In this document: positions 1 to 64,000 of the stretch, one piece after another
Layout: each line of letters starts with the position of its first letter
Position numbering within the stretch: the stretch's first letter is position 1
Source of the DNA: an uncultured Bacteroides sp.
Lineage (GTDB): Bacteria > Bacteroidota > Bacteroidia > Bacteroidales > GCA-2748055
Direction of reading: 5' to 3'
Assembly (NCBI GenBank): GCA_964500835.1
Contig: CAZCQL010000005.1
Location: forward strand, 27,733 to 91,732
DNA: 64,000 nucleotides
The notes under the pieces: model-generated
The model's database searches: none
Told to the model about the DNA's origin: nothing
Seen by the model: the letters and a program-made list of their open reading frames with translations, nothing else
Translations under genes and position numbers: made by a program

Positions 1-716
1 TTGGATGCCGATAAGCCGCTTGTAATGCTCCTGTTGGTGGGTTCATCATTAAAGTCCCCCATGATGATCACTTTGAAATCGGATTCCCTCGAAAGAAGCT
101 TATCCAGTTGCTTTCTGAGTGTAATAGCCGAAAACATCCGTTGCCTTTCAGTCTTTTGTTGCCCGCCGCTTCTGGACTTCCAGTGATTCATGTAGATGTG
201 CAGGTTGGATCCATCCGGTCCGGTTCCTTTCACGTGGAGGATTCCTCTGTACAGGTAAGTGGGATCTACCGGGTCTTCAATGGGGATGTAGTCGTGGGAT
301 TTGTACCTGAACAGAGCCGGTCTGTAGAGAAGTGCACAATCAATGCCTCGTGGGTCCTGACTCTCCTCGTGAATTATTTCATATTCCCCCCTCCGCAATC
401 CACGATTGTTCACCAGGTCCTCCAGGACATGTCTGTTCTCAATTTCAGCAAGTCCTATAATAGCAGGTAGTTCTTTTTCAGGAATAGTGAGGATCACCCT
501 GGCCAGGTCATTAACTTTTTTCTCATACCGGTCGTAGGACCATTTCTTTTCGCCTGAAGGGGTAAATGCATCATCATCAAACTGAAGCGAATTAACGGTG
601 TCAAACAGGTTTTCAACATTATATGTAACCACAATGAATGTATTTTCGTTCTTCTGAGAGAAAGCCAGGCTTGAGGCTGCGCCTAGGAGGAGAATATAGC
701 AAGAGATAAATTTCAT
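1..716 (-). CDS. Endonuclease/exonuclease/phosphatase (EEP) family protein, secreted; C-terminal end runs off the window
   Basis: Absent from the supplied ORF track. Hand translation of the reverse strand from the ATG at 716 stays open for 238 codons down to position 1. It reads MKFISCYILLLGAASSLAFSQ (signal peptide), then TYNVENLFD, GLAEIENRHV, NLHIYMNHWKSR and IIMGDFNDEP, which match the conserved EEP blocks. Confidence 0.75.
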   Translation of the reverse strand, partial: MKFISCYILLLGAASSLAFSQKNENTFIVVTYNVENLFDTVNSLQFDDDAFTPSGEKKWSYDRYEKKVNDLARVILTIPEKELPAIIGLAEIENRHVLEDLVNNRGLRRGEYEIIHEESQDPRGIDCALLYRPALFRYKSHDYIPIEDPVDPTYLYRGILHVKGTGPDGSNLHIYMNHWKSRSGGQQKTERQRMFSAITLRKQLDKLLSRESDFKVIIMGDFNDEPTNRSITSGLSAS

Positions 717-795
717 AACAACCGGAATAGATTTGAACAAAGATACAAATCAAAAAAAATTGAAATAGTCCTGAAAAGGATATATTTTTATTGAT

Positions 796-2190
796 ATGGG
801 ACAGAAACAGGATGAGCTGCTTAAGAGAATACAGAAACTGGTTAAACAAAACCAGGACCTGATCGATTCCAATGAAAACTTTCAGAAAGCTGTTACTGAA
901 CTCTCCGAGCAGAATGAGATGATGAAATTGCGCCTGAAGGAGGCAAAGGTAGCATTGAAAGAGGGGACCCTCCCGGAGGAGGGGGAGAGGGTGCGGAAAT
1001 ACAACATGGCCACCGTACTTTTTGCTTACATAGGGGGATTCAAACATCTGACCGATAAGGATGAATCGGAAGTCATCATGGATCAGCTGGATGAGGTGAT
1101 CATTGAATTTAACAGGATTCTCAAAAGATACCATATTCTCAAGATAAAAACCATTGGGGATACCTATATGGCTGCCGGAGGGATTCCCGACAAAAATATT
1201 ACCAATCCCATAGAGGTTGTCATGGCAGCTTTGGAAATGAATCTTTTTCTCGATCAGCTAAGACGTATTGATGGCAAACGTTTCTGGGATCTAAGCCTTG
1301 GCATCCACACCGGCCCGGTAACAGCCAATGTATCCGGGAAAAGGAAGATTTCTTATGATATCAAAGGAGATACAGTGAATATCGCACACCGTATGCAGGG
1401 AATTGGAGATAGCGGGAAAATCCTGATTTCGGTAATGACCTATGAGTTGATCAAGGAATTCTTTTTATGTGACTATTACGGGAAGATGCCCGTAAAGTAT
1501 AAAGGTGACCTGGAGATGTTCGAGGTGAAAGGCATTCGGCCCGAATTTTCTGTTAAAGGCAAAGGCCTGGTCCCCAACGACCTTTTCGATACAAAATTCA
1601 AACTTATTCAATTTACTGATATACAAGAACTTGTCCTTGATAATTTGGAGAGTGGGCTGCCTGATTCACTCTATTATCATAATGTGAAACATACAGTGGA
1701 TGTGGTGACGGAGGTAGAGTTGATCGGCTGGGCCGAAGGATTGGATGATGATGGAATTCTCCTGTTAAAAACCGCTGCGTTGTTTCATGATGCAGGGCAT
1801 ACCATTGGCTACGACGAACATGAGTTCCATGGGACCCAAATGGTGAAGGAACAACTTCCTGAGTTTGGATATACCGAAGAGCAAATCGAAAAAATCTGTC
1901 ACATCATCATGGCCACAAAGCTTCCCCCCAAACCGACTGATATTTACGAGGAAATTATTTGTGATGCAGACCTGGATTACCTGGGCAGAAGCGATATGAT
2001 TCCTGTATCTAATACACTTTATAAAGAATTGAAGGAGCAGGACAAGATCGGTTCCATGAACGATTGGAATAAACTTCAGATAAAATTCATTTCAGGGCAT
2101 TCTTACTTTACTAAAACAGCACGCAGCCTTCGGGAGGTGAATAAGCAAAAGCAGATAGAACGAATTAAAAAGTTGATTACAGAGGATTGA
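796..2190 (+). CDS. Class III adenylate/guanylate cyclase domain fused to a C-terminal HD phosphohydrolase domain, with an N-terminal coiled coil
   Basis: Cyclase blocks are ATVLFAYIGGFKHLT, KIKTIGDTYMAAGG and LGIHTGPVTANVSGKRKISYDIKGDTVNIAHRMQ. HD signature is YHNVKHTVDV...LFHDAGH...CDADLDYLG. The N-terminus is a Q/E/K-rich heptad-like stretch. Confidence 0.8.
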   Translation: MGQKQDELLKRIQKLVKQNQDLIDSNENFQKAVTELSEQNEMMKLRLKEAKVALKEGTLPEEGERVRKYNMATVLFAYIGGFKHLTDKDESEVIMDQLDEVIIEFNRILKRYHILKIKTIGDTYMAAGGIPDKNITNPIEVVMAALEMNLFLDQLRRIDGKRFWDLSLGIHTGPVTANVSGKRKISYDIKGDTVNIAHRMQGIGDSGKILISVMTYELIKEFFLCDYYGKMPVKYKGDLEMFEVKGIRPEFSVKGKGLVPNDLFDTKFKLIQFTDIQELVLDNLESGLPDSLYYHNVKHTVDVVTEVELIGWAEGLDDDGILLLKTAALFHDAGHTIGYDEHEFHGTQMVKEQLPEFGYTEEQIEKICHIIMATKLPPKPTDIYEEIICDADLDYLGRSDMIPVSNTLYKELKEQDKIGSMNDWNKLQIKFISGHSYFTKTARSLREVNKQKQIERIKKLITED

Positions 2191-2206
2191 TCAGACATCC
2201 GTTCTT

Positions 2207-2854
2207 CTATTTTCCAATCTTGAAATTAATATTTATTCCATAAAGAAATGCATTGGCTGTGAGGTTTTTGCCGGAAGAGAGAGAAGTCTGATCAGGGTCC
2301 CAGGTGTATGCATAGGAAATAAATGCCTGGACTCCCATAAAGAATTTTGAGGCTATGTGCCTGTCATAGCCATACTTAAAGGTTGCACCCAGACCATATG
2401 TATTCGCAGTGGCCAGATTGGTGGTTTCTATTAAGCCGAGGCCCATTCCGATTTCTGCCGCAAAATAAGAATTTCCTCCCTTAATGTAATGCAAACCTCC
2501 CAAATTCAAGCCGGCCAGAACCCATTGGGTCAAGATATCATTCAAACCCACTTCTACCTCCTTCAATGTACTATTTCCTGAAAGCGAAAAGTAAGCGCCG
2601 AATTTCCTGTTCATCCGTTTTCCAAGCTCCACACTAAAATTCACCGGACCGACCACCAAATCTTCATACAAGTCATGGTAGTTGTAACTGGCCCGGGCAA
2701 ATCCCAAACCACCCCTGAAAAAGCTACCTGAAAATAATTCCTTGTTTTCAATTTCAGCCAGTTCCATATCCACATGTTTCTGCCCGGCGGCATGGAAGGA
2801 AATCAGCATCAGAAAAACTATGAGAACAAAGACGGGCAATTTTCGTATACGCAT
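2207..2854 (-). CDS. Putative outer-membrane beta-barrel protein
   Basis: Start moved to the internal ATG at 2854, giving MRIRKLPVFVLIVFLMLISFHAAGQ (signal peptide). The body has alternating Gly/aromatic beta-strand-like segments (GLGFARASYNY, GAYFSLSGN, FMGVQAFISYAYTW, LYGININFKIGK). Confidence 0.5.
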   Translation of the reverse strand: MRIRKLPVFVLIVFLMLISFHAAGQKHVDMELAEIENKELFSGSFFRGGLGFARASYNYHDLYEDLVVGPVNFSVELGKRMNRKFGAYFSLSGNSTLKEVEVGLNDILTQWVLAGLNLGGLHYIKGGNSYFAAEIGMGLGLIETTNLATANTYGLGATFKYGYDRHIASKFFMGVQAFISYAYTWDPDQTSLSSGKNLTANAFLYGININFKIGK

Positions 2855-2892
2855 GATGGATGAAATATTATATGGTTTAAAAATAGGAAACC

Positions 2893-3975
2893 ATGTGGGA
2901 TATCGCAACAACAAAGCCTGTTATCGGGTGCCGGCTGAGGCGCAATGCGGGGTCTTTGATTCTGGCACTTGCCTTATCTTTATTGCATAGTGGGCTATAT
3001 GCCCAGAAAAATTCCTCTGAATCAAAGGACCGGCTGGCATTGGTCATCGGCAATTCCACCTATTTAACCGGGCCCCTTCTAAATACCGTTAATGATGCAC
3101 GGGCCATGGCATTGGCTCTCAAAAGTTCAGGCTTTGAAGTCATCCTTAAGGAAAATGTGACCAATCAGAATGAGATGAAAAAGGCTGTGCGAGAATTTGG
3201 TACAAAACTCAAAACAGGGGGCACAGCCCTTTTCTACTATTCGGGGCATGGCATGCAGGTGAATGGATATAATTATTTAATTCCCACGCAAGCTGTAATG
3301 AACATCGTTGAGGAGATTGAATACGAGGCACTGGATGTGGGTTTCGTGCTTGCCTATATGGAGAGTGCAAAATCAAATGTAAATATTGTAATTCTGGATG
3401 CGTGCAGGAATAATCCGTTTGCCCGCACATTCAGAGATACCAAACAGGGATTAAGCAGCATGGTAGCTCCCAAGGGGACGATGATAGCCTATTCAACTGC
3501 TCCTGGTTCCATCGCTTCGGATGGAGAGGAAGATTATGGATTGTATACACATGCGTTACTGGAGCAGATCCAAACACCCGGTCTAAGAGTGGAGGATGTG
3601 TTTAAAAATGTGAGAGCCGAAGTTTTAAAAGATAGCCGTGGTCAGCAGACTCCCTGGGAATCAAGTTCGCTCGTGGGTAACTTTTATTTTCACAAGGGGA
3701 CAATGCAAGAACCGCAACAGGAGTTTAATGCATCAGTAATTCCTCAGGATGCAATCAAACTTACAGGCACGAAGCTATCATTTAGGTGGAAGGCTACCCC
3801 GGATGCGAATTACTTCCTTGAAGTGGAGGATCGGGAAATTAGCGCTGAAACAATTTATGAGTGGCGCGGGGAGCACCTCTATGTCTACCATGAAGCAACC
3901 AACAGGGTTTTTATATTAAAGTGGTTCGGTTACCGTCTTGACGGAACCTGGCGCAAGGGTACCTACTTTGAATAA
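2893..3975 (+). CDS. Caspase-family (C14) peptidase, exported, with an uncharacterised C-terminal domain
   Basis: LALVIGNSTY...NDARAMALAL. Catalytic His is in YYSGHGMQ (H119, nt 3247-3249). Catalytic Cys is in VILDACRNNPF (C171, nt 3403-3405). The N-terminus LILALALSLLHSGLYAQ looks like a signal peptide. Confidence 0.8.
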   Translation: MWDIATTKPVIGCRLRRNAGSLILALALSLLHSGLYAQKNSSESKDRLALVIGNSTYLTGPLLNTVNDARAMALALKSSGFEVILKENVTNQNEMKKAVREFGTKLKTGGTALFYYSGHGMQVNGYNYLIPTQAVMNIVEEIEYEALDVGFVLAYMESAKSNVNIVILDACRNNPFARTFRDTKQGLSSMVAPKGTMIAYSTAPGSIASDGEEDYGLYTHALLEQIQTPGLRVEDVFKNVRAEVLKDSRGQQTPWESSSLVGNFYFHKGTMQEPQQEFNASVIPQDAIKLTGTKLSFRWKATPDANYFLEVEDREISAETIYEWRGEHLYVYHEATNRVFILKWFGYRLDGTWRKGTYFE

Positions 3976-4003
3976 AACGGGTCCATTTTTCGGAAAGGAC
4001 GAC

Positions 4004-4780
4004 TCAGATATCTGAATAATCGGATGGAAACATCAGGTACTGCGTAATATTGGAAACCGTATTCTGATATCTGTCAAGTTCCTTCATCTCCAGCCAATCG
4101 GGATGGGCCCTGAAAGCATCCCAATGTGCTTTTTGGGACAAAGTATCAGAAAAAGTGATCATGTACATCAAGTGCGGCATGTGCGCACTGGAAAGAACCT
4201 CCCCAAAGAAGACAGGATTGAATTCTAATTCCTTAAAGAGTTCGATCTCACCGGCTTCGTTGAACATTTCTACTTTACGTTCATACAACAATTCTGTAGC
4301 ACCTTCGTAACTTCGTAACTCATAGACTCTTTGAGAAATCGGGCCCTCCAGTTCGGGTATTTTGAATTGGGGCTTGGAACTGAAGCTTCTCAGAAGGAAG
4401 CTCTCAATTCTCGTAAAGGGTGGGTTGTCATAAGGCGCTTCTAAGTAGTTCTTTGCGTCATGTCGATAGGTTTCATCATGGGAAAGAAGACCATCAAGTT
4501 TTTCAATATCAACAAAGGATTTAAAAGGCGTGAGAACCAAAATGAATTTCCTGTTGTCGTTCCTTCCTTCGATGGACTTGAATACCCCGACATTTTCAAT
4601 GCCGGTCCGGTGAAGTGCTGGCAATAAAGCATCCTCAAGGTAATTGTCCATTCTTGATTCCTGTTCTGTAGTTTCAAGATCGTAAATTTTAATCTGGTAA
4701 AAATCCCTTGCCTCGGGGCTGTCACAGGCAGTCGAAACCAGTAGTAATGACCCAAATAAACCTATAAGAATACCTTTCAT
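4004..4780 (-). CDS. NIPSNAP-family protein, lipoprotein signal
   Basis: Start placed at the ATG at 4780: MKGILIGLFGSLLLVSTAC. There are two NIPSNAP-like halves (FYQIKIYDLE...VGVFKS and VYELRSYEG...FNEAGEIELFKELEFNPVFFGE). Confidence 0.55.
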   Translation of the reverse strand: MKGILIGLFGSLLLVSTACDSPEARDFYQIKIYDLETTEQESRMDNYLEDALLPALHRTGIENVGVFKSIEGRNDNRKFILVLTPFKSFVDIEKLDGLLSHDETYRHDAKNYLEAPYDNPPFTRIESFLLRSFSSKPQFKIPELEGPISQRVYELRSYEGATELLYERKVEMFNEAGEIELFKELEFNPVFFGEVLSSAHMPHLMYMITFSDTLSQKAHWDAFRAHPDWLEMKELDRYQNTVSNITQYLMFPSDYSDI

Positions 4781-4885
4781 TTTATGAAGCTTTAGTTTGC
4801 ATAAATATAGCAATAAGTTATTTGTTTGTTATATGCCACTTATTGTAGTAATTTCGCCGTTGTTCACAATTTTCCAATATTTTTC

Positions 4886-5692
4886 ATGAAGTCTGCCCAT
4901 CTACTCATCGCGCTTTCGATTTATTTGGTAACGATCCCTGTCCAGGCTCAACGCATAGATTCTCCGAAAGAAAAAGGCGATAATTGGGATCGGACAAAGG
5001 AAATCCTGGACTGTTCTCCAAAACTGACTGATCGAAGAGATCTGGTAGAAGATGATTTTGAACACCGGTATATCACCAATAATCCCAGGGATATTGAAGT
5101 GGGCTATTTTTCAGTGGAACCCATCACTTATTTTGATGAAGGCAGGCGCTTTTGTGAAGCTTCCCTTCCGGCAGCAGGGGTGAGCGATTCTTACTTTAGA
5201 GGCACCTATTCTACCAATTACACCTTGCCTGGAAAAGGAGTATATCGCCTGGCTATCGAATCGAATGCGTTGATATTCAATAACGAGGTCAGAATAATCA
5301 ATGCCCAGAACACAGTCGCAACCATCGAAGCTTCCCACCGGTTACAAATTATTGCAGATACCACCGTGGCCACTGATACCGATTTGAATCCCAATTCATC
5401 TACAAACAAGGTATATACCTGGGAAGTGGAGGTAGAAGAAAATGGGAATTGGCAGGGAAGCACCTGCAAAGGTGATTGCAATGATTTATTCGAGGAAGAG
5501 ATCCCGGTCGGGACTTCAAACATTCGTTTGTCAAGAAAGTTCAAAGGCCCTGGGATGATTGCGATCAGGGAATCAGTTATTTTCCAGATTAGCGCTCTCT
5601 CTTCCTATAAGTATGAACCCATTTTCCAGGCCGTAAGCCTGTTCAATTTAGAACCTCTCAGCATTTCAGCCAAGCTGTTGCCTTGTGAGTAG
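4886..5692 (+). CDS. Hypothetical secreted protein
   Basis: ORF with the signal peptide MKSAHLLIALSIYLVTIPVQAQ when started at 4886. I recognised no family. Confidence 0.4.
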   Translation: MKSAHLLIALSIYLVTIPVQAQRIDSPKEKGDNWDRTKEILDCSPKLTDRRDLVEDDFEHRYITNNPRDIEVGYFSVEPITYFDEGRRFCEASLPAAGVSDSYFRGTYSTNYTLPGKGVYRLAIESNALIFNNEVRIINAQNTVATIEASHRLQIIADTTVATDTDLNPNSSTNKVYTWEVEVEENGNWQGSTCKGDCNDLFEEEIPVGTSNIRLSRKFKGPGMIAIRESVIFQISALSSYKYEPIFQAVSLFNLEPLSISAKLLPCE

Positions 5693-5785
5693 TGAACGAA
5701 CTCGCATTGGAGTGCCTGCAACCGATTATTTGTTGCTTCAAATCCTATGTTATCAGATTTTTTTCTCACGATTAATTATACTTTG

Positions 5786-5793
5786 TATCTTTG
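5786..5793 (+). promoter_or_regulatory. Candidate Bacteroidota -7 promoter box (TATCTTTG, matches TAnnTTTG) upstream of the PKS gene
   Basis: It is the only exact TAnnTTTG match I found in the 338-bp gap 5693-6030. It lies 237 nt upstream of the ATG, and there is no convincing -33 TTTG at the proper spacing. Confidence 0.2.
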
Positions 5794-6030
5794 TCCTTCG
5801 AACTATTCTACGAGAAGTCTTGCTTGGCAGATGAAATTCTTATCCGGGATTAATTACCTATAAACGCACAGCTGACTTATTCAATGAGCTTTGTCTACAT
5901 ATTTTGGGCCATGTAATTTATAATTCTTTGTATAAGAAATTGGTAGAATAGGAAAAGAATAATAATTTCGCATTCACAAAATCAGAAAGTAAAATTGCGT
6001 TCTGGTTCGGTGGGTTAATAACAAACTTGC

Positions 6031-9000
6031 ATGCAGAAGATGGAGAGAAAAAAGAGAGAACCCTTGGCAATTGTGGGGATTGGATGCAGATTCCCGGGAA
6101 ATGTAACAAATACGGACGAATTCTGGAAATTAATTATTGATAGAGTTGATGGGTTGACAGATATCCCGGCCGATCGGTGGAATTCAAGCGCCAAATATGC
6201 GCCCGATTTCAAAACTCCAGGTAAGATTAGCGTTCGAAGAGGAGGATTTATTAAGGATATTGACAAGTTTGATGCATCTTTCTTTGGTATCTCGCCCCTG
6301 GAAGCATCGCGTATGGATCCTCAACAGAGGATGATTTTGGAACTTTCCTACGAGGCTGTCGAAAACTCCGGTCTTACCCTGAAAGACCTTGATGGGTCCC
6401 GCACGTCTGTTTTTATTGGTATTTCCTCCCATGATTATGGTGATATCCAAAACTCCCCTGTGGAACAGGTCAATATAGGAGCGCACACCAATCTTGGATC
6501 TGCACTTTGTATCGCTGCCAACAGAATCTCATATTTTTATAACCTTAAGGCCCTCAGCATGGCGCTTGATACAGCTTGTTCATCCTCTTTGAATGCTGTT
6601 CATCTGGCTTGCCGGAGCATTTGGGATAAGGATGCTGATCTTGCATTTGCAGGGGGGGTTAACTCCATTTTAAAACCCGAGCCCGAGATGGGCTTTTCCA
6701 AAGGCGGATTTCTCTCCCCCGACGGAAAATGTTATGCATTTGATTCCCGTGCCAATGGGTATATCAGAAGCGAGGGAGCCGGCATAATTATCATAAAAAC
6801 CCTGTCCCGGGCTATCAAGGACAAGGACCTTATTTATGCTACTATTAGGGGCTCCGGGGTGAATCAGGATGGCACTACCAAGGGAATATCAGTTCCCAGT
6901 CAGATTGCACAGCAGGAAATGATTCAAATGGCTTACGACGATGCCGGTGTTGATACCAGACAGGTTAAATTCATTGAGGCACACGGTACAGGTACCTTCG
7001 TGGGTGATCCTATTGAAGCCACATCTATTGGGAAGGTCCTCGGGAGCAACCGAACAGATAATTGCTATTTGGGATCTGTTAAATCCAATATAGGACATCT
7101 TGAACCAGCCTCAGGCATTGCAGGAATTATCAAGTTGGCTCTTGCCATGGAGAACAGGATCATCCCGCCAAATATTCATTATAAAAAACCAAACCCAAAT
7201 ATCCCTTTCAGCGATTTGAAGCTTGAGGTGCCGGTTGAACCTGTCGAATGGAAAGACGAGGAAAACGGAAACGTTTATGGAGGCATAAATAACTTTGGAT
7301 TTGGAGGAGCCAATGTACATGTGGTTTTGGAAGGACTTCCCAGGCCAACTGTCATTTTGCCTGATAAAGTTGATAAAATGAGTGTATGCACGCTCTCTGC
7401 CAGAGATTCCCAGGCCTTAAGAGAATTGGCGGAAGCATATATCAGCTATTTTAAAGACAGCACCAATACATCGAGCCTGAGTGATATCTGTTACTCAGCC
7501 ACAGTTCGCAGAACACATCACAACAACCGTTTATCTGTCGTGGCTGAATCAAAGATGGAGATGGCAGATCACCTTCAGAAGTACCTTGATGGTGAAACTC
7601 TTACTGAAGTTTCTACAGGACGGAGCAATGAACCCAATGATAGGGTAGTGTTTGTTTTCTCCGGCCAGGGGCCTCAATGGTGGGCCATGGGCCGGCAGTT
7701 ACTCAATAATGAACCGGTTTTTGCCAAGACAATTCATTTGCTTGATAAGCTTCTCAGTACACATGCTGATTGGTCTCTGCTGGACGAACTCACAAAAGAT
7801 GAGGGATCTTCAAGGATTAGTGAGACTAATATTGCACAACCTGCCATATTTTCAATCCAAATCGCCCTTTTAGAAATGTGGAAGGAGTTGGGGATATCTC
7901 CTTCTGCGGTGGTTGGTCATAGCATCGGTGAGGTACCGGCTGCATATGCTTCAGGGGCATTGACCTTAGAACAGGCAGTCCTGCTTATTTTCCACAGAAG
8001 CCGTGTACAGGTGAAGGCTACAGATAAAGGAAGAATGCTGGCCGCCGGATTACCCATTGAAGAAGCAACTGAGCTAATTTCTGGCCGTGAGGATAAGGTG
8101 TCTATTGCGGCAGTAAACGGACCGGCCATGGTCTCCCTGTCCGGGGATACAGATGTGATTGAGCAAATTTCAGAGGAGCTGGAAAAACAGGATGTATTCA
8201 ACCGGATGTTGCAGATCAATGTTCCGTTTCACTGTCACCACATGGAACCATTAAAAGAAGAGCTCTTGAGCTCGCTTGAATCATTAAACCCAAGAGCTAC
8301 ATCAATCCCATTTTATTCCACGGTGACAGGAATGGTAATTGAAGGAGAAAAACTCGACAATAAATACTGGTACCGTAATGTAAGGGAGACAGTTAGTTTT
8401 GCAAGTGCTATTGATGAATTGATACATGACGGATTTGATACGTTCATAGAACTGGGTCCTCATCCCATTCATGCCATGGGGATCAATGACCTTCTTGATG
8501 TAAAGCAGAAGAGCGGCCTTGTGATCCCATCCATCAGAAGACAGGAAGAGGAAAAACGCACGTTTCTTTCCTCGCTTGGAAAGCTTTATACCTGGGGCAC
8601 CGAAATTAATTGGGAATCATTATTTGATGATCCCCATTTTGTGCGCCTTCCGGCATACCCGTGGCAGAAGGAAAGACATTGGCTGGAGACAGAGGATGGA
8701 AGAAATGAACGCCTTGGATCCTTGGTTCATCCACATTTGAAAAAGAAAACCATATCGGCCAGAGAAAGCCACAACATTATCTGGGACATCAACCTGGATA
8801 AGAGGACCCACCCTTATATTGATGACCATAAAGTACAAGGTCCCATTGTTTACCCCGGAGCCGGTCACATTGAACTTTCAATCTCGGCAGCATTGGCTTC
8901 ATTTGGTGAGAAATTTGAATTCCTGGAAGATCTCAACTTTGAAAGCGCCTTATTTCTCCCTGATTCAGGAGACCCCATTAAGGTACAGATGGATATTTCC

Positions 9001-12000
9001 CATGACGGTGGGGATTATTTTATATATTCAAAACCACGCAGCGAGAATGCATCATGGGTCATGTGTTCCAATGGCAAAATGAATCATATAATGGATTCTT
9101 TTCAATCCATTAAGGTTGATTTTGAGGATGTGCGGAATCGGATAAAGATACCTGTACCTGTAAAGGAAATGCACGAAGAGCTTCTGGAAAGCGGACTCTA
9201 CCTTGGACCCACCTTCCGGGCAATAAAGCATTTATGGAGAGGCGAAAAGGAGTGGGAGTCATTCAGTGAGATAGAAGTCCATGAGAGCATCCGATCGGAG
9301 TTCTTCCAATTCAACCTTCATCCCGGAGTACTGGATAGTTGCTTTCAGACCGTATTCGGGATATTTAATGTCAGGGAAGACACTGAGAAAAAAATGGGCG
9401 TCTATGTCCCGGTCCATATCGATCGGATAAAGTTTCATAAAAAGCCCAATTCCTTTAAAATGTTTGTCTACGGGAGGTTAAGGGAATGGACCGATGAATA
9501 TGCATTGGGAGAGTTATGGATATTTAATGAAGAGGGGGAAATCCTGGCAGAATTTCAGGGATTCCGTTCACAATACCTGAAAGGCTCAAGGGGAGAATCA
9601 GCCGGAGAACAGGAAAAATGGTTTTACGAATACAACTGGAACATGAAATCCAGATCTGACCAGGAACTTGTCCGAAATCCCGGCGAATATATCTCCTCAC
9701 CCAATGCCATCAGGGATCAGGTAAACGAGACGATCGATCAGATAAAAGAGCTGCCTGCACAGGCTGACTATTATTCTAATTATGAGCCCAGGCAATACAA
9801 GTTAACCATTGGTTATATCTGCAATGCCCTCAAAGAAATGGGGATGTCCTTCAGTACAGGGACAAAGATCAATGTGCCCGGTCTGATTAAGGAATTAGGG
9901 GTGATCAAGGATCATCACCGGCTCTTTTACCATATATTCACTTTGCTGAGAAATGCAGGAATCGTGGAGGGTGCCAAGGATGAGTATCGGGTCATAAAAA
10001 CCCCTGATTTCAGGGATACTAAAATCTGGATTGATGAAATCAATAAAAAATATCCCCAGTTTGAGCATGAAACAACCCTTCTTGGTCGTTGCGGACCTGA
10101 AATTGCAGGGGTTCTGACCGGTTTGGTGGATCCTATTCAGTTGATTTTTCCTGAAGATCAATGGGATCTTATTGTTAAATATTACGTAGAAGGATTTGCC
10201 TTCAAGAAGTACAACAGTCTCGCTTCCAGCATTGTTACTGAGTTGGTGAGTAAGATACCTGAAGATCAAACCTTACGCATACTTGAAATTGGAGCCGGAA
10301 CAGGTGGAATGACCCAGGCTGTTCTGCCATTGTTACCTGCCGGGAGGACAGAATACTATTATACAGATCTCTCCCATATGTTCATGTTGAAGGCACAGCA
10401 AAGGTTTGCCAGGTATCCCTTCGTGCAGTATAAGTTGCTGGATATTGAAAAGGATCCGGGAGAGCAAGGACTTGATCTGAACTCATTTGACCTGGTCATC
10501 GCTTCTGATGTGATCCATGCCACACGAAATCTGAAAACCACTTTTGGCAACGTGAAACGTTTGCTTGCTTCGGAAGGAATACTGCTTATGCTGGAGGTGA
10601 CCAACTCTCCGGTATACCTCGATTTCATCTTTGGGATGACAGAGGGCTGGTGGTTATTTGAAGATACGGATATACGGCCGGATCATGCCACCATGAGTCC
10701 TGATCGCTGGAGGCAAGTTCTAGAGCGGGAAGAGTTTTCGGATGTGGCAGTGTACAGTGATTTTGAAAACAATGATTCCTCATGCCAGAGTGTGATTCTG
10801 GCCCGGAATAATAAATTGGATCTGACCAATAAAGCATTGGAGGAATCTCCTAAGCTTGGAAAGGCAGATTGGCTTGTATTCGCCGATGACACAGGGATTG
10901 CTGATCTCGTTCAGTCCAAACTCAGGGCAATTAATAAGAAACCTTACCTTGTAAAGCGCGCTGAGCATTTTAAGCAAATTAGTGAAACTGAATTTGGGAT
11001 TGACCCTGGGAGCCAGGAAGAGACAGACCGGGTAATCGATATGGTTGCTGATAAAGGGGCGTTTGAGGGTATAGTGTTCCTGTGGGGATTGGATTCTGTT
11101 TCCAATGAGCAGCTTACTGCTGAAAGCATAGTACATGCCGAGGATAAGTCATCCCTTGAGATGATGAATATTATGCGGCGGTTGAATGAAACCAATTACG
11201 AAAAGAATCCTGAGATCTGGATGATCACATCAGGTGCCCAGTCGGTTGATCAATCGCCCGAAACAGTCCAACTCTCCCAGGCCGGATTACGAGGGGTTAA
11301 CAGGGTTATTATCAATGAATTTCCAGTTTTCAACTCCACCATGGTTGATTTCAGTAATCCAATCAAGGAGGAAGAGATTGAGGCATTTATAGAAGAAATT
11401 CTGGTGGGGGATAACGAGGATGAGATCGCTTACAGAGGAAGGAACCGGTTTATCAACAGGCTTGAAAGAATCTCTACGGATAATATTGCCCACCGTGCCT
11501 TGCGGACTCTGGCCGCTGAGGATTCACCTTATAAAGTGAGTATCGACGAATACGGTGTTCTGGACAACCTGGTTATAAGAGAAACAGCCCTCAGGGAACC
11601 TGCTTATGACGAGGTGGAGGTAGATATCAAAGCATCGGCTCTAAATTTTAGAGACATCATGCTTTCCATGGGATTGCTTTCCGAGGATGCCATCCGGGGA
11701 GGATTGTTTGGAGCTACCATGGGATTGGAGTGCTCAGGTGTGGTAACGGCTGTTGGAAAGGATGTTCAGGGGGTGAAGGTGGGTGACGAGGTAATGGCCA
11801 CTGCACCTTCCTGTCTGGGTAAATATGCCTATCCAAAGGCCTGCCATGTGGTGCAAAAACCGGAGAACATCAGTTTCTCCGACGCGGCAACACTGCCGGT
11901 GGTTTACGTGACTGCTTATTATTCCCTGGTCTATCTATCCAGGATTAGAAAAGGGGAGAAGATACTTATTCATGCTGCTGCAGGTGGCGTAGGCATTGCT

Positions 12001-14448
12001 GCCATCCACATTGCAAAAGCGGCAGGTGCGGTAATCTATGCCACAGTGGGCAGTGAAGAAAAGAAGGCCTATCTGGAAAGCATCGGTGTTCCATCTGGCC
12101 ATATCTTAAATTCCAGGACACTGGAATTTGCAGATCAGCTTATGGAGCTGACCGAAGGAGAAGGAGTAGACATAGTTCTCAACTCTCTTTCCGGAGAAGC
12201 TATCTTTAAAAGCATCAGGTGCCTGGCACCTTACGGAAGATTTGTCGAGATTGGGAAAACCGATATTTACCGCAACAGCAAGCTCGGATTACAGCCATTT
12301 GGCAATAACCTCTCCTATTTTGGAGTGGATGTGGACAGGCTTTTTAAGCAAAAAGAGGAGTTCAGCGGAGAGCTGTTCCAGGAATCAATTGATTATTTCG
12401 TTGATAATAAGTTTCCTGTGCACCCATCGGTTGTATACCCTATTTCCGAGATCAAGGATGCCTTCCAGTTTATGGCAGGAGCCCGGCACATTGGCAAAAT
12501 AGTCATCGGTATGCAAGGTGAAGTACAAGTTGCCCCACCTAAGGAGATCCGGTTCAAAGAGAAGGCTTCCTATTTGCTCACAGGCGGATGCTCAGGATTT
12601 GGACTTGCTGTGGCCGACTGGATGACCACCCGGGGTGCGAAGCACCTGGTTCTGATGAGCAGGAGCGGTCCCAAGACCAGCGATGAAAAGAAGACCATTG
12701 AAAGGATACGCGAGCGGGGTATTGATGTGATGATTGCACAAGGGGATGTGTCAAAGAGGGCGGATGTTGACCGGATAATGGGCGAGGTAAAAGAAAAAAT
12801 GCCCCCCCTGAAAGGAATTCAGCATGCAGCCATGGTTTTAGATGACGGTAGTATACCTGAAATTGATCATGAGCGCTACCTGAAGGTTTTTATACCAAAA
12901 AGTATAGGTTGCTGGCTATTGCATGAGGCTACGAAGAATTTGGAACTAGACCATTTTGTACTTTATTCTTCCATATCTTCTATTTATGGCAATCCCGGAC
13001 AGGTGAGCTATGTAGCTGGAAATAGTTTTCTGGAGAATTTCGCACAATTCAGGCGCTCACAGGGAATGCCTGCGATGACTATTAACTGGGGGGTACTTGG
13101 TGATGTTGGATTTGTTGCGAGAAGCGGAAATGTAGGTGGGTTGCTATATAAGCAGGGATGGAAAACATTTACATTGAAGCAATCAACCGATATCCTTGAG
13201 CAGATGCTGCTTACCAATCCGGTACAGCGTGTAGCCACCGATTCGGATTGGGAAATGGTGGGTAATTTCTATCCGCATTCGAGCAAAACAAGCCGTTTTG
13301 GTCACCTGATTAAAGAAAAGGAATTGATTGCAGGTTCTGCATCAGGCGCAGGAGATGGTGGATTGAGTGCCACTTTAAAGGAATTAAGCAAAGAGGAACA
13401 ACCAGACGTTCTGGTAACTCATTTGCGTGATGCCGTTGCCCGGGTTCTTGGTTCGTCGGCAGAGAAAGTTGATCCTACGGAACCGGTGACAAAGTATGGT
13501 CTTGATTCCTTAATGGCCAATCAGATCAGGAATTGGATTCAGAGCAGTGTGGCTGTGGATTATTCTATGATGCGGATAATGAAAGGGCCGACTTTGCAGG
13601 AAATGACAGCTCATATCCTGGATGAAATGAATGGTCAGCTAAGTGGTGGAGAAAGTCAGGGTGAAGAGAAATCAGAATTGGATAAGTGGGTGCTGAGGTC
13701 AGCAAAGATAGATAATCCGCGGATGCGGCTTTTCTGCCTTCCCTATTTTGCAGGGGGCGCATCTGTTTACAACAGCTGGAATGAACATTTACAGAATGGC
13801 ATTGAGGTCTGCGCCATTCAATATCCGGGCCGGGAAGAGCGTATAGGTGAAAAACCATTTGATAATTATCTTGACCTTGTCAAGGCGATTTCAGACATTA
13901 TTGACCCGTTGCTGGACTGTCCCATTGCTTTTTATTGCCATAGTGCAGGTGCAGGTATAGGATTGGAACTGGCCAGGTACCTGAGAAAGGAAAAAGGCAT
14001 CCAGCCAGTTAAATTTATTGTGGGCGGTTGGCGATCTCCCCATCTTGAGAGTCCCTTTAAGTTCCTTGATGCCATTCACGATGATGAGGTTTATATGGAT
14101 AAAAATATACCAAATATTCTCAACCACCTGAGATCCCTGGAGATACCGGAATCAGTCCTGCAGAACAAGGAATTAATTGACGAGATGCTGCCGGCCCTTC
14201 GCGCAGACATACTTCTGGGCAAGCGCTACACCTATTATGAAGATGAACCTTTGAATTGTCCTGTGACGGCGTTGACAGGGAAGGATGATACCGTTTTTTC
14301 CGAGGAACAGGTCAAGGCGTGGAAGAAGCATACATCGGGTGAATTCAGATTCATAAAAGTGAATGGTAGTCACCTGTTTTGCAGGGACAACAAAGAAGAA
14401 CTCCTGGAATTACTGTCTGAGGAGTTGATGGAATTTGCGCATGTCTGA
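6031..14448 (+). CDS. Type I polyketide synthase / FAS-like megasynthase, single polypeptide KS-AT-DH-CMeT-psiKR-ER-KR-ACP-TE (2805 aa)
   Basis: One uninterrupted 8418-nt ORF. All signature motifs are present in order: DTACSSS, GHSIGE, HKVQGPIVYP, LEIGAGTGG, HAAAGGVGIAA, TGGCSGFG, GLDSL, CHSAG. See the domain features below. Confidence 0.95.
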   Translation: MQKMERKKREPLAIVGIGCRFPGNVTNTDEFWKLIIDRVDGLTDIPADRWNSSAKYAPDFKTPGKISVRRGGFIKDIDKFDASFFGISPLEASRMDPQQRMILELSYEAVENSGLTLKDLDGSRTSVFIGISSHDYGDIQNSPVEQVNIGAHTNLGSALCIAANRISYFYNLKALSMALDTACSSSLNAVHLACRSIWDKDADLAFAGGVNSILKPEPEMGFSKGGFLSPDGKCYAFDSRANGYIRSEGAGIIIIKTLSRAIKDKDLIYATIRGSGVNQDGTTKGISVPSQIAQQEMIQMAYDDAGVDTRQVKFIEAHGTGTFVGDPIEATSIGKVLGSNRTDNCYLGSVKSNIGHLEPASGIAGIIKLALAMENRIIPPNIHYKKPNPNIPFSDLKLEVPVEPVEWKDEENGNVYGGINNFGFGGANVHVVLEGLPRPTVILPDKVDKMSVCTLSARDSQALRELAEAYISYFKDSTNTSSLSDICYSATVRRTHHNNRLSVVAESKMEMADHLQKYLDGETLTEVSTGRSNEPNDRVVFVFSGQGPQWWAMGRQLLNNEPVFAKTIHLLDKLLSTHADWSLLDELTKDEGSSRISETNIAQPAIFSIQIALLEMWKELGISPSAVVGHSIGEVPAAYASGALTLEQAVLLIFHRSRVQVKATDKGRMLAAGLPIEEATELISGREDKVSIAAVNGPAMVSLSGDTDVIEQISEELEKQDVFNRMLQINVPFHCHHMEPLKEELLSSLESLNPRATSIPFYSTVTGMVIEGEKLDNKYWYRNVRETVSFASAIDELIHDGFDTFIELGPHPIHAMGINDLLDVKQKSGLVIPSIRRQEEEKRTFLSSLGKLYTWGTEINWESLFDDPHFVRLPAYPWQKERHWLETEDGRNERLGSLVHPHLKKKTISARESHNIIWDINLDKRTHPYIDDHKVQGPIVYPGAGHIELSISAALASFGEKFEFLEDLNFESALFLPDSGDPIKVQMDISHDGGDYFIYSKPRSENASWVMCSNGKMNHIMDSFQSIKVDFEDVRNRIKIPVPVKEMHEELLESGLYLGPTFRAIKHLWRGEKEWESFSEIEVHESIRSEFFQFNLHPGVLDSCFQTVFGIFNVREDTEKKMGVYVPVHIDRIKFHKKPNSFKMFVYGRLREWTDEYALGELWIFNEEGEILAEFQGFRSQYLKGSRGESAGEQEKWFYEYNWNMKSRSDQELVRNPGEYISSPNAIRDQVNETIDQIKELPAQADYYSNYEPRQYKLTIGYICNALKEMGMSFSTGTKINVPGLIKELGVIKDHHRLFYHIFTLLRNAGIVEGAKDEYRVIKTPDFRDTKIWIDEINKKYPQFEHETTLLGRCGPEIAGVLTGLVDPIQLIFPEDQWDLIVKYYVEGFAFKKYNSLASSIVTELVSKIPEDQTLRILEIGAGTGGMTQAVLPLLPAGRTEYYYTDLSHMFMLKAQQRFARYPFVQYKLLDIEKDPGEQGLDLNSFDLVIASDVIHATRNLKTTFGNVKRLLASEGILLMLEVTNSPVYLDFIFGMTEGWWLFEDTDIRPDHATMSPDRWRQVLEREEFSDVAVYSDFENNDSSCQSVILARNNKLDLTNKALEESPKLGKADWLVFADDTGIADLVQSKLRAINKKPYLVKRAEHFKQISETEFGIDPGSQEETDRVIDMVADKGAFEGIVFLWGLDSVSNEQLTAESIVHAEDKSSLEMMNIMRRLNETNYEKNPEIWMITSGAQSVDQSPETVQLSQAGLRGVNRVIINEFPVFNSTMVDFSNPIKEEEIEAFIEEILVGDNEDEIAYRGRNRFINRLERISTDNIAHRALRTLAAEDSPYKVSIDEYGVLDNLVIRETALREPAYDEVEVDIKASALNFRDIMLSMGLLSEDAIRGGLFGATMGLECSGVVTAVGKDVQGVKVGDEVMATAPSCLGKYAYPKACHVVQKPENISFSDAATLPVVYVTAYYSLVYLSRIRKGEKILIHAAAGGVGIAAIHIAKAAGAVIYATVGSEEKKAYLESIGVPSGHILNSRTLEFADQLMELTEGEGVDIVLNSLSGEAIFKSIRCLAPYGRFVEIGKTDIYRNSKLGLQPFGNNLSYFGVDVDRLFKQKEEFSGELFQESIDYFVDNKFPVHPSVVYPISEIKDAFQFMAGARHIGKIVIGMQGEVQVAPPKEIRFKEKASYLLTGGCSGFGLAVADWMTTRGAKHLVLMSRSGPKTSDEKKTIERIRERGIDVMIAQGDVSKRADVDRIMGEVKEKMPPLKGIQHAAMVLDDGSIPEIDHERYLKVFIPKSIGCWLLHEATKNLELDHFVLYSSISSIYGNPGQVSYVAGNSFLENFAQFRRSQGMPAMTINWGVLGDVGFVARSGNVGGLLYKQGWKTFTLKQSTDILEQMLLTNPVQRVATDSDWEMVGNFYPHSSKTSRFGHLIKEKELIAGSASGAGDGGLSATLKELSKEEQPDVLVTHLRDAVARVLGSSAEKVDPTEPVTKYGLDSLMANQIRNWIQSSVAVDYSMMRIMKGPTLQEMTAHILDEMNGQLSGGESQGEEKSELDKWVLRSAKIDNPRMRLFCLPYFAGGASVYNSWNEHLQNGIEVCAIQYPGREERIGEKPFDNYLDLVKAISDIIDPLLDCPIAFYCHSAGAGIGLELARYLRKEKGIQPVKFIVGGWRSPHLESPFKFLDAIHDDEVYMDKNIPNILNHLRSLEIPESVLQNKELIDEMLPALRADILLGKRYTYYEDEPLNCPVTALTGKDDTVFSEEQVKAWKKHTSGEFRFIKVNGSHLFCRDNKEELLELLSEELMEFAHV
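6058..7332 (+). other. PKS domain: ketosynthase (KS)
   Basis: EPLAIVGIGCRFPG. Active-site Cys183 is in DTACSSS (nt 6577-6579). His318 is in EAHGTGT and His355 in NIGHLE. The domain ends at GGANVHVVLE. Confidence 0.9.
7642..8520 (+). other. PKS domain: acyltransferase (AT), malonyl-type motif
   Basis: FVFSGQGPQW. Ser631 is in GHSIGE. VPFH lies about 100 aa downstream, at the position of HAFH (malonyl) versus YASH (methylmalonyl). Confidence 0.85.
8719..9585 (+). other. PKS domain: dehydratase (DH)
   Basis: HxxxGxxxxP motif is HKVQGPIVYP (His933). The second-half motif is HPGVLDSCFQ (DxxxQ). Boundaries are approximate. Confidence 0.8.
9778..10806 (+). other. PKS domain: SAM-dependent C-methyltransferase (CMeT)
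   Basis: Motif I is LEIGAGTGG (nt 10282-10308). It is followed by YYYTDLS, FDLVIASDVIHAT and LLASEGILLMLE (class I MT motifs). The domain lies between DH and psiKR/ER. Boundaries are approximate. Confidence 0.75.
10864..11460 (+). other. PKS domain: structural KR subdomain (psi-KR)
   Basis: A Rossmann-like stretch (DWLVFADDTG...IVFLWGL) precedes the ER, as in fully reducing modules. Assigned by position, so boundaries are approximate. Confidence 0.5.
11536..12510 (+). other. PKS domain: enoylreductase (ER, MDR family)
   Basis: VEVDIKASALNFRD, GLECSGVVTAVG, the NADPH motif LIHAAAGGVGIAA, and HIGKIVI at the end. Confidence 0.85.
12565..13116 (+). other. PKS domain: ketoreductase (KR), B-type
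   Basis: TGGCSGFGLAVADWM (Rossmann). An LDD motif sits in AAMVLDDGS. The catalytic region is YSSISSIYGNPGQVSYVAGN. Confidence 0.85.
13393..13620 (+). other. PKS domain: acyl carrier protein (ACP)
   Basis: Single carrier domain. The phosphopantetheine Ser2493 is in KYGLDSLMANQIRNW (nt 13507-13509). Confidence 0.85.
13717..14430 (+). other. PKS domain: thioesterase (TE, alpha/beta hydrolase, PF00975-like)
   Basis: RLFCLPYFAGGASVYNSW...IQYPGRE. The nucleophile elbow is CHSAG (Ser2638). The Asp is in LTGKDD and the His in NGSHLF. Confidence 0.8.
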
Positions 14449-15208
14449 TCCGATTCTTCTGAATCTTACTAAAACAGTAACATTTACGCCACTATTAAAA
14501 GGAGAGGTTCACTTATGGACTGCATCTCTGGTTGTTGGAGCAGACCAGGTAAACCGGCTAAGGTCTGAATTATCCACCCCTGAGCAGGAAAAGGCCTCTT
14601 TTTATAAGTTTGAAGCTGTCCAACGCCGGTACATAGTCTCCCAGGCAATTTTAAAATTGCTCCTTGCGGCTTACACTGGTTCAGAACCTTCGGAAATAGG
14701 GTACGGATACCATACAAAGGGCAAACCTTTCCTGATGAATGATGCTTCCCTATTTTTCAATATGTCCCATTCCCATGAGATGTGTGTGTATGCTTTTTCA
14801 CGAGATGCTGAAGTGGGCATCGATATCGAAATGATCCGGGAACTTCCAGATCTGGACCAGCTGATAAATACGAATATAACTCCCAGGGAGATGAAATATT
14901 TTCAGAATGGGCCGGAGGAGAGGTTGCACCGGTTCTTTCAATTCTGGACCTTTAAGGAGTCTTATCTGAAGGCCATAGGAGAGGGAATGCGCCTGACACC
15001 GGAGAACCTTGAGTTTTCAATGGAGCAGGGGGGAATTATTAAGCTGCAATCCTCAAATTTTGGAGTGGATGAAGAAGACTGGCTATTCAGGTGTTTTACC
15101 AGGGAGGGCAACTACACAGGGACACTCACCTATACAGGAAAGGATACCGTCTTCAAAGAAATGAAGGTCGACTTGGAGGCCGGCCTAACCCTTCCTGGCT
15201 CCTCCTAA
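14435..15208 (+). CDS. 4'-phosphopantetheinyl transferase, Sfp type
   Basis: Motifs are TKGKPF, FNMSHSH, VGIDIE and FWTFKESYLKAIG. The start (ATG 14435 or 14441) overlaps the PKS stop codon (14446-14448): ATGCGCATGTCTGA. Confidence 0.85.
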   Translation: MRMSDPILLNLTKTVTFTPLLKGEVHLWTASLVVGADQVNRLRSELSTPEQEKASFYKFEAVQRRYIVSQAILKLLLAAYTGSEPSEIGYGYHTKGKPFLMNDASLFFNMSHSHEMCVYAFSRDAEVGIDIEMIRELPDLDQLINTNITPREMKYFQNGPEERLHRFFQFWTFKESYLKAIGEGMRLTPENLEFSMEQGGIIKLQSSNFGVDEEDWLFRCFTREGNYTGTLTYTGKDTVFKEMKVDLEAGLTLPGSS

Positions 15209-15340
15209 CCCTTCCTGGCTCCTCCTAACCCTTCCTGGCACTACTGGCCCCTCCAGGCTCTCCTGACCCCTCCTGGCTCCTCCTGGCTCCTCCTGGCTCC
15301 TCCTGACCCCTCCTGGCTCTCCTTACCGCTCCTGGCACCA
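15183..15340. repeat. Pyrimidine-rich tandem decamer array, about 16 units (TCCTGGCTCC / TCCTAACCCT / TCCTGACCCC)
   Basis: Read directly. TCCTGGCTCC is exact at 15193, 15213, 15271, 15281 and 15291. TCCTAACCCT is at 15203 and 15223, with GCCTAACCCT at 15183. TCCTGACCCC is at 15261 and 15301. A degenerate 18-nt centre (15243-15260) shifts the phase by 2. The array fills the convergent gap between the PPTase and the PIG-L gene. Confidence 0.9.
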
Positions 15341-15349
15341 ACCTTCCCA

Positions 15350-16219
15350 TTACTTCTTCAACATAGGAAACAACCTCCTAATCTCATCATCAGTTGGTTG
15401 CTTGCCGTACTCACAAATTTCAAATGCCTCGGCATGTTTAGCTGAAGCTGCTTTATCTCCATACCAGTACTTCAGGCTTTCCATGACAGATTCACCCGGA
15501 GTATCCGTTCTCCATTTAGCTAAAAATTCCAACCTTGATTTTTCATCTTCGGGAACTTTATCCAATCCACCGGAAATCCAGGGGAGCCAGTCAAAATACT
15601 GGGATTCATGAGCGGCCATGGCATAAATTTTCTGATCAAACACGTCATCGGTGATCACGGCAATATCCGGCTTAAAAGGATTCGGTTTCTGAAATCTGTC
15701 GTTGGAGTATAAAAAGACCGGATTCTTCTTCAACGCAGGAACTTCCGGTGCAATATTGGGGACAATGACCATAAAAGAAGCATCCTGCACCAGTACACCG
15801 GTATACCGGTGATCGGGATGGTAGTCGTTGGTTCTGGGCCCGATGACAATGTCGGAATTCCATTTTCTGATCTCCCTGATCACTTTTAACCGGTTTGCCA
15901 GAGTAGGCATGAGTTCTCCATCATGGTTATCGAGAAGAACGTATTCCACGCCGAACCTCCTGCCGGCTTCCTGCGCTTCCGCAATTCTTATTTTTGCCAG
16001 CTCCCCACCGCCCATGGCATAATGCCCTGCATCTCCATTGGTAAGGGATACAAATTTCACATGATGACCCATTTTTGCGAATAAGATGGCAGTGCCTCCG
16101 GCATCGGAATCACAGTCATCCGGGTGGGCTCCGAATACAATGACATTTATGGGTTCCTCTTGTGCTGCAATAAGACCAACACTGAAAACGAGGCAACATA
16201 TGATGATTAGTTTTTTCAT
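15350..16219 (-). CDS. PIG-L/LmbE-family deacetylase, secreted
   Basis: Signal peptide MKKLIIICCLVFSVGLIAAQ. VIVFGAHPDDCDSDAGGT...LTNGDAGH...HPDH is the PIG-L zinc-binding signature. Confidence 0.8.
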   Translation of the reverse strand: MKKLIIICCLVFSVGLIAAQEEPINVIVFGAHPDDCDSDAGGTAILFAKMGHHVKFVSLTNGDAGHYAMGGGELAKIRIAEAQEAGRRFGVEYVLLDNHDGELMPTLANRLKVIREIRKWNSDIVIGPRTNDYHPDHRYTGVLVQDASFMVIVPNIAPEVPALKKNPVFLYSNDRFQKPNPFKPDIAVITDDVFDQKIYAMAAHESQYFDWLPWISGGLDKVPEDEKSRLEFLAKWRTDTPGESVMESLKYWYGDKAASAKHAEAFEICEYGKQPTDDEIRRLFPMLKK

Positions 16220-16236
16220 AGTATGTGATTTCTTGA

Positions 16237-17640
16237 TTAAGTAAGTCGCATTAAATCAGGATCCCAGCTCACTGGGTTTCCGCTGAAGTAACTTTCATTG
16301 GCTAAAAGGGCCGCACCTGCAGCACGCAGGCCAAATGTGGGATCTTCGACAATTTTTGTTACTCCCCTTATGCCCTGGAAGAAATTATTAAAATGATCAT
16401 AATGACTACCCTTGTAATCATCGGGGGCTTCATAGACAGTTTCACCTATATTCAGATCGGAAGATCTCTCTGCGGCAAATCTTTTATCGTAGTCTGCAAT
16501 AATCTTTTTCTGATTCTCCTCCGTGTTTGCGATCAGGGCATAGCTACCGGGTTTCATCCCCAGTTTTGAACGGGTTAATTTTACACGGCGCGAATCTACT
16601 TCCATTTCGCCTTCTGTTCCAACCAGTTTAAATCCGCCGCCTCCTCCTCCTCCGGCAATGAAGTTCACCCTGAAAGAAGCATTAAATGCAGCGTGTGTTT
16701 TTGTTTCCGGATAATCATACAAGGTCATGGTCACATCGGGAACATCCCTGCCGTCTTTCCAGTATCTCAGTCCGCCCGTTGAGAGCGCTCTGTTCGGCCC
16801 GTTTGAAGTCAGGATAAAATGCAGTGTCGAAAATGCATGAACAAAGAGGTCACCAGCTACTCCGGTACCATAATCTCTGTAATTCCTCCAACGGAAAAAG
16901 CGCACCAGTTCGTAAGGTACTTTTGGGGCATTCCCGAGAAATTTATCGAAATCAACCGTGTCCGGACTTGCATCTGGCGGTATGGGGTACTGCCAGGCAC
17001 CTTCCGCAGAATACCGGTCATTGTACATATCCAGCATCACTATCTCGCCAATGGCCCCTTCGCCATACAATTTTTTGGCCTTCTCATTTCCGAGGGAAGA
17101 CATGCCCTGACTGCCTACTTGTAATATGTTCCCGGAAGCCTTCTGTGCTTCGATTATCTCCTGCCCCTCCTCAAATTTTTGCACCATGGGTTTTTCACAG
17201 TACACGGCTTTCCCTGCCTTCAAAGCTTCAATACTGAGTCTTTTATGCCAGTGATCCGGGGTGGCAATAATGACTGCATCCACGTTCTTGCGATCAAAAA
17301 TCTCCCGGTAATCCCTGGTTACGAATATATCATTGCCCCACAATTCTTTTGCGCGATCCAGGCGGCCTGTATATAAATCACAAGAAGCGACCAGCTTTAC
17401 TCCCGGAACCCGGAGTGCTGTGATTGTGTCATTGATTCCCTGAATACCTGTGCCGATCAATGCGAGATTTATCTGGTCGTTTGCCTCAAACGAATTCGCT
17501 GCATATGATCTTGATTCCATCAATAACCTCTGACGGTAGGTCTTGGCCAGAACATAAGGTGCTGTAGAAACCATCGCTGTACCCAGCACGGTCTTTTTAA
17601 TAAACGATCTCCGGGAACTTTTGCTTTCAAATTTTTTCAT
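16237..17640 (-). CDS. Gfo/Idh/MocA-family oxidoreductase with twin-arginine signal
   Basis: Start placed at the ATG at 17640: MKKFESKSSRRSFIKKTVLG (Tat motif SRRxFIK). LALIGTGIQG is the Rossmann motif. IIATPDHWH and YCEKPM are also present. Confidence 0.8.
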   Translation of the reverse strand: MKKFESKSSRRSFIKKTVLGTAMVSTAPYVLAKTYRQRLLMESRSYAANSFEANDQINLALIGTGIQGINDTITALRVPGVKLVASCDLYTGRLDRAKELWGNDIFVTRDYREIFDRKNVDAVIIATPDHWHKRLSIEALKAGKAVYCEKPMVQKFEEGQEIIEAQKASGNILQVGSQGMSSLGNEKAKKLYGEGAIGEIVMLDMYNDRYSAEGAWQYPIPPDASPDTVDFDKFLGNAPKVPYELVRFFRWRNYRDYGTGVAGDLFVHAFSTLHFILTSNGPNRALSTGGLRYWKDGRDVPDVTMTLYDYPETKTHAAFNASFRVNFIAGGGGGGGFKLVGTEGEMEVDSRRVKLTRSKLGMKPGSYALIANTEENQKKIIADYDKRFAAERSSDLNIGETVYEAPDDYKGSHYDHFNNFFQGIRGVTKIVEDPTFGLRAAGAALLANESYFSGNPVSWDPDLMRLT

Positions 17641-17859
17641 AGGATGAAGAATTACTGAATAATAAAGGAAGTTGTAATTTACATTTTCCTGGGTATAGAA
17701 AGAATTGATTTTGCAGAAATATATCAAATTACGTTATCAATAATCGGACGGCACATTCGCCTGGTGGACGCAACGCATTCAATACACAGCCTATGAAGGG
17801 TATTTCACAGGACAGGTAAGTGCCTAACTCAATTTCTGAAACCGAGAATGATGTCCGAT

Positions 17860-20262
17860 TTACTCGTATCTGAGAGCTTCAATGGGATTCTTGTTGGATG
17901 CTCTCCAGGATTTTACTGAAACAGTGAGTAAGGCAATAATAACACCCGCAAGACCTGCTATGGCAAATATCCACCAACTGAGGGTAGTTTTGTAGGCAAA
18001 GCTCTCCAGCCATCTGTTCATGGCAAAGTAGGCAAACGGAATTGCCAGCATGATTGAGACGAGAATCCATTTTAAAAAATCCCAGGTAAGCATGGTCATG
18101 ATTTCTATTGTTTCCGCACCGTTTACTTTCCGGATCCCAATCTCCTTGATTCGGCGCTGGGTTATCAACAGGGACAACCCAAGTAACCCCATGGAGCAGA
18201 TAAACAAAGCAATTATTGTGAAGATAGTTAGCAACTGCGCCTGAAGGAGTTCGGTTGAATAAACATTCCTGTACATCGAGTTGACATATTCTAAATGTGC
18301 AGTATATTCTGGAAACAATGCTTGCCAGACGGTTTCTATGTCCTTCAGGGCCGCCTCCTGCATTCCGGTTTGAAATGATATGACAAAATTGATAAGCCAC
18401 AGGTCCTTTCTTTTAAACAGTACCAGGGGCTCAATCTTTTTCTTTAAGCTCGAGAGATGAAAGTCCCGGACAACCCCGATGATGGAACCGGAAGGAATGG
18501 GTATGCTTCCATCCCCAAACAGCAGGCTAAACTCTTTACCTACTATATCTTCCGGTTTTGAATAGTTCAGCCGTCTCATGGCTGACTCATTAATGATATA
18601 TTCTCCCGAACCTTCATGGTCCTCATCCCTTTCAGAAAAATCTTTCCCGCCAAGGAATTTCAATCTAAACAAGCTGGCAAAGGAGTAATCGCATGGAAAG
18701 ACACCAATCATATTATTCAGTTCATTCACATCGTCCCGAACCATTCCTTCCAGCTTGAACTGAAACATATCATTGGCATCACCCCCCGGGGGCTCAAACA
18801 TGGCTGACACCGATTTGATTGAATTGTACTTTACCATTTCCTCCTTAAATTCTACGAATTTTTGCTGGACATCGGAATGGACGCCCTCTATGCATATGAG
18901 GTTATCGTCTCCCGCTCCCAGGCTGTTATTGAGGGCATATTTTGTCTGCCGGTGGATCACAAAGACACTGGTTATCAACGCGATTGATATAGTATATTGT
19001 ACTACAATAAGGCTCTTGTTTATCCCTCCCCGTTTATCATGGATCTTGTTCTGGAAATCCAGTGAGGTTTTGAACCTGCGAATGAACTTCCTCAACAACG
19101 GTAGAATACCTGCGGCGATTCCGAGCAGGCTAAACAACACTGAAACCGATGCGATGAACAGCGTGTTCCCTGTGTAGAGGTTCAGGTTAAACTGTTTTTG
19201 AACGAATATGAAGACAATCGATGCAATGATAGCGCTAACCACCAGTGAGACGAGAGCAATGACAATTCCTTCAGTCAGAAAATACCTCAGTTGCATCCGG
19301 TTTGAAGACCCGTACACCTTCCCCATGAAAAGGAATTTGTCGCTGTAGCCCGCCATCCCAATATTTAAATTGGCGTAGTTAATGAGTGCAATGATCAGGA
19401 GCAACAGGGCAGCTAATGTAAAAGTGTATATGACGGACATCGTGCTGTTTGCTTCTATCTCTCTTGTTTTATTGGAATGCAGATGGATATCAATAAGAGG
19501 TTGAAGATGGGCAATCGTTCGAATACTATCTGAATCTGTGGATGTGTAGGTGGCAAGGAAATCTTTAAATCCCGATATAATGTTTTCCGGATTCGAGTTG
19601 GCATGCAAAACCAGGTAGGTCCATGCCCATGCCTGAAAAATACTATCATCAGGTGGAGTGGTAATGAAATCAGGATGGAAATGGCTGCTTTGCGGGAAAT
19701 CCTTCATTATTCCCGTGATTGTATAATCGGCGTTCCCGGCATAGAATTGTCCCGGTGGCAGTGTCAGGATTTCCCCTATGGGATCAGATTCTCCAAATGT
19801 TTTACTTGCAAAGCTTTCAGAAACAACCATGGAGCCCGGGCCATCCAGGACATATGCCGGATTGCCTACCACGAGTTCGGCGTCAAATACCTGAAAAAAT
19901 GTGCTGTCACATTCAAATGCCTGGCTGAATGTAAAGAATTCTTCCAAGCGTTTCATTACACCTCCTCGTATGGGCGCCAACCTCACAAATGTTTCAACCT
20001 CAGGAAAATAATTTACCAGGTCAGGAACATAAGAGGGATTAGGCATCCTCGCAAAATGTTTCCCGTTGAAAAAATTCTGGCTGGTGGTGGTGAGCCGGTA
20101 AATCCTGTCTGATTTAGAATGAAACCTGTCAAAAGTAAGTTCATGTTTCAAAAACAATACAATAAGCAGTATGCAGCTGAGTGCCAGGCTGAGTCCCACA
20201 ATTTTCACAAGATTGAGGAACGGTCTTCTCCGGAGATTCCGGAGTACAAATTTTCCAGTCAT
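17860..20262 (-). CDS. ABC transporter permease, FtsX/MacB-like (two FtsX domains)
   Basis: 800 aa with the typical N-terminus NLRRRPFLNLVKIVGLSLAL. There are two large extracytoplasmic domains and two 4-TM blocks. The C-terminus SWRASNKNPIEALRYE is the family signature ending. Confidence 0.8.
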   Translation of the reverse strand: MTGKFVLRNLRRRPFLNLVKIVGLSLALSCILLIVLFLKHELTFDRFHSKSDRIYRLTTTSQNFFNGKHFARMPNPSYVPDLVNYFPEVETFVRLAPIRGGVMKRLEEFFTFSQAFECDSTFFQVFDAELVVGNPAYVLDGPGSMVVSESFASKTFGESDPIGEILTLPPGQFYAGNADYTITGIMKDFPQSSHFHPDFITTPPDDSIFQAWAWTYLVLHANSNPENIISGFKDFLATYTSTDSDSIRTIAHLQPLIDIHLHSNKTREIEANSTMSVIYTFTLAALLLLIIALINYANLNIGMAGYSDKFLFMGKVYGSSNRMQLRYFLTEGIVIALVSLVVSAIIASIVFIFVQKQFNLNLYTGNTLFIASVSVLFSLLGIAAGILPLLRKFIRRFKTSLDFQNKIHDKRGGINKSLIVVQYTISIALITSVFVIHRQTKYALNNSLGAGDDNLICIEGVHSDVQQKFVEFKEEMVKYNSIKSVSAMFEPPGGDANDMFQFKLEGMVRDDVNELNNMIGVFPCDYSFASLFRLKFLGGKDFSERDEDHEGSGEYIINESAMRRLNYSKPEDIVGKEFSLLFGDGSIPIPSGSIIGVVRDFHLSSLKKKIEPLVLFKRKDLWLINFVISFQTGMQEAALKDIETVWQALFPEYTAHLEYVNSMYRNVYSTELLQAQLLTIFTIIALFICSMGLLGLSLLITQRRIKEIGIRKVNGAETIEIMTMLTWDFLKWILVSIMLAIPFAYFAMNRWLESFAYKTTLSWWIFAIAGLAGVIIALLTVSVKSWRASNKNPIEALRYE

Positions 20263-20382
20263 ACAACTAATTTTAACTGAACTGAGAAGTTCGGATCAAC
20301 AATGTATATAATCCTAACGAAGATTGTCGAGCCGTAGTAAGTTAGCTTCAAATTAATTTTTTTGAAATAAAATTCTTGTTTC

Positions 20383-20595
20383 ATGTCCATAGAAGAAGTT
20401 ATGTATATCTGTAAAAGCCTGAATGGGGTAACCACCGACATCAAATGGGAGGACCACCTTTGCTTCAATGTCGGAGAAAAGATTTTCCTGATTTCCTCTC
20501 CTGACCAGGTGCCTCATTCAGCATCTTTCAAGGTAAATGAGGAAGATTTTGATCAATTGGTAGAGAGGGAGGGAATCGAACTTGGAATTGATTAA
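20383..20595 (+). CDS. MmcQ/YjbR-family protein, apparently C-terminally truncated (70 aa)
   Basis: MSIEEVMYICKSLNGVTTDIKWEDHLCFNVGEKIFLI...FKVNEEDFDQLVEREGI matches the N-terminal two thirds of the family. The ORF stops 57 nt before the 3' end of the convergent sulfatase gene. Confidence 0.5.
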   Translation: MSIEEVMYICKSLNGVTTDIKWEDHLCFNVGEKIFLISSPDQVPHSASFKVNEEDFDQLVEREGIELGID

Positions 20596-20651
20596 CAGAC
20601 CCGTCCGGAAGCATGCTGTCATGCACTTTAGCTCTTTCCTGTTACCAGATT

Positions 20652-22430
20652 CTATTGTCTTTCAAACATAAGCAAGCGCACATCCATGACCGTCTGCCCC
20701 GGTTTTTCAAGTGCCCTCAAAGTCAGTTGACCTGCACCTTTCTCAAGGTGCATTATTCCAAGATTAAGAGGTTTAAAATCCTTTACGTAGGATTCCCCCC
20801 GCAATTCAGTCCGGTCATTTTCCATCCCCGTGAGCGGCGGATCAAAGGAAGTCTGAATCTTTCCTTCGATGGTGTTTTCACCCAGGGAAAGGTGGAACAG
20901 AGAACCCTCATCCCCCTCAGGGCATGTATAGTACAAAGTTACTTTAAATTCACCTTCCTCAAGCACTTCAACATCCCAGGTAATCTTGTCCTCCAGACTG
21001 ATCCAGTTGGTAAAAAAAGAACAATTGGGCCAGCGGTTGGAGCGCTGGATATTCCCATGTGCGATGCCGTCCCTGGCGGGAATCTGGGTATAGGTTGCAC
21101 CAGGGTACCCTATGGAAAATGCACGCAAGTCCTTTTCCGGCAATTCTGCCACCACATCTTTTATGAAGGCAGCTTTCACCTCCAGAAGTTTTTTGTGTAT
21201 TTCAGGATGCTGTGGGGCCACATCCACCCGCTGACCCCTGTCGTTCTGAATATTAAACAGGGCACCCTTTTCACCCAGCCTGTACTTCTGGCTTCTCACG
21301 CTGATCTTCTTTTTCCACTGGTTCACAATATAACGGTCGCTCCAATCGGGATTCTCTTCCATTAATAAGGGTTCCAGGCTAACGCCATCAAGCGGCTTAT
21401 TGATCTTGCTTTCAAGTCCGGCAAGATCGGTTAATGTGGGCAGCAAATCGATCACTGAAGCAATGGGCTCAATTACCGATCCTTTCTTAATTTTCGCCGG
21501 CCATTTAACGAACAGTGGTGTGCGGACACCGCCCTCATCAGTGGATCCTTTCCGACCTTTCATGCCGCCGTTCCAGCGCCAGCTGTTGGGCCCATTGTCA
21601 CTGAAGTAGATGACGATGGTGTTGTCATCCAGGCCCATCTCCTCGAGCTTGTTGATGACCCGCCCTACATTCCAGTCGATGTTCTTACACATCGCCAATG
21701 CTGCCCTTGTAAAGATGATATCTTCCTGGTCCGGATTTCCAGCTCGAAATGGCAGATCCTTATTTTTAAACTTCTCAAACCACTTGTCGGGCACCTGCAT
21801 GGGACTGTGTGGGGTGTTGTAGGGGAGGTAGAGTAAAAAGGGTTTGTCCTTGTTGGATTCAATGAATTCGATGCCGTGGTTGGTCAGATCATCCACAAGG
21901 AATCCTTCACCCTTAACCAGGGTTCCATTGTGTTCCAGAATGGGACTGAAATAGTTACCCCAGTGGCCCGAGCAAAATCCATAGAAGTCGTCGAATCCCC
22001 TGGAATTGGGGTGGTAAGGAGGCTGCATCCCGCTGTGCCATTTGCCGTAAGCCGCTGTGGCGTAGCCTGCCTGTTTAAAGACTTCAGCGAGGGTGGTTTC
22101 ATCCAGGTCGATTCGTTCTCCCCCGGCAGAAGTACTGTATACGCCACACCTGGTATGGTACCTGCCTGTGAGCAGTTCGGCCCTGGTGGGAGAACAGACT
22201 GCCTCCACATAGAAATTATTGAAGATGGCACCATCACCTGCAAGCCTGTCGATATTTTTTGTTTCAATGTTTGTGTTCCCGGTTATGCTAAAATCGCCCC
22301 AACCCTGGTCGTCCGATAAAAAGATCACCACATTGGGTTTAGACGGATCATTCAGTCCTGCCGGTTGACAGCCTGAAAGAGTGACTCCAAGGACCATGGC
22401 CAAAACAATAATTGCACGAATCGATTTCAT
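20652..22430 (-). CDS. Sulfatase (formylglycine-dependent, Cys-type) with a C-terminal beta-sandwich domain
   Basis: Start placed at the ATG at 22430 (MKSIRAIIVLAMVLGVTLSGC, lipobox). PNVVIFLSDDQGWGD. The FGly motif is CSPTRAELLTGR. GKWH is also present. Confidence 0.85.
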   Translation of the reverse strand: MKSIRAIIVLAMVLGVTLSGCQPAGLNDPSKPNVVIFLSDDQGWGDFSITGNTNIETKNIDRLAGDGAIFNNFYVEAVCSPTRAELLTGRYHTRCGVYSTSAGGERIDLDETTLAEVFKQAGYATAAYGKWHSGMQPPYHPNSRGFDDFYGFCSGHWGNYFSPILEHNGTLVKGEGFLVDDLTNHGIEFIESNKDKPFLLYLPYNTPHSPMQVPDKWFEKFKNKDLPFRAGNPDQEDIIFTRAALAMCKNIDWNVGRVINKLEEMGLDDNTIVIYFSDNGPNSWRWNGGMKGRKGSTDEGGVRTPLFVKWPAKIKKGSVIEPIASVIDLLPTLTDLAGLESKINKPLDGVSLEPLLMEENPDWSDRYIVNQWKKKISVRSQKYRLGEKGALFNIQNDRGQRVDVAPQHPEIHKKLLEVKAAFIKDVVAELPEKDLRAFSIGYPGATYTQIPARDGIAHGNIQRSNRWPNCSFFTNWISLEDKITWDVEVLEEGEFKVTLYYTCPEGDEGSLFHLSLGENTIEGKIQTSFDPPLTGMENDRTELRGESYVKDFKPLNLGIMHLEKGAGQLTLRALEKPGQTVMDVRLLMFERQ

Positions 22431-22818
22431 TTTTTTTGACGTTGAGTACTGGCAAACGAATTTTGCCATAAATATAACCAGTTCATCATTGACAGGCTGG
22501 TGTATTTTTTTTCTTTCATTTCAATTGCTTGCCATTAAGAAGCTCTAAATTATTTAAAGTTTCAGAAAATCGAGTATAAAATTAAGTAACAATTAATCGA
22601 AGATTGACTAAATAAAAAACTCCGGAGGATGCTTCCGGCAGGTACATTTCCCGACTCTGATATGAAGGGGATGCCGGAGAGATCGCCGGTATGCAAAAAA
22701 TGTTAAAAGAATTGATGTGCAGAATAAAAAGTCTTACATTTAATAATGAACCACGTACTACGTACCATTGAGAATCACCTGATGATCCAGGCTCATTTAT
22801 AAATCTAAAAGAAGTATT

Positions 22819-23739
22819 ATGAAAAAAATCACAACTTTGGTAATGCTGCTCCTGACCATTGGGGCAAATTCCTTTGCCCAGAAAAAAAATGGTATCGTCT
22901 ACTCTGAGCATGAAACAATTGATAAAACCAGAGAATTATGGAAAGCCTTTGTCAACGGTGACGAAGCAAAGTACAGAAGTTTTTTTGCAGATACTGCTTT
23001 CCTTACCCGAAACGATAATCGCACACAAAAACTTGCTAACGCAGAAATAGGGAATGGTATAGCTGACATGAGCAGTAATTATAAAAATTTCATGGTGCGA
23101 GACCAGAAACCAGCTTTCCCCGATGCGATTGAATACAAGGAGGGAGGAACATGGGTCCAGGATTGGCTCCTCATGACAGGGATCCACAAAGAGACGGGAA
23201 TAATCCTGGAATTGCCGTTACATAACCTGTACAGATTTAATGAGAAGGGGAAGATCACATCCATAACAAATTATTTTAATGACGATGTGTTTGAAGAAAT
23301 AGGCAACAGTCAGAGAACCAGGGAAAATGGCAAAGTCTATATAAATCATCCATACATTATTACCGTCCGGAAGGTCATGAATGCGCTTGTAGCAAAGAAT
23401 ATGGAAGAGTGGGCGAGCTATTTTTCACCCGATGCCAGGTTTTCCAGTTTAGCCATGCAATTGACTGAAAAACAAGGCATTGAGGAATGGAAAGAATCCG
23501 CGGCCGGTTTGTTTCTCAGGGATGATTTGCAAATTAAATTGGCTCAGGTGGGCTATCCGGACTGCATCTTTTATGAAAAGAGTGGTCAGTATTCAGTTTA
23601 CTCCTGGTGGAATATGATCATTGTGAAGGATAACAAGAAAATTGAATTTCTATTTATGGTGACCCATGATTTCAATGAGGATGGAAAGATCGTCTTCACG
23701 AATCTCTACTCAGACAGCAATCACCTGGAAGGACTGTAA
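22819..23739 (+). CDS. Secreted hypothetical protein, probably two NTF2/SnoaL-like domains
   Basis: Signal peptide MKKITTLVMLLLTIGANSFAQ. Two similar halves are each about 140 aa. Family assignment is by general resemblance only. Confidence 0.4.
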   Translation: MKKITTLVMLLLTIGANSFAQKKNGIVYSEHETIDKTRELWKAFVNGDEAKYRSFFADTAFLTRNDNRTQKLANAEIGNGIADMSSNYKNFMVRDQKPAFPDAIEYKEGGTWVQDWLLMTGIHKETGIILELPLHNLYRFNEKGKITSITNYFNDDVFEEIGNSQRTRENGKVYINHPYIITVRKVMNALVAKNMEEWASYFSPDARFSSLAMQLTEKQGIEEWKESAAGLFLRDDLQIKLAQVGYPDCIFYEKSGQYSVYSWWNMIIVKDNKKIEFLFMVTHDFNEDGKIVFTNLYSDSNHLEGL

Positions 23740-23779
23740 GCTCACAACTACTGATTTTTTGGCTTTTCAACTTTTTTAA

Positions 23780-23938
23780 TACTCGGATATCCAGGGACGT
23801 ATCCTCCACAGGACCGAAACCGAAGAAAGTCCCCTGCCTCTCAGCAGTGATGTGCTGAGCGTACCGGGAACTTATCTGGTAAGGATGGAGAGTGATCAGG
23901 GCGTGGCCTACGGAAAGATCGTTAAAACAGGATACTGA
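23780..23938 (+). pseudogene. Relic of a T9SS C-terminal sorting domain (3' fragment of a lost cargo gene)
   Basis: The frame opens just after a TAA at 23777 and has no start codon. It reads YSDIQGRILHRTETEESPLPLSSDVLSVPGTYLVRMESDQGVAYGKIVKTGY*. This parallels the intact CTD at 62548: SIYSITGRAVYNAKLSADKTDIDISSLDAGLYLMKVESDNIRFTQRIEIQK. Confidence 0.5.
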
Positions 23939-24100
23939 TGAAGAAGAAATTGATTGCCGGCAGGGAGGATGTCATATACCGCAAGCTGGCGCGTCTCTGA
24001 TCCTTATCCATGGAACAAATGTTGTGGTCTCTGTTGCGCAGGTAACATCGGCTTGGAATTCCACTACTGATTTCAGAAATTGGTTCCAAACTGAACTGCC

Positions 24101-27100
24101 ATGAAAAAACTGTTCCCGAATTTCATCCTGGCGGCCCTATTCTGTGCCGTCTCATCCTGCGCGGATGAACCGGACCTGAGTTATCCCTGGGCCAATTCGT
24201 TATACCTGGGTCATTCCGGATACTGGAAACAACGCATCCCTGTGAGAGTGCAGCACCCCGGTGAATCGGACCTGAAAGGGGCTCCGCTGACCCTGGCCAT
24301 TGGAAAGGGCAAAGGGAAGCTTCCCGTTCAGGGAGTCATGGCACAATCGTTTAGGGTGACAAACAGCAAGGGAAAGGAACTTAAGTGCAGGGTGGATGAT
24401 CCGCAGGGAGGGCTCCTTGAACGTGGACCGGTTCAGGTTGGGTCGACTTTTACCTTTCCGCTGGAGAATGAAGCGGGACAGGAGGCTCTCTACTTCATAT
24501 ACTTTGATAATGAAAAGGCCTGGTCGGAGGGGGAATACCTGTTTACACACCGGGAGGTACAAAACGGAGGGTTCGAAGTCGAAGGGGACTTTGGAATTCT
24601 GAACTGGGAGCTGGACTGGCCAGAGGAAGGCCGGGATGTGCACTGGTCGGAAGTGGCGCATACGGGAAGTCACTCGGTGGAGATAATTGCAGAAAATGCA
24701 GGAGAGCGCAGGCCCTATGGAGCAACCCAGACCAATATCCACCTGGATCCGGGAGCGGAGTATCAGGTAGAAGCCTGGTTCCAAACCGAAGGCCTTGAAG
24801 GCGAGGCCGGATTGATCCTTTCGCCCGCCAATCTGGCCAGGACAAAAAGGGAAATCAGGCCCGAACCTGTACGCCTGATGGCGGAAGAAGGGACCACTGA
24901 CTGGCACCGGGTGGAGATAGAGTTTACCGCTCCCGAAGAGGCCAATGTCCTTGAGGTCGCTACCTTTGTCAGCGGAAGCGGACTACTCCGTGTGGATGAG
25001 GTCAGCATTCGGTGCAGGAGCAGTTTTGATCCCGGCATAGATATAGGATCTGTGGAACGGCTGGAACTCAAGGAAGCGGGTGATAGTTCCGAATGGTTTA
25101 AGGATGGCGGGCTTTCCTGGCCGGTGCGGGCAAGTATCACGGTCACCAACTTTACGGAAGAGGACCGACCGGATTATCCTGTTTATGTGGACGTGCAGAT
25201 GCTTATGCAACGCCTGTTCAATGAAGTAGATGAAACTACTACTGTCCAGCTTACCTACGGCAATCGTCCTGTTCCCTATCTGAAGACGGGATATTCTCTC
25301 CTGTTCAGGCAGGATATTCCTCCGCTGACCCGGAAGACCTTCTACCTTTATTTCGGCGGACCAGGGGAGAGGGGTTACGAGACCACCACCTATGAAGACC
25401 TGGGAGGGGTAACCGAAAACCTGGTGGTCAACCCGTTTTTTGAGAGGGCACTTAAAGGTTGGGAGCTTGAGGGGGAGAGCGATACGCGCCAGATACTGGT
25501 GGAAAATGAAGAAGGGCAGGACCTTGTACGGCTGAGTTTCAGGCTGAGCGGAGAGGAAGGCCGTACCCAGGTATCGGATATTGAGGAAAGCCACATGTCC
25601 CTGGACAGGGAGATGGGTATTTCCCAGTTGCTTGATGTAAAGGCTGGTAGTCAGTATTATTACACTGCCCGGGTGAAGAGCTCCCAGATCCTCGACCGGC
25701 CCTTCACCCTCCGGGCCACCTTCCTGGATGCAGGCGGCGAACCATGCGGGGACCGTGAAACCCGCAGGGCCAATCCGGATATGCATCAGAATTTCCAATG
25801 GGTGGATGAATCCATGATCATTGTGGCTCCTGAGGATGCCGCGAAGGTAAAGATCGAGCTTGTGAATACGGTCCCGGGGGATATCTGGTACGACGATGTG
25901 TTTTTCATGGAGATCGGCACCGGTCATACCGGGGCCATGTGCGTGGAACGGCTGGCCGAGAAGGATATCGAGGGACTCGTCCTATGGGAAAAACCGGCCG
26001 TGGCCAAACCCTTCCCGGACGATCTTCCGGTCGGGGATCTGGAAAAACTGCACTTGTCGGCGGCTGGCAATGACCGGGAACCTGTGCAGGTACTCATGAG
26101 GAGCAGGGAGGAGCTAAGGGACCTGGAGATCCGCGTGGAAGCCCTGGAAGGCCCTTCCGGAGAAGAGCTCAAAGATATTGAGATAGGGACCGTGGGCTAT
26201 GTGAATATTTCCTATCCCAGCAATTATATACGGGATATTGTAACACCGTTCTGGCAGACTATTCTTCCATTTGGAAAGATCGGATCCGACGGGTGGACAG
26301 GACCCTGGGCCGATCCCATCCTTCCCTTCGCCACCTTCGACCTGCCGCCCGATCACACCACGGCGGCCTGGATCGAGGTGAGCGTTCCTTCCGATGCGGT
26401 GGCCGGTATATACACCGGGCAGTTCCAGCTCCTGCAAAAGGGCAAACTGCTCCGGGAGATCCCAATGGAGATGCAGGTGTACGATTTTGCCCTGCCCGAA
26501 GAAAGCAATGTGAAGGCTACCTATGTACTCCGCTTCAATGAGCGGGAAATGTTCGGAAGGGATTACAGCGAGGAGCAATGGAAAGACCTGCTCTGGGCTT
26601 ACATGGCTGAGCACCGGGTTAGCTCCAAGATGGTCAGACCCGAACCGGAAGTGAAGATGGTTGACGGGATGCCCGTACTGGATTTCACCAAGTTCGATAA
26701 GGCAGCCGCCTATTACTTCGACACCCTGAAGATCGCTTCCACCTGGTCGCCGCAGTTTTTCTATCTCTTTGGATGGGGCCGGCCGCCTGCCGACAAGTTC
26801 GGCCAGAAACCTTACCCTGGGGAATATCCCTATTCGGACGCGGACCACTTGAAACTGCGCCCCGAATACAAGGCCGTGTACCAGAGTGCCTTGAGGCAAT
26901 ACTGGGATCATATGAAGGAAAAGGGATGGGCCGATAAGACGGTTATCTATGTTTCGGATGAGCCCCACTCTGATGAATATATCAACAAGCAGATGTATGC
27001 GGTCTGCGATATGATCCACGAGGTGGATCCGGAGATCCCCATTTACGTGAGTACCTGGTGGTACCGGCCCGAATACGAGGGATACGTGGATGTTTGGGGT

Positions 27101-27712
27101 GTAAGCCACCGGGGTGGTGGCTGGGGCCACCCGGTCCCGGAGGAACACCTGAGGGAAGCTGTCCGCAATGGTGGTGACATCTTTTTCACTACCGATGGCA
27201 TGCAGTGCACCGATACACCCTACCTGGGTTTCGAACGCATGCTGCCCTGGTTCTGCTTCAAGTATGATGCCAGCGAATACGAGTTCTGGGCAGCCAACTG
27301 GCACACCCTTGATCCCTACTATTACGGCTGGCACCGTTTTCACAGGCAGAGTCCCTCGGCGGATGTGGTCTACTGGATGCGCTATCCTAACGGGGACGGG
27401 AACTTCATATACCCGGGTGCTCCCATCGGGGCAGGACCCCTGGTGGCCACGATACGCCTGAAACAGGCCCGGGAAGGAGTGGAGGACTTCGAGTTCTTAT
27501 ATCTCCTGGAGCAGCTGATGAAGAAGACAGGGGAAGCTGGTATGGATGTAAGTGAGGCGGAAGCCGTGATGGATGAGGCCATGTCCCTGGTGAATATTCC
27601 CTGTGCTGACGGACGCTATACCACGGATTATATGCCCGATCCGGCACTGCTGGCGGATATCCGGCACCGGGTGGCGCTGAATATTGAAGATCTGAAACAA
27701 AAACTGAAATAG
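24101..27712 (+). CDS. Large lipoprotein: CBM-like beta-sandwich repeats plus a C-terminal DUF4091 / GH123-like putative glycoside hydrolase domain
   Basis: Lipobox FCAVSSC. The CBM4_9-like starts are VQNGGFEVEGDFGILNWELDW and LVVNPFFERALKGWELEG. The DUF4091-type region has VIYVSDEPHSDEY (D953-E954, nt 26957-26962), YEFWAANWH, GDGNFIYPG and RLKQAREGVEDFEFLYLL. Confidence 0.6.
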   Translation: MKKLFPNFILAALFCAVSSCADEPDLSYPWANSLYLGHSGYWKQRIPVRVQHPGESDLKGAPLTLAIGKGKGKLPVQGVMAQSFRVTNSKGKELKCRVDDPQGGLLERGPVQVGSTFTFPLENEAGQEALYFIYFDNEKAWSEGEYLFTHREVQNGGFEVEGDFGILNWELDWPEEGRDVHWSEVAHTGSHSVEIIAENAGERRPYGATQTNIHLDPGAEYQVEAWFQTEGLEGEAGLILSPANLARTKREIRPEPVRLMAEEGTTDWHRVEIEFTAPEEANVLEVATFVSGSGLLRVDEVSIRCRSSFDPGIDIGSVERLELKEAGDSSEWFKDGGLSWPVRASITVTNFTEEDRPDYPVYVDVQMLMQRLFNEVDETTTVQLTYGNRPVPYLKTGYSLLFRQDIPPLTRKTFYLYFGGPGERGYETTTYEDLGGVTENLVVNPFFERALKGWELEGESDTRQILVENEEGQDLVRLSFRLSGEEGRTQVSDIEESHMSLDREMGISQLLDVKAGSQYYYTARVKSSQILDRPFTLRATFLDAGGEPCGDRETRRANPDMHQNFQWVDESMIIVAPEDAAKVKIELVNTVPGDIWYDDVFFMEIGTGHTGAMCVERLAEKDIEGLVLWEKPAVAKPFPDDLPVGDLEKLHLSAAGNDREPVQVLMRSREELRDLEIRVEALEGPSGEELKDIEIGTVGYVNISYPSNYIRDIVTPFWQTILPFGKIGSDGWTGPWADPILPFATFDLPPDHTTAAWIEVSVPSDAVAGIYTGQFQLLQKGKLLREIPMEMQVYDFALPEESNVKATYVLRFNEREMFGRDYSEEQWKDLLWAYMAEHRVSSKMVRPEPEVKMVDGMPVLDFTKFDKAAAYYFDTLKIASTWSPQFFYLFGWGRPPADKFGQKPYPGEYPYSDADHLKLRPEYKAVYQSALRQYWDHMKEKGWADKTVIYVSDEPHSDEYINKQMYAVCDMIHEVDPEIPIYVSTWWYRPEYEGYVDVWGVSHRGGGWGHPVPEEHLREAVRNGGDIFFTTDGMQCTDTPYLGFERMLPWFCFKYDASEYEFWAANWHTLDPYYYGWHRFHRQSPSADVVYWMRYPNGDGNFIYPGAPIGAGPLVATIRLKQAREGVEDFEFLYLLEQLMKKTGEAGMDVSEAEAVMDEAMSLVNIPCADGRYTTDYMPDPALLADIRHRVALNIEDLKQKLK

Positions 27713-27858
27713 ACTGAAGAGAAATAACTATCTGAGCATCTACCTGGGAGGCCACCCTCTTTACCTCAGAATCCATGGCGGGTCCCTGGAAAAGACTGGG
27801 AACAATGGTTGTGAATGATTCAAACCCGGGAGAAGATCTGTAACTAATACAAAGCTTT

Positions 27859-29652
27859 ATGGCACGTTCAGGGATTATGAAGTTTACTGCGATGCTCCTG
27901 GTGCTGATGGGTCTTCATTCCTGCGGAACCACAGCGGACGAGGGGATATCGGTGGAGAGTCCGGCCGGGGATCTGGTTTATTCGGAGATCATAGCCCCGG
28001 TATTTGTTGGCAGGCCACTCTCCGATGCCTATATCGGGCTGTCACGCCTGGAAGACGGGGAAATCCGTTCCTACGACTATGGGGAGCAGAGTCAGATCGA
28101 GTTGGATGAAATCCGGGAGGAGATGCGCCCGGCCCGAAAGTATATTTACAGCCGGGACAATGGTTTGAACTGGAAAATGAAGACTGTACCCGTGGGATTC
28201 ATCGGGGCCGATGTCAGAAGTCCGGTCTCAGGCGAATACCTTCGTCTGCTGGTAAGCCATGACAGCATTTTCTCGGTAAGATCTGAGGGTGGACTGGAAG
28301 GGAGCTGGACACGCCAGCTCATTGAAAGGGATACTTTTCATATGTTCGCTCCGCCGGTATTCATCAGGAATGGAAAACGGGTGCTGGTCTCCTGTCATAA
28401 GCTTTATCCGAACCGGGTGGCCCGCGTATATTACTCAGATGATGACGGCCTGAGCTGGAATCATTCGGATGTGGAGCCCACTCCTTTGCATGTGCCTACC
28501 GGCGCACACCAGGGTCCCCGTTGGCAGAATCCGGGCATCGAACCCACAGTGGTGGAGATGAAGGACGGAAGGCTGTGGATGATCCTGCGGACCGCGCAGG
28601 ACAGGCACTACCAGTGTTTTTCCCGTGATGGGGGTGAAAGCTGGACGACCCCGGAGCCCTCCCCGTTTTATGGCACTATTACCATGCCCCGGATCGGGCG
28701 ACTTTCTGATGGCCGACTGCTATTCATCTGGAACAATACCACCCCACTTCCGGAGCTTTCACCCGATGATCCCATCAAGGCGGTGCTGCCCCTGACTTCC
28801 AGGGACGGGACCTGGGAGGATGTTTTCACAAATCGTTCAGCCCTTCATGCGGCCATATCCGAGGATGAGGGGAAGACCTGGAGGGGATTCCGTGAACTCT
28901 ACCTGGATACACGCAGGAATGCGGCTGACTATGCGGAATCAGGTGGCATTGATCATTCTGTCCACCAGAGTCAGTTCGTAGAAACAGATGGTGGTAAGAT
29001 ACTTGTGGCCTTCGGTCAGCATCCCCTGCACCGGGCCATGGTCCTCTTTGATCAGGACTGGTTGTATGAAACCTCAAGGGAGACTGATTTCAGCGAGGGA
29101 CTGGAGGACTGGTGTGTTTATAAGTTCGTGGCGGAGATCCGGGGGCATTGCAGCTTCAACCGGAAGACCGGAGCTTATCTTGCCGATCATCCGGACAGGC
29201 CCGGGGATAAGGTCCTGCATGTACGCCGACCCGAGGATCCCTCCCTGTTGATTGAGAATGACGGGGCGGTCTGGAACTTCCCGGCCGGACTTAGCGGAGA
29301 ACTCACTACTTTGGTATTGCTCCCCGAAGGGAGCCAGGGTTTCCGGATCAATCTCAGCGACCGCTGGTTCAATCCTATCGATACTACGGCCTGGCACTTT
29401 GCAATGTACAGCCTGGTGCCGGAATTGACTCAGGGTGTGTGGCACGAACTACGTTTCCGGTGGGATGGCCTGAGCCCGGAGAAAGACCAATATTGTAAAC
29501 TCTTCTTAGATGCTTCTGCAGATCCAATCCTTCTTCCCCTGAACAGGGAAAGCGAACATGGCATTAGCTACGTACATTTCATCTCCAATGCCTCGTCTCC
29601 AGATCCGGCGGGTCTAATGATCGAATCAGTTAAAGTAAACCTTGATTTATGA
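27859..29652 (+). CDS. BNR/Asp-box repeat beta-propeller protein (sialidase-superfamily-like), lipoprotein
   Basis: Four Asp-boxes: SRDNGLNW, SDDDGLSW, SRDGGESW, SEDEGKTW. Lipobox LMGLHSC. I did not see a canonical FRIP motif. An alternative start is at 27877. Confidence 0.7.
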   Translation: MARSGIMKFTAMLLVLMGLHSCGTTADEGISVESPAGDLVYSEIIAPVFVGRPLSDAYIGLSRLEDGEIRSYDYGEQSQIELDEIREEMRPARKYIYSRDNGLNWKMKTVPVGFIGADVRSPVSGEYLRLLVSHDSIFSVRSEGGLEGSWTRQLIERDTFHMFAPPVFIRNGKRVLVSCHKLYPNRVARVYYSDDDGLSWNHSDVEPTPLHVPTGAHQGPRWQNPGIEPTVVEMKDGRLWMILRTAQDRHYQCFSRDGGESWTTPEPSPFYGTITMPRIGRLSDGRLLFIWNNTTPLPELSPDDPIKAVLPLTSRDGTWEDVFTNRSALHAAISEDEGKTWRGFRELYLDTRRNAADYAESGGIDHSVHQSQFVETDGGKILVAFGQHPLHRAMVLFDQDWLYETSRETDFSEGLEDWCVYKFVAEIRGHCSFNRKTGAYLADHPDRPGDKVLHVRRPEDPSLLIENDGAVWNFPAGLSGELTTLVLLPEGSQGFRINLSDRWFNPIDTTAWHFAMYSLVPELTQGVWHELRFRWDGLSPEKDQYCKLFLDASADPILLPLNRESEHGISYVHFISNASSPDPAGLMIESVKVNLDL

Positions 29653-30217
29653 AAAAAGCATTATTGGTATTGCTTCTGGTGTCTGTGACTTCTTTTCAGG
29701 CTTTTTCGGGTGACTACCACATCGACAATTATGGAGCGAAGGGTGACGGTGTTTCCCTGGACACAAAAGCCATCCAGGCTGCCATAGATGAATGTACGGA
29801 AGATGGAGGTGGAAGGGTGATCATTCCTGCGGGTAAAATCTATCTCATTGGCACCATTTACCTGAAAAGCCACGTGACCCTCTATCTTGAGAACGGTTCC
29901 CTCATGCGTGCAAGTACCGATATGGCGCACTATGGAGAGGATACCTACAGGACCCGTTACAAGATGGAAAAGCATATGAACCAGTGCCTCATCTATTCCG
30001 AGGATGCGGATAATATCGCCATCGAGGGTTACGGCACCATCGACGGTAACGGCTTTAAGAAGTACTTCAATTCCACTACCTGAATAATATCCAGATCAGA
30101 ACGGTTTCGGACGAGGCCAGGCCTCCCATCGTATTTGATGATGTTTCCGGGTATGTGGTGAATGAGCTTTATTCAGAAGGGCAAAAAATTGAAGATGTGG
30201 TAGTTATTAAAAAATAG
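29649..30217 (+). pseudogene. GH28 / pectate-lyase-superfamily glycosidase with an internal deletion and frameshift
   Basis: The 144-aa ORF carries only the N-terminus (YHIDNYGAKGDGVSLDTKAIQAAIDECTEDGGGRVIIPAGKIYL...IEGYGTIDGNG) and stops at 30081-30083. The -1 frame continues as LNNIQIRTVSDEARPPIVFDDVSGYVVNELYSEGQKIEDVVVIKK* to 30217, which looks like the family C-terminus. About 300 aa of parallel beta-helix are missing. Confidence 0.65.
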
Positions 30218-30281
30218 AATATGAGGAATATAAGCTTGAAAATTGGAATTACCGAATTAGAGTATTTATAAAATTATACCT

Positions 30282-31751
30282 ATGAAAAAGAATTCACTGT
30301 TTCTGTTTTCCCTTCTGTCTGCATGGATGTTCCTTCCCTCTTGTTTGAGTTCGGGAACAGTTGATACAGCGCAAGAGGAAGAGGCTGTGATCGCGGTAAT
30401 CGAGGAAGAGAAGGCAGCCTTCTATGCTGCTGATATCGATCGGATAGCGGCCACATGGGTGAACGATGAAAGCGCCCGCAAGCTTGTGGTCAAGGGGGAG
30501 GAAAGAAGTGAGACCGTGGGTATTGAGGCCATTCTTGAAGGTGACCGGAAGGCCCTCGAAAGGGAGATAGATGGAGAGACCCGGTGGGAAAGCGGCTACC
30601 AGGACTATGAGATTAGTGTGAACGGAACCTCGGCTGAAGCCAAATACATCAGCTGGCATCGCGCAAGCAATGAGGAGGGTATAAAGGAAACCCGTTTCAG
30701 GAGGGTGACGCAGCTGGTGAAAAAGGACGGAAAGTGGCTCATGAAGGAGGTCAGCCTGCAGTTGATCAACGAGAAGAACTATCCACCCATCGAAGAATCC
30801 TGGTTGTCAGCGAGTCTTGCGGAAAAGGGAACACTTATTCTTAAGGAGGAGGACTATATTGTCTGGGGTTGTTCACCGGTCTACGATGATGAGGGGAAGG
30901 TGCACGTGTTCTATTCACGCTGGCCAAAGGAAGGTGGATCATGGCTGGTGGATAGCGAGATCGCCCATGCGGTGGCCGATCATCCTGAAGGCCCTTACGA
31001 GTTGCTTGGAACCGTAATGAAGGGCAGAGGACCGGGCTACTGGGATGCCAACTCCATCCATAATCCCTCCGTTTACAGGGTGGATGATAAGTATGTAATG
31101 ATGTATATCGGGAACGATACGACCAAAGCCGATAGCCGGAGAGAGAGGGCACCCGAGGCCGGTACCCAGCGCACGGGGATGGCCATTGCCGATTCCCCTT
31201 ACGGACCCTGGACCCGCTTTGATGCCCCCATGATCGATGTGGATCCCGATTCCATGGCCTGGGATGGTTATTGTACTGTGAACCCGGGTTTTGTGAAACA
31301 TCCCAATGGAGAATACTGGATCTATTACCGGGCCTGGGACCGGGACAATGACGACCGGCGGAAAACTGGTGTGGCTTTTGCAAAGAACCTGACCGGACCC
31401 TATGTGAAGTATGAGGGGAATCCTGTGATTGATAAGTTTGAAGGGGTGGACGGGCAGACCGAAGACCCCACCATGTTTTACTACAATGGGAAGTTCCATT
31501 GTGTGATCCGGGATATGGGGAACTGGGATTGGTTTTCCAGTCTTTACATGGAGTCGGAGGACGGACTCCACTGGTCCTACCCGAAGCGGGCCAAGCACGC
31601 GGGATATACCTATTACAACATGCCCCAGGGGGGACGTTGCGAGAGGGACCAGATCCTGATGAAGAACGGGGTGCCCGAGTACCTTTTCAGTGCCTGCCAG
31701 ATGCCCGGTGGGGGTCAGGGAGGATGTATAAAAATAGTAGTAGAAGGATAG
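30282..31751 (+). CDS. NTF2/DUF4440-like N-terminal domain fused to an uncharacterised beta-propeller-like putative glycoside hydrolase (GH43/GH117-like fold guess)
   Basis: Lipobox FLPSC. The N-terminal part is VIAVIEEEKAAFYAADIDRIAATWVND...KDGKWLMKEVSLQ. The C-terminal half is paralogous to 43930-44955 (CSPVYDDEGKVHVFYSRWP, HAVADHPEGPYELLG, HNPSVYRVDDKYVMMY, GMAIADSPYGPWTR). Confidence 0.45.
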   Translation: MKKNSLFLFSLLSAWMFLPSCLSSGTVDTAQEEEAVIAVIEEEKAAFYAADIDRIAATWVNDESARKLVVKGEERSETVGIEAILEGDRKALEREIDGETRWESGYQDYEISVNGTSAEAKYISWHRASNEEGIKETRFRRVTQLVKKDGKWLMKEVSLQLINEKNYPPIEESWLSASLAEKGTLILKEEDYIVWGCSPVYDDEGKVHVFYSRWPKEGGSWLVDSEIAHAVADHPEGPYELLGTVMKGRGPGYWDANSIHNPSVYRVDDKYVMMYIGNDTTKADSRRERAPEAGTQRTGMAIADSPYGPWTRFDAPMIDVDPDSMAWDGYCTVNPGFVKHPNGEYWIYYRAWDRDNDDRRKTGVAFAKNLTGPYVKYEGNPVIDKFEGVDGQTEDPTMFYYNGKFHCVIRDMGNWDWFSSLYMESEDGLHWSYPKRAKHAGYTYYNMPQGGRCERDQILMKNGVPEYLFSACQMPGGGQGGCIKIVVEG

Positions 31752-31801
31752 TAAACTATTTCAGCAGGTTGACTTCCATAAAGACCGGTGATTTATTGCA
31801 C

Positions 31802-33370
31802 TTATTTCTCTTCCATGAACCAGACCTGGGGCCAGTTACCCGATATGCTGTCATTGGATTGTGCCAGTCCGGGTGTGCTTCGGCCTTCCCGGATATATCT
31901 GGTTAACAGTGATCTCAGTTCCGCAACTTTTTCCGGTTCCTGCGCCTGGAGATTGTGGGTCTCTGCCACATCTTCTGCCAGGTTGTAGAGCTGGATCTGC
32001 GGCAGAGTGTCAATCTCCATGCATTGTTTGGGGGTGGGAAAGCTCCAGCCCCCCGATCCGGGACAGGTAATCAGTTTCCAGTCCCCCTTCCGGATGGCAA
32101 AATCACCTGAAATTGAGTGATGCACGGTAGCCTCCCGAAGCGGGACCTCAGGCTGCGGTTGATCAAACAGCGGACTCAGGTCATAGCTGTCTTCCCCTTC
32201 ATTGTCACTGACTTCATAACCCGTCAGGCTTGCAAGTGTGGAGAAGAGGTCGGTGGTACATACCACCTCTTTGCATACCGATCCGGGCTGTATGCGTGCA
32301 GGCCATTTAATAATGAAGGGCTCACGATGGCCCCCTTCATAGATGTCGGCCTTATTACCCCTATATAAATAGCTTGGATCGTGTCCGAATTCGGCCAGTT
32401 TTTCAAAGTTCGCCCTGGGTGAACAACCGTTGTCACTAATGAAAAAGATCAGTGTGTTTTCCTCAATCCCGGACTCCCGGATAGCTGCCTCCAATTGCCC
32501 CATGTAATCATCCACCATGAGCACAAAATCAGCATAGGGATTGAGACCGCTTTTACCCTGCCATTCTTTCGTGGGCAGGATGGGAGTGTGGGGGGAGGGG
32601 AGCGCCAGGTAAAGGAAGAAAGGCTGATCCTCCACGGAACGCTCCTTAATCAGCTTAATGGCCCGCCGGAAGAAATTGGGTGTGACATCCTCATGGATAA
32701 AGTCACTTCCTGTGGGTCCCTTCCTCCAGAATCCATAGCTGTCCTTATTTACCGTTTCCCTGTCCGGAAGGGCAGTAACCTTTCCGTTTTCCACATACAC
32801 ATAGGGGGCCATATCAAGGGAACCGCAGTGCCCGTAGGAATAATCAAAACCCAGGGTATCCGGTCCGTTTTCCACCGGTGCGCTAAAATCGATCTTTGTG
32901 TTTCCAAATTCCCAGGTAGTTTCGTTTGAAATTTCTTCTCCCTCGATGGCCCAGTCCCAGCCCAGGTGCCATTTGCCTAAAAAGGCCGTATAATAACCCG
33001 ATTCCTTCAGCATAGAGGCCAGGGTGGACCTCTCCGGGGGGATCAGGGCCCTGGAGGTGCCTGACAATACACGGCTCTTCAACCTGCTTCTCCAGTTATA
33101 CCTGCCGGTTAGCAATCCATATCGCGTAGGAGTACATACAGCGGATGAGGTATGGGCATCAGTGAAGCGCATGCCTTCTTCTGCCATCTCATCAAGGTGC
33201 ATGGTGTTGATTTTCCCGTTCTCGTTAAAGCAGGAGAGGTCGCCTATTCCCAGGTCATCGGCAAGGACAACAATGATATTGGGTAATTCATTTTCGGTCG
33301 TGCCCTGCGTGCACGATACAGTGATAGTCAGTGACAGGAATATGATCAGATATTTTAAATAGTTTGACAT
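31802..33370 (-). CDS. Sulfatase (Cys-type FGly)
   Basis: PNIIVVLADDLGIGD. FGly motif is CTPTRYGLLTGRYNWRS. GKWHLG is present. Confidence 0.9.
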   Translation of the reverse strand: MSNYLKYLIIFLSLTITVSCTQGTTENELPNIIVVLADDLGIGDLSCFNENGKINTMHLDEMAEEGMRFTDAHTSSAVCTPTRYGLLTGRYNWRSRLKSRVLSGTSRALIPPERSTLASMLKESGYYTAFLGKWHLGWDWAIEGEEISNETTWEFGNTKIDFSAPVENGPDTLGFDYSYGHCGSLDMAPYVYVENGKVTALPDRETVNKDSYGFWRKGPTGSDFIHEDVTPNFFRRAIKLIKERSVEDQPFFLYLALPSPHTPILPTKEWQGKSGLNPYADFVLMVDDYMGQLEAAIRESGIEENTLIFFISDNGCSPRANFEKLAEFGHDPSYLYRGNKADIYEGGHREPFIIKWPARIQPGSVCKEVVCTTDLFSTLASLTGYEVSDNEGEDSYDLSPLFDQPQPEVPLREATVHHSISGDFAIRKGDWKLITCPGSGGWSFPTPKQCMEIDTLPQIQLYNLAEDVAETHNLQAQEPEKVAELRSLLTRYIREGRSTPGLAQSNDSISGNWPQVWFMEEK

Positions 33371-33382
33371 AGTGTAAATGAA

Positions 33383-34669
33383 TTAGTCTTTCAACGCTAA
33401 ATAGGAGCGTCTTCCATAAATGGCAATAACAATGAAACTGATAAAGGGAAGAATAAAGGAAGCATTTTCAGCTGGCAAGGGTCCTACGGTTTCCAGATCA
33501 ATAATCATGCCTTGCAGTGGAGGCATCAGTGCTCCGCCCACGATTGCCATGACCAGTCCGGCAGCACCCAGGCTGGCATCCTCTCCCACATCCTTCAGTG
33601 CAATCCCGTAAATGGTGGGGAACATCAGTGACATGAATGCGGAGGTGGCTATGAGACAGTACAATCCGGTCATGCCATCAATGAGAATGGTTCCCAGGAT
33701 AGTGGCTATGCCACCCATGGCGAAGATCATCAGCATTTTACGGGCATTCACATAACGCATCATGAGGGTGGCAATAAAGCGGCTACTGAGGAAGATCCCC
33801 ATGGCTACCATGTTGTAGAGTTGGGCTGTAGCCTTGTCGATTCCCAGGCGGCCTGCATACTGGATGATGAAAGTCCAGCACATGATCTGAGCCGCTACAT
33901 AGAAGACCTGGGCCAGCACACCTTCCCGGTAGATTTTGTTTCTAAGAAGCCTTCTGAACGAGTCTCCTGCTCTGGTAGACTCTGTGTGTCCTGATGCGGG
34001 CATTTTCACCAGGGCTATGATCACAAACATCATGATAACCACGACTCCGAGGATCACATAGGGATTCCGGATAATCATCAGGTCATGGGTCCGGATAACT
34101 GCCTTGGTGGCTTCGTCGAGGGAGGGAAATATCAGCTCGCCAGCGGCATTCCGCTTGTCCGAATCGAGGGCTGCCAGGATGACCCGGGATGCCACGAACA
34201 TGCCCAGAAGCGATCCCATGGGATTGAAGGACTGGCTCAGGTTCAGTCTCTGGGTGGCATTCTGTGAGCTCCCCAGGGAGAGGATAAAGGGATTTGCTGT
34301 TGTTTCCAGGAAGGCCAGGCCGAAGGTAAGGATGTACAACGACAGCAGGAAAAAGCTGAACGCCTCGTAGCGGGCAGCAGGCCAGAACAGGAGGGCTCCC
34401 GCCGCATATAGTACAAGGCCCAGCAATATTCCTTTTTTATAATTGTATTTCCTTACAAACAGGGCTGCAGGAATGGCCATGGTGGCATAACCGCCATAAA
34501 AGGCAAGCTGTATCAGTGAGGCTTTGGCATTGCTGATTTCCATGACAGTCTTAAAAGCCGCTACCATAGGATTGGTAATGTCGTTGGCAAAGCCCCACAA
34601 GGCGAATAAACTTGTTATGAGAATAAAGGGGACAAGGAACTTCCTTTCCACCAGGGATCCCTTTTTCAT
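33383..34669 (-). CDS. fucP: MFS sugar transporter, L-fucose:H+ symporter family
   Basis: About 12 TM segments. The N-terminal block FILITSLFALWGFANDITNPMVAAFKTVMEISNAKASLIQLAFYGGYATMAIPAALFVRKY is characteristic of FucP / glucose-galactose transporters. The genomic context has two GH29 fucosidases. Confidence 0.7.
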   Translation of the reverse strand: MKKGSLVERKFLVPFILITSLFALWGFANDITNPMVAAFKTVMEISNAKASLIQLAFYGGYATMAIPAALFVRKYNYKKGILLGLVLYAAGALLFWPAARYEAFSFFLLSLYILTFGLAFLETTANPFILSLGSSQNATQRLNLSQSFNPMGSLLGMFVASRVILAALDSDKRNAAGELIFPSLDEATKAVIRTHDLMIIRNPYVILGVVVIMMFVIIALVKMPASGHTESTRAGDSFRRLLRNKIYREGVLAQVFYVAAQIMCWTFIIQYAGRLGIDKATAQLYNMVAMGIFLSSRFIATLMMRYVNARKMLMIFAMGGIATILGTILIDGMTGLYCLIATSAFMSLMFPTIYGIALKDVGEDASLGAAGLVMAIVGGALMPPLQGMIIDLETVGPLPAENASFILPFISFIVIAIYGRRSYLALKD

Positions 34670-34778
34670 CTTAGTTTGTGTCAGATTATTTTCTAAGGAT
34701 GCGTAAAGATGTTTGAAATAGCTCTGTTTTGCAATGCTTAAAAATTATAAATTTGTGTCTGAAATCAATATTTAATCT
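34670..34778. promoter_or_regulatory. Divergent control region between fucP and the AraC regulator, with a direct repeat TGTnTGAAAT
   Basis: TGTTTGAAAT at 34710-34719 and TGTCTGAAAT at 34756-34765, spaced 46 bp apart. The operator function is inferred, not shown. Confidence 0.3.
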
Positions 34779-35711
34779 ATGGGAGCCTTATCCAAGGTGC
34801 CAGACAGGGGAGATCCTTCAGATGTGCTTCAATTATTTCCCCGCTTCAACCTGCAGGTTCTCTGCTGTCGTTACTGGTGGCTGAGCCGCTGGGAGTTCCG
34901 GGAACTGTCCTATCCATACTGGCGGGTGTATCACAACAGCAGGGAGGGTGCAGAAATAATATATGATGGAAAAGAATACCCGCTCCGGCCGGAAAAGATT
35001 CTGATGATCGCTCCAAATACTTCCTACTCAACACATATCGAAAATTACCAGGTACCGGACATTGGTTACAAGCTTGAAGGGGCCCGCATTGTAGGGAAGG
35101 AGGAAGAAGCGTTCATGGCCGATGAGAAGATCCTGCACCTCTTTATTCATTTCAACATCGGGGTCCCCTATGATCATATCTCCCCGGGGATCTTTGAGTT
35201 TCCTCTTACCAGCCATCTTCAGGAGAAGCTGAAAATCATTAAGAACCATTTGATGGAGAATTACTCCACCTTTGATTTTTACACCCTCCTGTCCATACAT
35301 TCCCTTCTCAGCGACATGCTGTCCTTTGTGCCTGAATCAAGATGGGACATGATGTCCAACGACCACAGGATTCTCCAGGTCCTCAGTTATATTGAGTCCT
35401 GTATGGATGGGGAACTTTCAAACAAGGTGCTGGCTTCAAAGGCTTCCCTGGCTACCAATTCCTTTAATCGCCTTTTTACTGAAGACATAGGCATCCCGCC
35501 CCAGAAATATGTGAAAAAGATGCGTATCAACAGGGCCTGTGCGTTGCTGCACCACTCCACATATACCATCGAGCAGGTGGCCAATGAAACTGGATTTGCG
35601 GACCGATATCATTTTTCCAAGATCTTTAAGAATCTGACCGGGCTTTCACCAGCCATGTACCGCAAGGAGTTTGGAGTAAAACAGGGAATGGCAGTTCAAC
35701 GACCATTTTAA
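34779..35711 (+). CDS. AraC-family transcriptional regulator
   Basis: C-terminal double HTH: LASKASLATNSFNRLFTEDIGIPPQKYVKKMRINRACALL...IEQVANETGFADRYHFSKIFKNLTGLSPAMYRKE. Confidence 0.85.
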   Translation: MGALSKVPDRGDPSDVLQLFPRFNLQVLCCRYWWLSRWEFRELSYPYWRVYHNSREGAEIIYDGKEYPLRPEKILMIAPNTSYSTHIENYQVPDIGYKLEGARIVGKEEEAFMADEKILHLFIHFNIGVPYDHISPGIFEFPLTSHLQEKLKIIKNHLMENYSTFDFYTLLSIHSLLSDMLSFVPESRWDMMSNDHRILQVLSYIESCMDGELSNKVLASKASLATNSFNRLFTEDIGIPPQKYVKKMRINRACALLHHSTYTIEQVANETGFADRYHFSKIFKNLTGLSPAMYRKEFGVKQGMAVQRPF

Positions 35712-35849
35712 ACAATACTAATTCAGCCTTGCCTTCAGCAGGGGTTTCAGTATCAGGCATAGAATAACCGGCCAAAAGGAGGGTGATTCCTGCTGCGCAG
35801 AGGATTCTAAGCATATGAGTTATCATATGAGCCAGCTTTCTTTCCTGTA

Positions 35850-37241
35850 TCAATAGTTCCCCGGCATGGGATAATAGTTTGAGCCGGATGTTTCTGTCGG
35901 ATTCCCCTGGGGAATGGAGGCCTTGAACTCCAGCAGAACTTTGCTGAATTCTTCCACCAGTCCGGGATTCTGATCGGCCAGGTTATCCACCTCCATGCAC
36001 TGCGGATCGGTTTCGAAATCATAGAGTTCTTTCCTGGATCCGTCGGGATTCATCAGAAATTTCCACTTCCCCGACCGGAGGGCCAGTCCGGGACTCTTAT
36101 TAATGGGATGACCTGCCTGGGTAGCAGTCCAGTCCCACAGCAGGGGTTGATCCCTTACTATGGGTTCTCCCTGAAGTATGGAGCTGATATCCTGTCCGTC
36201 CGGTTCGTATCCGTAAGGAAGTTCAATGCCTGCCAGGCTGCAGAAGGTGGGCAACAGGTCCACCGTGCCGGCAATGCTCCGATCATCCACGAGGCCTTCC
36301 GGCGTATGGCCCTTCCATTTGGCGATGAATGGAACGCGCACACCTCCGTCATACAGGCTTCTTTTCCGTCCCCTTAGCGGACCCGGCGAACCGACCCCGC
36401 TATGGGCCGCATTGAGGATGTTGATGTCTTCCGGACCATTGTCACTGGAGAATACAATGAGGGTGTTCTCACTCAGTCCCAGTTCATCCAGCTTTTGGAG
36501 CAGGCGGCCAATGTGAATGTCCAGGTCCGTTACGGCCCCGTAGAAGATCTGCCGGGGTGTGGAGAATCCTCTTTCCTTTGCCGCTCCCTGGGGCCCCAGT
36601 TTTTCATAGGGGGCCATCTGTTCCTCGGTGGGGTCCAGCAGGGCATGGGGCACCAGGGTCCATACGTTCACATAGAAGCTTTCATCCCTGTTCTTCTCAA
36701 TGAAGGCAATGGCTTCGTCTACGATTTTTTCGGAGGACTCATGCCGGGGACATCTCAGTTTCCTGTCACTGGAGTTGGTAGTATAATGCTCATCAATGCC
36801 ATAAGCAGAGGGAGTAGGTGCATCCTCCGAACCACCCAGGTGCCATTTGCCGAAATGGCCGGTTTTGTACCCGTTTTCCTGCATCAGTCGTGTCAGCAGG
36901 GTGACGTTCGGATCCAGGAAATCGGGCATATTGTTGGCCACATGGTTTGCATGACTGGAAAAATGTCTGTGTATCCTGTGCCTGGCGGGGTACTGTCCGG
37001 TCATAACTGCGGTCCGTGAGGGAGAGCAGACCGGGCTGGCCACATAGAAATTGGTCAGCAACACACCTTCAGAGGCCATTTGATCCAGGTAAGGGGTTTT
37101 CAAATAGGGATGTCCATAGCATCCCAGGTCGCCCCATCCAAGGTCATCGGCAAAGATGAAGATGAAGTTCGGACGCCCGGATGCCCGGGTACTGAGTACC
37201 GAAAGTAGAACTATGGCTAAAACAAGAATTTTTCTTTTCAT
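35850..37241 (-). CDS. Sulfatase (Cys-type FGly)
   Basis: PNFIFIFADDLGWGDLGCYG. FGly motif is CSPSRTAVMTGQYPARH. GKWHLGG is present. Confidence 0.9.
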   Translation of the reverse strand: MKRKILVLAIVLLSVLSTRASGRPNFIFIFADDLGWGDLGCYGHPYLKTPYLDQMASEGVLLTNFYVASPVCSPSRTAVMTGQYPARHRIHRHFSSHANHVANNMPDFLDPNVTLLTRLMQENGYKTGHFGKWHLGGSEDAPTPSAYGIDEHYTTNSSDRKLRCPRHESSEKIVDEAIAFIEKNRDESFYVNVWTLVPHALLDPTEEQMAPYEKLGPQGAAKERGFSTPRQIFYGAVTDLDIHIGRLLQKLDELGLSENTLIVFSSDNGPEDINILNAAHSGVGSPGPLRGRKRSLYDGGVRVPFIAKWKGHTPEGLVDDRSIAGTVDLLPTFCSLAGIELPYGYEPDGQDISSILQGEPIVRDQPLLWDWTATQAGHPINKSPGLALRSGKWKFLMNPDGSRKELYDFETDPQCMEVDNLADQNPGLVEEFSKVLLEFKASIPQGNPTETSGSNYYPMPGNY

Positions 37242-37251
37242 GGCTTACAGC

Positions 37252-38505
37252 TTATTTTATTATTTTATATTCAGAACTTGTCATCAGGTTGCGTTTATCG
37301 GTGGCTGTGAAAAAGAGGGCCGTCGTTCCATCAGGTATGGATGCCTGGATGGAGGATCCTGAAACAGAGGCGGAAGTCACTTCCCAGTTTCTCTTGTTCC
37401 AGATGCCGGTGTCCCGGGTATAATGCAGCATTGCCTGAACAGGCTTCTCTTGAGAAGAAATGGAAACACGAGCCTGCTTTTCATTTATCTCGGGTCTGTC
37501 AAATTCAATCAGTGCTTTGCCGCCCTGAACAACGCTGCCGGCAAAGGCATAGATCTCTTCCGGTTCCCAGCCTGGATAGTGACCGTGCCTCATCCTCGGT
37601 TGATAGCGGAGGGTGGCCGGTCCGTTTACTGCACGGGAGGAAAGCCTGGTGGCCGGCATAGAGAAGTGCTTGTCATTGGTTCCGTTCACCCAAAGGGTGG
37701 GTATGGTCACATTATGGAAATAGGCCGAGCCATCGAAGTAAGTGTAGACAATTCGGGTTTGTTCCCCGGGCTCGATGGCGTCTCCCTGGTGACCGTCGGA
37801 ATCGGGAAGGTATCCACAGCCGTATACAGGGATGGCAAATTTAAACCGGTCATCCACCCCCATCACCGTGCTGGTCAGGGTTCCTCCCCAGCTGATCCCG
37901 GTATTCCCGGTCTTATCAGGATTCACCTCCGGAAAAGAGCAGATAAGGGAGTGAGCCAGGATAACCTGGGCAACAGCATGGTAGTACCATTGCTCCTCTA
38001 TTGGCAGGTAATAATCCCCGAATACACCCACGCGGCTTGGACCCGGTGCCGGGGTGGGAATGCGGGGGCCTTTATTTTCTTCTTTTCTCCTGATTGGAAA
38101 ATGCCCTTCCAGGTCCATGCTGATGGCTGCAAAGCCATGTTCATTCCATTTTTGAACCCACAGATTAAATGCCGTGCCTCCCCCGCCATGCACGCAGACA
38201 ACAGCCGGCCATCCTCCCTCAGGAGTCTTTCCCTCAGGGGCCCTGTAATAGGCAAACACCTGTACGGGATGATCTTTGTAGGGGATCGATTCATACAGGA
38301 TACCGGTCATGCCCGGCTGGGCGGCGCTATCCGTTGTTTCCCATGGGGGAGCCTCATAAAGCGTGGAAAGGTCCCAGGGGCCCACTTTCTCTGAAGTGGT
38401 ATCGGTACATGCGACAAAGAACATGCCGATGCCTGCCAGAAGAAGGGCTGCAGATAAGCATTTGTATTCTTTCATATTGGTTCCATTTAATATTGGCTTT
38501 TTCAT
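37252..38505 (-). CDS. Alpha/beta-hydrolase esterase (acetyl-xylan-esterase / dienelactone-hydrolase-like), lipoprotein
   Basis: PAVVCVHGGGGTAF. The nucleophile elbow is GISWGG. An alternative, more likely start at 38475 gives MKEYKCLSAALLLAGIGMFFVAC. Confidence 0.65.
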   Translation of the reverse strand: MKKPILNGTNMKEYKCLSAALLLAGIGMFFVACTDTTSEKVGPWDLSTLYEAPPWETTDSAAQPGMTGILYESIPYKDHPVQVFAYYRAPEGKTPEGGWPAVVCVHGGGGTAFNLWVQKWNEHGFAAISMDLEGHFPIRRKEENKGPRIPTPAPGPSRVGVFGDYYLPIEEQWYYHAVAQVILAHSLICSFPEVNPDKTGNTGISWGGTLTSTVMGVDDRFKFAIPVYGCGYLPDSDGHQGDAIEPGEQTRIVYTYFDGSAYFHNVTIPTLWVNGTNDKHFSMPATRLSSRAVNGPATLRYQPRMRHGHYPGWEPEEIYAFAGSVVQGGKALIEFDRPEINEKQARVSISSQEKPVQAMLHYTRDTGIWNKRNWEVTSASVSGSSIQASIPDGTTALFFTATDKRNLMTSSEYKIIK

Positions 38506-38683
38506 TCTTGATGTTCCCGCATATAAATATCCCGTCGATCTGATCGTGCCCCGCCATTTCCACGCAGTGGTCTACCCGCCAGCTCCTCAATTCCTATTAG
38601 ATTAATAAAACCCTGTGAAATCCCTAATTTCGGAAACCATAGACAGTAATCATTGCTCAGAATCGCCAAAATCATTGTCAGGA

Positions 38684-40258
38684 TCATGGGAGGTCAGGGT
38701 CCATCCAGGTGATCTGCTCCCAGGATTCACTTACATAATCCTGGGGAGAACCGGGGATGGACCGGCCATCTTTCACAATCCTTGTAATCTCACTGGTCAG
38801 CCGATACACGATCTCAGGATGATCGAAATAGAGGTTGTCAGTCTCCCCAGGATCATCCTTCAGGTTGTACAGTTCGTATGGGGCCTGGCCTTCCTCAGGA
38901 AGGAAGAATCTTGGTTCCAGTGATCCTCCCGATCCCCTGAACATGTTCAGTTTCCAATCACCCAGTCGAATGGCAAAATGTCCCGTAAAGGAATGGTGGA
39001 TCACCGGTCCCCGTAAATCCTGTTGGTAGTTGTCACCCATCAGGGCAGGGTACAGGCTGTAGCTGTCTTCCCCGGCATTGTCAGGCAGTTTGGCTCCGAT
39101 AATATCGGCAATGGTGGCAAAACAATCGGTTTGACAAACCGGTAAATTTACTTTTCTTCCAGCCTCGATAACTGCTGGCCACCTCATGAGGAAGGGAACC
39201 CGGTGCCCACCTTCATAGATATCCCTTTTTCCGCCTTTAAAATTCAAGCAACTGTAGTGCCCATAGGTATCCCGCTGGTATACATAGTTGGTCTCCGCCC
39301 CATTGTCGGAAGAGAAAATAACCAGGGTATTCTCTTCAATCCCATTGTCATTCAGGGCATCAAGGACCTGCCCCACCCGGTAATCAGTTTCTTCCATGAA
39401 ATCCCCGTAGTTTCCGCAATTACTTCTCCCCTGGAAATCAGGATGGGTGCAGTGGGGCAAGTGGGGACTGGTCAGGGCAAAATAAAGGAAGAAGGGTTTG
39501 CCGTTACTGGCATCTTCAGCACGTGCATTGATATAATCAACCACTTTTGCGGTAAAGGTTTCCAGCACCTCTACGTCATTGAAGGTAGGAGCCACTTCCA
39601 CCCACCCTTTGCCTTCCTGCTGATCTGTCTCGTAGGGAGGAGTCATCCGGTAGGTCCTGGGCGTGATATCGTTTTTCTTCTTTGTCCACAGCACAGGAGG
39701 ATCCAGGACCCGCTCATTCTCCAGGTAGGTGAGGATGCCGTAATTCATGGATGCCGGGATCCCGAAGAAATAATCAAAACCATGTGCAACGGGGCCCTCT
39801 TTAAAGGGGATTGACCAGTTACGGTTCTTTCCCACGGTGCCTTCGAATTCCATCTGCAGGTGCCATTTCCCGACCATAGCTGTATGATAACCGTTCTCCT
39901 TCAGGAGGGAGGCAATGGTCATGCGGTCTTCTTCAATCAGGCAGGGGCCATCGCTGGATAATACCCCTTTCTTCAGGGAAGTTCTCCAGCTGTACCTTCC
40001 TGTCAGCAAGGAGTATCTTGAAGGAGTACAGACCCCGTCACTGCTGTGCCCGTCGGTGAATACCATTCCCTCATTGGCCAGCCTGTTCATGTTGGGGGTC
40101 CGGAACTTCGCCTCAGGGTTTAGGGCGCCCACGTCCCCGTAACCCTGGTCGTCGGTGTAAATGAGTACTATATTTGGCCTTCGAGGCTCCAGGCTTGCAG
40201 GCTTGCAGGATCCAATGATCAACAGGATCAGGAAAATTACGAATAAAGGTCTGTACAT
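38684..40258 (-). CDS. Sulfatase (Cys-type FGly)
   Basis: PNIVLIYTDDQGYGD. FGly motif is CTPSRYSLLTGRYSWRT. GKWHL is present. Confidence 0.9.
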   Translation of the reverse strand: MYRPLFVIFLILLIIGSCKPASLEPRRPNIVLIYTDDQGYGDVGALNPEAKFRTPNMNRLANEGMVFTDGHSSDGVCTPSRYSLLTGRYSWRTSLKKGVLSSDGPCLIEEDRMTIASLLKENGYHTAMVGKWHLQMEFEGTVGKNRNWSIPFKEGPVAHGFDYFFGIPASMNYGILTYLENERVLDPPVLWTKKKNDITPRTYRMTPPYETDQQEGKGWVEVAPTFNDVEVLETFTAKVVDYINARAEDASNGKPFFLYFALTSPHLPHCTHPDFQGRSNCGNYGDFMEETDYRVGQVLDALNDNGIEENTLVIFSSDNGAETNYVYQRDTYGHYSCLNFKGGKRDIYEGGHRVPFLMRWPAVIEAGRKVNLPVCQTDCFATIADIIGAKLPDNAGEDSYSLYPALMGDNYQQDLRGPVIHHSFTGHFAIRLGDWKLNMFRGSGGSLEPRFFLPEEGQAPYELYNLKDDPGETDNLYFDHPEIVYRLTSEITRIVKDGRSIPGSPQDYVSESWEQITWMDPDLP

Positions 40259-40281
40259 TTCTTTTTTATTTGCCAGTAAAA

Positions 40282-42129
40282 TTACTCAAAGCTCATTTCA
40301 AGGGCAAATCCTTTCCCACCGGTTTCCACTCCCCGGAGATCAACCCGGAGCTCCTCGTCCGTCTGTTCCCAATCGATGGTCCGGTCATCACCCAACAGCC
40401 GCACGTTTCCGATGATCCCATTTGCGTTTTTCAGGGAACGGATCCGTATCATATCGGGGCCTGGAACCAGGGAGATGGCATACACCCTGTCTTTTTTGGA
40501 AGTAAACCAGAATTCGCTGCTGCTGAAGTCCCTGGAGAAACCTTTTTCAGCCCTGTGTCCGGTTCCTTCCAGAAGAGTTTCTTCCCGGCTTTCCGATGTA
40601 ATTTTCCAGCGGGAAGTGCCATAAATTGCCTCCCCATTTACCTGCAGCCATTCTCCCACCTCGAGCAGTCCCTGTGCACTGGCCTCGGGTACATGACCCT
40701 TTCCGTCGGGACCGATATTAAGAAGATAGTTACCACCTTTGGAGGCAATGTCGATCAGGTAATAGAGCAGCTCCCGGGTGCTTTTCCAGTCCTCGTCATA
40801 GGATTTGTAACCCCATGAATTATTGGTGGTACCACAGGTTTCCCATAGTTTCGCCAGTTTATCCGAGGCAGAGGGGATCACATTATCTCCGGCATCCAGG
40901 TAATCGCCGAAATCGTATCCCACCCTCCGGTTGACCAGCACATTTGGATTTATTTCATAAATAGTTTTATAGAATCGCCAGGACTGGTCTTCTGTAAGAT
41001 TCCCGTCCCCGTCGAACCAGATCAGGGCCAGTTCCGGCATCAGTTGCAAAAGCTCCTTTATCTGGGGATAGGCTTTATTGTCCAGGTATTCCTGGAAGGT
41101 ATTGGGACTGGGATCCCATAGGTTTTTACCATTGGCGTGAGAGAGTACGCCTATGGAATCATTATATCTTTTTACATTGGCATGGTTTCCGTCGGTTCCG
41201 TCATACCAGTCGTTGCCGTGGGAATAATAGACTCCGAACTTCAGTCCCTTTTCCAGGCAGGCATCGTAGAGCTCTTTGACTGCATCGGCTCCATAGGGTG
41301 TTGCGTCCACCATGTCATAATCGGAACATTCCGAATCAAAGAGTGCGAAACCATCGTGGTGCTTGGAAGTGATTACCACGTAATTCATTCCCGCATCTGC
41401 CGCCAGTGTGGCAATCACCTCTGCGAATGATCGATCGGGATTGAAGGTCTCCGCCAGTTTTGCATATTCTTCCCGTGATATCCGGAATTTAAACATCAGC
41501 CACTCGGCCACATTGGGTCCCGGATAGGGCGCATCATTTATGCGGATTCCCTTCCAGATCCCCCCCGCCTGGGAATAGAGTCCCCAGTGAATGAACATGC
41601 CGAATTTAGCCTCCCTGAGCCATGCCAGGGCCGCTTGCTTTTCCGGGGAGTTATGCATTGCCGACCATTCCTTTTCGTACTTTCCTGTGCCAAAGCCCAG
41701 GTTTCGGCCATAGGGTGGAACGATTCGGATCTGCTGAATAGCCGGATTGGCATCAATGCTCAGGGACTCATTCCCGACATCTTTAAAGGAAACCTTTCCG
41801 CTGAAATGGGAGACTGTTTGTTTTCCTTGCTCCGAATCCAGCACAAAGATCTTCTCGGGCGCTTCTTTGATAACCTGTCCCCCGCATTCCAAGCTCAGCT
41901 CAGGAATAGGAGAGGGGAGTTCTCCGTCGCTGATGATCTGTACGTTATAGCTTCCCTTTCGTTTTAGGATGAAATTCCAGGACAGTGTACCCTTCGTTTC
42001 TAAGGCATCGGTGCGCTTCAACACCACCCAGTGGTTGTCACCCTGAATGATTTGTTGCTCGGAAGAATTCTTACAAGCGAAAGTGATCATCCCCAGACCT
42101 GCAAGGAGGATTATTATTTTATTTCTCAT
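40282..42129 (-). CDS. Alpha-L-fucosidase, GH29, with an extra N-terminal domain; lipoprotein
   Basis: FGMFIHWGLYSQAGG...YVVITSKHHDGFALFDS...WETCGTTNNSWGY. Lipobox ITFAC. Confidence 0.85.
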   Translation of the reverse strand: MRNKIIILLAGLGMITFACKNSSEQQIIQGDNHWVVLKRTDALETKGTLSWNFILKRKGSYNVQIISDGELPSPIPELSLECGGQVIKEAPEKIFVLDSEQGKQTVSHFSGKVSFKDVGNESLSIDANPAIQQIRIVPPYGRNLGFGTGKYEKEWSAMHNSPEKQAALAWLREAKFGMFIHWGLYSQAGGIWKGIRINDAPYPGPNVAEWLMFKFRISREEYAKLAETFNPDRSFAEVIATLAADAGMNYVVITSKHHDGFALFDSECSDYDMVDATPYGADAVKELYDACLEKGLKFGVYYSHGNDWYDGTDGNHANVKRYNDSIGVLSHANGKNLWDPSPNTFQEYLDNKAYPQIKELLQLMPELALIWFDGDGNLTEDQSWRFYKTIYEINPNVLVNRRVGYDFGDYLDAGDNVIPSASDKLAKLWETCGTTNNSWGYKSYDEDWKSTRELLYYLIDIASKGGNYLLNIGPDGKGHVPEASAQGLLEVGEWLQVNGEAIYGTSRWKITSESREETLLEGTGHRAEKGFSRDFSSSEFWFTSKKDRVYAISLVPGPDMIRIRSLKNANGIIGNVRLLGDDRTIDWEQTDEELRVDLRGVETGGKGFALEMSFE

Positions 42130-43925
42130 TAAAGTTTTTCAATATATACGTAGTACGCGGGATATACCCGTCCGTCTTTGTCCACCAGCTGGGCTTCCAT
42201 ATCGTATTTGCCGGCCGGGATCCTGGCGGTAAAGCTCACCTCCTTCTGTCCTTCCTGGATTTTGGCTGTCTTCTGCAGGTTGGCCACATAGATACACGCC
42301 TCTGTGAAGTCCGACTTTACACTGGCCGGAAATAACCTGTCCAGTTCGATCTGGGGCTCCTGCTGCGGGAAAGTGGCATTGATCTCCAGTCCGCTTTCCC
42401 TGGGGAACCGGCACAGGCTGACCTTGTATTCACCATCCTCGGCAAACTGGATCTTCCACCGCCCGGTGGACTGGGTGGCAAGGGCCGCTCCGTACTGGTG
42501 CCATCCACGGGCAAATTTGCTTGTTAACATGTCATGGGCGGAAATGCGGGTGGGGTTCTCATAGGGGGTCCCCACTATGATGTATGCATAATGTTCGTTG
42601 GGACCTTCATCCATGATAGATTGCCACCAGTTCTCATAGCCAACGGCAAGACGCGCCGCCACCTCGGGATGGTGGTCGATCACGTTGGTACTTTGTCCCA
42701 GGTCTGTTCTCATATCATGGAGTTCATTACCGTTTACCAGCCGCCAGTTGTCATCCATCACGGAGTACTTCCTGTATTTAACCAGGTTTTGCAGCCTTTG
42801 GGTGTCCATGTACAATATTCGCTTGGGCCAGTTTACATTCTCACTGTACAGCAGAGGTTTCAGGCTCATGCCGTCCAGGGGCTTCACCGGATGAAAATTC
42901 AAACCCAGTAGATCCACAAAGGTGGGCAGCAGGTCGTAATGGGCCACCAGCTTATCGATATCCTTTCCCCCGGTTAGTTGGCCGTCAGGCCAGCGGATGA
43001 AGAAGGGAACCCGGTGTCCGCCTTCGTACTCACTTCCCTTGCCTCCCTTCATTCCTGCATCATATACCCTGTTGCCTCCGGCTGTCCCGTTGTCCGTAGT
43101 GAAGATCAGGATAGTGTTGTCGGTCAGACCCAGTTCATCAAGTTTGTCCTGGAGGATCTTGAAATTATCGTCTATATTGGTGATCATCCCGTAAAATCGC
43201 TTATAGCGTTCGGCCAGGTCCTTCTCATCCTTATAGATGTTGTAGTATGATTCAGGAACGTTCAGGGGAGCATGCGGGGCATTGGTGGAGATATAGCAGA
43301 AAAAGGGATTGTCCTTGTTCTTTTCAATGAACTTCAGTGCCTCTGAAAAGAATACATCCGTGCAGTAACCCTTGTAGGCTTCCATCTCCCCATTGTGCCA
43401 GTAGGTGTCGTCAAAATAATCGTTCCCCCAGTAATCGGGTCCCTGGGTTATGCCACCTCCACCATGCCTCACAACTTCATGGAAACCCCTGTCCTCGGGA
43501 CGGAAGGGATAGTTATCCCCCAGGTGCCATTTGCCGAACATACCATTGGTATAGCCGTTCCGGGCAAAGATCTGGGGAAGGATCACCTCATCTGCAAATA
43601 ACAGGGAGCGCCCGGTGATGGTGTGGAATACGTTTACCCGGTTGGTATGCCTTCCGCTCATAAGTGCACCTCTGGTAGGCGCACAGGTGGTGGATACATG
43701 GTAGTTGGTGAAGCGGACCGATTCGTTATAGAAATCATCGATATGTGGAGTCTTGATATAAGGATTTCCCAGGCAGGCCAGGTCATTCTTTCCCTGGTCA
43801 TCGGTGATTACAAATACAATATTTGGTTTTTCTTTGACAGGATTTTTTGCGTCCAGGACCGATGGCATATGGACGATGAGTAATGCCACAAAAGTACTTG
43901 CTGCAAAAAGGATATTTTTCTTCAT
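42129..43925 (-). CDS. Sulfatase (Cys-type FGly) with a C-terminal beta-sandwich domain
   Basis: Start placed at the ATG at 43925 (MKKNILFAASTFVALLIV), which removes the overlap with the upstream gene. PNIVFVITDDQG. FGly motif is CAPTRGALMSGRH. The stop overlaps the GH29 start by 1 nt (TAATG). Confidence 0.9.
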   Translation of the reverse strand: MKKNILFAASTFVALLIVHMPSVLDAKNPVKEKPNIVFVITDDQGKNDLACLGNPYIKTPHIDDFYNESVRFTNYHVSTTCAPTRGALMSGRHTNRVNVFHTITGRSLLFADEVILPQIFARNGYTNGMFGKWHLGDNYPFRPEDRGFHEVVRHGGGGITQGPDYWGNDYFDDTYWHNGEMEAYKGYCTDVFFSEALKFIEKNKDNPFFCYISTNAPHAPLNVPESYYNIYKDEKDLAERYKRFYGMITNIDDNFKILQDKLDELGLTDNTILIFTTDNGTAGGNRVYDAGMKGGKGSEYEGGHRVPFFIRWPDGQLTGGKDIDKLVAHYDLLPTFVDLLGLNFHPVKPLDGMSLKPLLYSENVNWPKRILYMDTQRLQNLVKYRKYSVMDDNWRLVNGNELHDMRTDLGQSTNVIDHHPEVAARLAVGYENWWQSIMDEGPNEHYAYIIVGTPYENPTRISAHDMLTSKFARGWHQYGAALATQSTGRWKIQFAEDGEYKVSLCRFPRESGLEINATFPQQEPQIELDRLFPASVKSDFTEACIYVANLQKTAKIQEGQKEVSFTARIPAGKYDMEAQLVDKDGRVYPAYYVYIEKL

Positions 43926-43929
43926 ATTT

Positions 43930-44955
43930 CTATTTCCAGTCCTCAATTTTAAGGATGAATCCGGCTTCCCTGCTTCCATGGTTTGCCAGGAAGAGGTATT
44001 CGGGATTCCCATCTTTCCACAAGATATGTGGTCTTTCGGTCCGGGAGAGTTCTTCCCCAAAATAATAGCTATTTGTCTGGTATCCGACCTCCGGTATTCC
44101 CCAGTCGATACCGTTTTCTGAGGTGTATATCAGGCCCGGACGATTTCCTCCGGCTCTGATCTGGTCCTTTTCCAGCGGATGACCCTCCAGGGCATCTTTA
44201 ACGTCCATACGATCTTCAACGATAATATAATAGGAGCCTTTGTAATAGAAGGCATAGGGATCCTCAATATCCAATCCGAGATACTCGTAAGAGATCAGTG
44301 GATTATCGGGATGATCGATCCAGGGTCCGTCAAAATTGTCGGCGGTTGCAAGGGAAATTGTTCTCCGTACAGGTTTATGGTCCGAGATCGATTTGTAATA
44401 GATCCTGTAGCGGCCATCCTCATCCACCAGGAAACTGGGATTGGAGGCGTGCAGGGCATGTGCGTCTCCGGCGATAAAAGAGGGCCTGATAATGGGATTG
44501 TTCGGGCTCTCCTTCCATGGCCCGTACAGGGATTTGGCAGTGGCAAGACCGATACTCTGTTGAAGGCTTGGGGTGGAGTTGCTTTTCCAGAGAAAGACCA
44601 TGACATAGGTATCGCCAACCTTTGATATCTGGGGATTGTGATAGGTAGCCGTATCGGATGTGAATGTGGTATCCACAAAAGTGTAGGGACCTTCAGGAGT
44701 GTCTGCCGTAAAATGTAGGATCCTGCTGTCGGTGGTCCAGCTTCCGTTGTCAGGGATCGCTGACATAAATACATGCAACTGACCCTCTTCATCATAGATG
44801 GGTGCCATGCACCAGTTCCACCAGCCATCTTCGGCTTCCAGGATGTATTTGACCGGCACCAGTGATTTACAAAAGGAGGATTCCTTTATGGTCACATTCT
44901 TTGTGCAGGAGAAGCATAACAGGAGTAAACAAATGGAGAAATATATTCTGTTCAT
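43930..44955 (-). CDS. Uncharacterised beta-propeller-like putative glycoside hydrolase, paralog of the C-terminal half of 30282-31751
   Basis: Start placed at the ATG at 44955 (MNRIYFSICLLLLCFSC, lipobox). Shared blocks are CMAPIYDEEGQLHVFMSAIP, HFTADTPEGPYTFVD, HNPQISKVGDTYVMVF, GLATAKSLYGPWKE and ERPHILWKDGNPEYLFLA. Confidence 0.45.
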   Translation of the reverse strand: MNRIYFSICLLLLCFSCTKNVTIKESSFCKSLVPVKYILEAEDGWWNWCMAPIYDEEGQLHVFMSAIPDNGSWTTDSRILHFTADTPEGPYTFVDTTFTSDTATYHNPQISKVGDTYVMVFLWKSNSTPSLQQSIGLATAKSLYGPWKESPNNPIIRPSFIAGDAHALHASNPSFLVDEDGRYRIYYKSISDHKPVRRTISLATADNFDGPWIDHPDNPLISYEYLGLDIEDPYAFYYKGSYYIIVEDRMDVKDALEGHPLEKDQIRAGGNRPGLIYTSENGIDWGIPEVGYQTNSYYFGEELSRTERPHILWKDGNPEYLFLANHGSREAGFILKIEDWK

Positions 44956-45269
44956 TGTCGAATGATCTTTGATGAGCAATTGAATCACACGCTTATTTAT
45001 TCATACTAAAATTCCCTTTTTATTTGCAGAATGATTCGCTCATATCTCTCATCCACTTGCTCAAATCAGACTTTTAATTGTTTATTCCTGCTTTATGATC
45101 GTTTTACGCTTCACCACCAGGGGATTGTTCCATTGCCTGTCGTTGTAAATCCTCTGTGCAGGCATTACATCGATCTCCAGTCCCCCGTCCGTATTCCTGA
45201 AAAGTGGAGAAGGATCCACATTCTTTTGATATGCGGGTACACCGGGAGTGTTAAACAACTACATGGATA

Positions 45270-47060
45270 CTAATGGATCGGGCTGATCTTAATTGCTTCA
45301 AGGCTGGCAGTTTTCGGATTGCCTTCGACCAGGGACACTGACAGGGTGTGTTCTCCGGCTGTCTTAAATTTGATGATACCCATGGGATAGTACTGGTATT
45401 TTTCGGTTGCTGCCTGCTGATTCTGCACCATGATCTTCTCATCGGTAAGCGTTCTCCACACCAGCCTGTCTTCTCCCCTGTATCGAAGATCAAGGTAGTA
45501 ATAACCGGGCTCCATCACTTCAATGGTCCACTTTGCATAGCTGTCTTCAGACCAGTTGCTTACCTGGTTCACATGTTTCCATTCTCCGAATTTTTCCATC
45601 CATTTGATTTTCTCCCTGCCAGCGCCGCTCACTTCCGCAAACTCAACCAGTAGTTCTGATTCAATATTCGGGCAAATACCAAGGGTAGGATCCACAGCAG
45701 CAGATCCTGCATTGCTTACCAGTTCAACCTCGATCACAGAGACCGGGAAATCTGCAGGTTTGTAGGGAAGGTTCAGTACAGTCCATTCACTGTCCTGCGT
45801 AAAAGTTATTTCCTTTGGCAGGCCAGTGCCCAGGATCTTTGCGGAAACAATCTCAGTTTCCAGGCCGGATAGGTAGAGTTTTGCATCCTGTGGCCATTGG
45901 AAAACAGAAAGATAGAGGGAGTTATCCCTGGTAGTCACATCACCCCAGGGCAAATCATGCTCCCAGGGGGAAGGTCCGGCTGAATAAATAACCTGGGGAT
46001 ACTTACTGATCCATTTTCCGACTTCCCGCAGGAATTGAACACCCGCATCCGGGATATGCCCTTTGCTATCCGGACCTACATTAAACAGGTAAGACCCCCC
46101 GCGTCCAACTGTGGAGATCAGCCTGCGCAGTATCTCTTTCGGACTTTTAAAGTTGTTGTCATACCAGGCATAAGACCAGGAATCATTGTTGGTATCGCAG
46201 GTTTCCCACAGGCCTTTTATATTCCTGGGAGGAACCTCCATATCTCCTTTGCTGGCATAGTCCCCCATACCGTGGCCTACCCGGCTGCAGAGCATGGCAT
46301 TGGGTTGCAATTCACGAACCAGATCCACCAGTTCAACAATATATTTCTTAGGCATGTTGCCCGGGGTATCGAACCATATAAAGTCCAGTTCTCCGTAATT
46401 GCTGCATATCTCCTTTACCTGGGGTTTGCATTTGGTGTAGAAGTAATGATCAAAACTGGCAGGTGAGCCGTCCGGGTTTTTATCGGGCCCTCCATGCGCC
46501 CCGGGGGAAGTCCAGTCCTGGTTGTGAGAATAATAAAAGCCAAAGCCCAGTCCGAGTTTCTCACATGCTTCGGACAACTCTTTCATGGGGTCCCTTGCAA
46601 AGGAAGTGGCGTCCACAATATTGAAATCACTGACTTCCGATTTGAACATGGCAAATCCATCATGGTGTTTACTGTTGATGATGATGTATTTCATACCGGC
46701 ATCCTTAGCCAGTTGTGCAATGGCCATGGCATCAAAATCGCTGGGATTGAATTCTTCAGCGACTTTCATGTATTCCTTCACCGGAATTCCTGCCATTCTG
46801 GGACTCATAATCCATTCACCGATTCCGTAGTAGGTGGTATCGTGCCATTCACCACCCAGTTGGGAGAATAGTCCCCAGTGAATGAACATGGCAAAATTGC
46901 TTTCATCGAACAGCTTACCACGACCGGCTTTCAGGGCATCCACACTTACCGTAGAATTTCCCCACATCTTATCCATGCGCTGAATGGGTTCCCTGGCTTC
47001 CTGGGCATATCCCGTCACGATGATCATGAATAGAATCAGGATTGTATTAATCTTCTTCAT
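45270..47060 (-). CDS. Alpha-L-fucosidase, GH29
   Basis: Start placed at the ATG at 47060 (MKKINTILILFMIIVTGYAQE). FAMFIHWGLFSQLGGEW...YIIINSKHHDGFAMFKS...WETCDTNNDSWSY. Confidence 0.85.
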   Translation of the reverse strand: MKKINTILILFMIIVTGYAQEAREPIQRMDKMWGNSTVSVDALKAGRGKLFDESNFAMFIHWGLFSQLGGEWHDTTYYGIGEWIMSPRMAGIPVKEYMKVAEEFNPSDFDAMAIAQLAKDAGMKYIIINSKHHDGFAMFKSEVSDFNIVDATSFARDPMKELSEACEKLGLGFGFYYSHNQDWTSPGAHGGPDKNPDGSPASFDHYFYTKCKPQVKEICSNYGELDFIWFDTPGNMPKKYIVELVDLVRELQPNAMLCSRVGHGMGDYASKGDMEVPPRNIKGLWETCDTNNDSWSYAWYDNNFKSPKEILRRLISTVGRGGSYLFNVGPDSKGHIPDAGVQFLREVGKWISKYPQVIYSAGPSPWEHDLPWGDVTTRDNSLYLSVFQWPQDAKLYLSGLETEIVSAKILGTGLPKEITFTQDSEWTVLNLPYKPADFPVSVIEVELVSNAGSAAVDPTLGICPNIESELLVEFAEVSGAGREKIKWMEKFGEWKHVNQVSNWSEDSYAKWTIEVMEPGYYYLDLRYRGEDRLVWRTLTDEKIMVQNQQAATEKYQYYPMGIIKFKTAGEHTLSVSLVEGNPKTASLEAIKISPIH

Positions 47061-47159
47061 GCGTATCTCTTTAATCTCTACCCGCAAGTGATTGTTCTCC
47101 GATATGTACCTCCGGGTGTTTATCATCTCAAATTGCTCAAAAGTTTTCTGTTGGTAGGT

Positions 47160-49034
47160 TTACTGCAGCTTTATATACCAGTTATCTTCGTTTATCAAAC
47201 GCTGCCTGATCTCTTCCTTTAACGGAGATTCGAACTTGGCAGCCACCTTATTTGCAAGATAGGCTGGATCGCCCCTGCGCCTGGCAATACGCATGAGGTC
47301 GTAAAATCGCTCCCCTTCGAAGGCCATTTCCCTGATTCGCTCTTCCATGATCTGGTCTTCAACGTAAAGTTGTTTGGCACTCAGGTTGCCGGCATAATTA
47401 AGATAACCGGTAACCTGGTTGGTTTCAGGATCATGGATATAGATGGGATCATTGGTTGAAACTGCTTCAATTCCATTACCAAGACCTACCCGCCCACGCA
47501 CCCCCATTTGATCTCCATCAAAGGTGTAGGTGCCGTCATTGAGTACTGCAAGACTTGTCGATACCACAGGTTTTACAATCCCGCTTGGGTCCGGGAAGCG
47601 CCACTGGGAATATATTTCAGCATAGTAGAGGTGTATTCCTGCAGCCCTGAATACAGGAAAATTTGCATCCCGGTCAAAACGATTCTTTCCAAGGGTGTAT
47701 TTGTAGACCACAGTATCCACACCTTTCATCATTTCCCTCACTGCGGATTCGTTCTGTACACGCTTGTATTCCAGCATCTGCCTCACTTCGGTGCCAGTCA
47801 TTGCTTCACCATTCTTTAAATAGATGTAAGATTTATTATACCCGCGATAAAAATCTCCGGGGATTCCCTGTTCTTCAGGATCAAGTCTGGTTAAGCTATA
47901 ATTATCATCGTTCTCGATACGGAGATAACCAGACCATTCTGTTTCCCATGCGGTGATCGCTGTTTCTGTGGGTTTCAGCATGTACTGGTTGGGCGTTTCT
48001 TTGTCGAACAGATATTGCAACTGGTTTTGCTGCTCATACGACTTGCTAAACCATAGCGCCAGAATGTGCTCATCAACGTCTATGGTGGTGAAGATATTCT
48101 GCCATTTGTTAAAACTAAATTTGTTATCCAACCCGTAACGGATGTACGGGCCTTCAATTTCATTGTAATCCCCGAAGCGCAAAACCTGATCAAAATTCTG
48201 AATGGCTTTTCCGAAATTTCCTATCTCCAGATACATCTGTCCCAGGAGGCTGTGCATGGCAAAGCGGTTCCAAATGGTGACGTCCCAGGTGGGATCTCTG
48301 TTCACCAGGTTATGCAAAACACCCACCAGTTTAACTTTTTCCTGCAACTGGGTAGTAAACGTGTCCACAATGGCAGGGAGGTCAAGGTACATGCGTTCCA
48401 GTACAACCGTGTCATTATAGATGGTATCATTGTTGTATCCATCCGGTCCGTATATGATGGTTACTGGATTGATCACAGTCCTGTTTTGAGATACGTATTC
48501 ACTGATTTCCTCAGCCGTAGTAAGCTCAGGCCAGACATAGGGGACTTCCCTATAGATCCTGGCTGCATTGAAATAGGCCCAGGCCCTCATGCAAAGCACC
48601 TCCCCGTAGAGCCGGTCAAAAATGGTCCCTGTTGTATCCTTTAATACCTCCGGGTGATCCTGTTCCAGCCTTGTGGATAGCCGGTTGCATGCGCCTATCA
48701 GACGGTAAAAGGCCAGGGGAGAGGCATATTTATTGGCAGCTGTGATCTGGTTCCGATTTACTTCGACCAGGTCCCTGTCTGCATTTTCTGTTACAGTTAG
48801 CAGATCACCACGCAGTTCGCCAAGAATCACCAACTGTTCCACCAGGTCCTGTTGAAGGGCATAAAGGCCCAGTTCTGCAGCCCTGTATTCATTCCAATCC
48901 TGAAAATACTCATTCTCATCTACGATCAACCCCTGGTCGGGATCAAAAAATTCTTCACAGGAGTTCAGCATCAGGATGACTGAGATAAAAATGATAATTA
49001 TTGTTTTTCCGCTATATGGGATTCTGATTCTCAT
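47160..49034 (-). CDS. SusD/RagB-family outer-membrane lipoprotein
   Basis: Lipobox LMLNSC. CMRAWAYFNAARIYREVPYVW. The C-terminal block is ERIREMAFEGERFYDLMRIARRRGDP. It lies immediately downstream of a SusC gene. Confidence 0.85.
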   Translation of the reverse strand: MRIRIPYSGKTIIIIFISVILMLNSCEEFFDPDQGLIVDENEYFQDWNEYRAAELGLYALQQDLVEQLVILGELRGDLLTVTENADRDLVEVNRNQITAANKYASPLAFYRLIGACNRLSTRLEQDHPEVLKDTTGTIFDRLYGEVLCMRAWAYFNAARIYREVPYVWPELTTAEEISEYVSQNRTVINPVTIIYGPDGYNNDTIYNDTVVLERMYLDLPAIVDTFTTQLQEKVKLVGVLHNLVNRDPTWDVTIWNRFAMHSLLGQMYLEIGNFGKAIQNFDQVLRFGDYNEIEGPYIRYGLDNKFSFNKWQNIFTTIDVDEHILALWFSKSYEQQNQLQYLFDKETPNQYMLKPTETAITAWETEWSGYLRIENDDNYSLTRLDPEEQGIPGDFYRGYNKSYIYLKNGEAMTGTEVRQMLEYKRVQNESAVREMMKGVDTVVYKYTLGKNRFDRDANFPVFRAAGIHLYYAEIYSQWRFPDPSGIVKPVVSTSLAVLNDGTYTFDGDQMGVRGRVGLGNGIEAVSTNDPIYIHDPETNQVTGYLNYAGNLSAKQLYVEDQIMEERIREMAFEGERFYDLMRIARRRGDPAYLANKVAAKFESPLKEEIRQRLINEDNWYIKLQ

Positions 49035-49045
49035 AGGTTGTACTT

Positions 49046-52000
49046 TTACAGGCCGATCTTAAGTCCAATCATAAATTTCCTTGTAAGGGGGATAAGTCCG
49101 TAGTCAATTCCCTGTTCCATGGTGTTATATGAGACTGCAGATTCAGGATCGTATCCCAGGTAATTCGACAGTGTAATCAGGTTGATCCCCGATATGAAAA
49201 ATTCCGCATCCCTGAAAGCCAGGAATCTGTAAGGAATATGGCAACTCAGGGTAAGATGCTTCAGTCTAACGTAACTTCCATCTTCGATCCACCTGGAGGA
49301 AAAAGTAGCATTTCCGGTGGGATCATCCCAGGAGGCCCGGGGGACATCCGTGTCCTGCCCTTCATGCTGCCAGCGCTGTAATACCCTTGTACTCTGGTTT
49401 GAAAGATCGGACATCTTCTCATTCTGCGAGCGCACATAATTGTATACCTCATTTCCGCTTACGAACTGCAGGCTGCCACTCAGGCTCCAGATCCCATAGC
49501 GGAGTGATGTGTTAATCGCACCGTAGATATCAGGAATGGGGGATCCGATCATGGTCTTATCGTACTCATCTATGATCTGATCCGGTTCACCATCGGGTCC
49601 TGAGAGGTCGAGGAAACGGGCGTCCCCGGCACCAAAAGCTATTCCTCTCTCATTCACCAGATTTGCATCCACGGCCTCCTGTTCAGAACTGTATACTCCG
49701 TCATACAGGTAACCAAAGAAATTCAGAAGCGATTCTCCTTTCCTTGAAATAAAGGATCCTCCATAGAAATCGGTGACTATTTCGTCATTGCTGATTTCAA
49801 GAACCTCATTAGTGAAATGGGACAGGATCAGGCCTAAATCCAAATGGAATTTGCCCGAGCTGATCAACCTTGCATTGGCTGAAATTTCCCATCCTTTATT
49901 GCTCACCGATCCATCGTTATTGGTAAAATATTCAAACCCTGTATAATAAAGCTGGGGCTCATATACCAGGAGGTTGTCCGTTCTGCCGGAGAAATAGTCA
50001 AGGGAGAGCGCCAGCCTGCTGCCATATAGAGCCAGGTCAATCCCCGGGTTCAACTGCGTTCCGCTTTCAGTCCTGATTGACCTGTCGGATATGTTTCCAG
50101 GAACCATGCCGGAGGATTCACGGTAATGCTTTATCTCGTAGTAACGTAAGGCATTCTCATAACCGATGTCATCATTCCCGGCCCTTCCCCAGCTAAACCT
50201 GAGCTTGAGATCCTCCAGCCAGCTAAGATTCCTCAGGTAAGGTTCTCCCGAAATACGCCATGCTCCACCAGCCGAGTAAAAGAGGACGAATGGAACTTCC
50301 CCGAACATAACCAGGTCGTTGTTGCCGGCTTTCTCCAGGGCATTTTTACCTATAACGGTTGAGGTCTCGGATACCACTCCTGCATGGAACAGATAGCGGT
50401 CCCTGAAGGTATAATTCAACCTGGTATATATACCCAGCCTGTTCCACTTATTGGATTCACCACCGAGTTCCCGTAAAAAGGTAGTACCATTTGCAAGGCT
50501 CCGGTATTCATCATTTTCGTTGGAATTCTTTGCGATCCCCCAGTCTTCCTCAAAGACATTGGTGCCTAGCCTGAAACCGGCGATGGCAGTGAGCTGGTGC
50601 TGATTGCCAATTCGCTTACTGTAAGTCAGGTTATTGTCATTATAAAGTGCCAGGAGGTTGTCTTTCAGGGATTTCGACACATTATAGGCTTCTTCATTGT
50701 AATACAGTTCCATACCGTGATTAGGCATGAAAATCAACTCATCGACTGAATTCACATTGATCCCGAGCAGGGAATTCCATTTCAGGTTAGAGGTCAGATC
50801 TCCCTCCAGGCGGATGGATGTCAGGAAACGGTAATTCTTATTTCTGGCGGCAAAATTATTCAGTGTGACTGCCGGATTACTTACACCAAGTTCGTCCACA
50901 TCAGAATAGGTCTGCAATTGCTGCCCTTCATCATCGTAGTCATAGGGTCCCATGAGGGGATTTTTGCGAAGTGCAGAAAGGATGGGACTTGTCTGTTCTA
51001 CCCTCGCCGATTCTTTCAATTCCGAATTGGTCCTTGTGAGGTTGGAGCTGACATAAAGCCGGAGCCATCTAAAGAGGCTGAATGTACCCACAAAACGAAC
51101 GTTGAAACGGTTGTAATTGGTAGTGCTTATGATCCCGTTGTGGTTAAGGTAACCCACTGAGAGGCCATATCGCGCTATCTGGTCCCCACCCATGATCCTC
51201 AGGTAGTAATCATTGAACACGCTGTTGTTGAAAATCTCATCCTGCCAGTTGGTGTTATTACTATACCTGACATAATCCGGATCGGAAGGAAGGATGAACA
51301 GGCCGGGATAATTACCCGGCAGATCTTCCTCCAGCTCTCCGGAATTGAAAAGCATTTCATTTGCCAGGGTTTTGTACTGAAGTGCGTCCAGCTGTGGAAT
51401 TTGCCTGGGTGTGGAAGTCATCCCTGCTCTTACCCGGAAGTCAATGATGGTTCTGACTTCTGTTGGTTTAAGAGTTTCGATCATAACCACCCCATTACTT
51501 CCTCTCAGTCCGTAAGCCGATCCTGCTGCATAATCCTTCAAAACGTTAATACTTGTAATATCAGAGGGATCTAGGGAGGTAAGCGGATTATAGCTATAAC
51601 CGTCCAGCAGGGGATTAAAGATCCCGGGGGATTCGATGGGCATCCCGTCGATCACATACAGCGGCTGGGTATTGGTATTCATAGATTTGATGCCACGGAT
51701 GAAATTCACCGCACCGCTGCCCGGCATTCCCGAGTTGTGTATGGAGTATGAACCGGCAACCTGATCCTGGAAAGCCTCATCAATGGTCTGCCCGCTAACC
51801 CTGTGGAGGATTCCGGTCTGGAGAGGCTGGATGGATGAGATAAACGCTCTTCGGGACTTTTCTTTAAAGGTATTCAACACCAGGTCCTCCCCTGATGGAA
51901 GATCTAATGGTGTCAGCCTGATCATGAGTTTTTCCCGACCGTTCAAAAAAACGCGTTTGGATTTATAGGTATCCACCGGTGAAATGATTACCCACTGGTG

Positions 52001-52219
52001 CGCAGACGGAGACGTCATCACAAACCTTCCACTGCTGTCGCTGATTACAGGATTGGCCAGTACTCCTTCCATGCTTATGGAGATTCCACCGAGACCTTCC
52101 CCATTTTCATTCAGGGTATATCCTTCTATCCGGATGCTGTCCTGTGCCGAACCGGGAATCGCCAATAGCAGAGCTAATCCTAATAATATGCAAATTGAGA
52201 TTTGATGAGTCCTGGACAT
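49046..52219 (-). CDS. SusC/RagA-family TonB-dependent transporter
   Basis: The N-terminal carboxypeptidase-regulatory-like domain is IRIEGYTLNENGEGLGGISI. The plug has PLYVIDGMPIE and INVLKDYAAGSAYGLRGSNGVVMIETLK. The protein is 1057 aa and ends in the beta-barrel terminus KFMIGLKIGL. Confidence 0.9.
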   Translation of the reverse strand: MSRTHQISICILLGLALLLAIPGSAQDSIRIEGYTLNENGEGLGGISISMEGVLANPVISDSSGRFVMTSPSAHQWVIISPVDTYKSKRVFLNGREKLMIRLTPLDLPSGEDLVLNTFKEKSRRAFISSIQPLQTGILHRVSGQTIDEAFQDQVAGSYSIHNSGMPGSGAVNFIRGIKSMNTNTQPLYVIDGMPIESPGIFNPLLDGYSYNPLTSLDPSDITSINVLKDYAAGSAYGLRGSNGVVMIETLKPTEVRTIIDFRVRAGMTSTPRQIPQLDALQYKTLANEMLFNSGELEEDLPGNYPGLFILPSDPDYVRYSNNTNWQDEIFNNSVFNDYYLRIMGGDQIARYGLSVGYLNHNGIISTTNYNRFNVRFVGTFSLFRWLRLYVSSNLTRTNSELKESARVEQTSPILSALRKNPLMGPYDYDDEGQQLQTYSDVDELGVSNPAVTLNNFAARNKNYRFLTSIRLEGDLTSNLKWNSLLGINVNSVDELIFMPNHGMELYYNEEAYNVSKSLKDNLLALYNDNNLTYSKRIGNQHQLTAIAGFRLGTNVFEEDWGIAKNSNENDEYRSLANGTTFLRELGGESNKWNRLGIYTRLNYTFRDRYLFHAGVVSETSTVIGKNALEKAGNNDLVMFGEVPFVLFYSAGGAWRISGEPYLRNLSWLEDLKLRFSWGRAGNDDIGYENALRYYEIKHYRESSGMVPGNISDRSIRTESGTQLNPGIDLALYGSRLALSLDYFSGRTDNLLVYEPQLYYTGFEYFTNNDGSVSNKGWEISANARLISSGKFHLDLGLILSHFTNEVLEISNDEIVTDFYGGSFISRKGESLLNFFGYLYDGVYSSEQEAVDANLVNERGIAFGAGDARFLDLSGPDGEPDQIIDEYDKTMIGSPIPDIYGAINTSLRYGIWSLSGSLQFVSGNEVYNYVRSQNEKMSDLSNQSTRVLQRWQHEGQDTDVPRASWDDPTGNATFSSRWIEDGSYVRLKHLTLSCHIPYRFLAFRDAEFFISGINLITLSNYLGYDPESAVSYNTMEQGIDYGLIPLTRKFMIGLKIGL

Positions 52220-52234
52220 AATCAGAGTTTAATA

Positions 52235-53785
52235 CTAATAGACAGGGATGAGTTTTACATAGTCGATATTAAATCCGTTGGTGCTGCTTGCCCCCGGACC
52301 CTTATATTCAAAGCGAATTCTCACATCTCCATAGGTGGTGAGGTGGTCTACCCAGAAATCCTTCATGTTGAAGCCATCCACGGGAAGAAAACGTTCCCCG
52401 GTTACCGAAATCACCGAGTATTTAAGATCATTGGTATCAAATTCGGAGTATTCAAAACCGAACTTATCCTCGTAGGTCAGCAGGCTGTCATTTACATAGA
52501 TCTCATACAGACCCGAAGGCCTTGAGTTGGCCCGCCATTCCAGCCTGTATTGCATGGGGAAAATGTTCCTGAAGTCGAATTCCATGGAGTACTCACCCTC
52601 ATAATCACGCAAGAAGGAAACATTGACAATCTCTCCTCCACTGGCAGCAAGCGCAGACAGGAGTTTAGGTTCGATCACGGCCCCGGAGACTGTCACATCG
52701 CCCGTCCAGGCATATTTCCCTGCCCCGATCCCTTCGATCAGGGTTTCACCCTCCCTGGTGCTTGTTCCCCGGAAAAGCGAATCGTGTATGGAAAAATCAT
52801 TGTAGAAATAACCTACGCCATTGCTGCAGATAAATCTTGAATCCGGATCGATTTCCCAGGCCTCCACCACAACCGAATCGCCGGTAATACTTTTTATCCA
52901 TCCCACTTCCAGATCGCTGTAGGACAATATCCCTTCAAACATGGCATTTTTCGTTAATCCGGGCAATAATACATCATTTTGCCAGCTGAAGGGGACATCC
53001 TCATGTCCCGTTATGCTTCCACCAAGGCGGGAGGCCATGTCGTCCAGGGCCAGGTCATATTGCTCTTGGGTGAACAGGATCAAAGTGGCATTTTCATCCC
53101 GGAACTCCTTACTAACCGGAAAAAAATCCTCTTCGAACAGATTCACCTTTCCGAATACAGAATCGTAAATGGTATTTCCATCTTCATTAAATCCAAGAGG
53201 TGTGCTCAGGTTACGATCTAGGAAAACAGAATCTTTTGAATCGATGTATTCCTTTAACACATTGCTGTGTTGTGCCGTGAATTCATATAAATTGGGTTTT
53301 GGAACCGCAACTTGCGAGATCTCATAGTACTTACCATCCAGATAGAGTGGGCTGCTTAAAACCATGGGATATCCGTCATAGCTGTATCCCTCCTCATTCT
53401 TTTCAATAAGTACATATTTTCCAGAGCCGGTCAGCATCCTTCTCCAGCTTTTGACGGATTCGTCCACAAAGAGGGTTTGCAGCATATGATACTGTAGCAT
53501 GGTCCGGACATCCAGGATAGTATCTGTAAGCGACTCAAATGCTTCATTGGCAGGGATAAACAGTGTATATACCTGTTCATTCAGGAAGATACTGTCAAGA
53601 CCTTCTGCTTCAACCAGGGATACGAATGTGGAGTAACTGGTTTCCTGGCTGATGGCATCCCATAGTTTCATATTGATCTGATCACCCTGGTTCTCATAAT
53701 GATCCTGCCAGGGGGGATTGCATGACTCGATCGCCGTCATTGAAAACAGCAGGACTATCCCTATTTTTAAATGTACTATTCTCAT
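52235..53785 (-). CDS. Fasciclin (FAS1) domain lipoprotein with a C-terminal beta-sandwich-like domain
   Basis: Lipobox TAIESC. FAS1 block is LWDAISQETSYSTFVSLVEAEGLDSIFLNEQVYTLFIPANEAFESL. The C-terminus ends NGFNIDYVKLIPVY. Confidence 0.7.
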   Translation of the reverse strand: MRIVHLKIGIVLLFSMTAIESCNPPWQDHYENQGDQINMKLWDAISQETSYSTFVSLVEAEGLDSIFLNEQVYTLFIPANEAFESLTDTILDVRTMLQYHMLQTLFVDESVKSWRRMLTGSGKYVLIEKNEEGYSYDGYPMVLSSPLYLDGKYYEISQVAVPKPNLYEFTAQHSNVLKEYIDSKDSVFLDRNLSTPLGFNEDGNTIYDSVFGKVNLFEEDFFPVSKEFRDENATLILFTQEQYDLALDDMASRLGGSITGHEDVPFSWQNDVLLPGLTKNAMFEGILSYSDLEVGWIKSITGDSVVVEAWEIDPDSRFICSNGVGYFYNDFSIHDSLFRGTSTREGETLIEGIGAGKYAWTGDVTVSGAVIEPKLLSALAASGGEIVNVSFLRDYEGEYSMEFDFRNIFPMQYRLEWRANSRPSGLYEIYVNDSLLTYEDKFGFEYSEFDTNDLKYSVISVTGERFLPVDGFNMKDFWVDHLTTYGDVRIRFEYKGPGASSTNGFNIDYVKLIPVY

Positions 53786-53809
53786 AATTAACTCTTTTTC
53801 TCATCAGTC

Positions 53810-55387
53810 CTATTCAGGATTGAATCCCACCCAATCCAGCCTCATGATTCCGGGTATCAGGGTACTTATCTCCAGTAAATGTTCTTTGTAGCTGCTGAAT
53901 TCTAATATTCCCATGCTGTAAGTTGCCCATGGATTGTTGGAATTTCCACCGCTTGTGAGGTCAGTGTTTCCTCCTAACCTCTTGCCGTCAATCCAGACCT
54001 GTATGGTTGCATTATTATTTCCTTTTCCATCGGCCCTTAAATCGAACTGGTACCTGCCGGGCATAATCTTTGGAATGGTGTATGTAAAATCGAAATTCCC
54101 GTTCAATTCAAAGTAATCCCCGCTACTTGCCTTGTTTTCGGCTTGTGTACCTTTCTCATAAATTAACAGTTCGGTTCCGTCCCACCAGAGCTTTTCAAAC
54201 TGCTCCGGTTCAACAAATTCATAGGTGCCATTCGTACTGTAGGCTTCAATGATCAATGGATCCTCACGCAATTGAAAGGTCCTTTGAGATCTTCTCGGTT
54301 CAAATAATTCCATGATCTCATCAATGAAGTGAACCGGTCCGTTCTTTGTATTCAAGTTACTTTCCTGGTAATATAATCCCACGTAGTTAATCCAGGTTGT
54401 ATCCGATCCTGAGATTTCAAGACGGAATGTATCTACACCGGCGTTGAGCTTAATATCTATTCCGGCACTTATGGACACCGGGTAAACGGCATAGCTGTTG
54501 TAGTTGCGGCTTCCCTCAAATGCATCGAGGAAATACCTTCCTTCAAGCATATGGTAGGCGGCAAACTGGTAGAGACCACCATCCGGATCATCCAGCTCAT
54601 AGCCCGGTGTATGCACCCGGTTAATCAGGTCTTCAAAGGTCAGGATACCGATGCGTTCGAAAATTGAATCATGCTCTGCAAATACCGTATAACCGTTTTT
54701 AATAAGCTGCCCTGTGGATGAATGCCTGTATATTCCCATGGTATCATTTAATCCCGAGGCTTTAAAAGCCCTTGAAATAATGGAGTAACCTTCCGTATTT
54801 TCCAGCCATTCATAGCTGTTATAGGAAATCGGCTCAAGCGTTTCACCGATTACCTGGATATATCCGTTGGTGGTTTCAATATCCTGGATGATCACAGGGG
54901 CTCTATTATTGATCATGTATAGTGAAGAATCTTCCGTCACCTGGATTCCGACAGTTAGGTAATCCCCTGTTATCGTGGAGTCTGGCAGGGCTCCATAGGG
55001 GAATTCATTGGATATCAGGCCAATATTCACGATGTGATAGCGGCTGAGGAGCCACAGGAACTCGTAGTCTTGTATCAGGGCCTCAAAACTGTCATATTTG
55101 TCATTCTGCTGGATATACCTGTCGAATGCATCGTCCGTGGGAAGAAACAGGGTATAGTCATCTCCGTGCGGATTATATGCATTCAGAGTGGCATACAGTC
55201 CGGTGGTTTCCAGGATCTGCCAGTACCTGGAGTATTCTTCCTTATTTGACTCAAGGAATGTAGCAATGGACACTACATTCTCATCAAAGAAACCTGTCTC
55301 TTTCTTTTCTACGTCGCAGGCTGTGATGAGGAGCATCCCTGCAGCCAGGAGGCAAAATATAAACCTAATTTGTCTCATAGCCCGCAT
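53810..55387 (-). CDS. Fasciclin (FAS1) domain lipoprotein with a C-terminal beta-sandwich-like domain
   Basis: Lipobox LLITAC. FAS1 block is IATFLESNKEEYSRYWQILETTGLYATLNAYNPHGDDYTLFLPTDDAFDRYI. The start region overlaps the 3' end of the upstream SusD gene by 14-23 nt. Confidence 0.7.
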   Translation of the reverse strand: MRAMRQIRFIFCLLAAGMLLITACDVEKKETGFFDENVVSIATFLESNKEEYSRYWQILETTGLYATLNAYNPHGDDYTLFLPTDDAFDRYIQQNDKYDSFEALIQDYEFLWLLSRYHIVNIGLISNEFPYGALPDSTITGDYLTVGIQVTEDSSLYMINNRAPVIIQDIETTNGYIQVIGETLEPISYNSYEWLENTEGYSIISRAFKASGLNDTMGIYRHSSTGQLIKNGYTVFAEHDSIFERIGILTFEDLINRVHTPGYELDDPDGGLYQFAAYHMLEGRYFLDAFEGSRNYNSYAVYPVSISAGIDIKLNAGVDTFRLEISGSDTTWINYVGLYYQESNLNTKNGPVHFIDEIMELFEPRRSQRTFQLREDPLIIEAYSTNGTYEFVEPEQFEKLWWDGTELLIYEKGTQAENKASSGDYFELNGNFDFTYTIPKIMPGRYQFDLRADGKGNNNATIQVWIDGKRLGGNTDLTSGGNSNNPWATYSMGILEFSSYKEHLLEISTLIPGIMRLDWVGFNPE

Positions 55388-56825
55388 AATATGGGTTTTG
55401 ATTCAATAAATAATTTCTTTCCAATTCATCAGCTTCAATGGGCAAATACCAGCCCCAAGGATTGGTAAGCTTTGTGGAAAGCAGAAGTTTTTGGGTTGAA
55501 GGGACCTTTTCTACGATGATCTCGATCAGCTTGCTTTTTCTCATATAGTCGTTTCTCCTGCCCAATCTGAGAAGGTCAAACCACCTTTTGCCTTCAAAGG
55601 CCAGTTCGCGAGCCCTTTCTTCTAAGATCAGATCTTCGAAAGCTGAAGGGGTATTTGAAACGGAGAGCGGATTCATCAGCCTCTTCGTGCGAAGATCATT
55701 CACAATCGCCAGGGCTTCGTCAAAGCGGCCGACCTGGGATAATGCTTCTGCTTTCATTAGAAGCAGATCTGCCATCCGGTATACAATCCAGTTACCACTC
55801 TTATTGTCTTCTCCAGGACGAAGGGTTTTACCATCAGCTGCAGCTCCCGCATATTTCCAGATTTTTGAATCCGAGATCCTTATGGATCCTTCTCCCCTGA
55901 TGATCTCCTTGGACTGAGATGGATCTAGCAAATCCATCGCACTGGTGCTGGCCAGAAAATTCCTGAAGAAATAGGTCAGGTCATAGGTGGAATTATACTG
56001 CTCCAGTGAAGCATCAAACTGGAATTCGAAAATACCTTCCAGGGAATTGCCAGGGTAGAAAATGCCGAACCACTGTGATCCCGGAACCGGCTCATAACCC
56101 TCATCTTCGACTGCCTCCACATAGGAAATACAGTCTTCATAATCAAAACTCCAGAGAGAAATGTCTGCAAGCAAAGCATTTATCGAGGCCTTCGTGGCCC
56201 TTCCCTTGGTCTCCTCCAGGTTCCCGTATTCCTCCCTCACTCCTTTTCGTGCCACCAGCAGATCATCCGTGATCTGATCCAGGATCTCTTCCGGGGCGGA
56301 GGTGGGCTGGAAGAAATCCACATTGTCCGATTCAGAGGCCTCAAGAATGAGCGGGACCTCCCGGAAAATCCTTACCAGGTAGAAGTATGAAAGACTACGC
56401 AGGAACAACGCTTCAGATTCAAAAACCCTCATCTGGTACTCAGAAAATGTTGCATCTGCTTCCTGAACAATTGGTGCGTATTTCAGCACTGAATTGCAAT
56501 GGGTGATAACCGTATAGAAACGGGACCAGTCGCACAGGCGGTTGTCCGGGAAAATGTTCCCATCCATAATATCGCGGTAGTCACTTGCGGCATTCACATC
56601 ATAGACGATCATGTCTCCCCTTAATTCCCCGGTCAGGAACAGGGTAGCATCCAGCTGTGCAAACTCCTGGTAGGCCCCCATCAGAGAGGCCTCCACATCC
56701 TCCTTGGATTTCCAGTATTCATCCCTTACCAATCCGTCCGGCGGGACCAATTCCAACCAGCCCTCACATGATGATATGAGCAGGGGGAACAGGATGAATG
56801 GTATTATTTTTAATTTTAATTGCAT
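55365..56825 (-). CDS. SusD/RagB-family outer-membrane lipoprotein
   Basis: Start placed at the ATG at 56825 (MQLKLKIIPFILFPLLISSC), 13 nt after the SusC stop. SLSYFYLVRIFREVPL. ERARELAFEGKRWFDLLRLGRRNDY. Confidence 0.85.
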   Translation of the reverse strand: MQLKLKIIPFILFPLLISSCEGWLELVPPDGLVRDEYWKSKEDVEASLMGAYQEFAQLDATLFLTGELRGDMIVYDVNAASDYRDIMDGNIFPDNRLCDWSRFYTVITHCNSVLKYAPIVQEADATFSEYQMRVFESEALFLRSLSYFYLVRIFREVPLILEASESDNVDFFQPTSAPEEILDQITDDLLVARKGVREEYGNLEETKGRATKASINALLADISLWSFDYEDCISYVEAVEDEGYEPVPGSQWFGIFYPGNSLEGIFEFQFDASLEQYNSTYDLTYFFRNFLASTSAMDLLDPSQSKEIIRGEGSIRISDSKIWKYAGAAADGKTLRPGEDNKSGNWIVYRMADLLLMKAEALSQVGRFDEALAIVNDLRTKRLMNPLSVSNTPSAFEDLILEERARELAFEGKRWFDLLRLGRRNDYMRKSKLIEIIVEKVPSTQKLLLSTKLTNPWGWYLPIEADELERNYLLNQNPYYAGYETN

Positions 56826-56838
56826 AGCTTGTAGTTTA

Positions 56839-59800
56839 TCAGAACCCGGCAGAAATGCTAAATACATAGGACTTCGGTACGGGTGTTCGTGCTTTATCCG
56901 TTCCGAACCAGAATGGATCATCTCCGGTCTGGGGAATCTCCGGGTCCTGGCCTGTGTAGTTTGTGAATGTCAGGATTTTACGCATGGATATTGCAAAGTC
57001 CAGAGACTTTAACCCTATCCGTGAACAAGTCTCCCTTGACAGCCTATAGCTGAAGGTCATGTTGTTCAGGCGAAGGAAGTCTCCGTTTTCCACGTAGCGT
57101 TCCGATCCCAGGTTATTGGCCGGGTGATCCATGTATGCACGGGGAATCATGTTCTCTTCATCCTGGCCCTGTATGCGCCACCTGTGGAGAACCGCCTTAC
57201 TCTGGTTGTTCCTGTCAAGCATTCCTTCCGTATCCAAAGCGACTTCATTTACGATCTGGAACCCGGTCCTGTAATGAAATTGTGCCGAAGCACTGAATTG
57301 CCTCCAGACAAAGGTGCTGCCGAATCCACCGATGAAATCGGGATTAGAATCACCCAGGTATACCACGTCCAACAGATCGATGTTCCCGTCATGGTTAACA
57401 TCCTCATAGATAGCATCTCCACCAACAAACTTATATTGCTTGTTAAAGGTGAGCGGGACGGGAACCTTGTTTGCGTCAAGCAAAACGTTGCCGTTGGCAT
57501 CCAGGGCGACCACATCTTCATCCGAGGGCCAAACCCCGAGATAGCGGAAGCCGTAAAAGGCTCCCACGGGCTGACCGATATCCGCCCTCCGTGGGTAGAG
57601 TCCATTCCCGATATTGGTGGCCACTTCATTATTGAAGTTCTCGGGAAACTCCAGGAACACGTTAAAATTGTTGGCAATATTGAAATTCACGTCCCATCTG
57701 AGTCTCTCTTTCCTGATAATACCTAACCGGGTAAAGAATTCCCAACCCTTGTTTTCCAGCATCCCGCCGTTGTAATAATTCAAAACGGTATAACCGGAAG
57801 ATTTCGGAATCTTATAGTTTTTCCAGAGAATATCCTCCGTGGTTTTCTTATAAATTTCGCCGGTCAGTATAATGCGGTCTTTCAGGAAACCGAGGTCCAG
57901 GCCCAGGTTCAACTGGCTCACTGTTTGCCACTTCAGGTTTTCCAGCTGCACTTGCTGCTGGATGATAATGGGATTGTCAATGTACTGGTTAGGATTGGAG
58001 GTATTGAAGATGGCATGTCGGGCATAGGCTGAAGAAGGCTGTTTCCCGGTCTGACCCCAGCTGAACCTCAGCTTTGCATCAGACAGGGCTTCAATACCTG
58101 ACATGAATTCCTCTTCTGAAAACCTCCATCCAAGGCTAACACTGGGGAAAAGTCCCCACCGCTGGTTGGAGCCGAATTTCGAGCTTCCGTCAATACTGGC
58201 AATCATTGAAAAGATGTACCGGTCTTTGAATTTGTAATTCAAGCTGCTCCTTAGTCCTATTCCCCTGTTTTCACTGGATCCTGAGTTGAGCCTCAGTATG
58301 GGGGCATTTGCTGCCGGATCCGTTATGCCGCCTCCGGGGCCCCTGCTCGTGTAAAGGGCCGCATATTCGGTGGACTGCATCTCCACATCCGCGAGTACCA
58401 TACCCGATATAGAATGGGCCGGATTTTTCAGTCGCGGAATGAAACTGAGCTGGGATCTTGAGATAATCTTGTTGGTGGTGTAATTCTGCTCCCAGGCAAA
58501 GTTGTTCAGGTCGTTCAGCCAGTCTGTTCCGATGGCATCGATAGGCAGGTATTGTTTCCTTTTGCGGTTCAGATATTGAAAGGAAATAGTTTGACGGAAC
58601 CTGAGCCAGGCCAAAATGTTGTAATCCAGCACAAAACTATTTTGCACCTGGTTATCGTCCTGGTCGTTGAAACTTAAGTTGGCTACGGCAACCGGGTTGA
58701 AATACTTGTCCCCGTCTCCCTGGTAGCTATAGATTGGGGTAAAGTATTCTCCTGTCAGGTTCCCGTTTTCATCATGTTCCCAGATGGCCATATTGGGAGC
58801 CTTGATGTAGGCCATCTGCCGCACATTGACCCTTTCTTTCTTCCCATCCCCGTCGGTATCAAGCCTGAATTCATAGTTGTCTTCTTTGGCAGTGTTCGAA
58901 TAATTAAAATTCACAGAGAACCTGATCTTGCTACTTATGTTATAGTCCAGGTTAATCCTGGTTGACAGGCGATTAAGGGAGGTATTCTTGGTGGTCCCGT
59001 CATTTTTCTGGTAGTTCACCGAAGCAAAATATCTGGTTTTATCCCCTCCACCTGAAACCTTGAAGTACTGGTCATTGATAAAACCGGTCTGGGATATTGC
59101 CTCAACCCAGTCCGTATTCTTGTTGTAATTGTAGAAATCCACATAATCCCTGTCATAGGCAATCTCATCCGGAATCTCAAAAAGTCCCTGCTGGTTGAGC
59201 AATTGTTCGAGTTGCATCATAATATATTCATCTCCATTCAGCATGGGAATGGGAGGAGGCTGTACATTGATGGTATATTTCCCCTGGTATTCAAATCGCG
59301 TACTTCCCCGCTTACCTCTTTGGGTCTGGATGATCAACACCCCGTCGGCGCCCTTGGAACCCCAGATAGCTGCTGAGGCCGCGTCCTTTAACACGTCTAT
59401 GGATTTGATGTCCTGGGGGGAAATATTGACCAGGTCCCCGATATCTTCCTGATCAGCCGATCCAAAGTCAAATCCTTCATCAATTTTTATGTCCTGGGGG
59501 ATATCATCCACCACGATCAGCGGCGTGGATCCTCCCAGAGAGCCCAGTCCCCTGATCACGATCTGAGAACCCCCTCCGGGATTACCCGATGTCATGATAT
59601 CCAGACCTGAGACTTTTCCCTGCAGGGCTTCCTCTGCCGATACTACCCCCATATATTTCGCTTCCGACATGTCGATCCTTACCTGGGAACCCGTAATATC
59701 CCTCTGTGCAACACCGGTTAAGGAATTGAAATCAGACTCTGCAGTGATAACTACCTCCTCCATCTGTATGGCGGAGGACTTGAGCTCAATATTGATCACT

Positions 59801-60081
59801 GCGCGACCCAGTATGGAGAATTCGGCACTGGTGTATCCAATGTAGCTGATGATAATGATATCTTTCGGATTCTCTACCCGGAGGTTGTAGTTCCCGTTTG
59901 GGTCGGTGATTGTCCCCTTGATGATCCTTCGGTCCTTATCATATTCCGTAACTGTGGCTCCTATGATCCTGCTTCCATCCTCGCTGTCGGTTACCGTACC
60001 GCGGATAATTGTCTGAGCTGATACTCCGGCAGAGACCAGAAGCATAAAAAAGATGAAGATTTGTCTGATTAGGATTTTCAT
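56839..60081 (-). CDS. SusC/RagA-family TonB-dependent transporter
   Basis: MKILIRQIFIFFMLLVSAGVSAQ. IRGTVTDSEDGSRIIGATV is the CarbopepD_reg-like domain. PLIVVDDIPQD and IDVLKDAASAAIWGSKGADGVLIIQTQRG are also present. The protein is 1080 aa. Confidence 0.9.
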   Translation of the reverse strand: MKILIRQIFIFFMLLVSAGVSAQTIIRGTVTDSEDGSRIIGATVTEYDKDRRIIKGTITDPNGNYNLRVENPKDIIIISYIGYTSAEFSILGRAVINIELKSSAIQMEEVVITAESDFNSLTGVAQRDITGSQVRIDMSEAKYMGVVSAEEALQGKVSGLDIMTSGNPGGGSQIVIRGLGSLGGSTPLIVVDDIPQDIKIDEGFDFGSADQEDIGDLVNISPQDIKSIDVLKDAASAAIWGSKGADGVLIIQTQRGKRGSTRFEYQGKYTINVQPPPIPMLNGDEYIMMQLEQLLNQQGLFEIPDEIAYDRDYVDFYNYNKNTDWVEAISQTGFINDQYFKVSGGGDKTRYFASVNYQKNDGTTKNTSLNRLSTRINLDYNISSKIRFSVNFNYSNTAKEDNYEFRLDTDGDGKKERVNVRQMAYIKAPNMAIWEHDENGNLTGEYFTPIYSYQGDGDKYFNPVAVANLSFNDQDDNQVQNSFVLDYNILAWLRFRQTISFQYLNRKRKQYLPIDAIGTDWLNDLNNFAWEQNYTTNKIISRSQLSFIPRLKNPAHSISGMVLADVEMQSTEYAALYTSRGPGGGITDPAANAPILRLNSGSSENRGIGLRSSLNYKFKDRYIFSMIASIDGSSKFGSNQRWGLFPSVSLGWRFSEEEFMSGIEALSDAKLRFSWGQTGKQPSSAYARHAIFNTSNPNQYIDNPIIIQQQVQLENLKWQTVSQLNLGLDLGFLKDRIILTGEIYKKTTEDILWKNYKIPKSSGYTVLNYYNGGMLENKGWEFFTRLGIIRKERLRWDVNFNIANNFNVFLEFPENFNNEVATNIGNGLYPRRADIGQPVGAFYGFRYLGVWPSDEDVVALDANGNVLLDANKVPVPLTFNKQYKFVGGDAIYEDVNHDGNIDLLDVVYLGDSNPDFIGGFGSTFVWRQFSASAQFHYRTGFQIVNEVALDTEGMLDRNNQSKAVLHRWRIQGQDEENMIPRAYMDHPANNLGSERYVENGDFLRLNNMTFSYRLSRETCSRIGLKSLDFAISMRKILTFTNYTGQDPEIPQTGDDPFWFGTDKARTPVPKSYVFSISAGF

Positions 60082-60088
60082 TCTTTCT

Positions 60089-62371
60089 CTATTGTTTGAT
60101 CAGGACAGTGTCAATTTCATGCAAAACTCCGGTTGTAATATAGTCATAGACAGAGGTGGACTCTTCATCCAGATCTGTGGCGATCATCAGATTTGTATGG
60201 TCCTCCTGTTCGAGAATTTCAGTATAGGTACCCCCATGCATGTCCAGGATCCTGATCAGATCATCGCCTGTCTCAATACGTATTGTCGAATACCTGGTGG
60301 TATATGGCGTGGAGGATTCATCTACGCGCAAGGTCTCATAGGTTCCGTCAGGACTGCTCCCGTCGGTCCATATTTTGGTTCCCCTTATGAAATGGTACTT
60401 TACAAATTGCTGCAGTTCTTCCGTGGATAGCGTATCTGTATTATATTTTCCCAGGGCCTCCTCGGTGGGAATCAACACCGTATAAGTTTCTCCTTCAGTT
60501 AAAAAAGGGAAGGTATAATATATCTGATCATAAAGGCCGGCTCTGTCGATCAGGTTGAAGAAACCGGGATAAGACGTGATCCATGAGTACATAGAGGTAG
60601 TAGGATTGGAGAACCAACCTTGTACCTCCATGGTAGTGCCGTTGTCGGTGGGTTCCTCAAGTGGATTGGGATGCACATCAATGGCTGAATCCCCGTTATA
60701 ACCCCATTTGGTCGGCAATGCTCCTGATACCGTATTCTCCTCATTATTTACTACGATATAATTTCCGGCGAGGTTTTCAATGAATTCTTTACTGGCACTT
60801 CCTGTTGGCAGGGTAGTCCCTACCTGGTTCAGGATCATTTTGGTCAGCTGGTTCCTGGGTACGACAGTCATTCTATCACTGGTCCGGTCATATGCCTGGA
60901 AATTGAATCGGTTCGTAGAATAGTCGATCCAATTGATTAAAAGGGATGAATCTTCGGAAAAGGATGCATCGGATTGTGCATAGAAAATGTAATCCCTTCC
61001 CTCTTCCTTCAATGCGGGGAGCACTTTGGCAAACTCCAGTGCATATAACAGAAAGGAATATCCCGGTCGCAGGTAAATGGGACCGGTTATGCTTGAGAAT
61101 GCCCGTGGAACTACTACCCGGTTCAGCCCGAGGAAACTGCAGTTGCTGCCATAGTATTTATAGATAATATCCGCCTCGTTTATGGTAATCTTATCATCGG
61201 CCCCATTAAGGAATCCCGCCTCTAAATTGCTGCGGTAGATGGGTGTTTTTGCCATATGTGAATTCAGGATTATTCGCTTCACCACAAGTGGTACTCCATC
61301 AAAATCTATCCAGTGTGGGTAGCCGCTTTTACTGGTCACCACTTCGTCAAGAAAATTCTGGAATGCCTCATCTGTGGGTACCAGGATCCCATTCTGGTAC
61401 CTAACGGTATAATTGGAAACATTTGTATTCGGTCCGGTGAGTTCTTCATGCAGGTTGAAAGTCAGGTCAGGATAATCCAGGTAGTAGAGGGTGTCAAATA
61501 TGCCCCCGGCCTTGGCTTCCGGTTGTTTATTGGTTACCTCCATGTCAGCTGAAAAAGAGGCAAAGTGATTGAATGCTTCCCTGAAAGTACTGAAACTGAA
61601 TCCTGAGTGCTCCAGGTCTAAGATCTGTTCAGCATTATAAAGCAGATCTGTTACCTTATCAATTTCGTAGATGAAACCATTTTCGGCGAAAATTTCTTCG
61701 CTTACGATTTTGGCATTTCCAAAATACATGTTTCCATTTTCATAGGCCCTGTCATAGTAAAATTCATAGTCATCGTATCGCAGGTCATTCACACTGAAGT
61801 AGTCATCAAAAAAGAGCGGCCCGTATTTCCGCGATCCCGCATAAACTTTTTTATAGTCATCCGATTCGGTCGAATCCACGATCAGGTCATTGATGATGTA
61901 GTACTTTTTGTCTGCATCTTTCTGGATCGTCTGACGTTTGTATCCCCGGGGCTTGTTATTATCCGGATCATCCTGGTCAATCCAGCCATAAATATCAAGG
62001 GATTTCATTTGTTTCAGACTCCAGCCATTCTGCAGCACATGTCTTTCAACCAGGTTTTCCAACTCCTGCGCCGGGATGTTCTCCGGCGAGCCTCCGTATT
62101 CCGGGTGTTTGCCAAACCACTGTTCAAAGGCTTCATTGGTCGGACCAAATACGGTATAACTCCCCGTGACATCCAGGATGGTGTCGTAGCCGGTAAGTTC
62201 AAGGCATTCCTGGAATATTGAAAGATCAGTCCGGGTAGTGATCTGTGTATATATTTTCCCGGCAAGCCAGTCGGGCCGCTGATACTTATCCAGTTCATAT
62301 ATATCCCTGCATCCGTAAAGAAGTGCGCAGGCAAACAGAACAATAGAAAACAGTTTCCTGTCCATACCCAT
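60089..62371 (-). CDS. Multi-FAS1 (fasciclin) domain lipoprotein
   Basis: Lipobox LLYGC. GKIYTQITTRTDLSIFQECLELTGYDTILDVTGSYTVFGPTNEAFEQW plus further FAS1-like blocks (YTVLIPTEEALGKY, GVLHEIDTVLI). The stop is 7 nt before the SusC start. Confidence 0.7.
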   Translation of the reverse strand: MGMDRKLFSIVLFACALLYGCRDIYELDKYQRPDWLAGKIYTQITTRTDLSIFQECLELTGYDTILDVTGSYTVFGPTNEAFEQWFGKHPEYGGSPENIPAQELENLVERHVLQNGWSLKQMKSLDIYGWIDQDDPDNNKPRGYKRQTIQKDADKKYYIINDLIVDSTESDDYKKVYAGSRKYGPLFFDDYFSVNDLRYDDYEFYYDRAYENGNMYFGNAKIVSEEIFAENGFIYEIDKVTDLLYNAEQILDLEHSGFSFSTFREAFNHFASFSADMEVTNKQPEAKAGGIFDTLYYLDYPDLTFNLHEELTGPNTNVSNYTVRYQNGILVPTDEAFQNFLDEVVTSKSGYPHWIDFDGVPLVVKRIILNSHMAKTPIYRSNLEAGFLNGADDKITINEADIIYKYYGSNCSFLGLNRVVVPRAFSSITGPIYLRPGYSFLLYALEFAKVLPALKEEGRDYIFYAQSDASFSEDSSLLINWIDYSTNRFNFQAYDRTSDRMTVVPRNQLTKMILNQVGTTLPTGSASKEFIENLAGNYIVVNNEENTVSGALPTKWGYNGDSAIDVHPNPLEEPTDNGTTMEVQGWFSNPTTSMYSWITSYPGFFNLIDRAGLYDQIYYTFPFLTEGETYTVLIPTEEALGKYNTDTLSTEELQQFVKYHFIRGTKIWTDGSSPDGTYETLRVDESSTPYTTRYSTIRIETGDDLIRILDMHGGTYTEILEQEDHTNLMIATDLDEESTSVYDYITTGVLHEIDTVLIKQ

Positions 62372-62424
62372 GAAGTGGTTGTTCGTATTAATTTATAATA
62401 TTGAAGATCTCGGATCCTTACCAA

Positions 62425-62432
62425 CAAATATA
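62425..62432 (-). promoter_or_regulatory. Candidate Bacteroidota -7 promoter box (TATATTTG on the minus strand) for the FAS1-SusC-SusD operon
   Basis: Exact TAnnTTTG match 53 nt upstream of the ATG at 62371, and downstream of the terminator hairpin. I found no clean -33 TTTG at consensus spacing. Confidence 0.35.
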
Positions 62433-62482
62433 GAGTGAGAAAAGGATTTGAAGCTTGTTTAAATCGATCAAATTCTTGTCCA

Positions 62483-62518
62483 TTTTTAAAAAGGAGCCGG
62501 TCCTATGACCGGCTCCTT
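62483..62518 (-). terminator. Rho-independent terminator after the T9SS/PKD gene
   Basis: Perfect 10-bp (extendable to 12-bp) inverted repeat GGAGCCGGTC-CTAT-GACCGGCTCC at 62493-62516. On the minus strand it is followed by TTTTTAAAAA. It lies 30 nt after the stop at 62548. Confidence 0.8.
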
Positions 62519-62547
62519 CAGAAACTACTACTTACTACAAGAAGAGA

Positions 62548-64000
62548 CTACTTCTGTATCTCAATTCGCTGAGTGAATCTTATGTTATCAGATTCAACCT
62601 TCATCAGGTACAATCCAGCATCGAGGCTGCTGATATCGATATCTGTTTTATCAGCTGAGAGTTTTGCATTATAAACTGCACGACCAGTGATGCTGTAGAT
62701 GGAAACCATTGAGGTCCTGCCTGGCATATTCGTCAATTCCAATGTCAGCTTATCTTTAACCGGGTTGGGATAAATATGCATGGCAGGTGCCAGCATGTCA
62801 CCGACCCTGGTTGCACGCAGCGAGATGCTGACGAGAACTTCTGTAGTTGCAGCCCCGTCATTTACCGACAATGTGAAGGTATAGTCGCCCATGGCACTGA
62901 AGGTGACATTTGTGGAAAGCTGGTCAGCATTCTCAATGACCACATCTGCCGCGTTGCCGCTGGTGACTTCCCAGAGGTAAGTGATTGATGGAGGCTGTGG
63001 CAGGCCATCATCATCCACAGTGGCTGACAACTGGATGGTTCCTGTCTCATTCATGATCGAATCACTAAATGCAAGAGTCACCACAGGTGCCTGGTTCACA
63101 TCCGGATTGGATTCCAGCTGGAAGGTCAGGAAGTAAATGGTTGTATTGGTACCATCTTCCGAGACAACCTTCAGAACATCATCATATGAAATGACTCCAT
63201 CCACTCTCTCATGTCCCGACTTGCTCAGGATGGTAGCTGTGGCTCCTTTAACCACTTCAGTACTCCTGAAAAAGAGTCCAACGGTGGTTCCTTCCGCAAT
63301 ACCGCTGATCTCATCCCCTTCATCGTCCACGTTGTAGACGGAAGAGATCACAAAGGCATCACTGGAAAGGGTGGCAGGTTCCAGCTTATAGGTAATGATG
63401 GTTACCAGGTCCTGGGCCACCACCTCGAAATAGATGTCCGATCCCACTTTTGTATCTACCTTGTCAGAATTATAATTCATATAGTGCATCGGGACCAGCT
63501 CACCGGCGCCGTTAATGATATTCATTACAGCCAGATCGGGTACATTCACAGCAGCAACCAAATCCTTCAGGAGACTCCCGAATACCACACCTGAAATCAT
63601 TCCGGTTGATCCGTCGATATTGATGGTGTAGTCAGATGGATCATCCACCAGGGTGAGTACCGCATCGCTGTCCAGCGGCTGGTCGGTCAGCGTGTACCAG
63701 GAAGTGTTCAGGCCGTCTGCCGAAAGTACCACAAGGGTATCCCCCCCTGCCACAGCAGCAGCTGCATCTTTCATACTTCCGTCAGTTCCACTGTGTACAC
63801 TCAGCTCCTGTCCCGAATCCGCTTTATCCACGTATCCGAAGAATGTTTCTACCGTTGTGGAAGTGAGATCACCCTGGAGAGTCTGTCCCACTCCATAACC
63901 GTCACTCACCAGGTAAATCCCTGAAGTTATTGTGGACAGGTATACTGTCACGGGATTCATCACATGTGATCCGATCAGATCCGGGATATTGTCCTGGGCA
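62548..64000 (-). CDS. Secreted protein with a PKD-like domain and a T9SS C-terminal sorting domain; N-terminus lies beyond the window
   Basis: The frame stays open to position 64000, upstream of the listed Met. The PKD-like block is APVVTLAFSD...YLWEVTSGNAADVVIENADQLSTNVTFSAMGDYTFTLSVNDG. The CTD is IYPNPVKDKLTLEL...IYSITGRAVY...LDAGLYLMKVESDN...RIEIQK. Confidence 0.75.
   Translation of the reverse strand, partial: AQDNIPDLIGSHVMNPVTVYLSTITSGIYLVSDGYGVGQTLQGDLTSTTVETFFGYVDKADSGQELSVHSGTDGSMKDAAAAVAGGDTLVVLSADGLNTSWYTLTDQPLDSDAVLTLVDDPSDYTINIDGSTGMISGVVFGSLLKDLVAAVNVPDLAVMNIINGAGELVPMHYMNYNSDKVDTKVGSDIYFEVVAQDLVTIITYKLEPATLSSDAFVISSVYNVDDEGDEISGIAEGTTVGLFFRSTEVVKGATATILSKSGHERVDGVISYDDVLKVVSEDGTNTTIYFLTFQLESNPDVNQAPVVTLAFSDSIMNETGTIQLSATVDDDGLPQPPSITYLWEVTSGNAADVVIENADQLSTNVTFSAMGDYTFTLSVNDGAATTEVLVSISLRATRVGDMLAPAMHIYPNPVKDKLTLELTNMPGRTSMVSIYSITGRAVYNAKLSADKTDIDISSLDAGLYLMKVESDNIRFTQRIEIQK

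Follow-up and report, generated by a model that had tools for sequence, protein, structure and literature searches.

The window, the whole 64-kb stretch of DNA that was analysed, contains a two-gene cassette composed of a monomodular type I polyketide synthase (PKS) and a 4'-phosphopantetheinyl transferase (PPTase). Our preferred reading, held with moderate confidence, is that the pair is a functional operon in which a self-contained, FAS-like, fully reducing, iterative type I PKS and its dedicated PPTase would produce a methyl-branched lipid chain. The PKS has all nine domains intact, catalytic residues included, and about 100 homologs conserve them. The features of the cassette are located as follows, with the residue ranges of the Pfam matches in brackets.

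5693..6030, plus strand: upstream intergenic region of 338 bp, presumed cassette promoter
6031..14448, plus strand: monomodular type I PKS gene, 8418 nt, 2805 aa
6058..7335, plus strand: KS domain (PF00109/PF02801; 10-384, then the KS-AT linker), with C183 in DTACSSS, H318 in EAHGTGT and H356 in NIGHLE
7648..8601, plus strand: AT domain (PF00698, 252 bits; 540-857), with S631 in GHSIGE, R656, and VPFH at 731-734
8728..9600, plus strand: DH domain (900-1183), with H933 in HKVQGPIVYP (HxxxGxxxxP), GLYLGPTF, and D1102 in LDSCFQ
9718..10800, plus strand: C-methyltransferase (CMeT), lid and class I core (HTH_51 and methyltransferase; 1230-1569), with LEIGAGTGG at 1418 and the His1496-Glu1522 dyad
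10873..11400, plus strand: psiKR, structural KR subdomain (weak PF21394 match; 1615-1787)
11533..12510, plus strand: ER domain (1860-2159), with the NADPH motif HAAAGGVG at 1981
12565..13230, plus strand: KR domain, B-type (2179-2356), with TGGCSGFG at 2184 (TGGxSGxG pattern), LDD and SYVAGN; catalytic residues S/Y/N
13408..13635, plus strand: ACP domain (2465-2529), with GLDSL and Ser2493
13708..14430, plus strand: C-terminal thioesterase (TE), type-II-TE-like (PF00975; 2566-2796), with S2638 in CHSAG, D2753 in GKDD and H2781 in GSH
14441..15208, plus strand: PPTase gene, Sfp/HetI-type 4'-phosphopantetheinyl transferase, 255 aa from ATG 14441

The PKS gene may alternatively start at ATG 6040, as called in P0001, giving a protein of 2802 aa. 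The neighbouring downstream gene (15350-16219, minus strand) is convergent with the cassette. The ORF, the upstream gap and this convergent gene lie where an earlier sequence-only reading of the DNA had placed them in the window. The first in-frame ATG of the PPTase (14441) shares 8 nt with the PKS stop (ATGTCTGA), and this ATGnnTRA overlap is kept in 11 of the 12 loci of the clade with at least 80% identity. The overlap of start and stop had been proposed earlier and stands, but the letters then quoted for it (ATGCGCATGTCTGA) do not, as the junction reads TTGCGCATGTCTGA. No sigma-70 consensus match above shuffle expectation was found upstream of the cassette, Bacteroidota promoter types lying outside this consensus. 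Intrinsic terminator signals around the cassette were at or below shuffle expectation in a scan that is uninformative for Bacteroidota, and tRNA and Rfam scans of the 64-kb window found no RNA genes.

Pfam annotation gives the domain order KS-AT-DH-CMeT-psiKR-ER-KR-ACP-TE, which is the order claimed by the sequence-only reading, and every motif it quoted sits at the residue it gave, with no essential residue missing. The KS triad C183/H318/H356 is invariant across 100 homologs, AT residues S631 and R656 are conserved at 100%, and H933 and D1102 of the DH are invariant in the homolog alignment. In addition, H1496 and E1522 of the CMeT are invariant in the PKS family, and the methyltransferase core is as conserved as the KS (mean identity 0.76 versus 0.72). 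The catalytic motifs are invariant throughout the alignment, which comprises 67 homologs of the Bacteroidota clade and 33 more distant ones. Given an intact ORF of 8.4 kb with invariant catalytic residues, the PKS is not a chance feature, and its reading as a pseudogene or artefact was rejected. The AT is predicted to be malonyl-type, a call made from motifs only because its VPFH differs from the canonical HAFH.

The PPTase matches PF22624 (AASDHPPT_N) and PF01648 (ACPS), and has the two-lobed Sfp-type (group II) fold, in agreement with its earlier assignment as Sfp-type. Its sequence carries GIDIE (GxDxE) and WTFKESYLKA (WxxKE(S/A)xxK). Among NCBIfam models, the best match is HetI NF042922, at 136 bits versus a cutoff of 370. 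By sequence, the enzyme is HetI-like and not a HetI ortholog.

These features suggest a complete synthetic cycle. The PPTase would turn the apo-ACP (Ser2493) into its holo form, and the AT, with its malonyl-type motifs, would load malonyl units, which the KS would condense onto an acetyl or short acyl primer. The CMeT, which is CurJ-like, would methylate the alpha-carbon of the beta-ketoacyl-ACP with SAM, and the B-type KR, DH and ER would then reduce the chain fully. The module would be used again for several rounds, and the type-II-like TE would then hydrolyse off the chain as a free fatty acid, saturated and methyl-branched. On this view, the PKS is probably iterative and builds from malonyl-CoA a fatty acyl chain that is saturated and SAM-methylated. 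As the nearest relatives of the TE are TE II enzymes of the editing type, it could proofread instead of releasing the product.

The cassette belongs to a conserved family. About 67 full-length relatives of the PKS were found, with 56-88% identity, all from uncultured Bacteroidota and all sharing the identical single-protein architecture of about 2800 aa. The carriers were sampled from lakes, groundwater, sediment and marine sites. In 32 of 35 related Bacteroidota loci, the gene immediately downstream of the PKS is the PPTase, so the search of relatives for the gene pair, suggested by the sequence-only reading, shows a conserved unit; the cassette called an orphan there is not unique, being a member of a large Bacteroidota family. 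The flanks of the pair are unconserved even at 80% identity or more, which points to the two-gene unit itself as the conserved module. Apart from a partial synteny with locus L014, the flank genes of the window do not travel with the PKS, and those encoding adenylate cyclase, caspase-like, NIPSNAP, PIG-L, GFO/IDH/MocA, MacB and sulfatase proteins were all rejected as pathway members.

This distribution also bears on whether the PKS belongs to a split assembly line, with further modules elsewhere in the genome. In favour, the KS, AT and CMeT resemble domains of cis-AT modules. In the protein, however, the KS starts at residue 10 and the TE runs to residue 2800 of 2805, leaving no room for N- or C-terminal docking domains. 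Moreover, no further PKS/NRPS module, loading module or tailoring gene is present within the 64-kb window, which bears out the earlier view that the cassette has no such genes beside it. Dozens of genomes, some with contigs of 0.2-1.5 Mb, have a lone PKS of this architecture accompanied by only the PPTase, and the 8-10 kb on either side of the relatives' PKS hold no further PKS gene. In a neighbour-joining tree of the KSs collected here (no bootstrap), which together with PDB bit scores served as a proxy for a wider phylogeny, the KSs of monomodular proteins group apart from those of multimodular matches, and the KS of this PKS falls in the monomodular clade. A split assembly line is thus very improbable.

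The genes that follow the pair in relatives indicate a fate for the product. Relatives of 62-70% identity possess an extended cassette, PKS-PPTase-(LpxL-like acyltransferase)-long-chain acyl-CoA ligase. In 15 related loci the PPTase is followed by a FadD11-like long-chain acyl-CoA ligase, and in seven, including the closest relative (L065), by an LpxL/HtrB-family acyltransferase; a PlsC-like acyltransferase is present in six. LpxL-like orthologs of at least 58% identity directly follow PKS-PPTase, whereas a 47% homolog does not. Judging by these operons and the PlsC-like acyltransferase close to them, the chain probably ends up in a lipid of the envelope or membrane and not as a diffusible antibiotic, which sharpens the earlier proposal of an acyl chain towards an envelope lipid. 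A homolog search of the 64-kb window found no acyl-CoA ligase, LpxL-like, PlsC-like or 388-aa GNAT-like homologs, so this fate is extrapolated from relatives of 62-88% identity. The ligase and the 388-aa GNAT-like protein, which has no PDB or NCBIfam match, were downgraded as PKS-specific partners; the two occur together widely in Bacteroidota even where no PKS is present, so part of the linkage may be historical and not functional. A bolder version of the preferred reading is more tentative: the cassette may act on its own as a branched-chain FAS, making SAM-methylated, possibly multi-methyl (mycocerosate-like) saturated acids, which LpxL-family acyltransferases would put on lipid A or another envelope lipid. 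We know of no such lipid chemistry, and of no route from a PKS to lipid A, in Bacteroidota.

The ligase could also serve at the other end of the pathway. In a single-extension scheme, the PKS would take a long primer from type II FAS, as acyl-CoA or acyl-ACP, add one malonyl C2 unit, and methylate and reduce it once, after which the TE would free a 2-methyl-branched acid. The ligase in the operons of 15 relatives could supply such primers, the PKS is laid out like a single reducing module of the cis-AT type, with the KS and CMeT closest to PikA1, CurL and CurJ, and mycocerosic acid synthase (MAS), the best whole-protein PDB match, extends long acyl primers. The PKS, however, has neither a loading ACP nor a FAAL-type loading domain, neither the window nor most members of the clade with at least 80% identity have the ligase, and the ligase-GNAT pair occurs independently of the PKS. 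Characterised stand-alone single-module bacterial PKSs are, in addition, mostly iterative. We regard single extension as possible, with a minor share of the probability.

That the PKS makes a specialised metabolite, namely a reduced and methylated polyketide acid of short or medium length acting as a signal or antibiotic and not as a membrane lipid, is unlikely. This would suit the more distant members of the monomodular clade, which adjoin P450, FAD monooxygenase and SDR genes in Nocardia, two TauD genes and an HlyD/FtsX exporter in Nostoc, and a GH3 amido synthetase in Chitinispirillaceae. Within Bacteroidota, by contrast, the recurrent partners are lipid-acylation and not tailoring enzymes. 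A MacB/FtsX-type gene lies 3.4 kb downstream of the cassette in the window, but it is convergent, and near the PKS in only three related loci, as distant homologs (27-30% identity). With 56-88% identity, the family spans several orders of Bacteroidota, a conservation more in line with a physiological lipid than with an antibiotic of patchy occurrence. The complete FAS-type reducing loop with its TE, together with the conserved, vertical distribution of the family within Bacteroidota lineages, might instead suggest that the PKS replaces the housekeeping type II FAS as the main fatty-acid synthase of the cell. The conserved and apparently active CMeT would then put methyl branches into bulk lipids, and the cassette is located in variable, non-core contexts, making this role highly improbable.

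If the preferred reading of an iterative, branched-chain-forming operon is right, a widespread group of uncultured Bacteroidota would make methyl-branched lipids by a polyketide route from malonyl-CoA and SAM, whereas the phylum is normally assumed to use branched-amino-acid primers, and the reading of branched fatty-acid biomarkers would be affected. The cassette would then be a compact, heterologously testable two-gene system for methyl-branched fatty acids, and its PKS would combine, in a bacterium, the full domain order of metazoan FAS with a methyltransferase that is still alive. Because this methyltransferase is predicted to be active, the family offers a bacterial comparison point for the origin of the animal-FAS/HR-PKS domain order. 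At the same time, orphan PKS families are numerous in metagenomes, this being one of them, and its anatomy holds nothing mechanistically unprecedented.

Among known systems, searches of the PDB, NCBIfam and the literature found no characterised close ortholog of the PKS, in keeping with the earlier statement that no characterised function is known for such a two-gene unit in this phylum. Literature searches for a characterised bacterial KS-AT-DH-CMeT-ER-KR-ACP(-TE) enzyme gave no bacterial example among the papers listed, almost exclusively fungal genome and pathway studies. The sequence-only reading had called the PKS metazoan-FAS/HR-PKS-like, which holds for the layout but not for the sequence: the KS and CMeT are nearest to bacterial cis-AT PKSs, and the TE to type II thioesterases. 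Measured against solved structures, the KS scores 427-429 bits with PikA1/CurL, 381 with Pks13, 350 with MAS, 325 with LovB and 302-307 with FAS. Animal FAS and LovB are the lowest-scoring of the solved reducing type I synthases compared. Domain by domain, the PKS resembles bacterial PKSs, not animal FAS, at the level of these comparisons.

The linear order of metazoan FAS, KS-(M)AT-DH-ME-psiKR-ER-KR-ACP-TE, is identical to that of the PKS. The ME domain of animal FAS, however, is a catalytically dead pseudo-methyltransferase, whereas the MT of the PKS keeps its SAM motif and His-Glu dyad, intact and conserved, and its TE resembles TE II and not the FAS TE domain. Fungal HR-PKSs such as LovB share the order KS-AT-DH-CMeT-psiKR-ER-KR-ACP, with an active CMeT, which is predicted for the PKS as well, and use their module iteratively, but the match to LovB is weaker, at 708 bits over the whole protein. 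The closest solved CMeT is the active one of CurJ (5thy, 248 bits), with the SAM motif, the His-Glu dyad and EGWW aligned; the HAT and L-x-L-E motifs of the CurJ C-MT are matched as well. The catalytic role given to this His-Glu dyad follows PMC9821293. CurJ is one module of the multimodular curacin cis-AT line and acts once, whereas the PKS stands alone.

The TE of the PKS scores 113-115 bits with RifR and RedJ-type TEs and 76 bits with mammalian TE II, and its triad aligns to S94/D200/H228 of RifR. RedJ and mammalian TE II free fatty acyl chains that are bound to carrier proteins, and RifR is an editing enzyme. All three are free-standing, whereas the TE of the PKS is fused to the synthase. 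No similarity to type I PKS TEs (DEBS/Pik-like) was found, as the PDB matches of the TE are only TE II-type enzymes; DEBS enters the list solely because a DEBS-RifR fusion chain matches in its RifR portion.

Single-module bacterial PKS/FAS enzymes are represented by SwfA and WcbR/RkpA (KS-AT-DH-ER-KR-ACP), which need an Sfp-type PPTase and have a putative lipid-like product (PMC3908369). Swf differs from the PKS in having neither MT nor TE, in its unusual KS motif HATGT, and in its partners, an R-ST protein and a radical SAM enzyme. The SupA protein of sponge symbionts has the architecture KS-AT-DH-MT-ER-KR-ACP, and is not known to carry a fused TE. Sup ('sponge symbiont ubiquitous') is a small bacterial PKS with a single module, and methyl-branched fatty acids are its proposed product (PMC4245539, PMC9864124). 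It is confined to sponge microbiomes, its host is uncertain, and it is compared here by description only.

As a whole protein, the PKS is closest to MAS, which tops the solved structures compared (9d2z, 1020 bits) and has MAS-like mycobacterial kin such as Pks2 and Pks5. Both proteins are monomodular, fully reducing and FAS-like, and the modifying region of MAS (5bp4, psiKR-ER-KR) aligns to residues 1713-2361 of the PKS. The best NCBIfam match is Pks2 (NF041183), at 1262 bits, below the equivalog cutoff of 2400. MAS makes methyl-branched fatty acids for envelope lipids together with a FadD ligase and an acyltransferase, and the extended operons of the relatives follow the same logic. MAS is not known to have a methyltransferase or a TE, and introduces its branches via a methylmalonyl-specific AT. 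The PKS, in contrast, has malonyl-type AT motifs (GHSIGE, VPFH), a CMeT domain and a fused TE, and a branch in its product would come from the SAM-dependent CMeT. The PKS is kin to FAS-type PKSs of the MAS/Sup kind, the likeness to Sup being one of description.

The PKS gene occupies 6031-14448 of the + strand as one 8418-nt ORF encoding 2805 residues, as the sequence-only reading had described. The order it proposed, KS-AT-DH-CMeT-psiKR-ER-KR-ACP-TE (CMeT, methyltransferase; psiKR, structural KR subdomain; TE, thioesterase), is the order recovered by Pfam, and each motif it quoted is located at the residue claimed.

Domains of the PKS (residues of the 2805-aa protein; Pfam matches)
10-384: KS, followed by the KS-AT linker
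540-857: AT
900-1183: DH
1230-1569: HTH_51 lid and class I methyltransferase
1615-1787: psiKR (weak match)
1860-2159: ER
2179-2356: KR
2465-2529: ACP
2566-2796: thioesterase

The structure of the modifying region of mycocerosic acid synthase (MAS; 5bp4) aligns with residues 1713-2361, supporting the psiKR-ER-KR arrangement. The best solved match of the CMeT is the CurJ C-MT (248 bits); in this alignment the His of (D/N)V(I/L)HAT and the Glu of L-x-L-E match exactly, and the two residues are spaced by 26 residues in both proteins. Such a His-Glu dyad is used by PKS C-MTs (PMC9821293). The TE matches type II thioesterases only (RifR, RedJ-type and mammalian TE II), and its Ser-Asp-His triad aligns with S94/D200/H228 of RifR. 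In an alignment of 100 full-length homologs, the catalytic residues are all invariant or nearly so, and the mean identity to the query is 0.76 in the MT core versus 0.72 in both KS and AT, while conservation is lowest in psiKR and the linker. This pattern is that of functional domains and speaks against a decayed pseudo-methyltransferase.

Affinities were compared as bit scores against solved structures. The whole protein scores highest with MAS (1020 bits), followed by DEBS-derived chains (from ~823) and, at lower values, Dictyostelium Pks16 (781), LovB (708) and pig FAS (698). The KS alone finds the two-KS chain 7zma at the top and, among single-KS chains, PikA1 and CurL (427-429 bits), with Pks13 (381), Pks16 (357), MAS (350), LovB (325) and animal FAS (302-307) lower. 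The earlier label 'metazoan FAS / HR-PKS' is therefore a description of layout. In descent, the PKS seems to be a reducing module of the bacterial cis-AT type that became free-standing and gained a fused TE II-like domain.

Dozens of proteins of ~2800 aa found by the protein search share this architecture. Relatives of 56-88% identity all come from uncultured Bacteroidota MAGs/SAGs (labelled Bacteroidales, Flavobacteriales, Crocinitomicaceae, Cyclobacteriaceae, Roseivirgaceae and Salinivirgaceae) and carry no annotation beyond 'SDR family oxidoreductase', and those of 41-51% belong to Chitinispirillaceae and heterocystous cyanobacteria. A scan of species-representative genomes agrees with this distribution; it also found Nocardia to have full-length homologs (39-40%), and Verrucomicrobiota and other phyla to have homologs that lack the TE (35-40%). 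In a crude neighbour-joining tree of KS domains, built without bootstrap and with a limited outgroup, the monomodular proteins group together, separate from the KSs of multimodular matches, and the Bacteroidota clade is monophyletic.

The second ORF encodes the Sfp-type PPTase that had been read from the sequence, with PF22624 and PF01648 matches and the motifs GIDIE and WTFKESYLKA; its top NCBIfam match is HetI, at a score under the model cutoff. The proposed overlap of the two genes is real, and the junction string reported for it had one letter wrong: the DNA reads TTGCGCATGTCTGA, in which the PPTase ATG at 14441 overlaps the PKS TGA at 14446-14448. An ATGnnTRA overlap is present in 11 of the 12 loci of the clade with at least 80% identity, which fits the suggested translational coupling of PKS and PPTase. 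Moreover, the PPTase lies directly downstream of the PKS in 32 of 35 related Bacteroidota loci, and the other neighbours in the window are not conserved even in relatives of at least 80% identity; the two-gene cassette is thus the conserved unit, as had been supposed.

Four loci (L011, L019, L040 and L036; 51-68% identity) have no PPTase in the downstream sequence at hand, unlike the other 32. In L089, a contig from a long-read metagenome, five ORFs (812-9243; KS-AT, DH, MT, a 91-aa piece and ER-KR-ACP-TE) make up the orthologous PKS, either because the assembly contains frameshifts or because this copy is decaying; it still precedes PPTase, LpxL-like, ligase and GNAT-like genes. In the window, a 153-bp tandem array (15184-15336; period 20, 7.8 copies, consensus CCTGACCCCTCCTGGCTCCT, 85% matches) occupies the space that separates the PPTase gene from the convergent PIG-L gene and runs over the final ~25 nt of the PPTase ORF. 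No further copy of its repeat is found in the window.

The 338-bp upstream gap and the convergent downstream gene are both as first described, and the 64-kb window contains no other polyketide or fatty-acid synthesis gene, in agreement with the reported absence of partner modules nearby. Scans of the whole window found no tRNA genes or Rfam elements. Upstream are an adenylate/guanylate cyclase fused to an HD domain (796-2190), a caspase-family (C14) peptidase (2893-3975), a NIPSNAP protein and two hypothetical proteins; downstream are a PIG-L deacetylase, a GFO/IDH/MocA oxidoreductase, a MacB/FtsX protein and a sulfatase. A C14 peptidase is also found near the PKS in the relative L001, and BLAST gave no orthology across loci for the cyclase-HD protein or the peptidase. 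A large polysaccharide-utilisation locus spans 20652-63963, with five sulfatases, two alpha-L-fucosidases, GH123-like, BNR/sialidase-like and GH43/32-like enzymes, an AraC regulator, an MFS transporter, two SusC/SusD pairs, three fasciclin-domain proteins and a T9SS-sorted PKD protein. It appears to be a system for degrading sulfated fucans. From about 24 kb on, the sulfatase, fucosidase and SusCD genes of this locus and the T9SS-sorted protein identify the organism as a member of Bacteroidota. The GC content rises to 0.50-0.55 at 24-44 kb versus 0.41-0.47 around the PKS.

In the clade of 62-70% identity, the cassette runs on into accessory genes. A 590-aa long-chain fatty-acid-CoA ligase (FadD11-like, 303 bits) lies downstream in 15 loci; in many cases a 290-aa LpxL/HtrB-family acyltransferase comes before it (7 loci, among them L065, which at 88% is the closest relative) and a 388-aa, weakly GNAT-like protein comes after it (11 loci), and a PlsC-like acyltransferase is close by in 6 loci. 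None of these four genes has a homolog in the window. The ligase-GNAT pair is also found where the PKS is absent, so it may have a housekeeping role, with the cassette as its neighbour. The GNAT-like protein has >7000 homologs and no match in PDB or NCBIfam. In L085 (8432-12060) and L086 (8193-13646), a conserved Bacteroidota gene string independent of the PKS comprises a long-chain acyl-CoA ligase, the 388-aa GNAT-like protein, an amine-oxidase-like flavoprotein and a lipid A deacylase-like gene, and may represent an acyl-lipid pathway that has yet to be characterised. The LpxL-like gene is more informative than the ligase-GNAT pair. Its orthologs of at least 58% identity immediately follow PKS-PPTase (L089, L090), many further ones are on contigs equal in size to PKS-bearing ones, and a 47% homolog has an unrelated context. 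The PKS-linked copies of L065 and L090 are at 17226-18089 and 10001-10873, respectively. Distant members of the monomodular clade have other release or tailoring partners.

Partners in distant members (locus coordinates)
L054, 7980-17988, Prosthecobacter: terminal reductase domain with fatty-acid desaturase and MacB exporters
L059, 6493-18926, Nocardia: P450, FAD monooxygenase and SDR
L036, 16474-18261, Chitinispirillaceae: GH3-family amido synthetase
L004, 18662-23414, Nostoc C052: two TauD dioxygenases with HlyD/FtsX exporter

What is observed is the anatomy, together with intact catalytic residues and a conserved pairing with the PPTase. From its motifs (GHSIGE, the Phe in VPFH, ETNIAQPA), the AT would select malonyl; VPFH differs from the canonical HAFH. 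The CMeT would alpha-methylate the beta-keto intermediate in a SAM-dependent step, the chain would be fully reduced by a KR of predicted B-type (LDD motif), the module would be reused iteratively, and the TE would release the chain by hydrolysis. Because the TE is of type II, it may instead edit, with an acyltransferase like the LpxL-like enzyme of the relatives taking the chain from the ACP. This transfer would parallel MAS with PapA5 and, further, the AcpXL/LpxXL system by which rhizobia attach a very long chain to their lipid A. On balance, we lean towards a self-contained, iterative PKS whose product, a saturated and methyl-branched fatty acid, goes into a lipid. That the PKS instead extends a primer from FAS just once, with methylation, seems rather unlikely, and the remaining readings were given less weight than either.

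Full-text literature searches turned up no bacterial enzyme of this domain order that has been characterised, and the PKS scores under the cutoff of the NCBIfam Pks2 model; it is uncharacterised. The family is of interest as a broad one confined to uncultured lineages, the cassette is compact and directly testable, and the relatives link it to lipid A-type acyltransferases. The nearest known kinds are the MAS-like mycobacterial PKSs and the Sup PKSs, monomodular enzymes of sponge symbionts that were compared by description. Both are FAS-like single-module enzymes tied to methyl-branched fatty acids (PMC4245539, PMC9864124). Compared with MAS, the PKS described here is distinguished by malonyl-type AT motifs together with a CMeT, and by its TE.

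What the first reader, a model, noticed from the sequence alone, without database searches (positions are those of the whole stretch)
31802..47060. Fucose-centred sulfatase locus under an AraC regulator; no sulfatase maturase in view
Seen in sequence:
- Four sulfatases in this interval, plus one at 20652-22430, all carry Cys-type C-x-P-x-R motifs: CTPTR, CSPSR, CTPSR, CAPTR and CSPTR.
- Two GH29 alpha-L-fucosidases are present.
- A FucP-type permease is divergent from an AraC regulator.
- An alpha/beta-hydrolase esterase is present.
- Genes are tightly packed: TAATG overlap at 42129, a 4-nt gap at 43925/43930, and a 23-nt gap at 40258/40282.

Established knowledge: GH29, multiple S1 sulfatases, an esterase and fucose import together are the recurrent toolkit for sulfated, acetylated fucans (fucoidan-like) or fucosylated sulfated host glycans. 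Cys-type sulfatases need FGE or anSME for activation.

Inference:
- The substrate is a sulfated fucose-rich polysaccharide.
- The maturase must be encoded elsewhere.
- Regulation by an AraC protein adjacent to the monosaccharide permease suggests product (fucose) sensing. This differs from the hybrid two-component or SusR/ECF systems usual for PULs.
Basis: partly seen in the sequence, partly recalled or inferred. Interest (0 to 1): 0.6.

Follow-up and report, generated by a model that had tools for sequence, protein, structure and literature searches.

The report
Fucoidan-type PUL with embedded fucose regulator
The interval is the enzyme-rich tail of an ordinary Bacteroidota polysaccharide-utilisation locus for a sulfated fucose-rich glycan, and its AraC protein is the lineage's conserved L-fucose-operon regulator sitting inside that locus, not a replacement for the usual hybrid two-component sensor, which lies just past the window edge.

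Summary
There are five Cys-type S1 sulfatases, two GH29 fucosidases, a true FucP divergent from an AraC regulator, an esterase and tight gene packing. No maturase is in view, which is normal.

From 47160 to 62371, on the same strand, lie two SusC/SusD pairs and three fasciclin lipoproteins. A metagenome contig 100% identical to the window's right end adds a T9SS protein and a 1387-aa hybrid two-component regulator. This is a canonical PUL.

The AraC has 42-81% identical orthologues across Marinilabiliales. In 63 of 78 loci its nearest upstream divergent gene is fucI (fucP in 8, fucK in 7). A conserved 20-bp element is duplicated upstream of fucI where fucI is detached from araC. Fucose sensing is therefore well supported, but for fucP-sulfatase, not for the whole locus.

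The fucoidan-type substrate gains support. Sulfatase 4, both GH29s and a GH117-like propeller have 57-71% identical relatives, taken as orthologues, in loci of Wenyingzhuangia fucanilytica and Mariniflexile fucanivorans. However, three sulfatases resemble S1_15 and S1_20 galactose sulfatases, and no endo-fucanase was recognised.

Verdict: new member of a known kind, of modest interest.

The parts
31802..33370 (-). Sulfatase 1. Cys-type (CTPTR) S1 sulfatase and lipoprotein, S1_15-like. It starts 12 nt downstream of fucP and is probably co-transcribed with it.
   Evidence: PF00884 at E 6e-50. The top 8 PDB sequence hits are all S1_15: 6S20, 7OZE, 9BAS, 9BAU, 7P26, 9S7X, 9S85 and 7OZC (mapping, PMC10154620). 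The FucP-sulfatase pair is conserved in L002/L007, L005 and L009 at 70-78% identity.
33383..34669 (-). FucP, the L-fucose:H+ symporter.
   Evidence: TIGR00885 at 572 bits, cut-off 280.
34670..34778 (.). Divergent control region of 109 nt. It holds the araC promoter -7 box TAAATTTG at 34748, a diverged copy of the family-wide element (TTTGTGTCTGAAATCAATAT), and a direct repeat TTTGTGTCWGA at 34675 and 34752.
   Evidence: Alignment of 46 orthologous spacers. The two exact 11-mers occur only here in the window.
34779..35711 (+). AraC/XylS-family regulator, orthologue of the Marinilabiliales fuc-operon regulator.
   Evidence: HTH_18 and HTH_AraC. 357 homologues. Context in 80 genomes. The AF2 model shows a cupin-like N-domain plus two HTH, and matches ToxT, Rns and the AraC sugar-binding domain.
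35850..37241 (-). Sulfatase 2. Cys-type (CSPSR), SPI signal peptide, S1_20-like.
   Evidence: PF00884 at E 6.6e-55. The best PDB hit is BT1636 (7AN1) at 230 bits; the next is 191 bits.
37252..38475 (-). Alpha/beta-hydrolase esterase. It is a lipoprotein, distantly CE7/AXE1-like, with a GISWGG nucleophile motif.
   Evidence: Peptidase_S9 and AXE1. PDB 6AGQ at E 7e-8. An 81% identical orthologue sits next to the Sulf2 orthologue in L005.
38684..40258 (-). Sulfatase 3. Cys-type (CTPSR) lipoprotein, S1_15-like.
   Evidence: PF00884 at E 2.3e-54. The top 8 PDB hits are all S1_15, led by BT1624 (7OZE) at 269 bits.
40282..42129 (-). GH29 alpha-L-fucosidase a. A lipoprotein with an N-terminal extra domain and Fucosidase_C.
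   Evidence: PF01120 at E 1.6e-76. PDB 9S0X at 511 bits. 57% identical to the 615-aa GH29 of Mariniflexile fucanivorans.
42129..43925 (-). Sulfatase 4. Cys-type (CAPTR), with a C-terminal extension of about 170 aa. The subfamily is unresolved.
   Evidence: PF00884 at E 2e-57. PDB hits are ambiguous, S1_19/S1_16 at about 200 bits. 71% identical over 589 aa to the 595-aa sulfatase beside the GH29 and GH117-like genes in W. fucanilytica.
43930..44955 (-). GH117-like five-bladed beta-propeller lipoprotein (weak Pfam GH43 match).
   Evidence: Pfam GH43 at 47 bits. AF2 pLDDT 89.6, and the top 14 Foldseek hits are GH117 at TM 0.59-0.67. 60-68% identical relatives include W. fucanilytica AXE80_07375 and M. 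fucanivorans. Helbert et al. 2026 place AXE80_07375 in an uncharacterised GH117 clade.
45270..47060 (-). GH29 alpha-L-fucosidase b. SPI signal peptide and a C-terminal beta-sandwich region.
   Evidence: PF01120 at E 1.6e-74. PDB 9RZY at 946 bits. 66-67% identical to GH29s next to HTCS genes in M. fucanivorans and a Wenyingzhuangia species.
47160..49034 (-). SusD-like lipoprotein 1.
   Evidence: PF07980 at 37 bits, cut-off 23. Lipoprotein signal.
49046..52219 (-). SusC-like TonB-dependent transporter 1.
   Evidence: TIGR04056 at 568 bits, cut-off 368.
52235..55387 (-). Two fasciclin-domain lipoproteins, Fas1 (52235-53785) and Fas2 (53810-55387). They are probably surface glycan-binding proteins.
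   Evidence: PF02469. Lipoprotein signals.
55365..56867 (-). SusD-like lipoprotein 2.
   Evidence: SusD_RagB and SusD-like_3. The JGI gene call is 500 aa.
56839..60081 (-). SusC-like TonB-dependent transporter 2.
   Evidence: TIGR04056 at 701 bits.
60089..62371 (-). Fasciclin-domain lipoprotein Fas3, the first gene of the PUL transcription unit.
   Evidence: PF02469 at E 2.5e-25. Lipoprotein signal.
62425..62432 (-). Bacteroidota -7 promoter box TATATTTG. It lies upstream of Fas3 and follows a terminator hairpin (GGAGCCGGTC...GACCGGCTCC then TTTTT).
   Evidence: Apart from the araC promoter, this is the only exact TAnnTTTG box found between the genes of the locus in 20-64 kb.
62548..64000 (-). 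C-terminal part of a 1301-aa T9SS-secreted LTD/PKD protein. The rest of it, and the HTCS regulator, lie beyond the window.
   Evidence: L088 is 100% identical to window 50089-64000.
20652..22430 (-). Sulfatase 0. Cys-type (CSPTR), with unresolved subfamily. It lies 9 kb to the left, and its membership of the locus is uncertain.
   Evidence: PF00884 at E 1.7e-62. Translation. PDB hits are ambiguous.

Best explanation
The interval 31802-47060 is the downstream, exo-enzyme part of one large Bacteroidota (Marinilabiliales-like) polysaccharide-utilisation locus for a sulfated, probably acetylated, fucose-rich glycan of the fucoidan type.

Likely working order (inferred):
1. A hybrid two-component sensor lies 1.9 kb beyond the window. 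It detects oligosaccharide and switches on the promoter at about 62430.
2. That promoter drives Fas3, SusC2, SusD2, Fas2, Fas1, SusC1, SusD1 and GH29b. Transcription probably continues into the GH117-like gene, Sulf4, GH29a, Sulf3, the esterase and Sulf2.
3. Surface lipoproteins bind the glycan, and the SusC/D pairs import it.
4. Exported sulfatases, the esterase, the GH29 fucosidases and the GH117-like enzyme strip sulfate, acetyl and fucose.
5. The AraC protein senses L-fucose or a metabolite of it through its cupin-like N-domain. It activates the divergent fucP-sulfatase 1 operon, so that free fucose is taken up.

Regulation therefore has two tiers. The HTCS controls the polymer machinery and the AraC protein controls monosaccharide salvage.

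Shown here: the gene identities, the locus architecture, the presence of the HTCS, the association of AraC orthologues with fuc operons, and high identity to genes in loci of known fucoidan degraders.

Inferred: the effector, the extent of the regulon, the operon boundaries and the exact substrate.
For: - Gene identities.
- Locus extension: L088/L089 is 100% identical to window 50089-64000. It adds a T9SS protein, a 1387-aa HTCS with Reg_prop, Y_Y_Y, HisKA, HATPase, receiver and HTH_AraC domains, an SDR and an FAH-family hydrolase.
- Promoters: among the gene gaps of the locus, exact TAnnTTTG boxes occur only at the araC promoter and upstream of Fas3.
- AraC orthologues: 80 species-representative genomes carry them. 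The nearest divergent gene is fucI in 63, fucP in 8 and fucK in 7 of 78 loci. Spacer length is 104-128 nt in 46 of them.
- Candidate operator: the 20-mer TTTGTATCTGTTTTAAACAT occurs in 70 loci, once in 65 of them. It is duplicated upstream of fucI in L047 and L050, where fucI is detached from araC.
- Conserved linkage: L007, whose AraC is 70% identical, has Sulf1<-FucP<-|->AraC->FGGY->FucI placed directly against the same SusD1/SusC1/Fas1 cassette.
- Fucoidan link: Sulf4 is 71%, the GH117-like protein 60-68%, GH29a 57% and GH29b 66-67% identical to genes in the loci of W. fucanilytica, M. fucanivorans and a Wenyingzhuangia species. Those loci also hold GH95, GH141, SusC/D or an HTCS.
- W. fucanilytica uses sulfated fucans, and its SWF1 and SWF4 are fucoidan sulfatases (PMC6315715).
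- The AraC model has a cupin-like sensor domain.
Against: - No endo-fucanase (GH107, GH168, GH174 or GH187), GH95 or GH141 was recognised in the window or its extension.
- Sulf1 and Sulf3 resemble S1_15, and Sulf2 resembles S1_20. The characterised members of these subfamilies remove sulfate from galactose or GalNAc, not fucose.
- SulfAtlas and dbCAN could not be run, so subfamily calls rest on nearest solved structures.
- The window's own spacer matches the family operator poorly, with a PWM score under 8 bits of a maximum 33.6. The operator in this lineage is therefore undefined, and the regulon could be wider than fucP-sulf1.
- Gaps of 314 nt (GH29b to the GH117-like gene) and 208 nt (Sulf3 to the esterase) could hold unrecognised promoters.
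- The HTCS is seen on a metagenome contig identical to the window over 13.9 kb, not in the window itself.
- No expression data exist.
Confidence: 0.65

Rival explanations
1. The AraC protein is the master regulator of the whole sulfatase/fucosidase cluster. It senses the product fucose and replaces the HTCS, SusR or ECF logic of ordinary PULs.
For: - The AraC gene sits in the middle of the enzyme genes.
- In at least 12 related loci the AraC-fuc module has sulfatases or GH29 genes within 10 kb. Examples are L013 and L018, where Sulf4 and Sulf3 orthologues of about 70% identity lie downstream of araC.
- The operator in this lineage is not defined, so further sites cannot be excluded.
Against: - An HTCS lies one gene upstream of the SusC/D string, on a contig 100% identical to the window.
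- Neither the family 20-mer nor the window's own 11-mer repeat occurs elsewhere in the window.
- AraC is convergent with the Sulf2-esterase genes, not upstream of them.
- In 63 of 78 loci the orthologue's nearest upstream divergent gene is fucI, that is, a monosaccharide catabolic operon.
Confidence: 0.1
2. The target is not algal fucoidan. It is instead a fucosylated, galactose- or GalNAc-sulfated animal or host-type glycan, such as mucin-like O-glycans with sulfated Lewis epitopes or invertebrate fucosylated glycosaminoglycans.
For: - Sulf1 and Sulf3 are closest to S1_15 enzymes (6S-Gal/GalNAc, including the 6'S-Lewis-active Amuc0121). Sulf2 is closest to the S1_20 enzyme BT1636 (3S-Gal).
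- No endo-fucanase was found.
- The left-hand neighbours include GH123-like and BNR/sialidase-like proteins.
- GH29-containing PULs target many substrates.
Against: - Close relatives (57-71% identity) of four enzymes lie in fucoidan loci of W. fucanilytica and M. fucanivorans.
- S1_15 and S1_16 sulfatases also occur in fucoidan PULs and are induced there (PMC11685898).
- No GH20, GH2, GH33-certain, PL8 or GH88 genes typical of mucin or GAG loci lie in the same-strand string.
- The habitat is marine sediment or microbial mat, according to my recollection of the JGI 3300002231 sample label.
Confidence: 0.2
3. The juxtaposition is accidental. A horizontally acquired, GC-richer block (24-44 kb) carrying AraC-FucP and assorted enzymes landed next to an unrelated native SusC/D-fasciclin PUL, and the two do not work together.
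For: GC is 0.50-0.55 for 24-44 kb, against 0.44-0.48 for the SusC/D part and the flanks. The gene content between AraC and SusD1 differs among relatives.
Against: - In L007 the AraC-FucP-fucKI module abuts the orthologous SusD1/SusC1/Fas1 cassette, so the linkage predates the enzyme block.
- GH29b, whose GC is intermediate, follows SusD1 with no recognisable terminator or promoter.
- All genes from Fas3 to Sulf2 share one strand with short gaps.
Confidence: 0.05

Closest known systems
Fucoidan-utilisation loci of Wenyingzhuangia fucanilytica CZ1127 (CP014224, around AXE80_07375) and Mariniflexile fucanivorans
   Same: - Both carry SusC/SusD or an HTCS, several GH29s, several S1 sulfatases and the same GH117-like propeller.
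- Identities to the window are 71% for Sulf4, 60-68% for the GH117-like protein, 57% for GH29a and 66% for GH29b.
- The local order sulfatase, GH117-like, sulfatase, GH29 (615 aa), HTCS in M. fucanivorans mirrors the window.
   Different: - The window has no GH95, GH141, GHL15 or GH107/GH168-type genes.
- It has tandem SusC/D pairs with three fasciclin lipoproteins.
- It carries an embedded AraC-FucP-sulfatase module.
- The host is Marinilabiliales-like, not Flavobacteriaceae.
L-fucose operon regulators: E. coli FucR (DeoR type) and Bacteroides thetaiotaomicron FucR (GntR type). This comparison is from my own knowledge.
   Same: Each is a local regulator next to fucI/K/P/A genes that presumably responds to fucose or a fucose metabolite.
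   Different: - This regulator belongs to the AraC/XylS family, with a cupin-like N-domain.
- It is divergently transcribed across a spacer of about 105-125 nt that carries a conserved 20-bp element.
- My single library search for an AraC-type fucose regulator in Bacteroidota returned no paper describing one.
- In the window it has lost fucI and fucK and keeps only fucP plus a sulfatase.
E. coli AraC and RhaS/RhaR, sugar-responsive AraC/XylS activators
   Same: - Two C-terminal HTH motifs and an N-terminal cupin-like domain. The model matches the AraC sugar-binding domain (2ARC, 2AAC), BgaR and full-length ToxT and Rns.
- It is divergent from its target operon, and the ligands are deoxy or pentose sugars of related shape.
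   Different: - Sequence identity is only 12-16% outside the HTH.
- The effector and the operator half-sites are untested.
- The promoter context is Bacteroidota-type (TAnnTTTG).
S1_15 and S1_20 carbohydrate sulfatases of B. thetaiotaomicron and Akkermansia (BT1624, BT3109, BT4631, BT3333, Amuc0121; BT1636)
   Same: These are the best sequence matches for Sulf1 and Sulf3 (197-269 bits) and for Sulf2 (230 bits). All are Cys-type FGly enzymes with signal peptides.
   Different: - The characterised members act on 6S-Gal/GalNAc or 3S-Gal in mucin, GAG or carrageenan.
- Here the enzymes sit in a fucose-centred locus, and one is fused to the fucP operon.
- Subfamily membership was not verified with SulfAtlas.

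Membership tests
Bacteroidota SusC/SusD polysaccharide-utilisation locus (PUL) | An adjacent susC-like and susD-like gene pair | tested here: met
   There are two pairs. SusC scores 568 and 701 bits on TIGR04056 (cut-off 368). Both SusD proteins pass the PF07980 cut-off.
Bacteroidota SusC/SusD polysaccharide-utilisation locus (PUL) | Co-oriented CAZyme and sulfatase genes contiguous with the SusC/D pair | tested here: met
   All genes from 62371 down to 35850 lie on the minus strand. Gaps are 0-33 nt by ORF coordinates (99 nt before the trimmed GH29b start), except two of 208 and 314 nt.
Bacteroidota SusC/SusD polysaccharide-utilisation locus (PUL) | A dedicated sensor or regulator (HTCS, SusR or ECF/anti-sigma) adjacent | tested here: met
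   A 1387-aa HTCS lies on contig L088/L089, which is 100% identical to window 50089-64000. It is one gene upstream of Fas3. It is not inside the window itself.
Fucoidan (sulfated fucan) utilisation locus | Exo-alpha-L-fucosidases (GH29, GH95 or GH141) | tested here: met
   Two GH29s are present. Pfam found no GH95 or GH141.
Fucoidan (sulfated fucan) utilisation locus | An endo-fucanase (GH107, GH168, GH174, GH187 or Mef1-type) | tested here: not met
   None was recognised by Pfam or PDB searches in the window or the extension. The 1301-aa T9SS protein has no detectable catalytic domain and no similarity to the Mef1-domain protein of L091. Pfam coverage of these families is incomplete, so the absence is not proven.
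Fucoidan (sulfated fucan) utilisation locus | Fucose-specific sulfatase subfamilies (S1_17, S1_22, S1_25) | not testable with these tools
   SulfAtlas is unavailable. Sulf4 and Sulf0 have ambiguous nearest structures. Sulf1-3 look like S1_15, S1_20 and S1_15.
Fucoidan (sulfated fucan) utilisation locus | Close similarity (taken as orthology) to loci of experimentally proven fucoidan degraders | tested here: met
   Four proteins are 57-71% identical, with similar neighbourhoods, in W. fucanilytica and M. fucanivorans. Reciprocal best hits were not checked.
S1 formylglycine-dependent sulfatases, Cys type | A PF00884 fold with a C-x-P-x-R FGly motif | tested here: met
   All five proteins qualify.
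S1 formylglycine-dependent sulfatases, Cys type | A cognate maturase (anSME or FGE) in the genome | not testable with these tools
   None was reported in the scanned ORFs of the 64-kb window or the four genes scanned in the extension. The rest of the genome is not available.
AraC/XylS sugar-responsive regulators | A C-terminal double HTH plus an N-terminal cupin-like ligand and dimerisation domain | tested here: met
   HTH_18 and HTH_AraC. The AF2 model has pLDDT 78. Foldseek matches ToxT and Rns over the full length, and AraC 2ARC/2AAC and BgaR over the N-domain.
AraC/XylS sugar-responsive regulators | L-fucose or a fucose metabolite as effector | not testable with these tools
   This is inferred only from the conserved divergent arrangement with fucI/K/P/A/O in 78 loci.
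AraC/XylS sugar-responsive regulators | A defined operator upstream of the regulated promoter | tested here: inconclusive
   The family-wide 40-bp block is conserved and is duplicated at the detached fucI gene. The window's copy is diverged, at 13 of 20 positions in the core 20-mer and below 8 bits.
FucP L-fucose:H+ symporter | A score above the curated equivalog cut-off | tested here: met
   TIGR00885 at 572 bits against 280.
GH117 | A five-bladed beta-propeller fold closest to GH117 structures, and CAZy placement of orthologues | tested here: met
   The top 14 Foldseek hits are GH117 at TM 0.59-0.67. Helbert et al. 2026 list the orthologue AXE80_07375 in the GH117 tree.
GH117 | Catalytic residues and activity | not tested
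   Active-site residues were not mapped. Sequence identity to the solved GH117 structures is 13-16%.

The most novel reading that the evidence does not exclude
The AraC protein may represent an uncharacterised, order-wide AraC-type L-fucose regulator of Marinilabiliales, with a conserved operator of about 40 bp.

In the window's lineage this regulator appears rewired. It no longer faces the fucI/K catabolic genes. It faces a fucP plus S1_15-like sulfatase operon embedded in a fucoidan PUL. Independent lineages (the window, L005, L007, L009, L075) also append S1_15-like sulfatases to the fucose operon.

This suggests a new S1_15 specificity: desulfation of sulfated fucose or very short fuco-oligosaccharides in the periplasm, just before FucP import. 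The SDR and FAH-hydrolase pair next to the HTCS hints that catabolism may run through a non-phosphorylative route instead of FucI/K.
Probability: 0.25. Interest if true: 0.55.

Novelty: new member of a known kind. Interest (0 to 1): 0.35.

Why it matters
Fucoidans are among the most recalcitrant marine polysaccharides, and their turnover bears on carbon burial. This locus adds a sediment- or mat-dwelling, Marinilabiliales-like lineage to the organisms that carry part of the fucoidan toolkit.

It shows a clean two-tier control layout, with an HTCS for the polymer and an AraC-type regulator for the released fucose.

It also gives testable handles:
- a conserved candidate operator for an unstudied fucose regulator family;
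- S1_15-like sulfatases wired to fucose uptake;
- an uncharacterised GH117 clade that tracks fucoidan loci.

None of this overturns current models.

Tried and rejected
- A single-protein AraC scan of species-representative genomes found nothing. Repeating it with a 28-sequence alignment gave 80 loci.
- An exact-pattern scan of metagenome contigs, meant to extend L088, found 0 matches. I reached the extension instead through the HTCS protein.
- The sigma-70 promoter and terminator scan of 31-48 kb was no better than shuffles.
- The composite Bacteroidota pattern TTTG-N17-23-TAnnTTTG gave 0 matches. Only the -7 box alone was informative.
- I searched for extra operator copies. TTTGTGTCWGA with 1 mismatch gave 5 hits against 2.4 expected, and the three outside the spacer all fall within genes or gene ends. 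The family PWM gave no hit of 8 bits or more in the window.
- Rfam and tRNA scans of the whole window were empty.
- The 1301-aa T9SS protein showed no catalytic domain by Pfam or PDB and no similarity to the Mef1-type protein.
- PDB codes 9RZX, 9RZY and 9S0X, the best GH29 matches, were not found in the paper library. Their source organism and specificity are therefore unknown to me.
- I considered the GH117-like gene as a GH43 arabinofuranosidase or xylosidase and rejected this. GH117 structures outrank GH43 in the fold search, and its orthologues sit in fucoidan loci.

Full report
OBSERVATION

- Four sulfatases lie inside 31802-47060 and one at 20652-22430. All match PF00884 (E 6e-50 to 1.7e-62). 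The motifs are CTPTR, CSPSR, CTPSR, CAPTR and CSPTR.
- There are two GH29 genes, 40282-42129 and 45270-47060.
- The permease at 33383-34669 is a bona fide FucP, at 572 bits on TIGR00885 against a cut-off of 280.
- An AraC/XylS regulator (34779-35711) is divergent from it across 109 nt.
- The gene at 37252-38475 is an alpha/beta-hydrolase with a GISWGG motif and weak CE7/AXE1 similarity.
- The overlaps and short gaps are as stated.
- No FGE or radical-SAM maturase was reported for the ORFs scanned in the window, nor for the four genes scanned in the rightward extension.
- Most of the enzymes carry SPI or lipoprotein signal peptides.

WHAT LIES AROUND IT

On the same strand, immediately to the right of GH29b, the gene string continues:
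- SusD1 (47160-49034)
- SusC1 (49046-52219)
- two fasciclin-domain lipoproteins (52235-55387)
- SusD2 and SusC2 (55365-60081)
- a third fasciclin lipoprotein (60089-62371)

A look-up of the Fas3 protein returned JGI metagenome contigs. One of them, L088/L089, is 100% identical to window 50089-64000 over 13,912 nt. It extends the window by 8.4 kb and shows four things:
- The window's last ORF is the C-terminus of a 1301-aa T9SS-secreted LTD/PKD protein.
- Next comes a 1387-aa hybrid two-component system with Reg_prop, Y_Y_Y, HisKA, HATPase_c, receiver and HTH_AraC domains.
- Then an SDR, and an FAH-family hydrolase closest to 2,4-didehydro-3-deoxy-L-rhamnonate hydrolase (283 bits, below the 500-bit cut-off).
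- Then a MacB/FtsX-like permease.

Among the gene gaps of the locus in 20-64 kb, exact Bacteroidota -7 boxes (TAnnTTTG) occur at only two places. One is the araC promoter at 34748. The other is at 62432 upstream of Fas3, just after a strong terminator hairpin. The interval is therefore the distal enzyme block of a canonical, HTCS-headed PUL.

THE AraC REGULATOR

The protein has 357 homologues at E<=1e-10. Full-length identity is 42-81% in Saccharicrinis, Carboxylicivirga, Marinifilum, Labilibaculum, Draconibacterium, Anaerophaga, Geofilum and related MAGs.

Its genomic context is highly consistent.
- In Saccharicrinis fermentans it is divergent from fucI-fucK-fucP-fucA-fucO.
- Across 78 anchored loci the nearest upstream divergent gene is fucI in 63, fucP in 8 and fucK in 7.
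- In 46 loci, including the window at 109 nt, the spacer is 104-128 nt long.
- These spacers align into a common architecture. A near-consensus -7 box faces the fuc genes. About 23 nt further on lies a 40-bp block, AAATGTTTA-N13-TTTGTATCTGTTTTAAACAT, which also contains the araC -7 box.

The core 20-mer occurs in 70 loci, once in 65 of them. In L047 and L050 fucI is detached from araC, and there the whole block is duplicated upstream of fucI with no araC beside it. This argues that the block is a cis-regulatory site for the fuc promoter and not merely the araC leader.

The AF2 model (pLDDT 78) shows a cupin-like beta domain, two linker helices and two HTH motifs. It matches full-length ToxT and Rns. 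Its N-domain matches the sugar-binding domains of AraC and BgaR.

The inference that this protein senses fucose or a fucose metabolite is therefore well grounded in comparative genomics. It is untested biochemically.

In the window's clade (window, L005, L007, L009, L010) the divergent partner is fucP followed by an S1_15-like sulfatase. The core element has diverged to TTTGTGTCTGAAATCAATAT. Neither the family motif nor the window's own TTTGTGTCWGA repeat recurs elsewhere in the window. The parsimonious regulon is fucP-sulf1 plus autoregulation.

LINKAGE OF THE TWO MODULES

In L007, whose AraC is 70% identical, the order is Sulf1<-FucP<-|->AraC->FGGY->FucI. This sits directly against orthologues of SusD1, SusC1 and Fas1. 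The fucose module and the fasciclin SusC/D cassette were therefore already neighbours.

In the window's lineage an 11-kb enzyme block occupies the place of fucK-fucI. The block is GH29b, the GH117-like gene, Sulf4, GH29a, Sulf3, the esterase and Sulf2. The segment from 24 to 44 kb is GC-richer, at 0.50-0.55 against 0.44-0.48. This is compatible with later acquisition.

In at least a dozen other relatives, sulfatases or GH29 genes lie within 10 kb of the AraC-fuc module.

SUBSTRATE

By nearest solved structures:
- Sulf1 and Sulf3 are S1_15-like. Their top eight hits are all S1_15, including BT1624, BT3109, BT4631 and Amuc0121.
- Sulf2 is S1_20-like, closest to BT1636.
- Sulf4 and Sulf0 are unresolved.

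These assignments come, with mappings. Characterised S1_15 and S1_20 enzymes act on galactose or GalNAc sulfates. On its face this weakens a pure fucan reading.

Similarity to known degraders points the other way. The undescribed gene at 43930-44955 folds as a GH117-like propeller (pLDDT 89.6; the top 14 Foldseek hits are GH117). It has 60-68% identical relatives in Wenyingzhuangia fucanilytica (AXE80_07375), Mariniflexile fucanivorans, Formosa algae, Muricauda and Luteolibacter.

Helbert et al. (bioRxiv 10.64898/2026.05.19.726164) list AXE80_07375 in an uncharacterised GH117 clade. They report weak alpha-L-fucosidase activity in another previously uncharacterised GH117 clade.

The neighbourhoods of these orthologues resemble the window.
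- In W. fucanilytica the gene lies between GH29s. Nearby are SusC/D, GH95, GH141, GHL15 and sulfatases.
- In M. fucanivorans the order is sulfatase, GH117-like, sulfatase, GH29 (615 aa), HTCS, GH29 (597 aa).
- Sulf4 is 71% identical to the W. fucanilytica 595-aa sulfatase.
- GH29a is 57% and GH29b 66% identical to the M. fucanivorans enzymes.
- GH29b is 67% identical to a Wenyingzhuangia GH29 that sits next to a Mef1-domain T9SS protein.

W. fucanilytica grows on brown-algal and sea-cucumber sulfated fucans (PMC6315715). S1_15 and S1_16 sulfatases are also present and induced in planctomycetal fucoidan PULs (PMC11685898).

On balance a fucoidan-type sulfated fucan or galactofucan is the best guess. 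No endo-fucanase, GH95 or GH141 was recognised. The set looks like an exo-acting, oligosaccharide-processing toolkit.

MECHANISM

Best estimate, confidence 0.65:
1. The HTCS senses oligosaccharide and activates the Fas3 promoter.
2. Fasciclin and SusD lipoproteins, together with the two SusC transporters, capture and import the glycan.
3. Exported sulfatases, the esterase, the GH29s and the GH117-like enzyme release fucose.
4. The AraC protein, on binding fucose or a metabolite, activates fucP-sulf1 for uptake.
5. Fucose catabolism genes are not in view. The SDR and FAH-hydrolase pair beside the HTCS hints at a non-phosphorylative route.

Rival explanations are AraC as master regulator (0.1), an animal or host-type fucosylated sulfated glycan as substrate (0.2) and accidental juxtaposition (0.05).

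NOVELTY AND SCORE

This is a new member of a known kind, a fucoidan-type PUL. The "unusual regulation" disappears once the locus is read to its end.

The residual interest lies in three points:
- an apparently unstudied AraC-type fucose regulator family with a conserved operator;
- the recurrent fusion of S1_15-like sulfatases to the fucose-uptake operon;
- the uncharacterised GH117 clade and the fasciclin-SusC/D cassette.

Interest 0.35.

Noticed in passing
window 6031-15208: A single 2805-aa fully reducing type I PKS is followed by a PPTase. Its domain order is KS-AT-DH-cMT-ER-KR-ACP-TE. This FAS/MAS-like single-module architecture is unusual for Bacteroidota.
   Followed up: no
window 47160-62371: The seven-gene cassette Fas3-SusC2-SusD2-Fas2-Fas1-SusC1-SusD1 combines three fasciclin-domain lipoproteins with tandem SusC/D pairs. 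Only one paper in the library mentions fasciclin together with SusD. Part of the same cassette (SusD1, SusC1, Fas1) is seen in L007, up to the end of that locus.
   Followed up: partly
window 62548-64000, continuing in L088 5919-9824: A 1301-aa T9SS-secreted LTD/PKD protein lies between the HTCS and the PUL. It has no recognisable catalytic domain. A 65% identical full-length orthologue again follows the orthologous HTCS in L090. It is a candidate novel endo-acting enzyme or binding protein.
   Followed up: partly
L047 about 12979-13090 and L050 about 12964-13075; family-wide upstream of araC: A conserved 40-bp block, AAATGTTTA-N13-TTTGTATCTGTTTTAAACAT, lies upstream of araC. It is duplicated upstream of fucI where fucI is detached from araC. 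This makes it a candidate operator of an AraC-type fucose regulator.
   Followed up: yes
window 24101-31751: A plus-strand cluster is convergent with sulfatase 1. It holds a 1203-aa GH123-like protein with a weak, sub-threshold CBM_4_9 match, a BNR/sialidase-like protein and a GH43/GH32-like protein. It also holds a 144-aa fragment (29649-30083) that keeps only a signal peptide and the N-terminus of a pectate-lyase-like beta-helix, which looks like a truncated gene.
   Followed up: no
window 24000-44000: GC is 0.50-0.55 (GC3 up to 0.64), against 0.44-0.48 in the flanks and the SusC/D part. This suggests a separately acquired block.
   Followed up: partly
window 796-3975: An adenylate/guanylate cyclase fused to an HD domain (796-2190) lies next to a caspase-like C14 peptidase (2893-3975). 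An unannotated 235-aa ORF sits between them.
   Followed up: no
L089 4532-6132 (beyond the window's right edge): An FAH-family hydrolase and an SDR lie directly upstream of the HTCS. The hydrolase is closest to 2,4-didehydro-3-deoxy-L-rhamnonate hydrolase. These could be the last two steps of a non-phosphorylative L-fucose/L-rhamnose pathway.
   Followed up: partly
L002 2226-5479: In the relative whose AraC is 70% identical, a second AraC gene, a radical-SAM activase and a PFL-like glycyl-radical enzyme lie 5 kb from the fucose module. This resembles B12-independent propanediol dehydratase systems used in anaerobic fucose fermentation.
   Followed up: no

Follow-up and report, generated by a model that had tools for sequence, protein, structure and literature searches.

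The window, a stretch of 64,000 nucleotides, carries on its minus strand, between positions 47160 and 62371, seven genes in the order FAS1-SusC-SusD-FAS1-FAS1-SusC-SusD (F1-C1-D1-F2-F3-C2-D2). These genes and the features around them are listed below from high to low coordinates.

62548..64000, minus strand: 3'-terminal 484 codons of the gene for a T9SS-sorted LTD/cadherin-like/PKD protein, with Por_Secre_tail and PKD domains
62483..62519, minus strand: intrinsic terminator, a 13-bp GC-rich stem with a U-run, ending the T9SS gene ahead of the cassette
62425..62432, minus strand: TAnnTTTG box TATATTTG, a -7 promoter box of the Bacteroidota type, 54 nt ahead of the ATG of F1
60089..62371, minus strand: F1, with which the unit begins, 760-residue lipoprotein of four FAS1 domains in tandem
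56839..60081, minus strand: C1, SusC/RagA TonB-dependent transporter, 1080 residues
55365..56825, minus strand: D1, SusD-family lipoprotein, 486 residues counted from Met33
53810..55387 (alternative start 55378), minus strand: F2, lipoprotein of 525 or 522 residues, two FAS1 domains and a CBM-like beta-sandwich
52235..53785, minus strand: F3, 516-residue lipoprotein of the FAS1-FAS1-beta-sandwich plan
49046..52219, minus strand: C2, second SusC/RagA transporter, 1057 residues
47160..49034, minus strand: D2, second SusD-family lipoprotein, 624 residues
45270..47060, minus strand: GH29 alpha-L-fucosidase (Alpha_L_fucos, E 1.6e-74), directly downstream of D2
35850..44988, minus strand: degradative run of GH43-like, sulfatase, GH29, sulfatase, esterase and sulfatase genes (Pfam matches)

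The first-pass annotation had described two full SusC/SusD pairs and three lipobox-bearing FAS1 proteins of 760, 525 and 516 residues, with very short junctions and with no STN extension in either SusC. The reading frames and the domain searches agree with this description. Re-measured from F1 to D2, the junctions are 7, 13, -23 or -14 (according to the start of F2), 24, 15 and 11 nt. The longest reading frame of D1 extends to 56921, and the lipoprotein start is Met33, MQLKLKIIPFILFPLLISSC. Lipoboxes are found in F1 (LLYGC), D1 (LISSC), F2, F3 and D2 (MLNSC, followed by EEFFD). C1 and C2 match the SusC/RagA family TIGR04056 with 701 and 568 bits, respectively (cut-off 368), and both contain a Plug domain; CarbopepD_reg was detected in C1 only, and the domain search found no STN domain in either protein. 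D1 matches SusD_RagB (E 1e-27) and SusD-like_3 (E 4e-15), and D2 matches SusD_RagB (E 3e-9).

A survey of the gene order, an idea of the first-pass annotation, found the seven-gene layout identical in all 31 related loci long enough to show every gene, down to 34% identity (34% to 68% for F2), and the arrangement is thus beyond chance. The median junctions in related loci are 4-45 nt. The carriers are mostly Prolixibacteraceae and other Marinilabiliales-type MAGs, together with Roseimarinus sediminis DSM 28824, and the same order is seen in metagenome contigs L001, L002 and L068-L073; many Bacteroidota from sediments carry the cassette. PULs often contain tandem susCD pairs, and it could be argued that the block came together by chance, or through the recent tandem duplication of a SusCD-FAS1 unit, without functional differentiation. 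This is hardly credible and in practice refuted by the divergence of the genes and by their retained order: C1 and C2 are only 25.5% identical (BLASTP), D1 and D2 about 30% over parts only, F1, F2 and F3 are barely alignable with one another by BLAST, and every orthologue is kept in its place. Judged by their sequences, the two SusC/SusD pairs are anciently diverged.

The cassette appears to begin at its own promoter. The TAnnTTTG box was read in the sequence where the first-pass annotation had placed it. Among related loci, 17 of 27 have the motif ahead of F1, as compared with 0-3 of 29 ahead of any one internal gene; by chance, it is expected in 6.3% of random stretches of 150 nt. The strong terminator that had been claimed ahead of the block is borne out by its folding energy (-25.2 kcal/mol, z = -5.08 versus shuffles). 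A simple scanner overlooked this site, the T-run of which lies partly within the stem; the scanner found no terminator-like sites at the cassette junctions within the window, nor any between D2 and the GH29 gene. The spacing of the genes and the placement of the motif suggest that the cassette would be transcribed as a single unit from the promoter ahead of F1. The GH29 gene is possibly co-transcribed with it. The gap after D2 is 99 nt, as previously given, if GH29 is taken to start at the Met of its signal peptide (47060), and 33 nt if the longest reading frame is used, and in three related loci (L001, L007 and L017) GH29 starts 3-24 nt past D2.

On the other side of the cassette, the frame of the T9SS gene is open to the window edge, and the full gene, for a protein of 1,301 residues, lies on the parent contig (L067 5919-9824). 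Of the 29 complete loci, at least 13 have a homologue of this large LTD/cadherin protein beside the cassette, a frequent eighth partner that the first reading missed. Also absent from that account was a hybrid two-component regulator (HTCS), encoded on the parent contig some 4 kb upstream; an HTCS is likewise found upstream in L068, in L070 (in a split form) and in R. sediminis (L027).

With the HTCS upstream, and with GH29, which opens a same-strand run of degradative genes, and sulfatases downstream, the cassette sits in a genuine polysaccharide utilization locus (PUL). The sulfated-fucan context that had been proposed for the architecture does not extend to the relatives. Their flanks carry GH78/GH2, GH5, GH27/36 or beta-helix proteins, or no CAZymes nearby, and the cassette is therefore not tied to sulfated fucan; its substrate cannot be read from the cassette itself. 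In some loci, the flanks that were fetched contain no CAZymes but a C39-ABC exporter or DUF6090/rhodanese genes, and FAS1 proteins can bind carotenoids (PDB 8c18, 22iy). The cassette might then import a non-carbohydrate or mixed substrate, such as a glycoprotein, a peptide or a lipophilic compound as in AstaP-type FAS1 proteins, the CAZymes being incidental. Such a role is very unlikely, given that HTCS, GH29, sulfatases, GH78, GH2, GH5 and beta-helix enzymes recur beside the cassette and that the tail of F2 and F3 is related to CBM modules of polysaccharide lyases and glycosidases.

This tail sets F2 and F3 apart. F2 (Fasciclin, E 2e-21) consists of two FAS1 domains (residues ~35-180 and ~185-355) followed by a CBM35/6/84-like beta-sandwich (~362-522). 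Its AlphaFold2 model has a pLDDT of 88.3; the tail, residues 366-521, is all-beta with a pLDDT of ~90. A Foldseek search with the model finds TGFBIp (E 2e-17) and, for the tail, the CBM84 module MiXBM (E 3e-8, TMt 0.74) as well as CBM6 and CBM35; the fold matches to CBM modules range from E 1e-8 to 1e-5, and examples of these modules are 7EHG (CBM84), 2W1W (CBM35) and 2Y8K (CBM6). MiXBM (7EHG) is a xanthan-binding CBM84 (PMC10881899). At the level of sequence, the tail profile matches MiXBM with E 0.02 and the Pfam CBM_35 region of the protein P0428 with 92% and E 6e-7 (hhalign). No direct Pfam match for the tail was found, even at E = 10, and a phmmer search of 1.84 billion proteins returned 85 matching proteins only. 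Multidomain proteins are among these, and as a set they also contain PL6, GH18 and beta-helix domains; at least in P0428 and P0437, the match falls on a region assigned by Pfam to CBM_35 or CBM_35_2. The assignment of the tail as a divergent CBM35/CBM6/CBM84-like module thus rests on fold likeness and transitive homology. Like these modules, it is predicted to be a beta-jelly-roll of ~135-160 residues ending in a C-terminal '...DY(V/I)x(L/F)xP' strand. It differs from them in its rarity and in being joined to FAS1 repeats in a lipoprotein and not to an enzyme.

F3 (Fasciclin, E 5e-9) is, by profile comparison, a distant paralogue of F2, homologous over its full length: the two families align over 455 columns that cover the tail (hhalign 97.2%, E 3e-11), and both tails were placed in one joint alignment (A7). 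The F2 model and this alignment bear out the similar beta-sandwich tails that had been noted on the two shorter FAS1 proteins.

F1 is built differently. It matches Fasciclin with E 2.5e-25 (its last domain with E 1.3e-9), and its AlphaFold2 model (pLDDT 90.6) describes a rod of four FAS1 domains without a CBM. The model aligns with periostin and TGFBIp over ~750 columns (Foldseek, E 3e-23), which have the same plan of four tandem FAS1 domains. F1, however, is a bacterial lipoprotein without a CROPT/EMI domain, has a sequence identity of ~15% to these proteins and is found in a context of nutrient uptake rather than of extracellular matrix. The position of F1 ahead of SusC is atypical for a surface glycan-binding protein (SGBP).

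The first-pass annotation took all three FAS1 lipoproteins for SGBPs, on the ground that FAS1 is a binding fold. The SGBP reading is plausible from sequences and models, and is supported by the CBM-like ends of F2 and F3, but the argument from the fold is weak. FAS1-only relatives without the tail occur, as pairs, outside PULs. FAS1 is not known as a glycan binder; its solved relatives are adhesion proteins, AstaP carotenoid binders and photosystem/NDH subunits. The putative glycan-binding element is most likely the C-terminal CBM35/6/84-like module rather than FAS1, and the SGBP status of F1, with four FAS1 domains and no CBM, is the least secure. SGBPs are usually fast-evolving members of their loci, and F2 and F3 evolve fastest in the cassette; conservation is lowest in the FAS1 proteins, with a median identity of 37-43% versus 46-54% for SusC/SusD. 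Acidic residues, a proxy for surface export, follow the lipobox Cys in 80-96% of the family members; the acidic export signal is matched loosely, and least well in F3.

Adhesion is the classical role of FAS1, and the lipoproteins might be adhesins for algal or particle surfaces or for other cells, co-regulated with the transporters and handing no glycan over to SusCD. The FAS1 matches in the PDB are all adhesion or matrix proteins or non-glycan binders, tail-less pairs are known outside PULs, as mentioned above, and a highly transcribed FAS1 protein of a flavobacterial symbiont has been interpreted as an adhesin (PMC10199937). This explanation is nevertheless unlikely in view of the strict interleaving, at near-zero junctions, of three FAS1 genes with both SusCD pairs in all 31 loci, and of the CBM-like tail, which the PUL-embedded F2 and F3 have and the relatives outside PULs lack. 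It is also conceivable that F1, and possibly F2 and F3, serve as a scaffold uniting both SusCD pairs in a super-complex, or face the periplasm, and are not primary glycan binders. The long rod of F1 devoid of a binding module, its invariable place at the head of the operon, the imperfect acidic signature and the fact that each locus has kept both transporter pairs, which suggests mutual dependence, would fit such a function; the tails of F2 and F3 point to ligand capture instead, and a scaffold is considered improbable.

The capture-and-import reading can be compared with known systems. Tandem susCD PULs exist, for example the xylan clusters of the xusABCD type in Prevotella and Bacteroides, and 'tandem susCD' is noted in many genomes. 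They share with the cassette two SusC/SusD pairs per locus and a downstream binding lipoprotein; in the cassette, the pairs are split by two FAS1-CBM lipoproteins and a third FAS1 protein stands ahead. We know of no fasciclin proteins reported in such tandem systems. The literature searched contained no paper characterising FAS1 lipoproteins of this kind in a PUL, in line with the first-pass annotation, which knew of no biochemical characterisation. For Gramella portivictoriae and other Flavobacteriaceae, a FAS1 domain protein is shown within a hemicellulose-like PUL, annotated in a figure legend without analysis (PMC4891872); that locus has a single SusCD pair. The canonical Sus-like apparatus, known from the 'utilisome' of gut Bacteroides, combines SusC/SusD with SusE/F-type SGBPs (PMC7618045). 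The cassette resembles it in the TonB-dependent SusC with its SusD lipoprotein lid, in the lipoproteins encoded right after SusD, in which a repeat stalk near the membrane would carry a carbohydrate-binding-type module at its far end, and in the probable HTCS regulation and the degradative enzymes next to it. It differs in that the stalk is FAS1 and not Ig-like or DUF1735, a CBM-less FAS1 lipoprotein stands ahead of the first SusC, two distinct SusCD pairs always occur linked, and the seven-gene order is fixed across an order-level clade.

By its sequence and conservation, the block is a real, conserved, operon-like front end of a PUL. With a probability of about 0.6, it forms the outer-membrane part of the locus, in which one unit read from the promoter at F1 supplies tails that catch glycan and two SusCD importers. 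The HTCS encoded upstream probably controls the cassette. The FAS1 repeats would form a stalk keeping the CBM-like tail off the membrane, a role played in known SGBPs by Ig-like or DUF1735 domains, and the tails, presumably surface-exposed, would catch a complex, probably anionic polysaccharide, which in this clade may be sulfated and fucose-rich. The T9SS-exported LTD/cadherin/PKD neighbour might take part on the cell surface, helping with capture or being an endo-acting enzyme not recognised as such. The fragments would be imported through the two SusCD pairs, which may divide the labour by differing in specificity, and periplasmic GH29 fucosidases, sulfatases, the esterase and GH43-like enzymes would complete the degradation.

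Seven open reading frames occupy the minus strand at window 47160-62371, at the coordinates given by the first-pass annotation, and its FAS1 (fasciclin), SusC and SusD labels are borne out by Pfam and NCBIfam. From 5' to 3' the cassette consists of:

F1, minus strand, 760 aa: FAS1 lipoprotein (Fasciclin), lipobox LLYGC
C1, minus strand: SusC transporter (TIGR04056, 701 bits; Plug)
D1, minus strand, 486 aa from Met33 of the longest ORF: SusD lipoprotein (SusD_RagB), lipobox
F2, minus strand, 525 aa: FAS1 lipoprotein (Fasciclin), lipobox LITAC
F3, minus strand, 516 aa: FAS1 lipoprotein (Fasciclin), lipobox AIESC
C2, minus strand: SusC transporter (TIGR04056, 568 bits; Plug)
D2, minus strand, 624 aa: SusD lipoprotein (SusD_RagB), lipobox

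The cut-off of TIGR04056 (SusC/RagA) is 368 bits. Fasciclin (PF02469) scores 89.5, 76.9 and 36.8 bits in the FAS1 proteins, all above the cut-off of 22 bits; no NCBIfam model matches these proteins. The lipoboxes ascribed to F1, F2 and F3 are present in the translation, and their cysteine is invariant across the three family alignments. The very short junctions that had been reported are likewise read from the translation (7, 13, -23/-14, 24, 15 and 11 nt), and D2 is separated from the following GH29 gene by 99 nt when counted from the GH29 signal-peptide methionine, or by 33 nt from its longest ORF. The strong terminator described upstream of the cassette is a hairpin with a 13-bp stem (-25.2 kcal/mol, z = -5.1); it is absent from the consensus terminator scan and was assessed by folding. 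The promoter box TATATTTG was found in its place at 62432-62425. Matches to sigma-70-type promoters occur at chance level (34 found, 31.8 expected) and were disregarded.

Relatives of the cassette proteins are numerous: 780 were found for F1, 1,007 for D2 and at least 236, nearly all full-length, for F2. A genome scan yielded 62 loci, in each of which ORFs were called and assigned to the window proteins by BLAST. All 31 loci of sufficient length preserve the order F1-C1-D1-F2-F3-C2-D2, on one strand, while F2 identity falls from 68% to 34%; the identical order is also found on metagenome contigs. Within the window, C1 and C2 share 25% identity, D1 and D2 about 30% over parts, and F1, F2 and F3 can barely be aligned to one another by BLAST. 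A recent tandem duplication was rejected because of this deep divergence, which together with the order conserved in 31 of 31 loci effectively excludes a chance juxtaposition of the genes as well.

The hosts are Prolixibacteraceae, Draconibacterium, Mariniphaga, Maribellus, Salinivirgaceae and MAGs labelled 'Bacteroidales/Bacteroidetes', with one isolate among them, Roseimarinus sediminis DSM 28824 (locus L027). Several MAGs carry two diverged whole cassettes each (L004/L061, L017/L060, L010/L020 and L013/L014), and the flanking enzymes and regulators differ between the copies. Such pairs suggest that a cassette was duplicated or transferred and then re-tooled for other glycans.

In 17 of 27 loci the Bacteroidota -7 box, TAnnTTTG, lies no more than 150 nt ahead of F1, mostly at -35 to -66; ahead of C1, D1, F2, F3, C2 or D2 it is found in only 0-3 of 29, against a background rate of 6.3%. 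The median junctions across loci are 45, 15, 4, 21, 18 and 14 nt. Placement of the promoter at F1 only, together with the short junctions, supports the prediction that the seven genes form one transcription unit starting with F1. Relative to the window proteins, median identity is 52-54% for C1 and D1, 46-48% for C2 and D2, and lowest, 37-43%, for the three FAS1 proteins, so that by this measure the FAS1 lipoproteins are the fastest-evolving members of the cassette. Surface glycan-binding proteins (SGBPs) of polysaccharide utilization loci (PULs) are typically fast-evolving.

The surroundings of the cassette are those of a PUL. Two adjacent susC/susD pairs are present (TIGR04056, SusD_RagB). 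Downstream on the same strand follow, in order (Pfam), GH29, GH43-like, sulfatase, a second GH29, sulfatase, esterase and sulfatase genes, which supply the CAZymes of the locus (two GH29, the GH43-like protein, the esterase and three sulfatases). After this degradative run come genes for an AraC regulator and an MFS transporter, followed by more sulfatases; besides the three of the run, the window has three further sulfatases. The window sequence also occurs in JGI metagenome 3300002231. The parent contig (L067) carries upstream an HTCS of 1,387 aa (Reg_prop, Y_Y_Y, HisKA, HATPase, REC, HTH_AraC); beside it on the metagenome contig are SDR and FAA-hydrolase genes, which also lie 5' of a T9SS cargo gene. 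Neither C1 nor C2 has an STN domain in the Pfam/NCBIfam scan, as had been noted, and this is consistent with HTCS control. With its regulator, SusCD pairs and CAZymes, the locus is thus a genuine PUL, which in the organism of the window has a sulfated-fucose flavour. That the cassette imports some cargo other than glycans is very improbable in this setting, even if one flank (L073) encodes no CAZymes.

Several other features of the window and its nearest relatives were recorded. The GH29 protein after D2 (45270-47126, minus strand) ends in a beta-rich tail of about 150 residues ('...LEAIKISPIH') with no Pfam assignment, its sole match being a weak one to DUF6208 (E 0.007); it may be a further unclassified binding module. 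The closest relatives have GHL15 (hypothetical glycoside hydrolase family 15) after GH29 (L071 13726-14910, L001 20081-21295), and the window has its GH43-like gene at the equivalent position. At about 24000-32000 the G+C content is 0.53-0.55, against 0.44-0.47 elsewhere; this stretch encodes a 1,203-aa GH123-like/CBM_4_9 protein and BNR/sialidase-like and GH43/32-like proteins, and may be a separately acquired PUL segment. At 6031-14448 (plus strand) lies the gene of a type I polyketide synthase of 2,805 aa, single-module and fully reducing (KS-AT-DH-MT-ER-KR-ACP-TE), which is unusual on a Bacteroidota contig; a 257-aa ORF comes next. At its left end the window encodes an adenylate/guanylate cyclase-HD fusion (796-2190, plus strand) and a caspase-family (Peptidase_C14) protein (2893-3975, plus strand). 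Metagenome 3300002231 holds two near-identical contigs with the locus, L066 and L067. On one of them the HTCS (463+933 aa) and the T9SS gene (358+903 aa) are split, and F2 and F3 differ slightly in length between the two; these differences are strain variants or assembly frameshifts.

The T9SS cargo gene lies 5' of the terminator on the minus strand (window 62548-64000, running past the edge; L067 5919-9824). Its 1,301-aa product contains two LTD domains, cadherin-like and PKD domains and a C-terminal sorting domain (TIGR04183, 51.2 bits against a cut-off of 23; Por_Secre_tail, E 3e-16). With all 1,301 aa as tblastn query, homologues adjoin the cassette in at least 13 of the 29 complete loci, within flanks of only about 3 kb; they are placed upstream in the same orientation, upstream divergent or downstream, and occur also in L037, L059 and L068. 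The conserved core is the cadherin-like and second-LTD region; no catalytic domain was found by Pfam, phmmer or a 14-sequence profile run against the PDB. The protein may be an eighth functional partner or an enzyme of unknown type.

The enzymes around the cassette vary. Ninety flanking proteins from 29 loci were compared with Pfam; the families met most often are Por_Secre_tail (11 proteins), Sulfatase (7), LTD (6), GH29 (5), GH5 (3), AraC HTH (3) and parts of an HTCS (2).

Genes flanking the cassette in individual loci
L071 (closest large genome): GH29, GHL15, two sulfatases, beta-helix protein, GH29
L072: GH78, DUF6259, GH2
L069: GH2, three beta-helix proteins, RicinB, GH29, PIG-L
L070: GH27/36-like, sulfatase, split Reg_prop/Y_Y_Y kinase with LuxR regulator
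L068: HTCS, MFS, T9SS protein
L002: C39-ABC exporter and, on the opposite side, T9SS protein
R. sediminis: HTCS C-terminus directly upstream of the cassette

The sulfated-fucan context proposed at first pass thus holds for the window's own clade only. For the cassette in general it was given up, and a fucan-specific cassette was rejected, as the flanks differ between loci. The cassette is a portable front end combined with different enzyme sets.

The FAS1 proteins were modelled with AlphaFold2 from alignments of 48-50 sequences, and the models are confident (pLDDT 90.6 for F1 and 88.3 for F2). The F1 model aligns with periostin/TGFBIp over about 750 columns (Foldseek, E about 1e-23), and the last 170 residues of F1 match Fasciclin by themselves; F1 thus consists of four tandem FAS1 domains and nothing else. 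Structural comparison found no CBM in F1. The F2 model has two FAS1 domains (TGFBIp/periostin, E about 1e-17) followed by an all-beta domain at about residues 362-522, whose best solved match is MiXBM (7EHG; Foldseek, E 3e-8, TMt 0.74), a xanthan-binding module belonging to CBM84 (PMC10881899). The fold is also matched by the CBM6 modules 2Y8K, 5LA0 and 8J3X and by CBM35 2W1W (E 6e-6); CBM84 and CBM6 score as well as or better than CBM35 in Foldseek. The first-pass remark that F2 and F3 end in similar tails agrees with their family profiles, which align over 455 columns, tail included (hhalign 97.2%, E 3e-11), so that F3 shares the plan of F2.

The isolated F2 and F3 tails have no Pfam match at E up to 10, and the CBM35 model is not matched directly. 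Remote homology is nevertheless detectable. MiXBM is matched by a profile built jointly from the F2 and F3 tails (E 0.02), and hhalign of the tail profile against the database protein P0428 gives 92% probability (E 6e-7). The window's tail, searched with phmmer against 1.84 billion representative proteins, gave only 85 matches at E <= 1e-3, most of them F2-type proteins of 500-560 aa and the rest multidomain. Tail matches (library-wide phmmer E 1e-8 to 1e-4) fall on regions that Pfam assigns to CBM_35 or CBM_35_2 in at least two proteins, P0428 (residues 42-135, CBM_35 at 26-136) and P0437. As a set, the multidomain proteins also contain PL6 chondroitinase-B, GH18, beta-helix and 3-keto-disaccharide-hydrolase domains. 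Judged by fold and remote homology, the tail probably belongs to the CBM35/6/84 superfold, in which it is both rare and divergent.

FAS1 proteins of this kind also occur outside PULs. Fifteen loci of the genome scan (L041-L050, L052-L055, L057, L058 and L064) encode a two-FAS1 protein of about 370 aa, without the tail, convergent with a 590-740-aa multi-FAS1 gene (for example L047 9947-13286); SusCD is absent, and unrelated genes adjoin the pair, encoding a fatty-acid desaturase, a radical-SAM/B12 enzyme and an Na/H exchanger. It is thus the tail that sets the PUL-embedded proteins apart.

F2 and F3 directly follow D1, which matches the position of SGBPs next to susD; F1 stands ahead of C1, a place rightly called atypical for an SGBP. 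At least one D/E at +2 to +6 after the lipobox cysteine is found in 80% of F1, 96% of F2 and 88% of F3 members, and at least two in 46-74%. This sequence proxy is compatible with the Bacteroidota surface-export signal, so that F1, F2 and F3 may be exposed at the cell surface.

By combining this information, it is possible to describe how the cassette would work, in a reading to which we assign a probability of about 0.6. The HTCS would control the operon, whose products would assemble at the outer membrane. F2 and F3, as FAS1-stalked lipoproteins, would capture the substrate polysaccharide by binding it with their CBM-like tails, and the two SusCD transporters, differing in specificity, would divide the import of the fragments between them. 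F1, the four-FAS1 lipoprotein, could be a further binder or else serve as a spacer or organiser, and the T9SS LTD protein may take part as a partner at the cell surface. A transcribed FAS1 gene has been interpreted as an adhesin (PMC10199937); that the present lipoproteins are pure adhesins is unlikely, given the CBM-like tails of F2 and F3 and the interleaving of the three genes with the two SusCD pairs in 31 of 31 loci. Just as unlikely is a scaffold or periplasmic role, which would suit F1, with its lack of a CBM, better than F2 and F3.

Polysaccharide capture by F2 and F3 and import by the SusCD pairs would make the cassette work like the Sus-type PUL apparatus with SGBPs and like PULs with tandem susCD, a recognised feature of which the xus-type xylan clusters are an example. 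It differs from both in using FAS1 repeats as the SGBP scaffold, in its rare CBM35-like tail, in having a lipoprotein gene before the first SusC, and in its rigid seven-gene order with a recurrent T9SS partner. A literature search outside subscription journals found no functional study of fasciclin proteins in PULs; apart from the adhesin interpretation, the one mention is a FAS1 gene drawn in a Gramella PUL figure and named in its legend (PMC4891872). The cassette is real and uncharacterised.

A more speculative and rather doubtful extension is that the seven genes and the T9SS protein form an obligate multi-component surface machine, a two-transporter 'utilisome'. The F1 rod would organise or bridge the SusCD pairs, and F2 and F3 would present an unclassified, very rare CBM family. 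The unit would be portable and substrate-flexible, and evolution would plug it into fucosidase/sulfatase, rhamnosidase/GH2, GH5 or beta-helix lyase-like sets. If this were true, FAS1 would be a new class of SGBP scaffold and the tail a new CBM family.

SGBPs and the multiplicity of transporters decide which glycans a Bacteroidota cell captures. To our knowledge, almost all of the SGBP mechanism has been learned from gut Bacteroides with Ig-like SGBPs and single SusCD pairs. The cassette represents a different, strictly conserved design that joins FAS1 stalks and a rare CBM-like tail to two transporters, obligatorily linked, and a T9SS partner. Its hosts, Marinilabiliales of sediments, break down algal polysaccharides that are sulfated and rich in deoxy sugars; these form an important carbon sink that is poorly understood. 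At least one carrier, R. sediminis DSM 28824, is in culture, which makes the cassette directly accessible to experiment, and the tail could define a new CBM family and a useful probe for anionic marine glycans.
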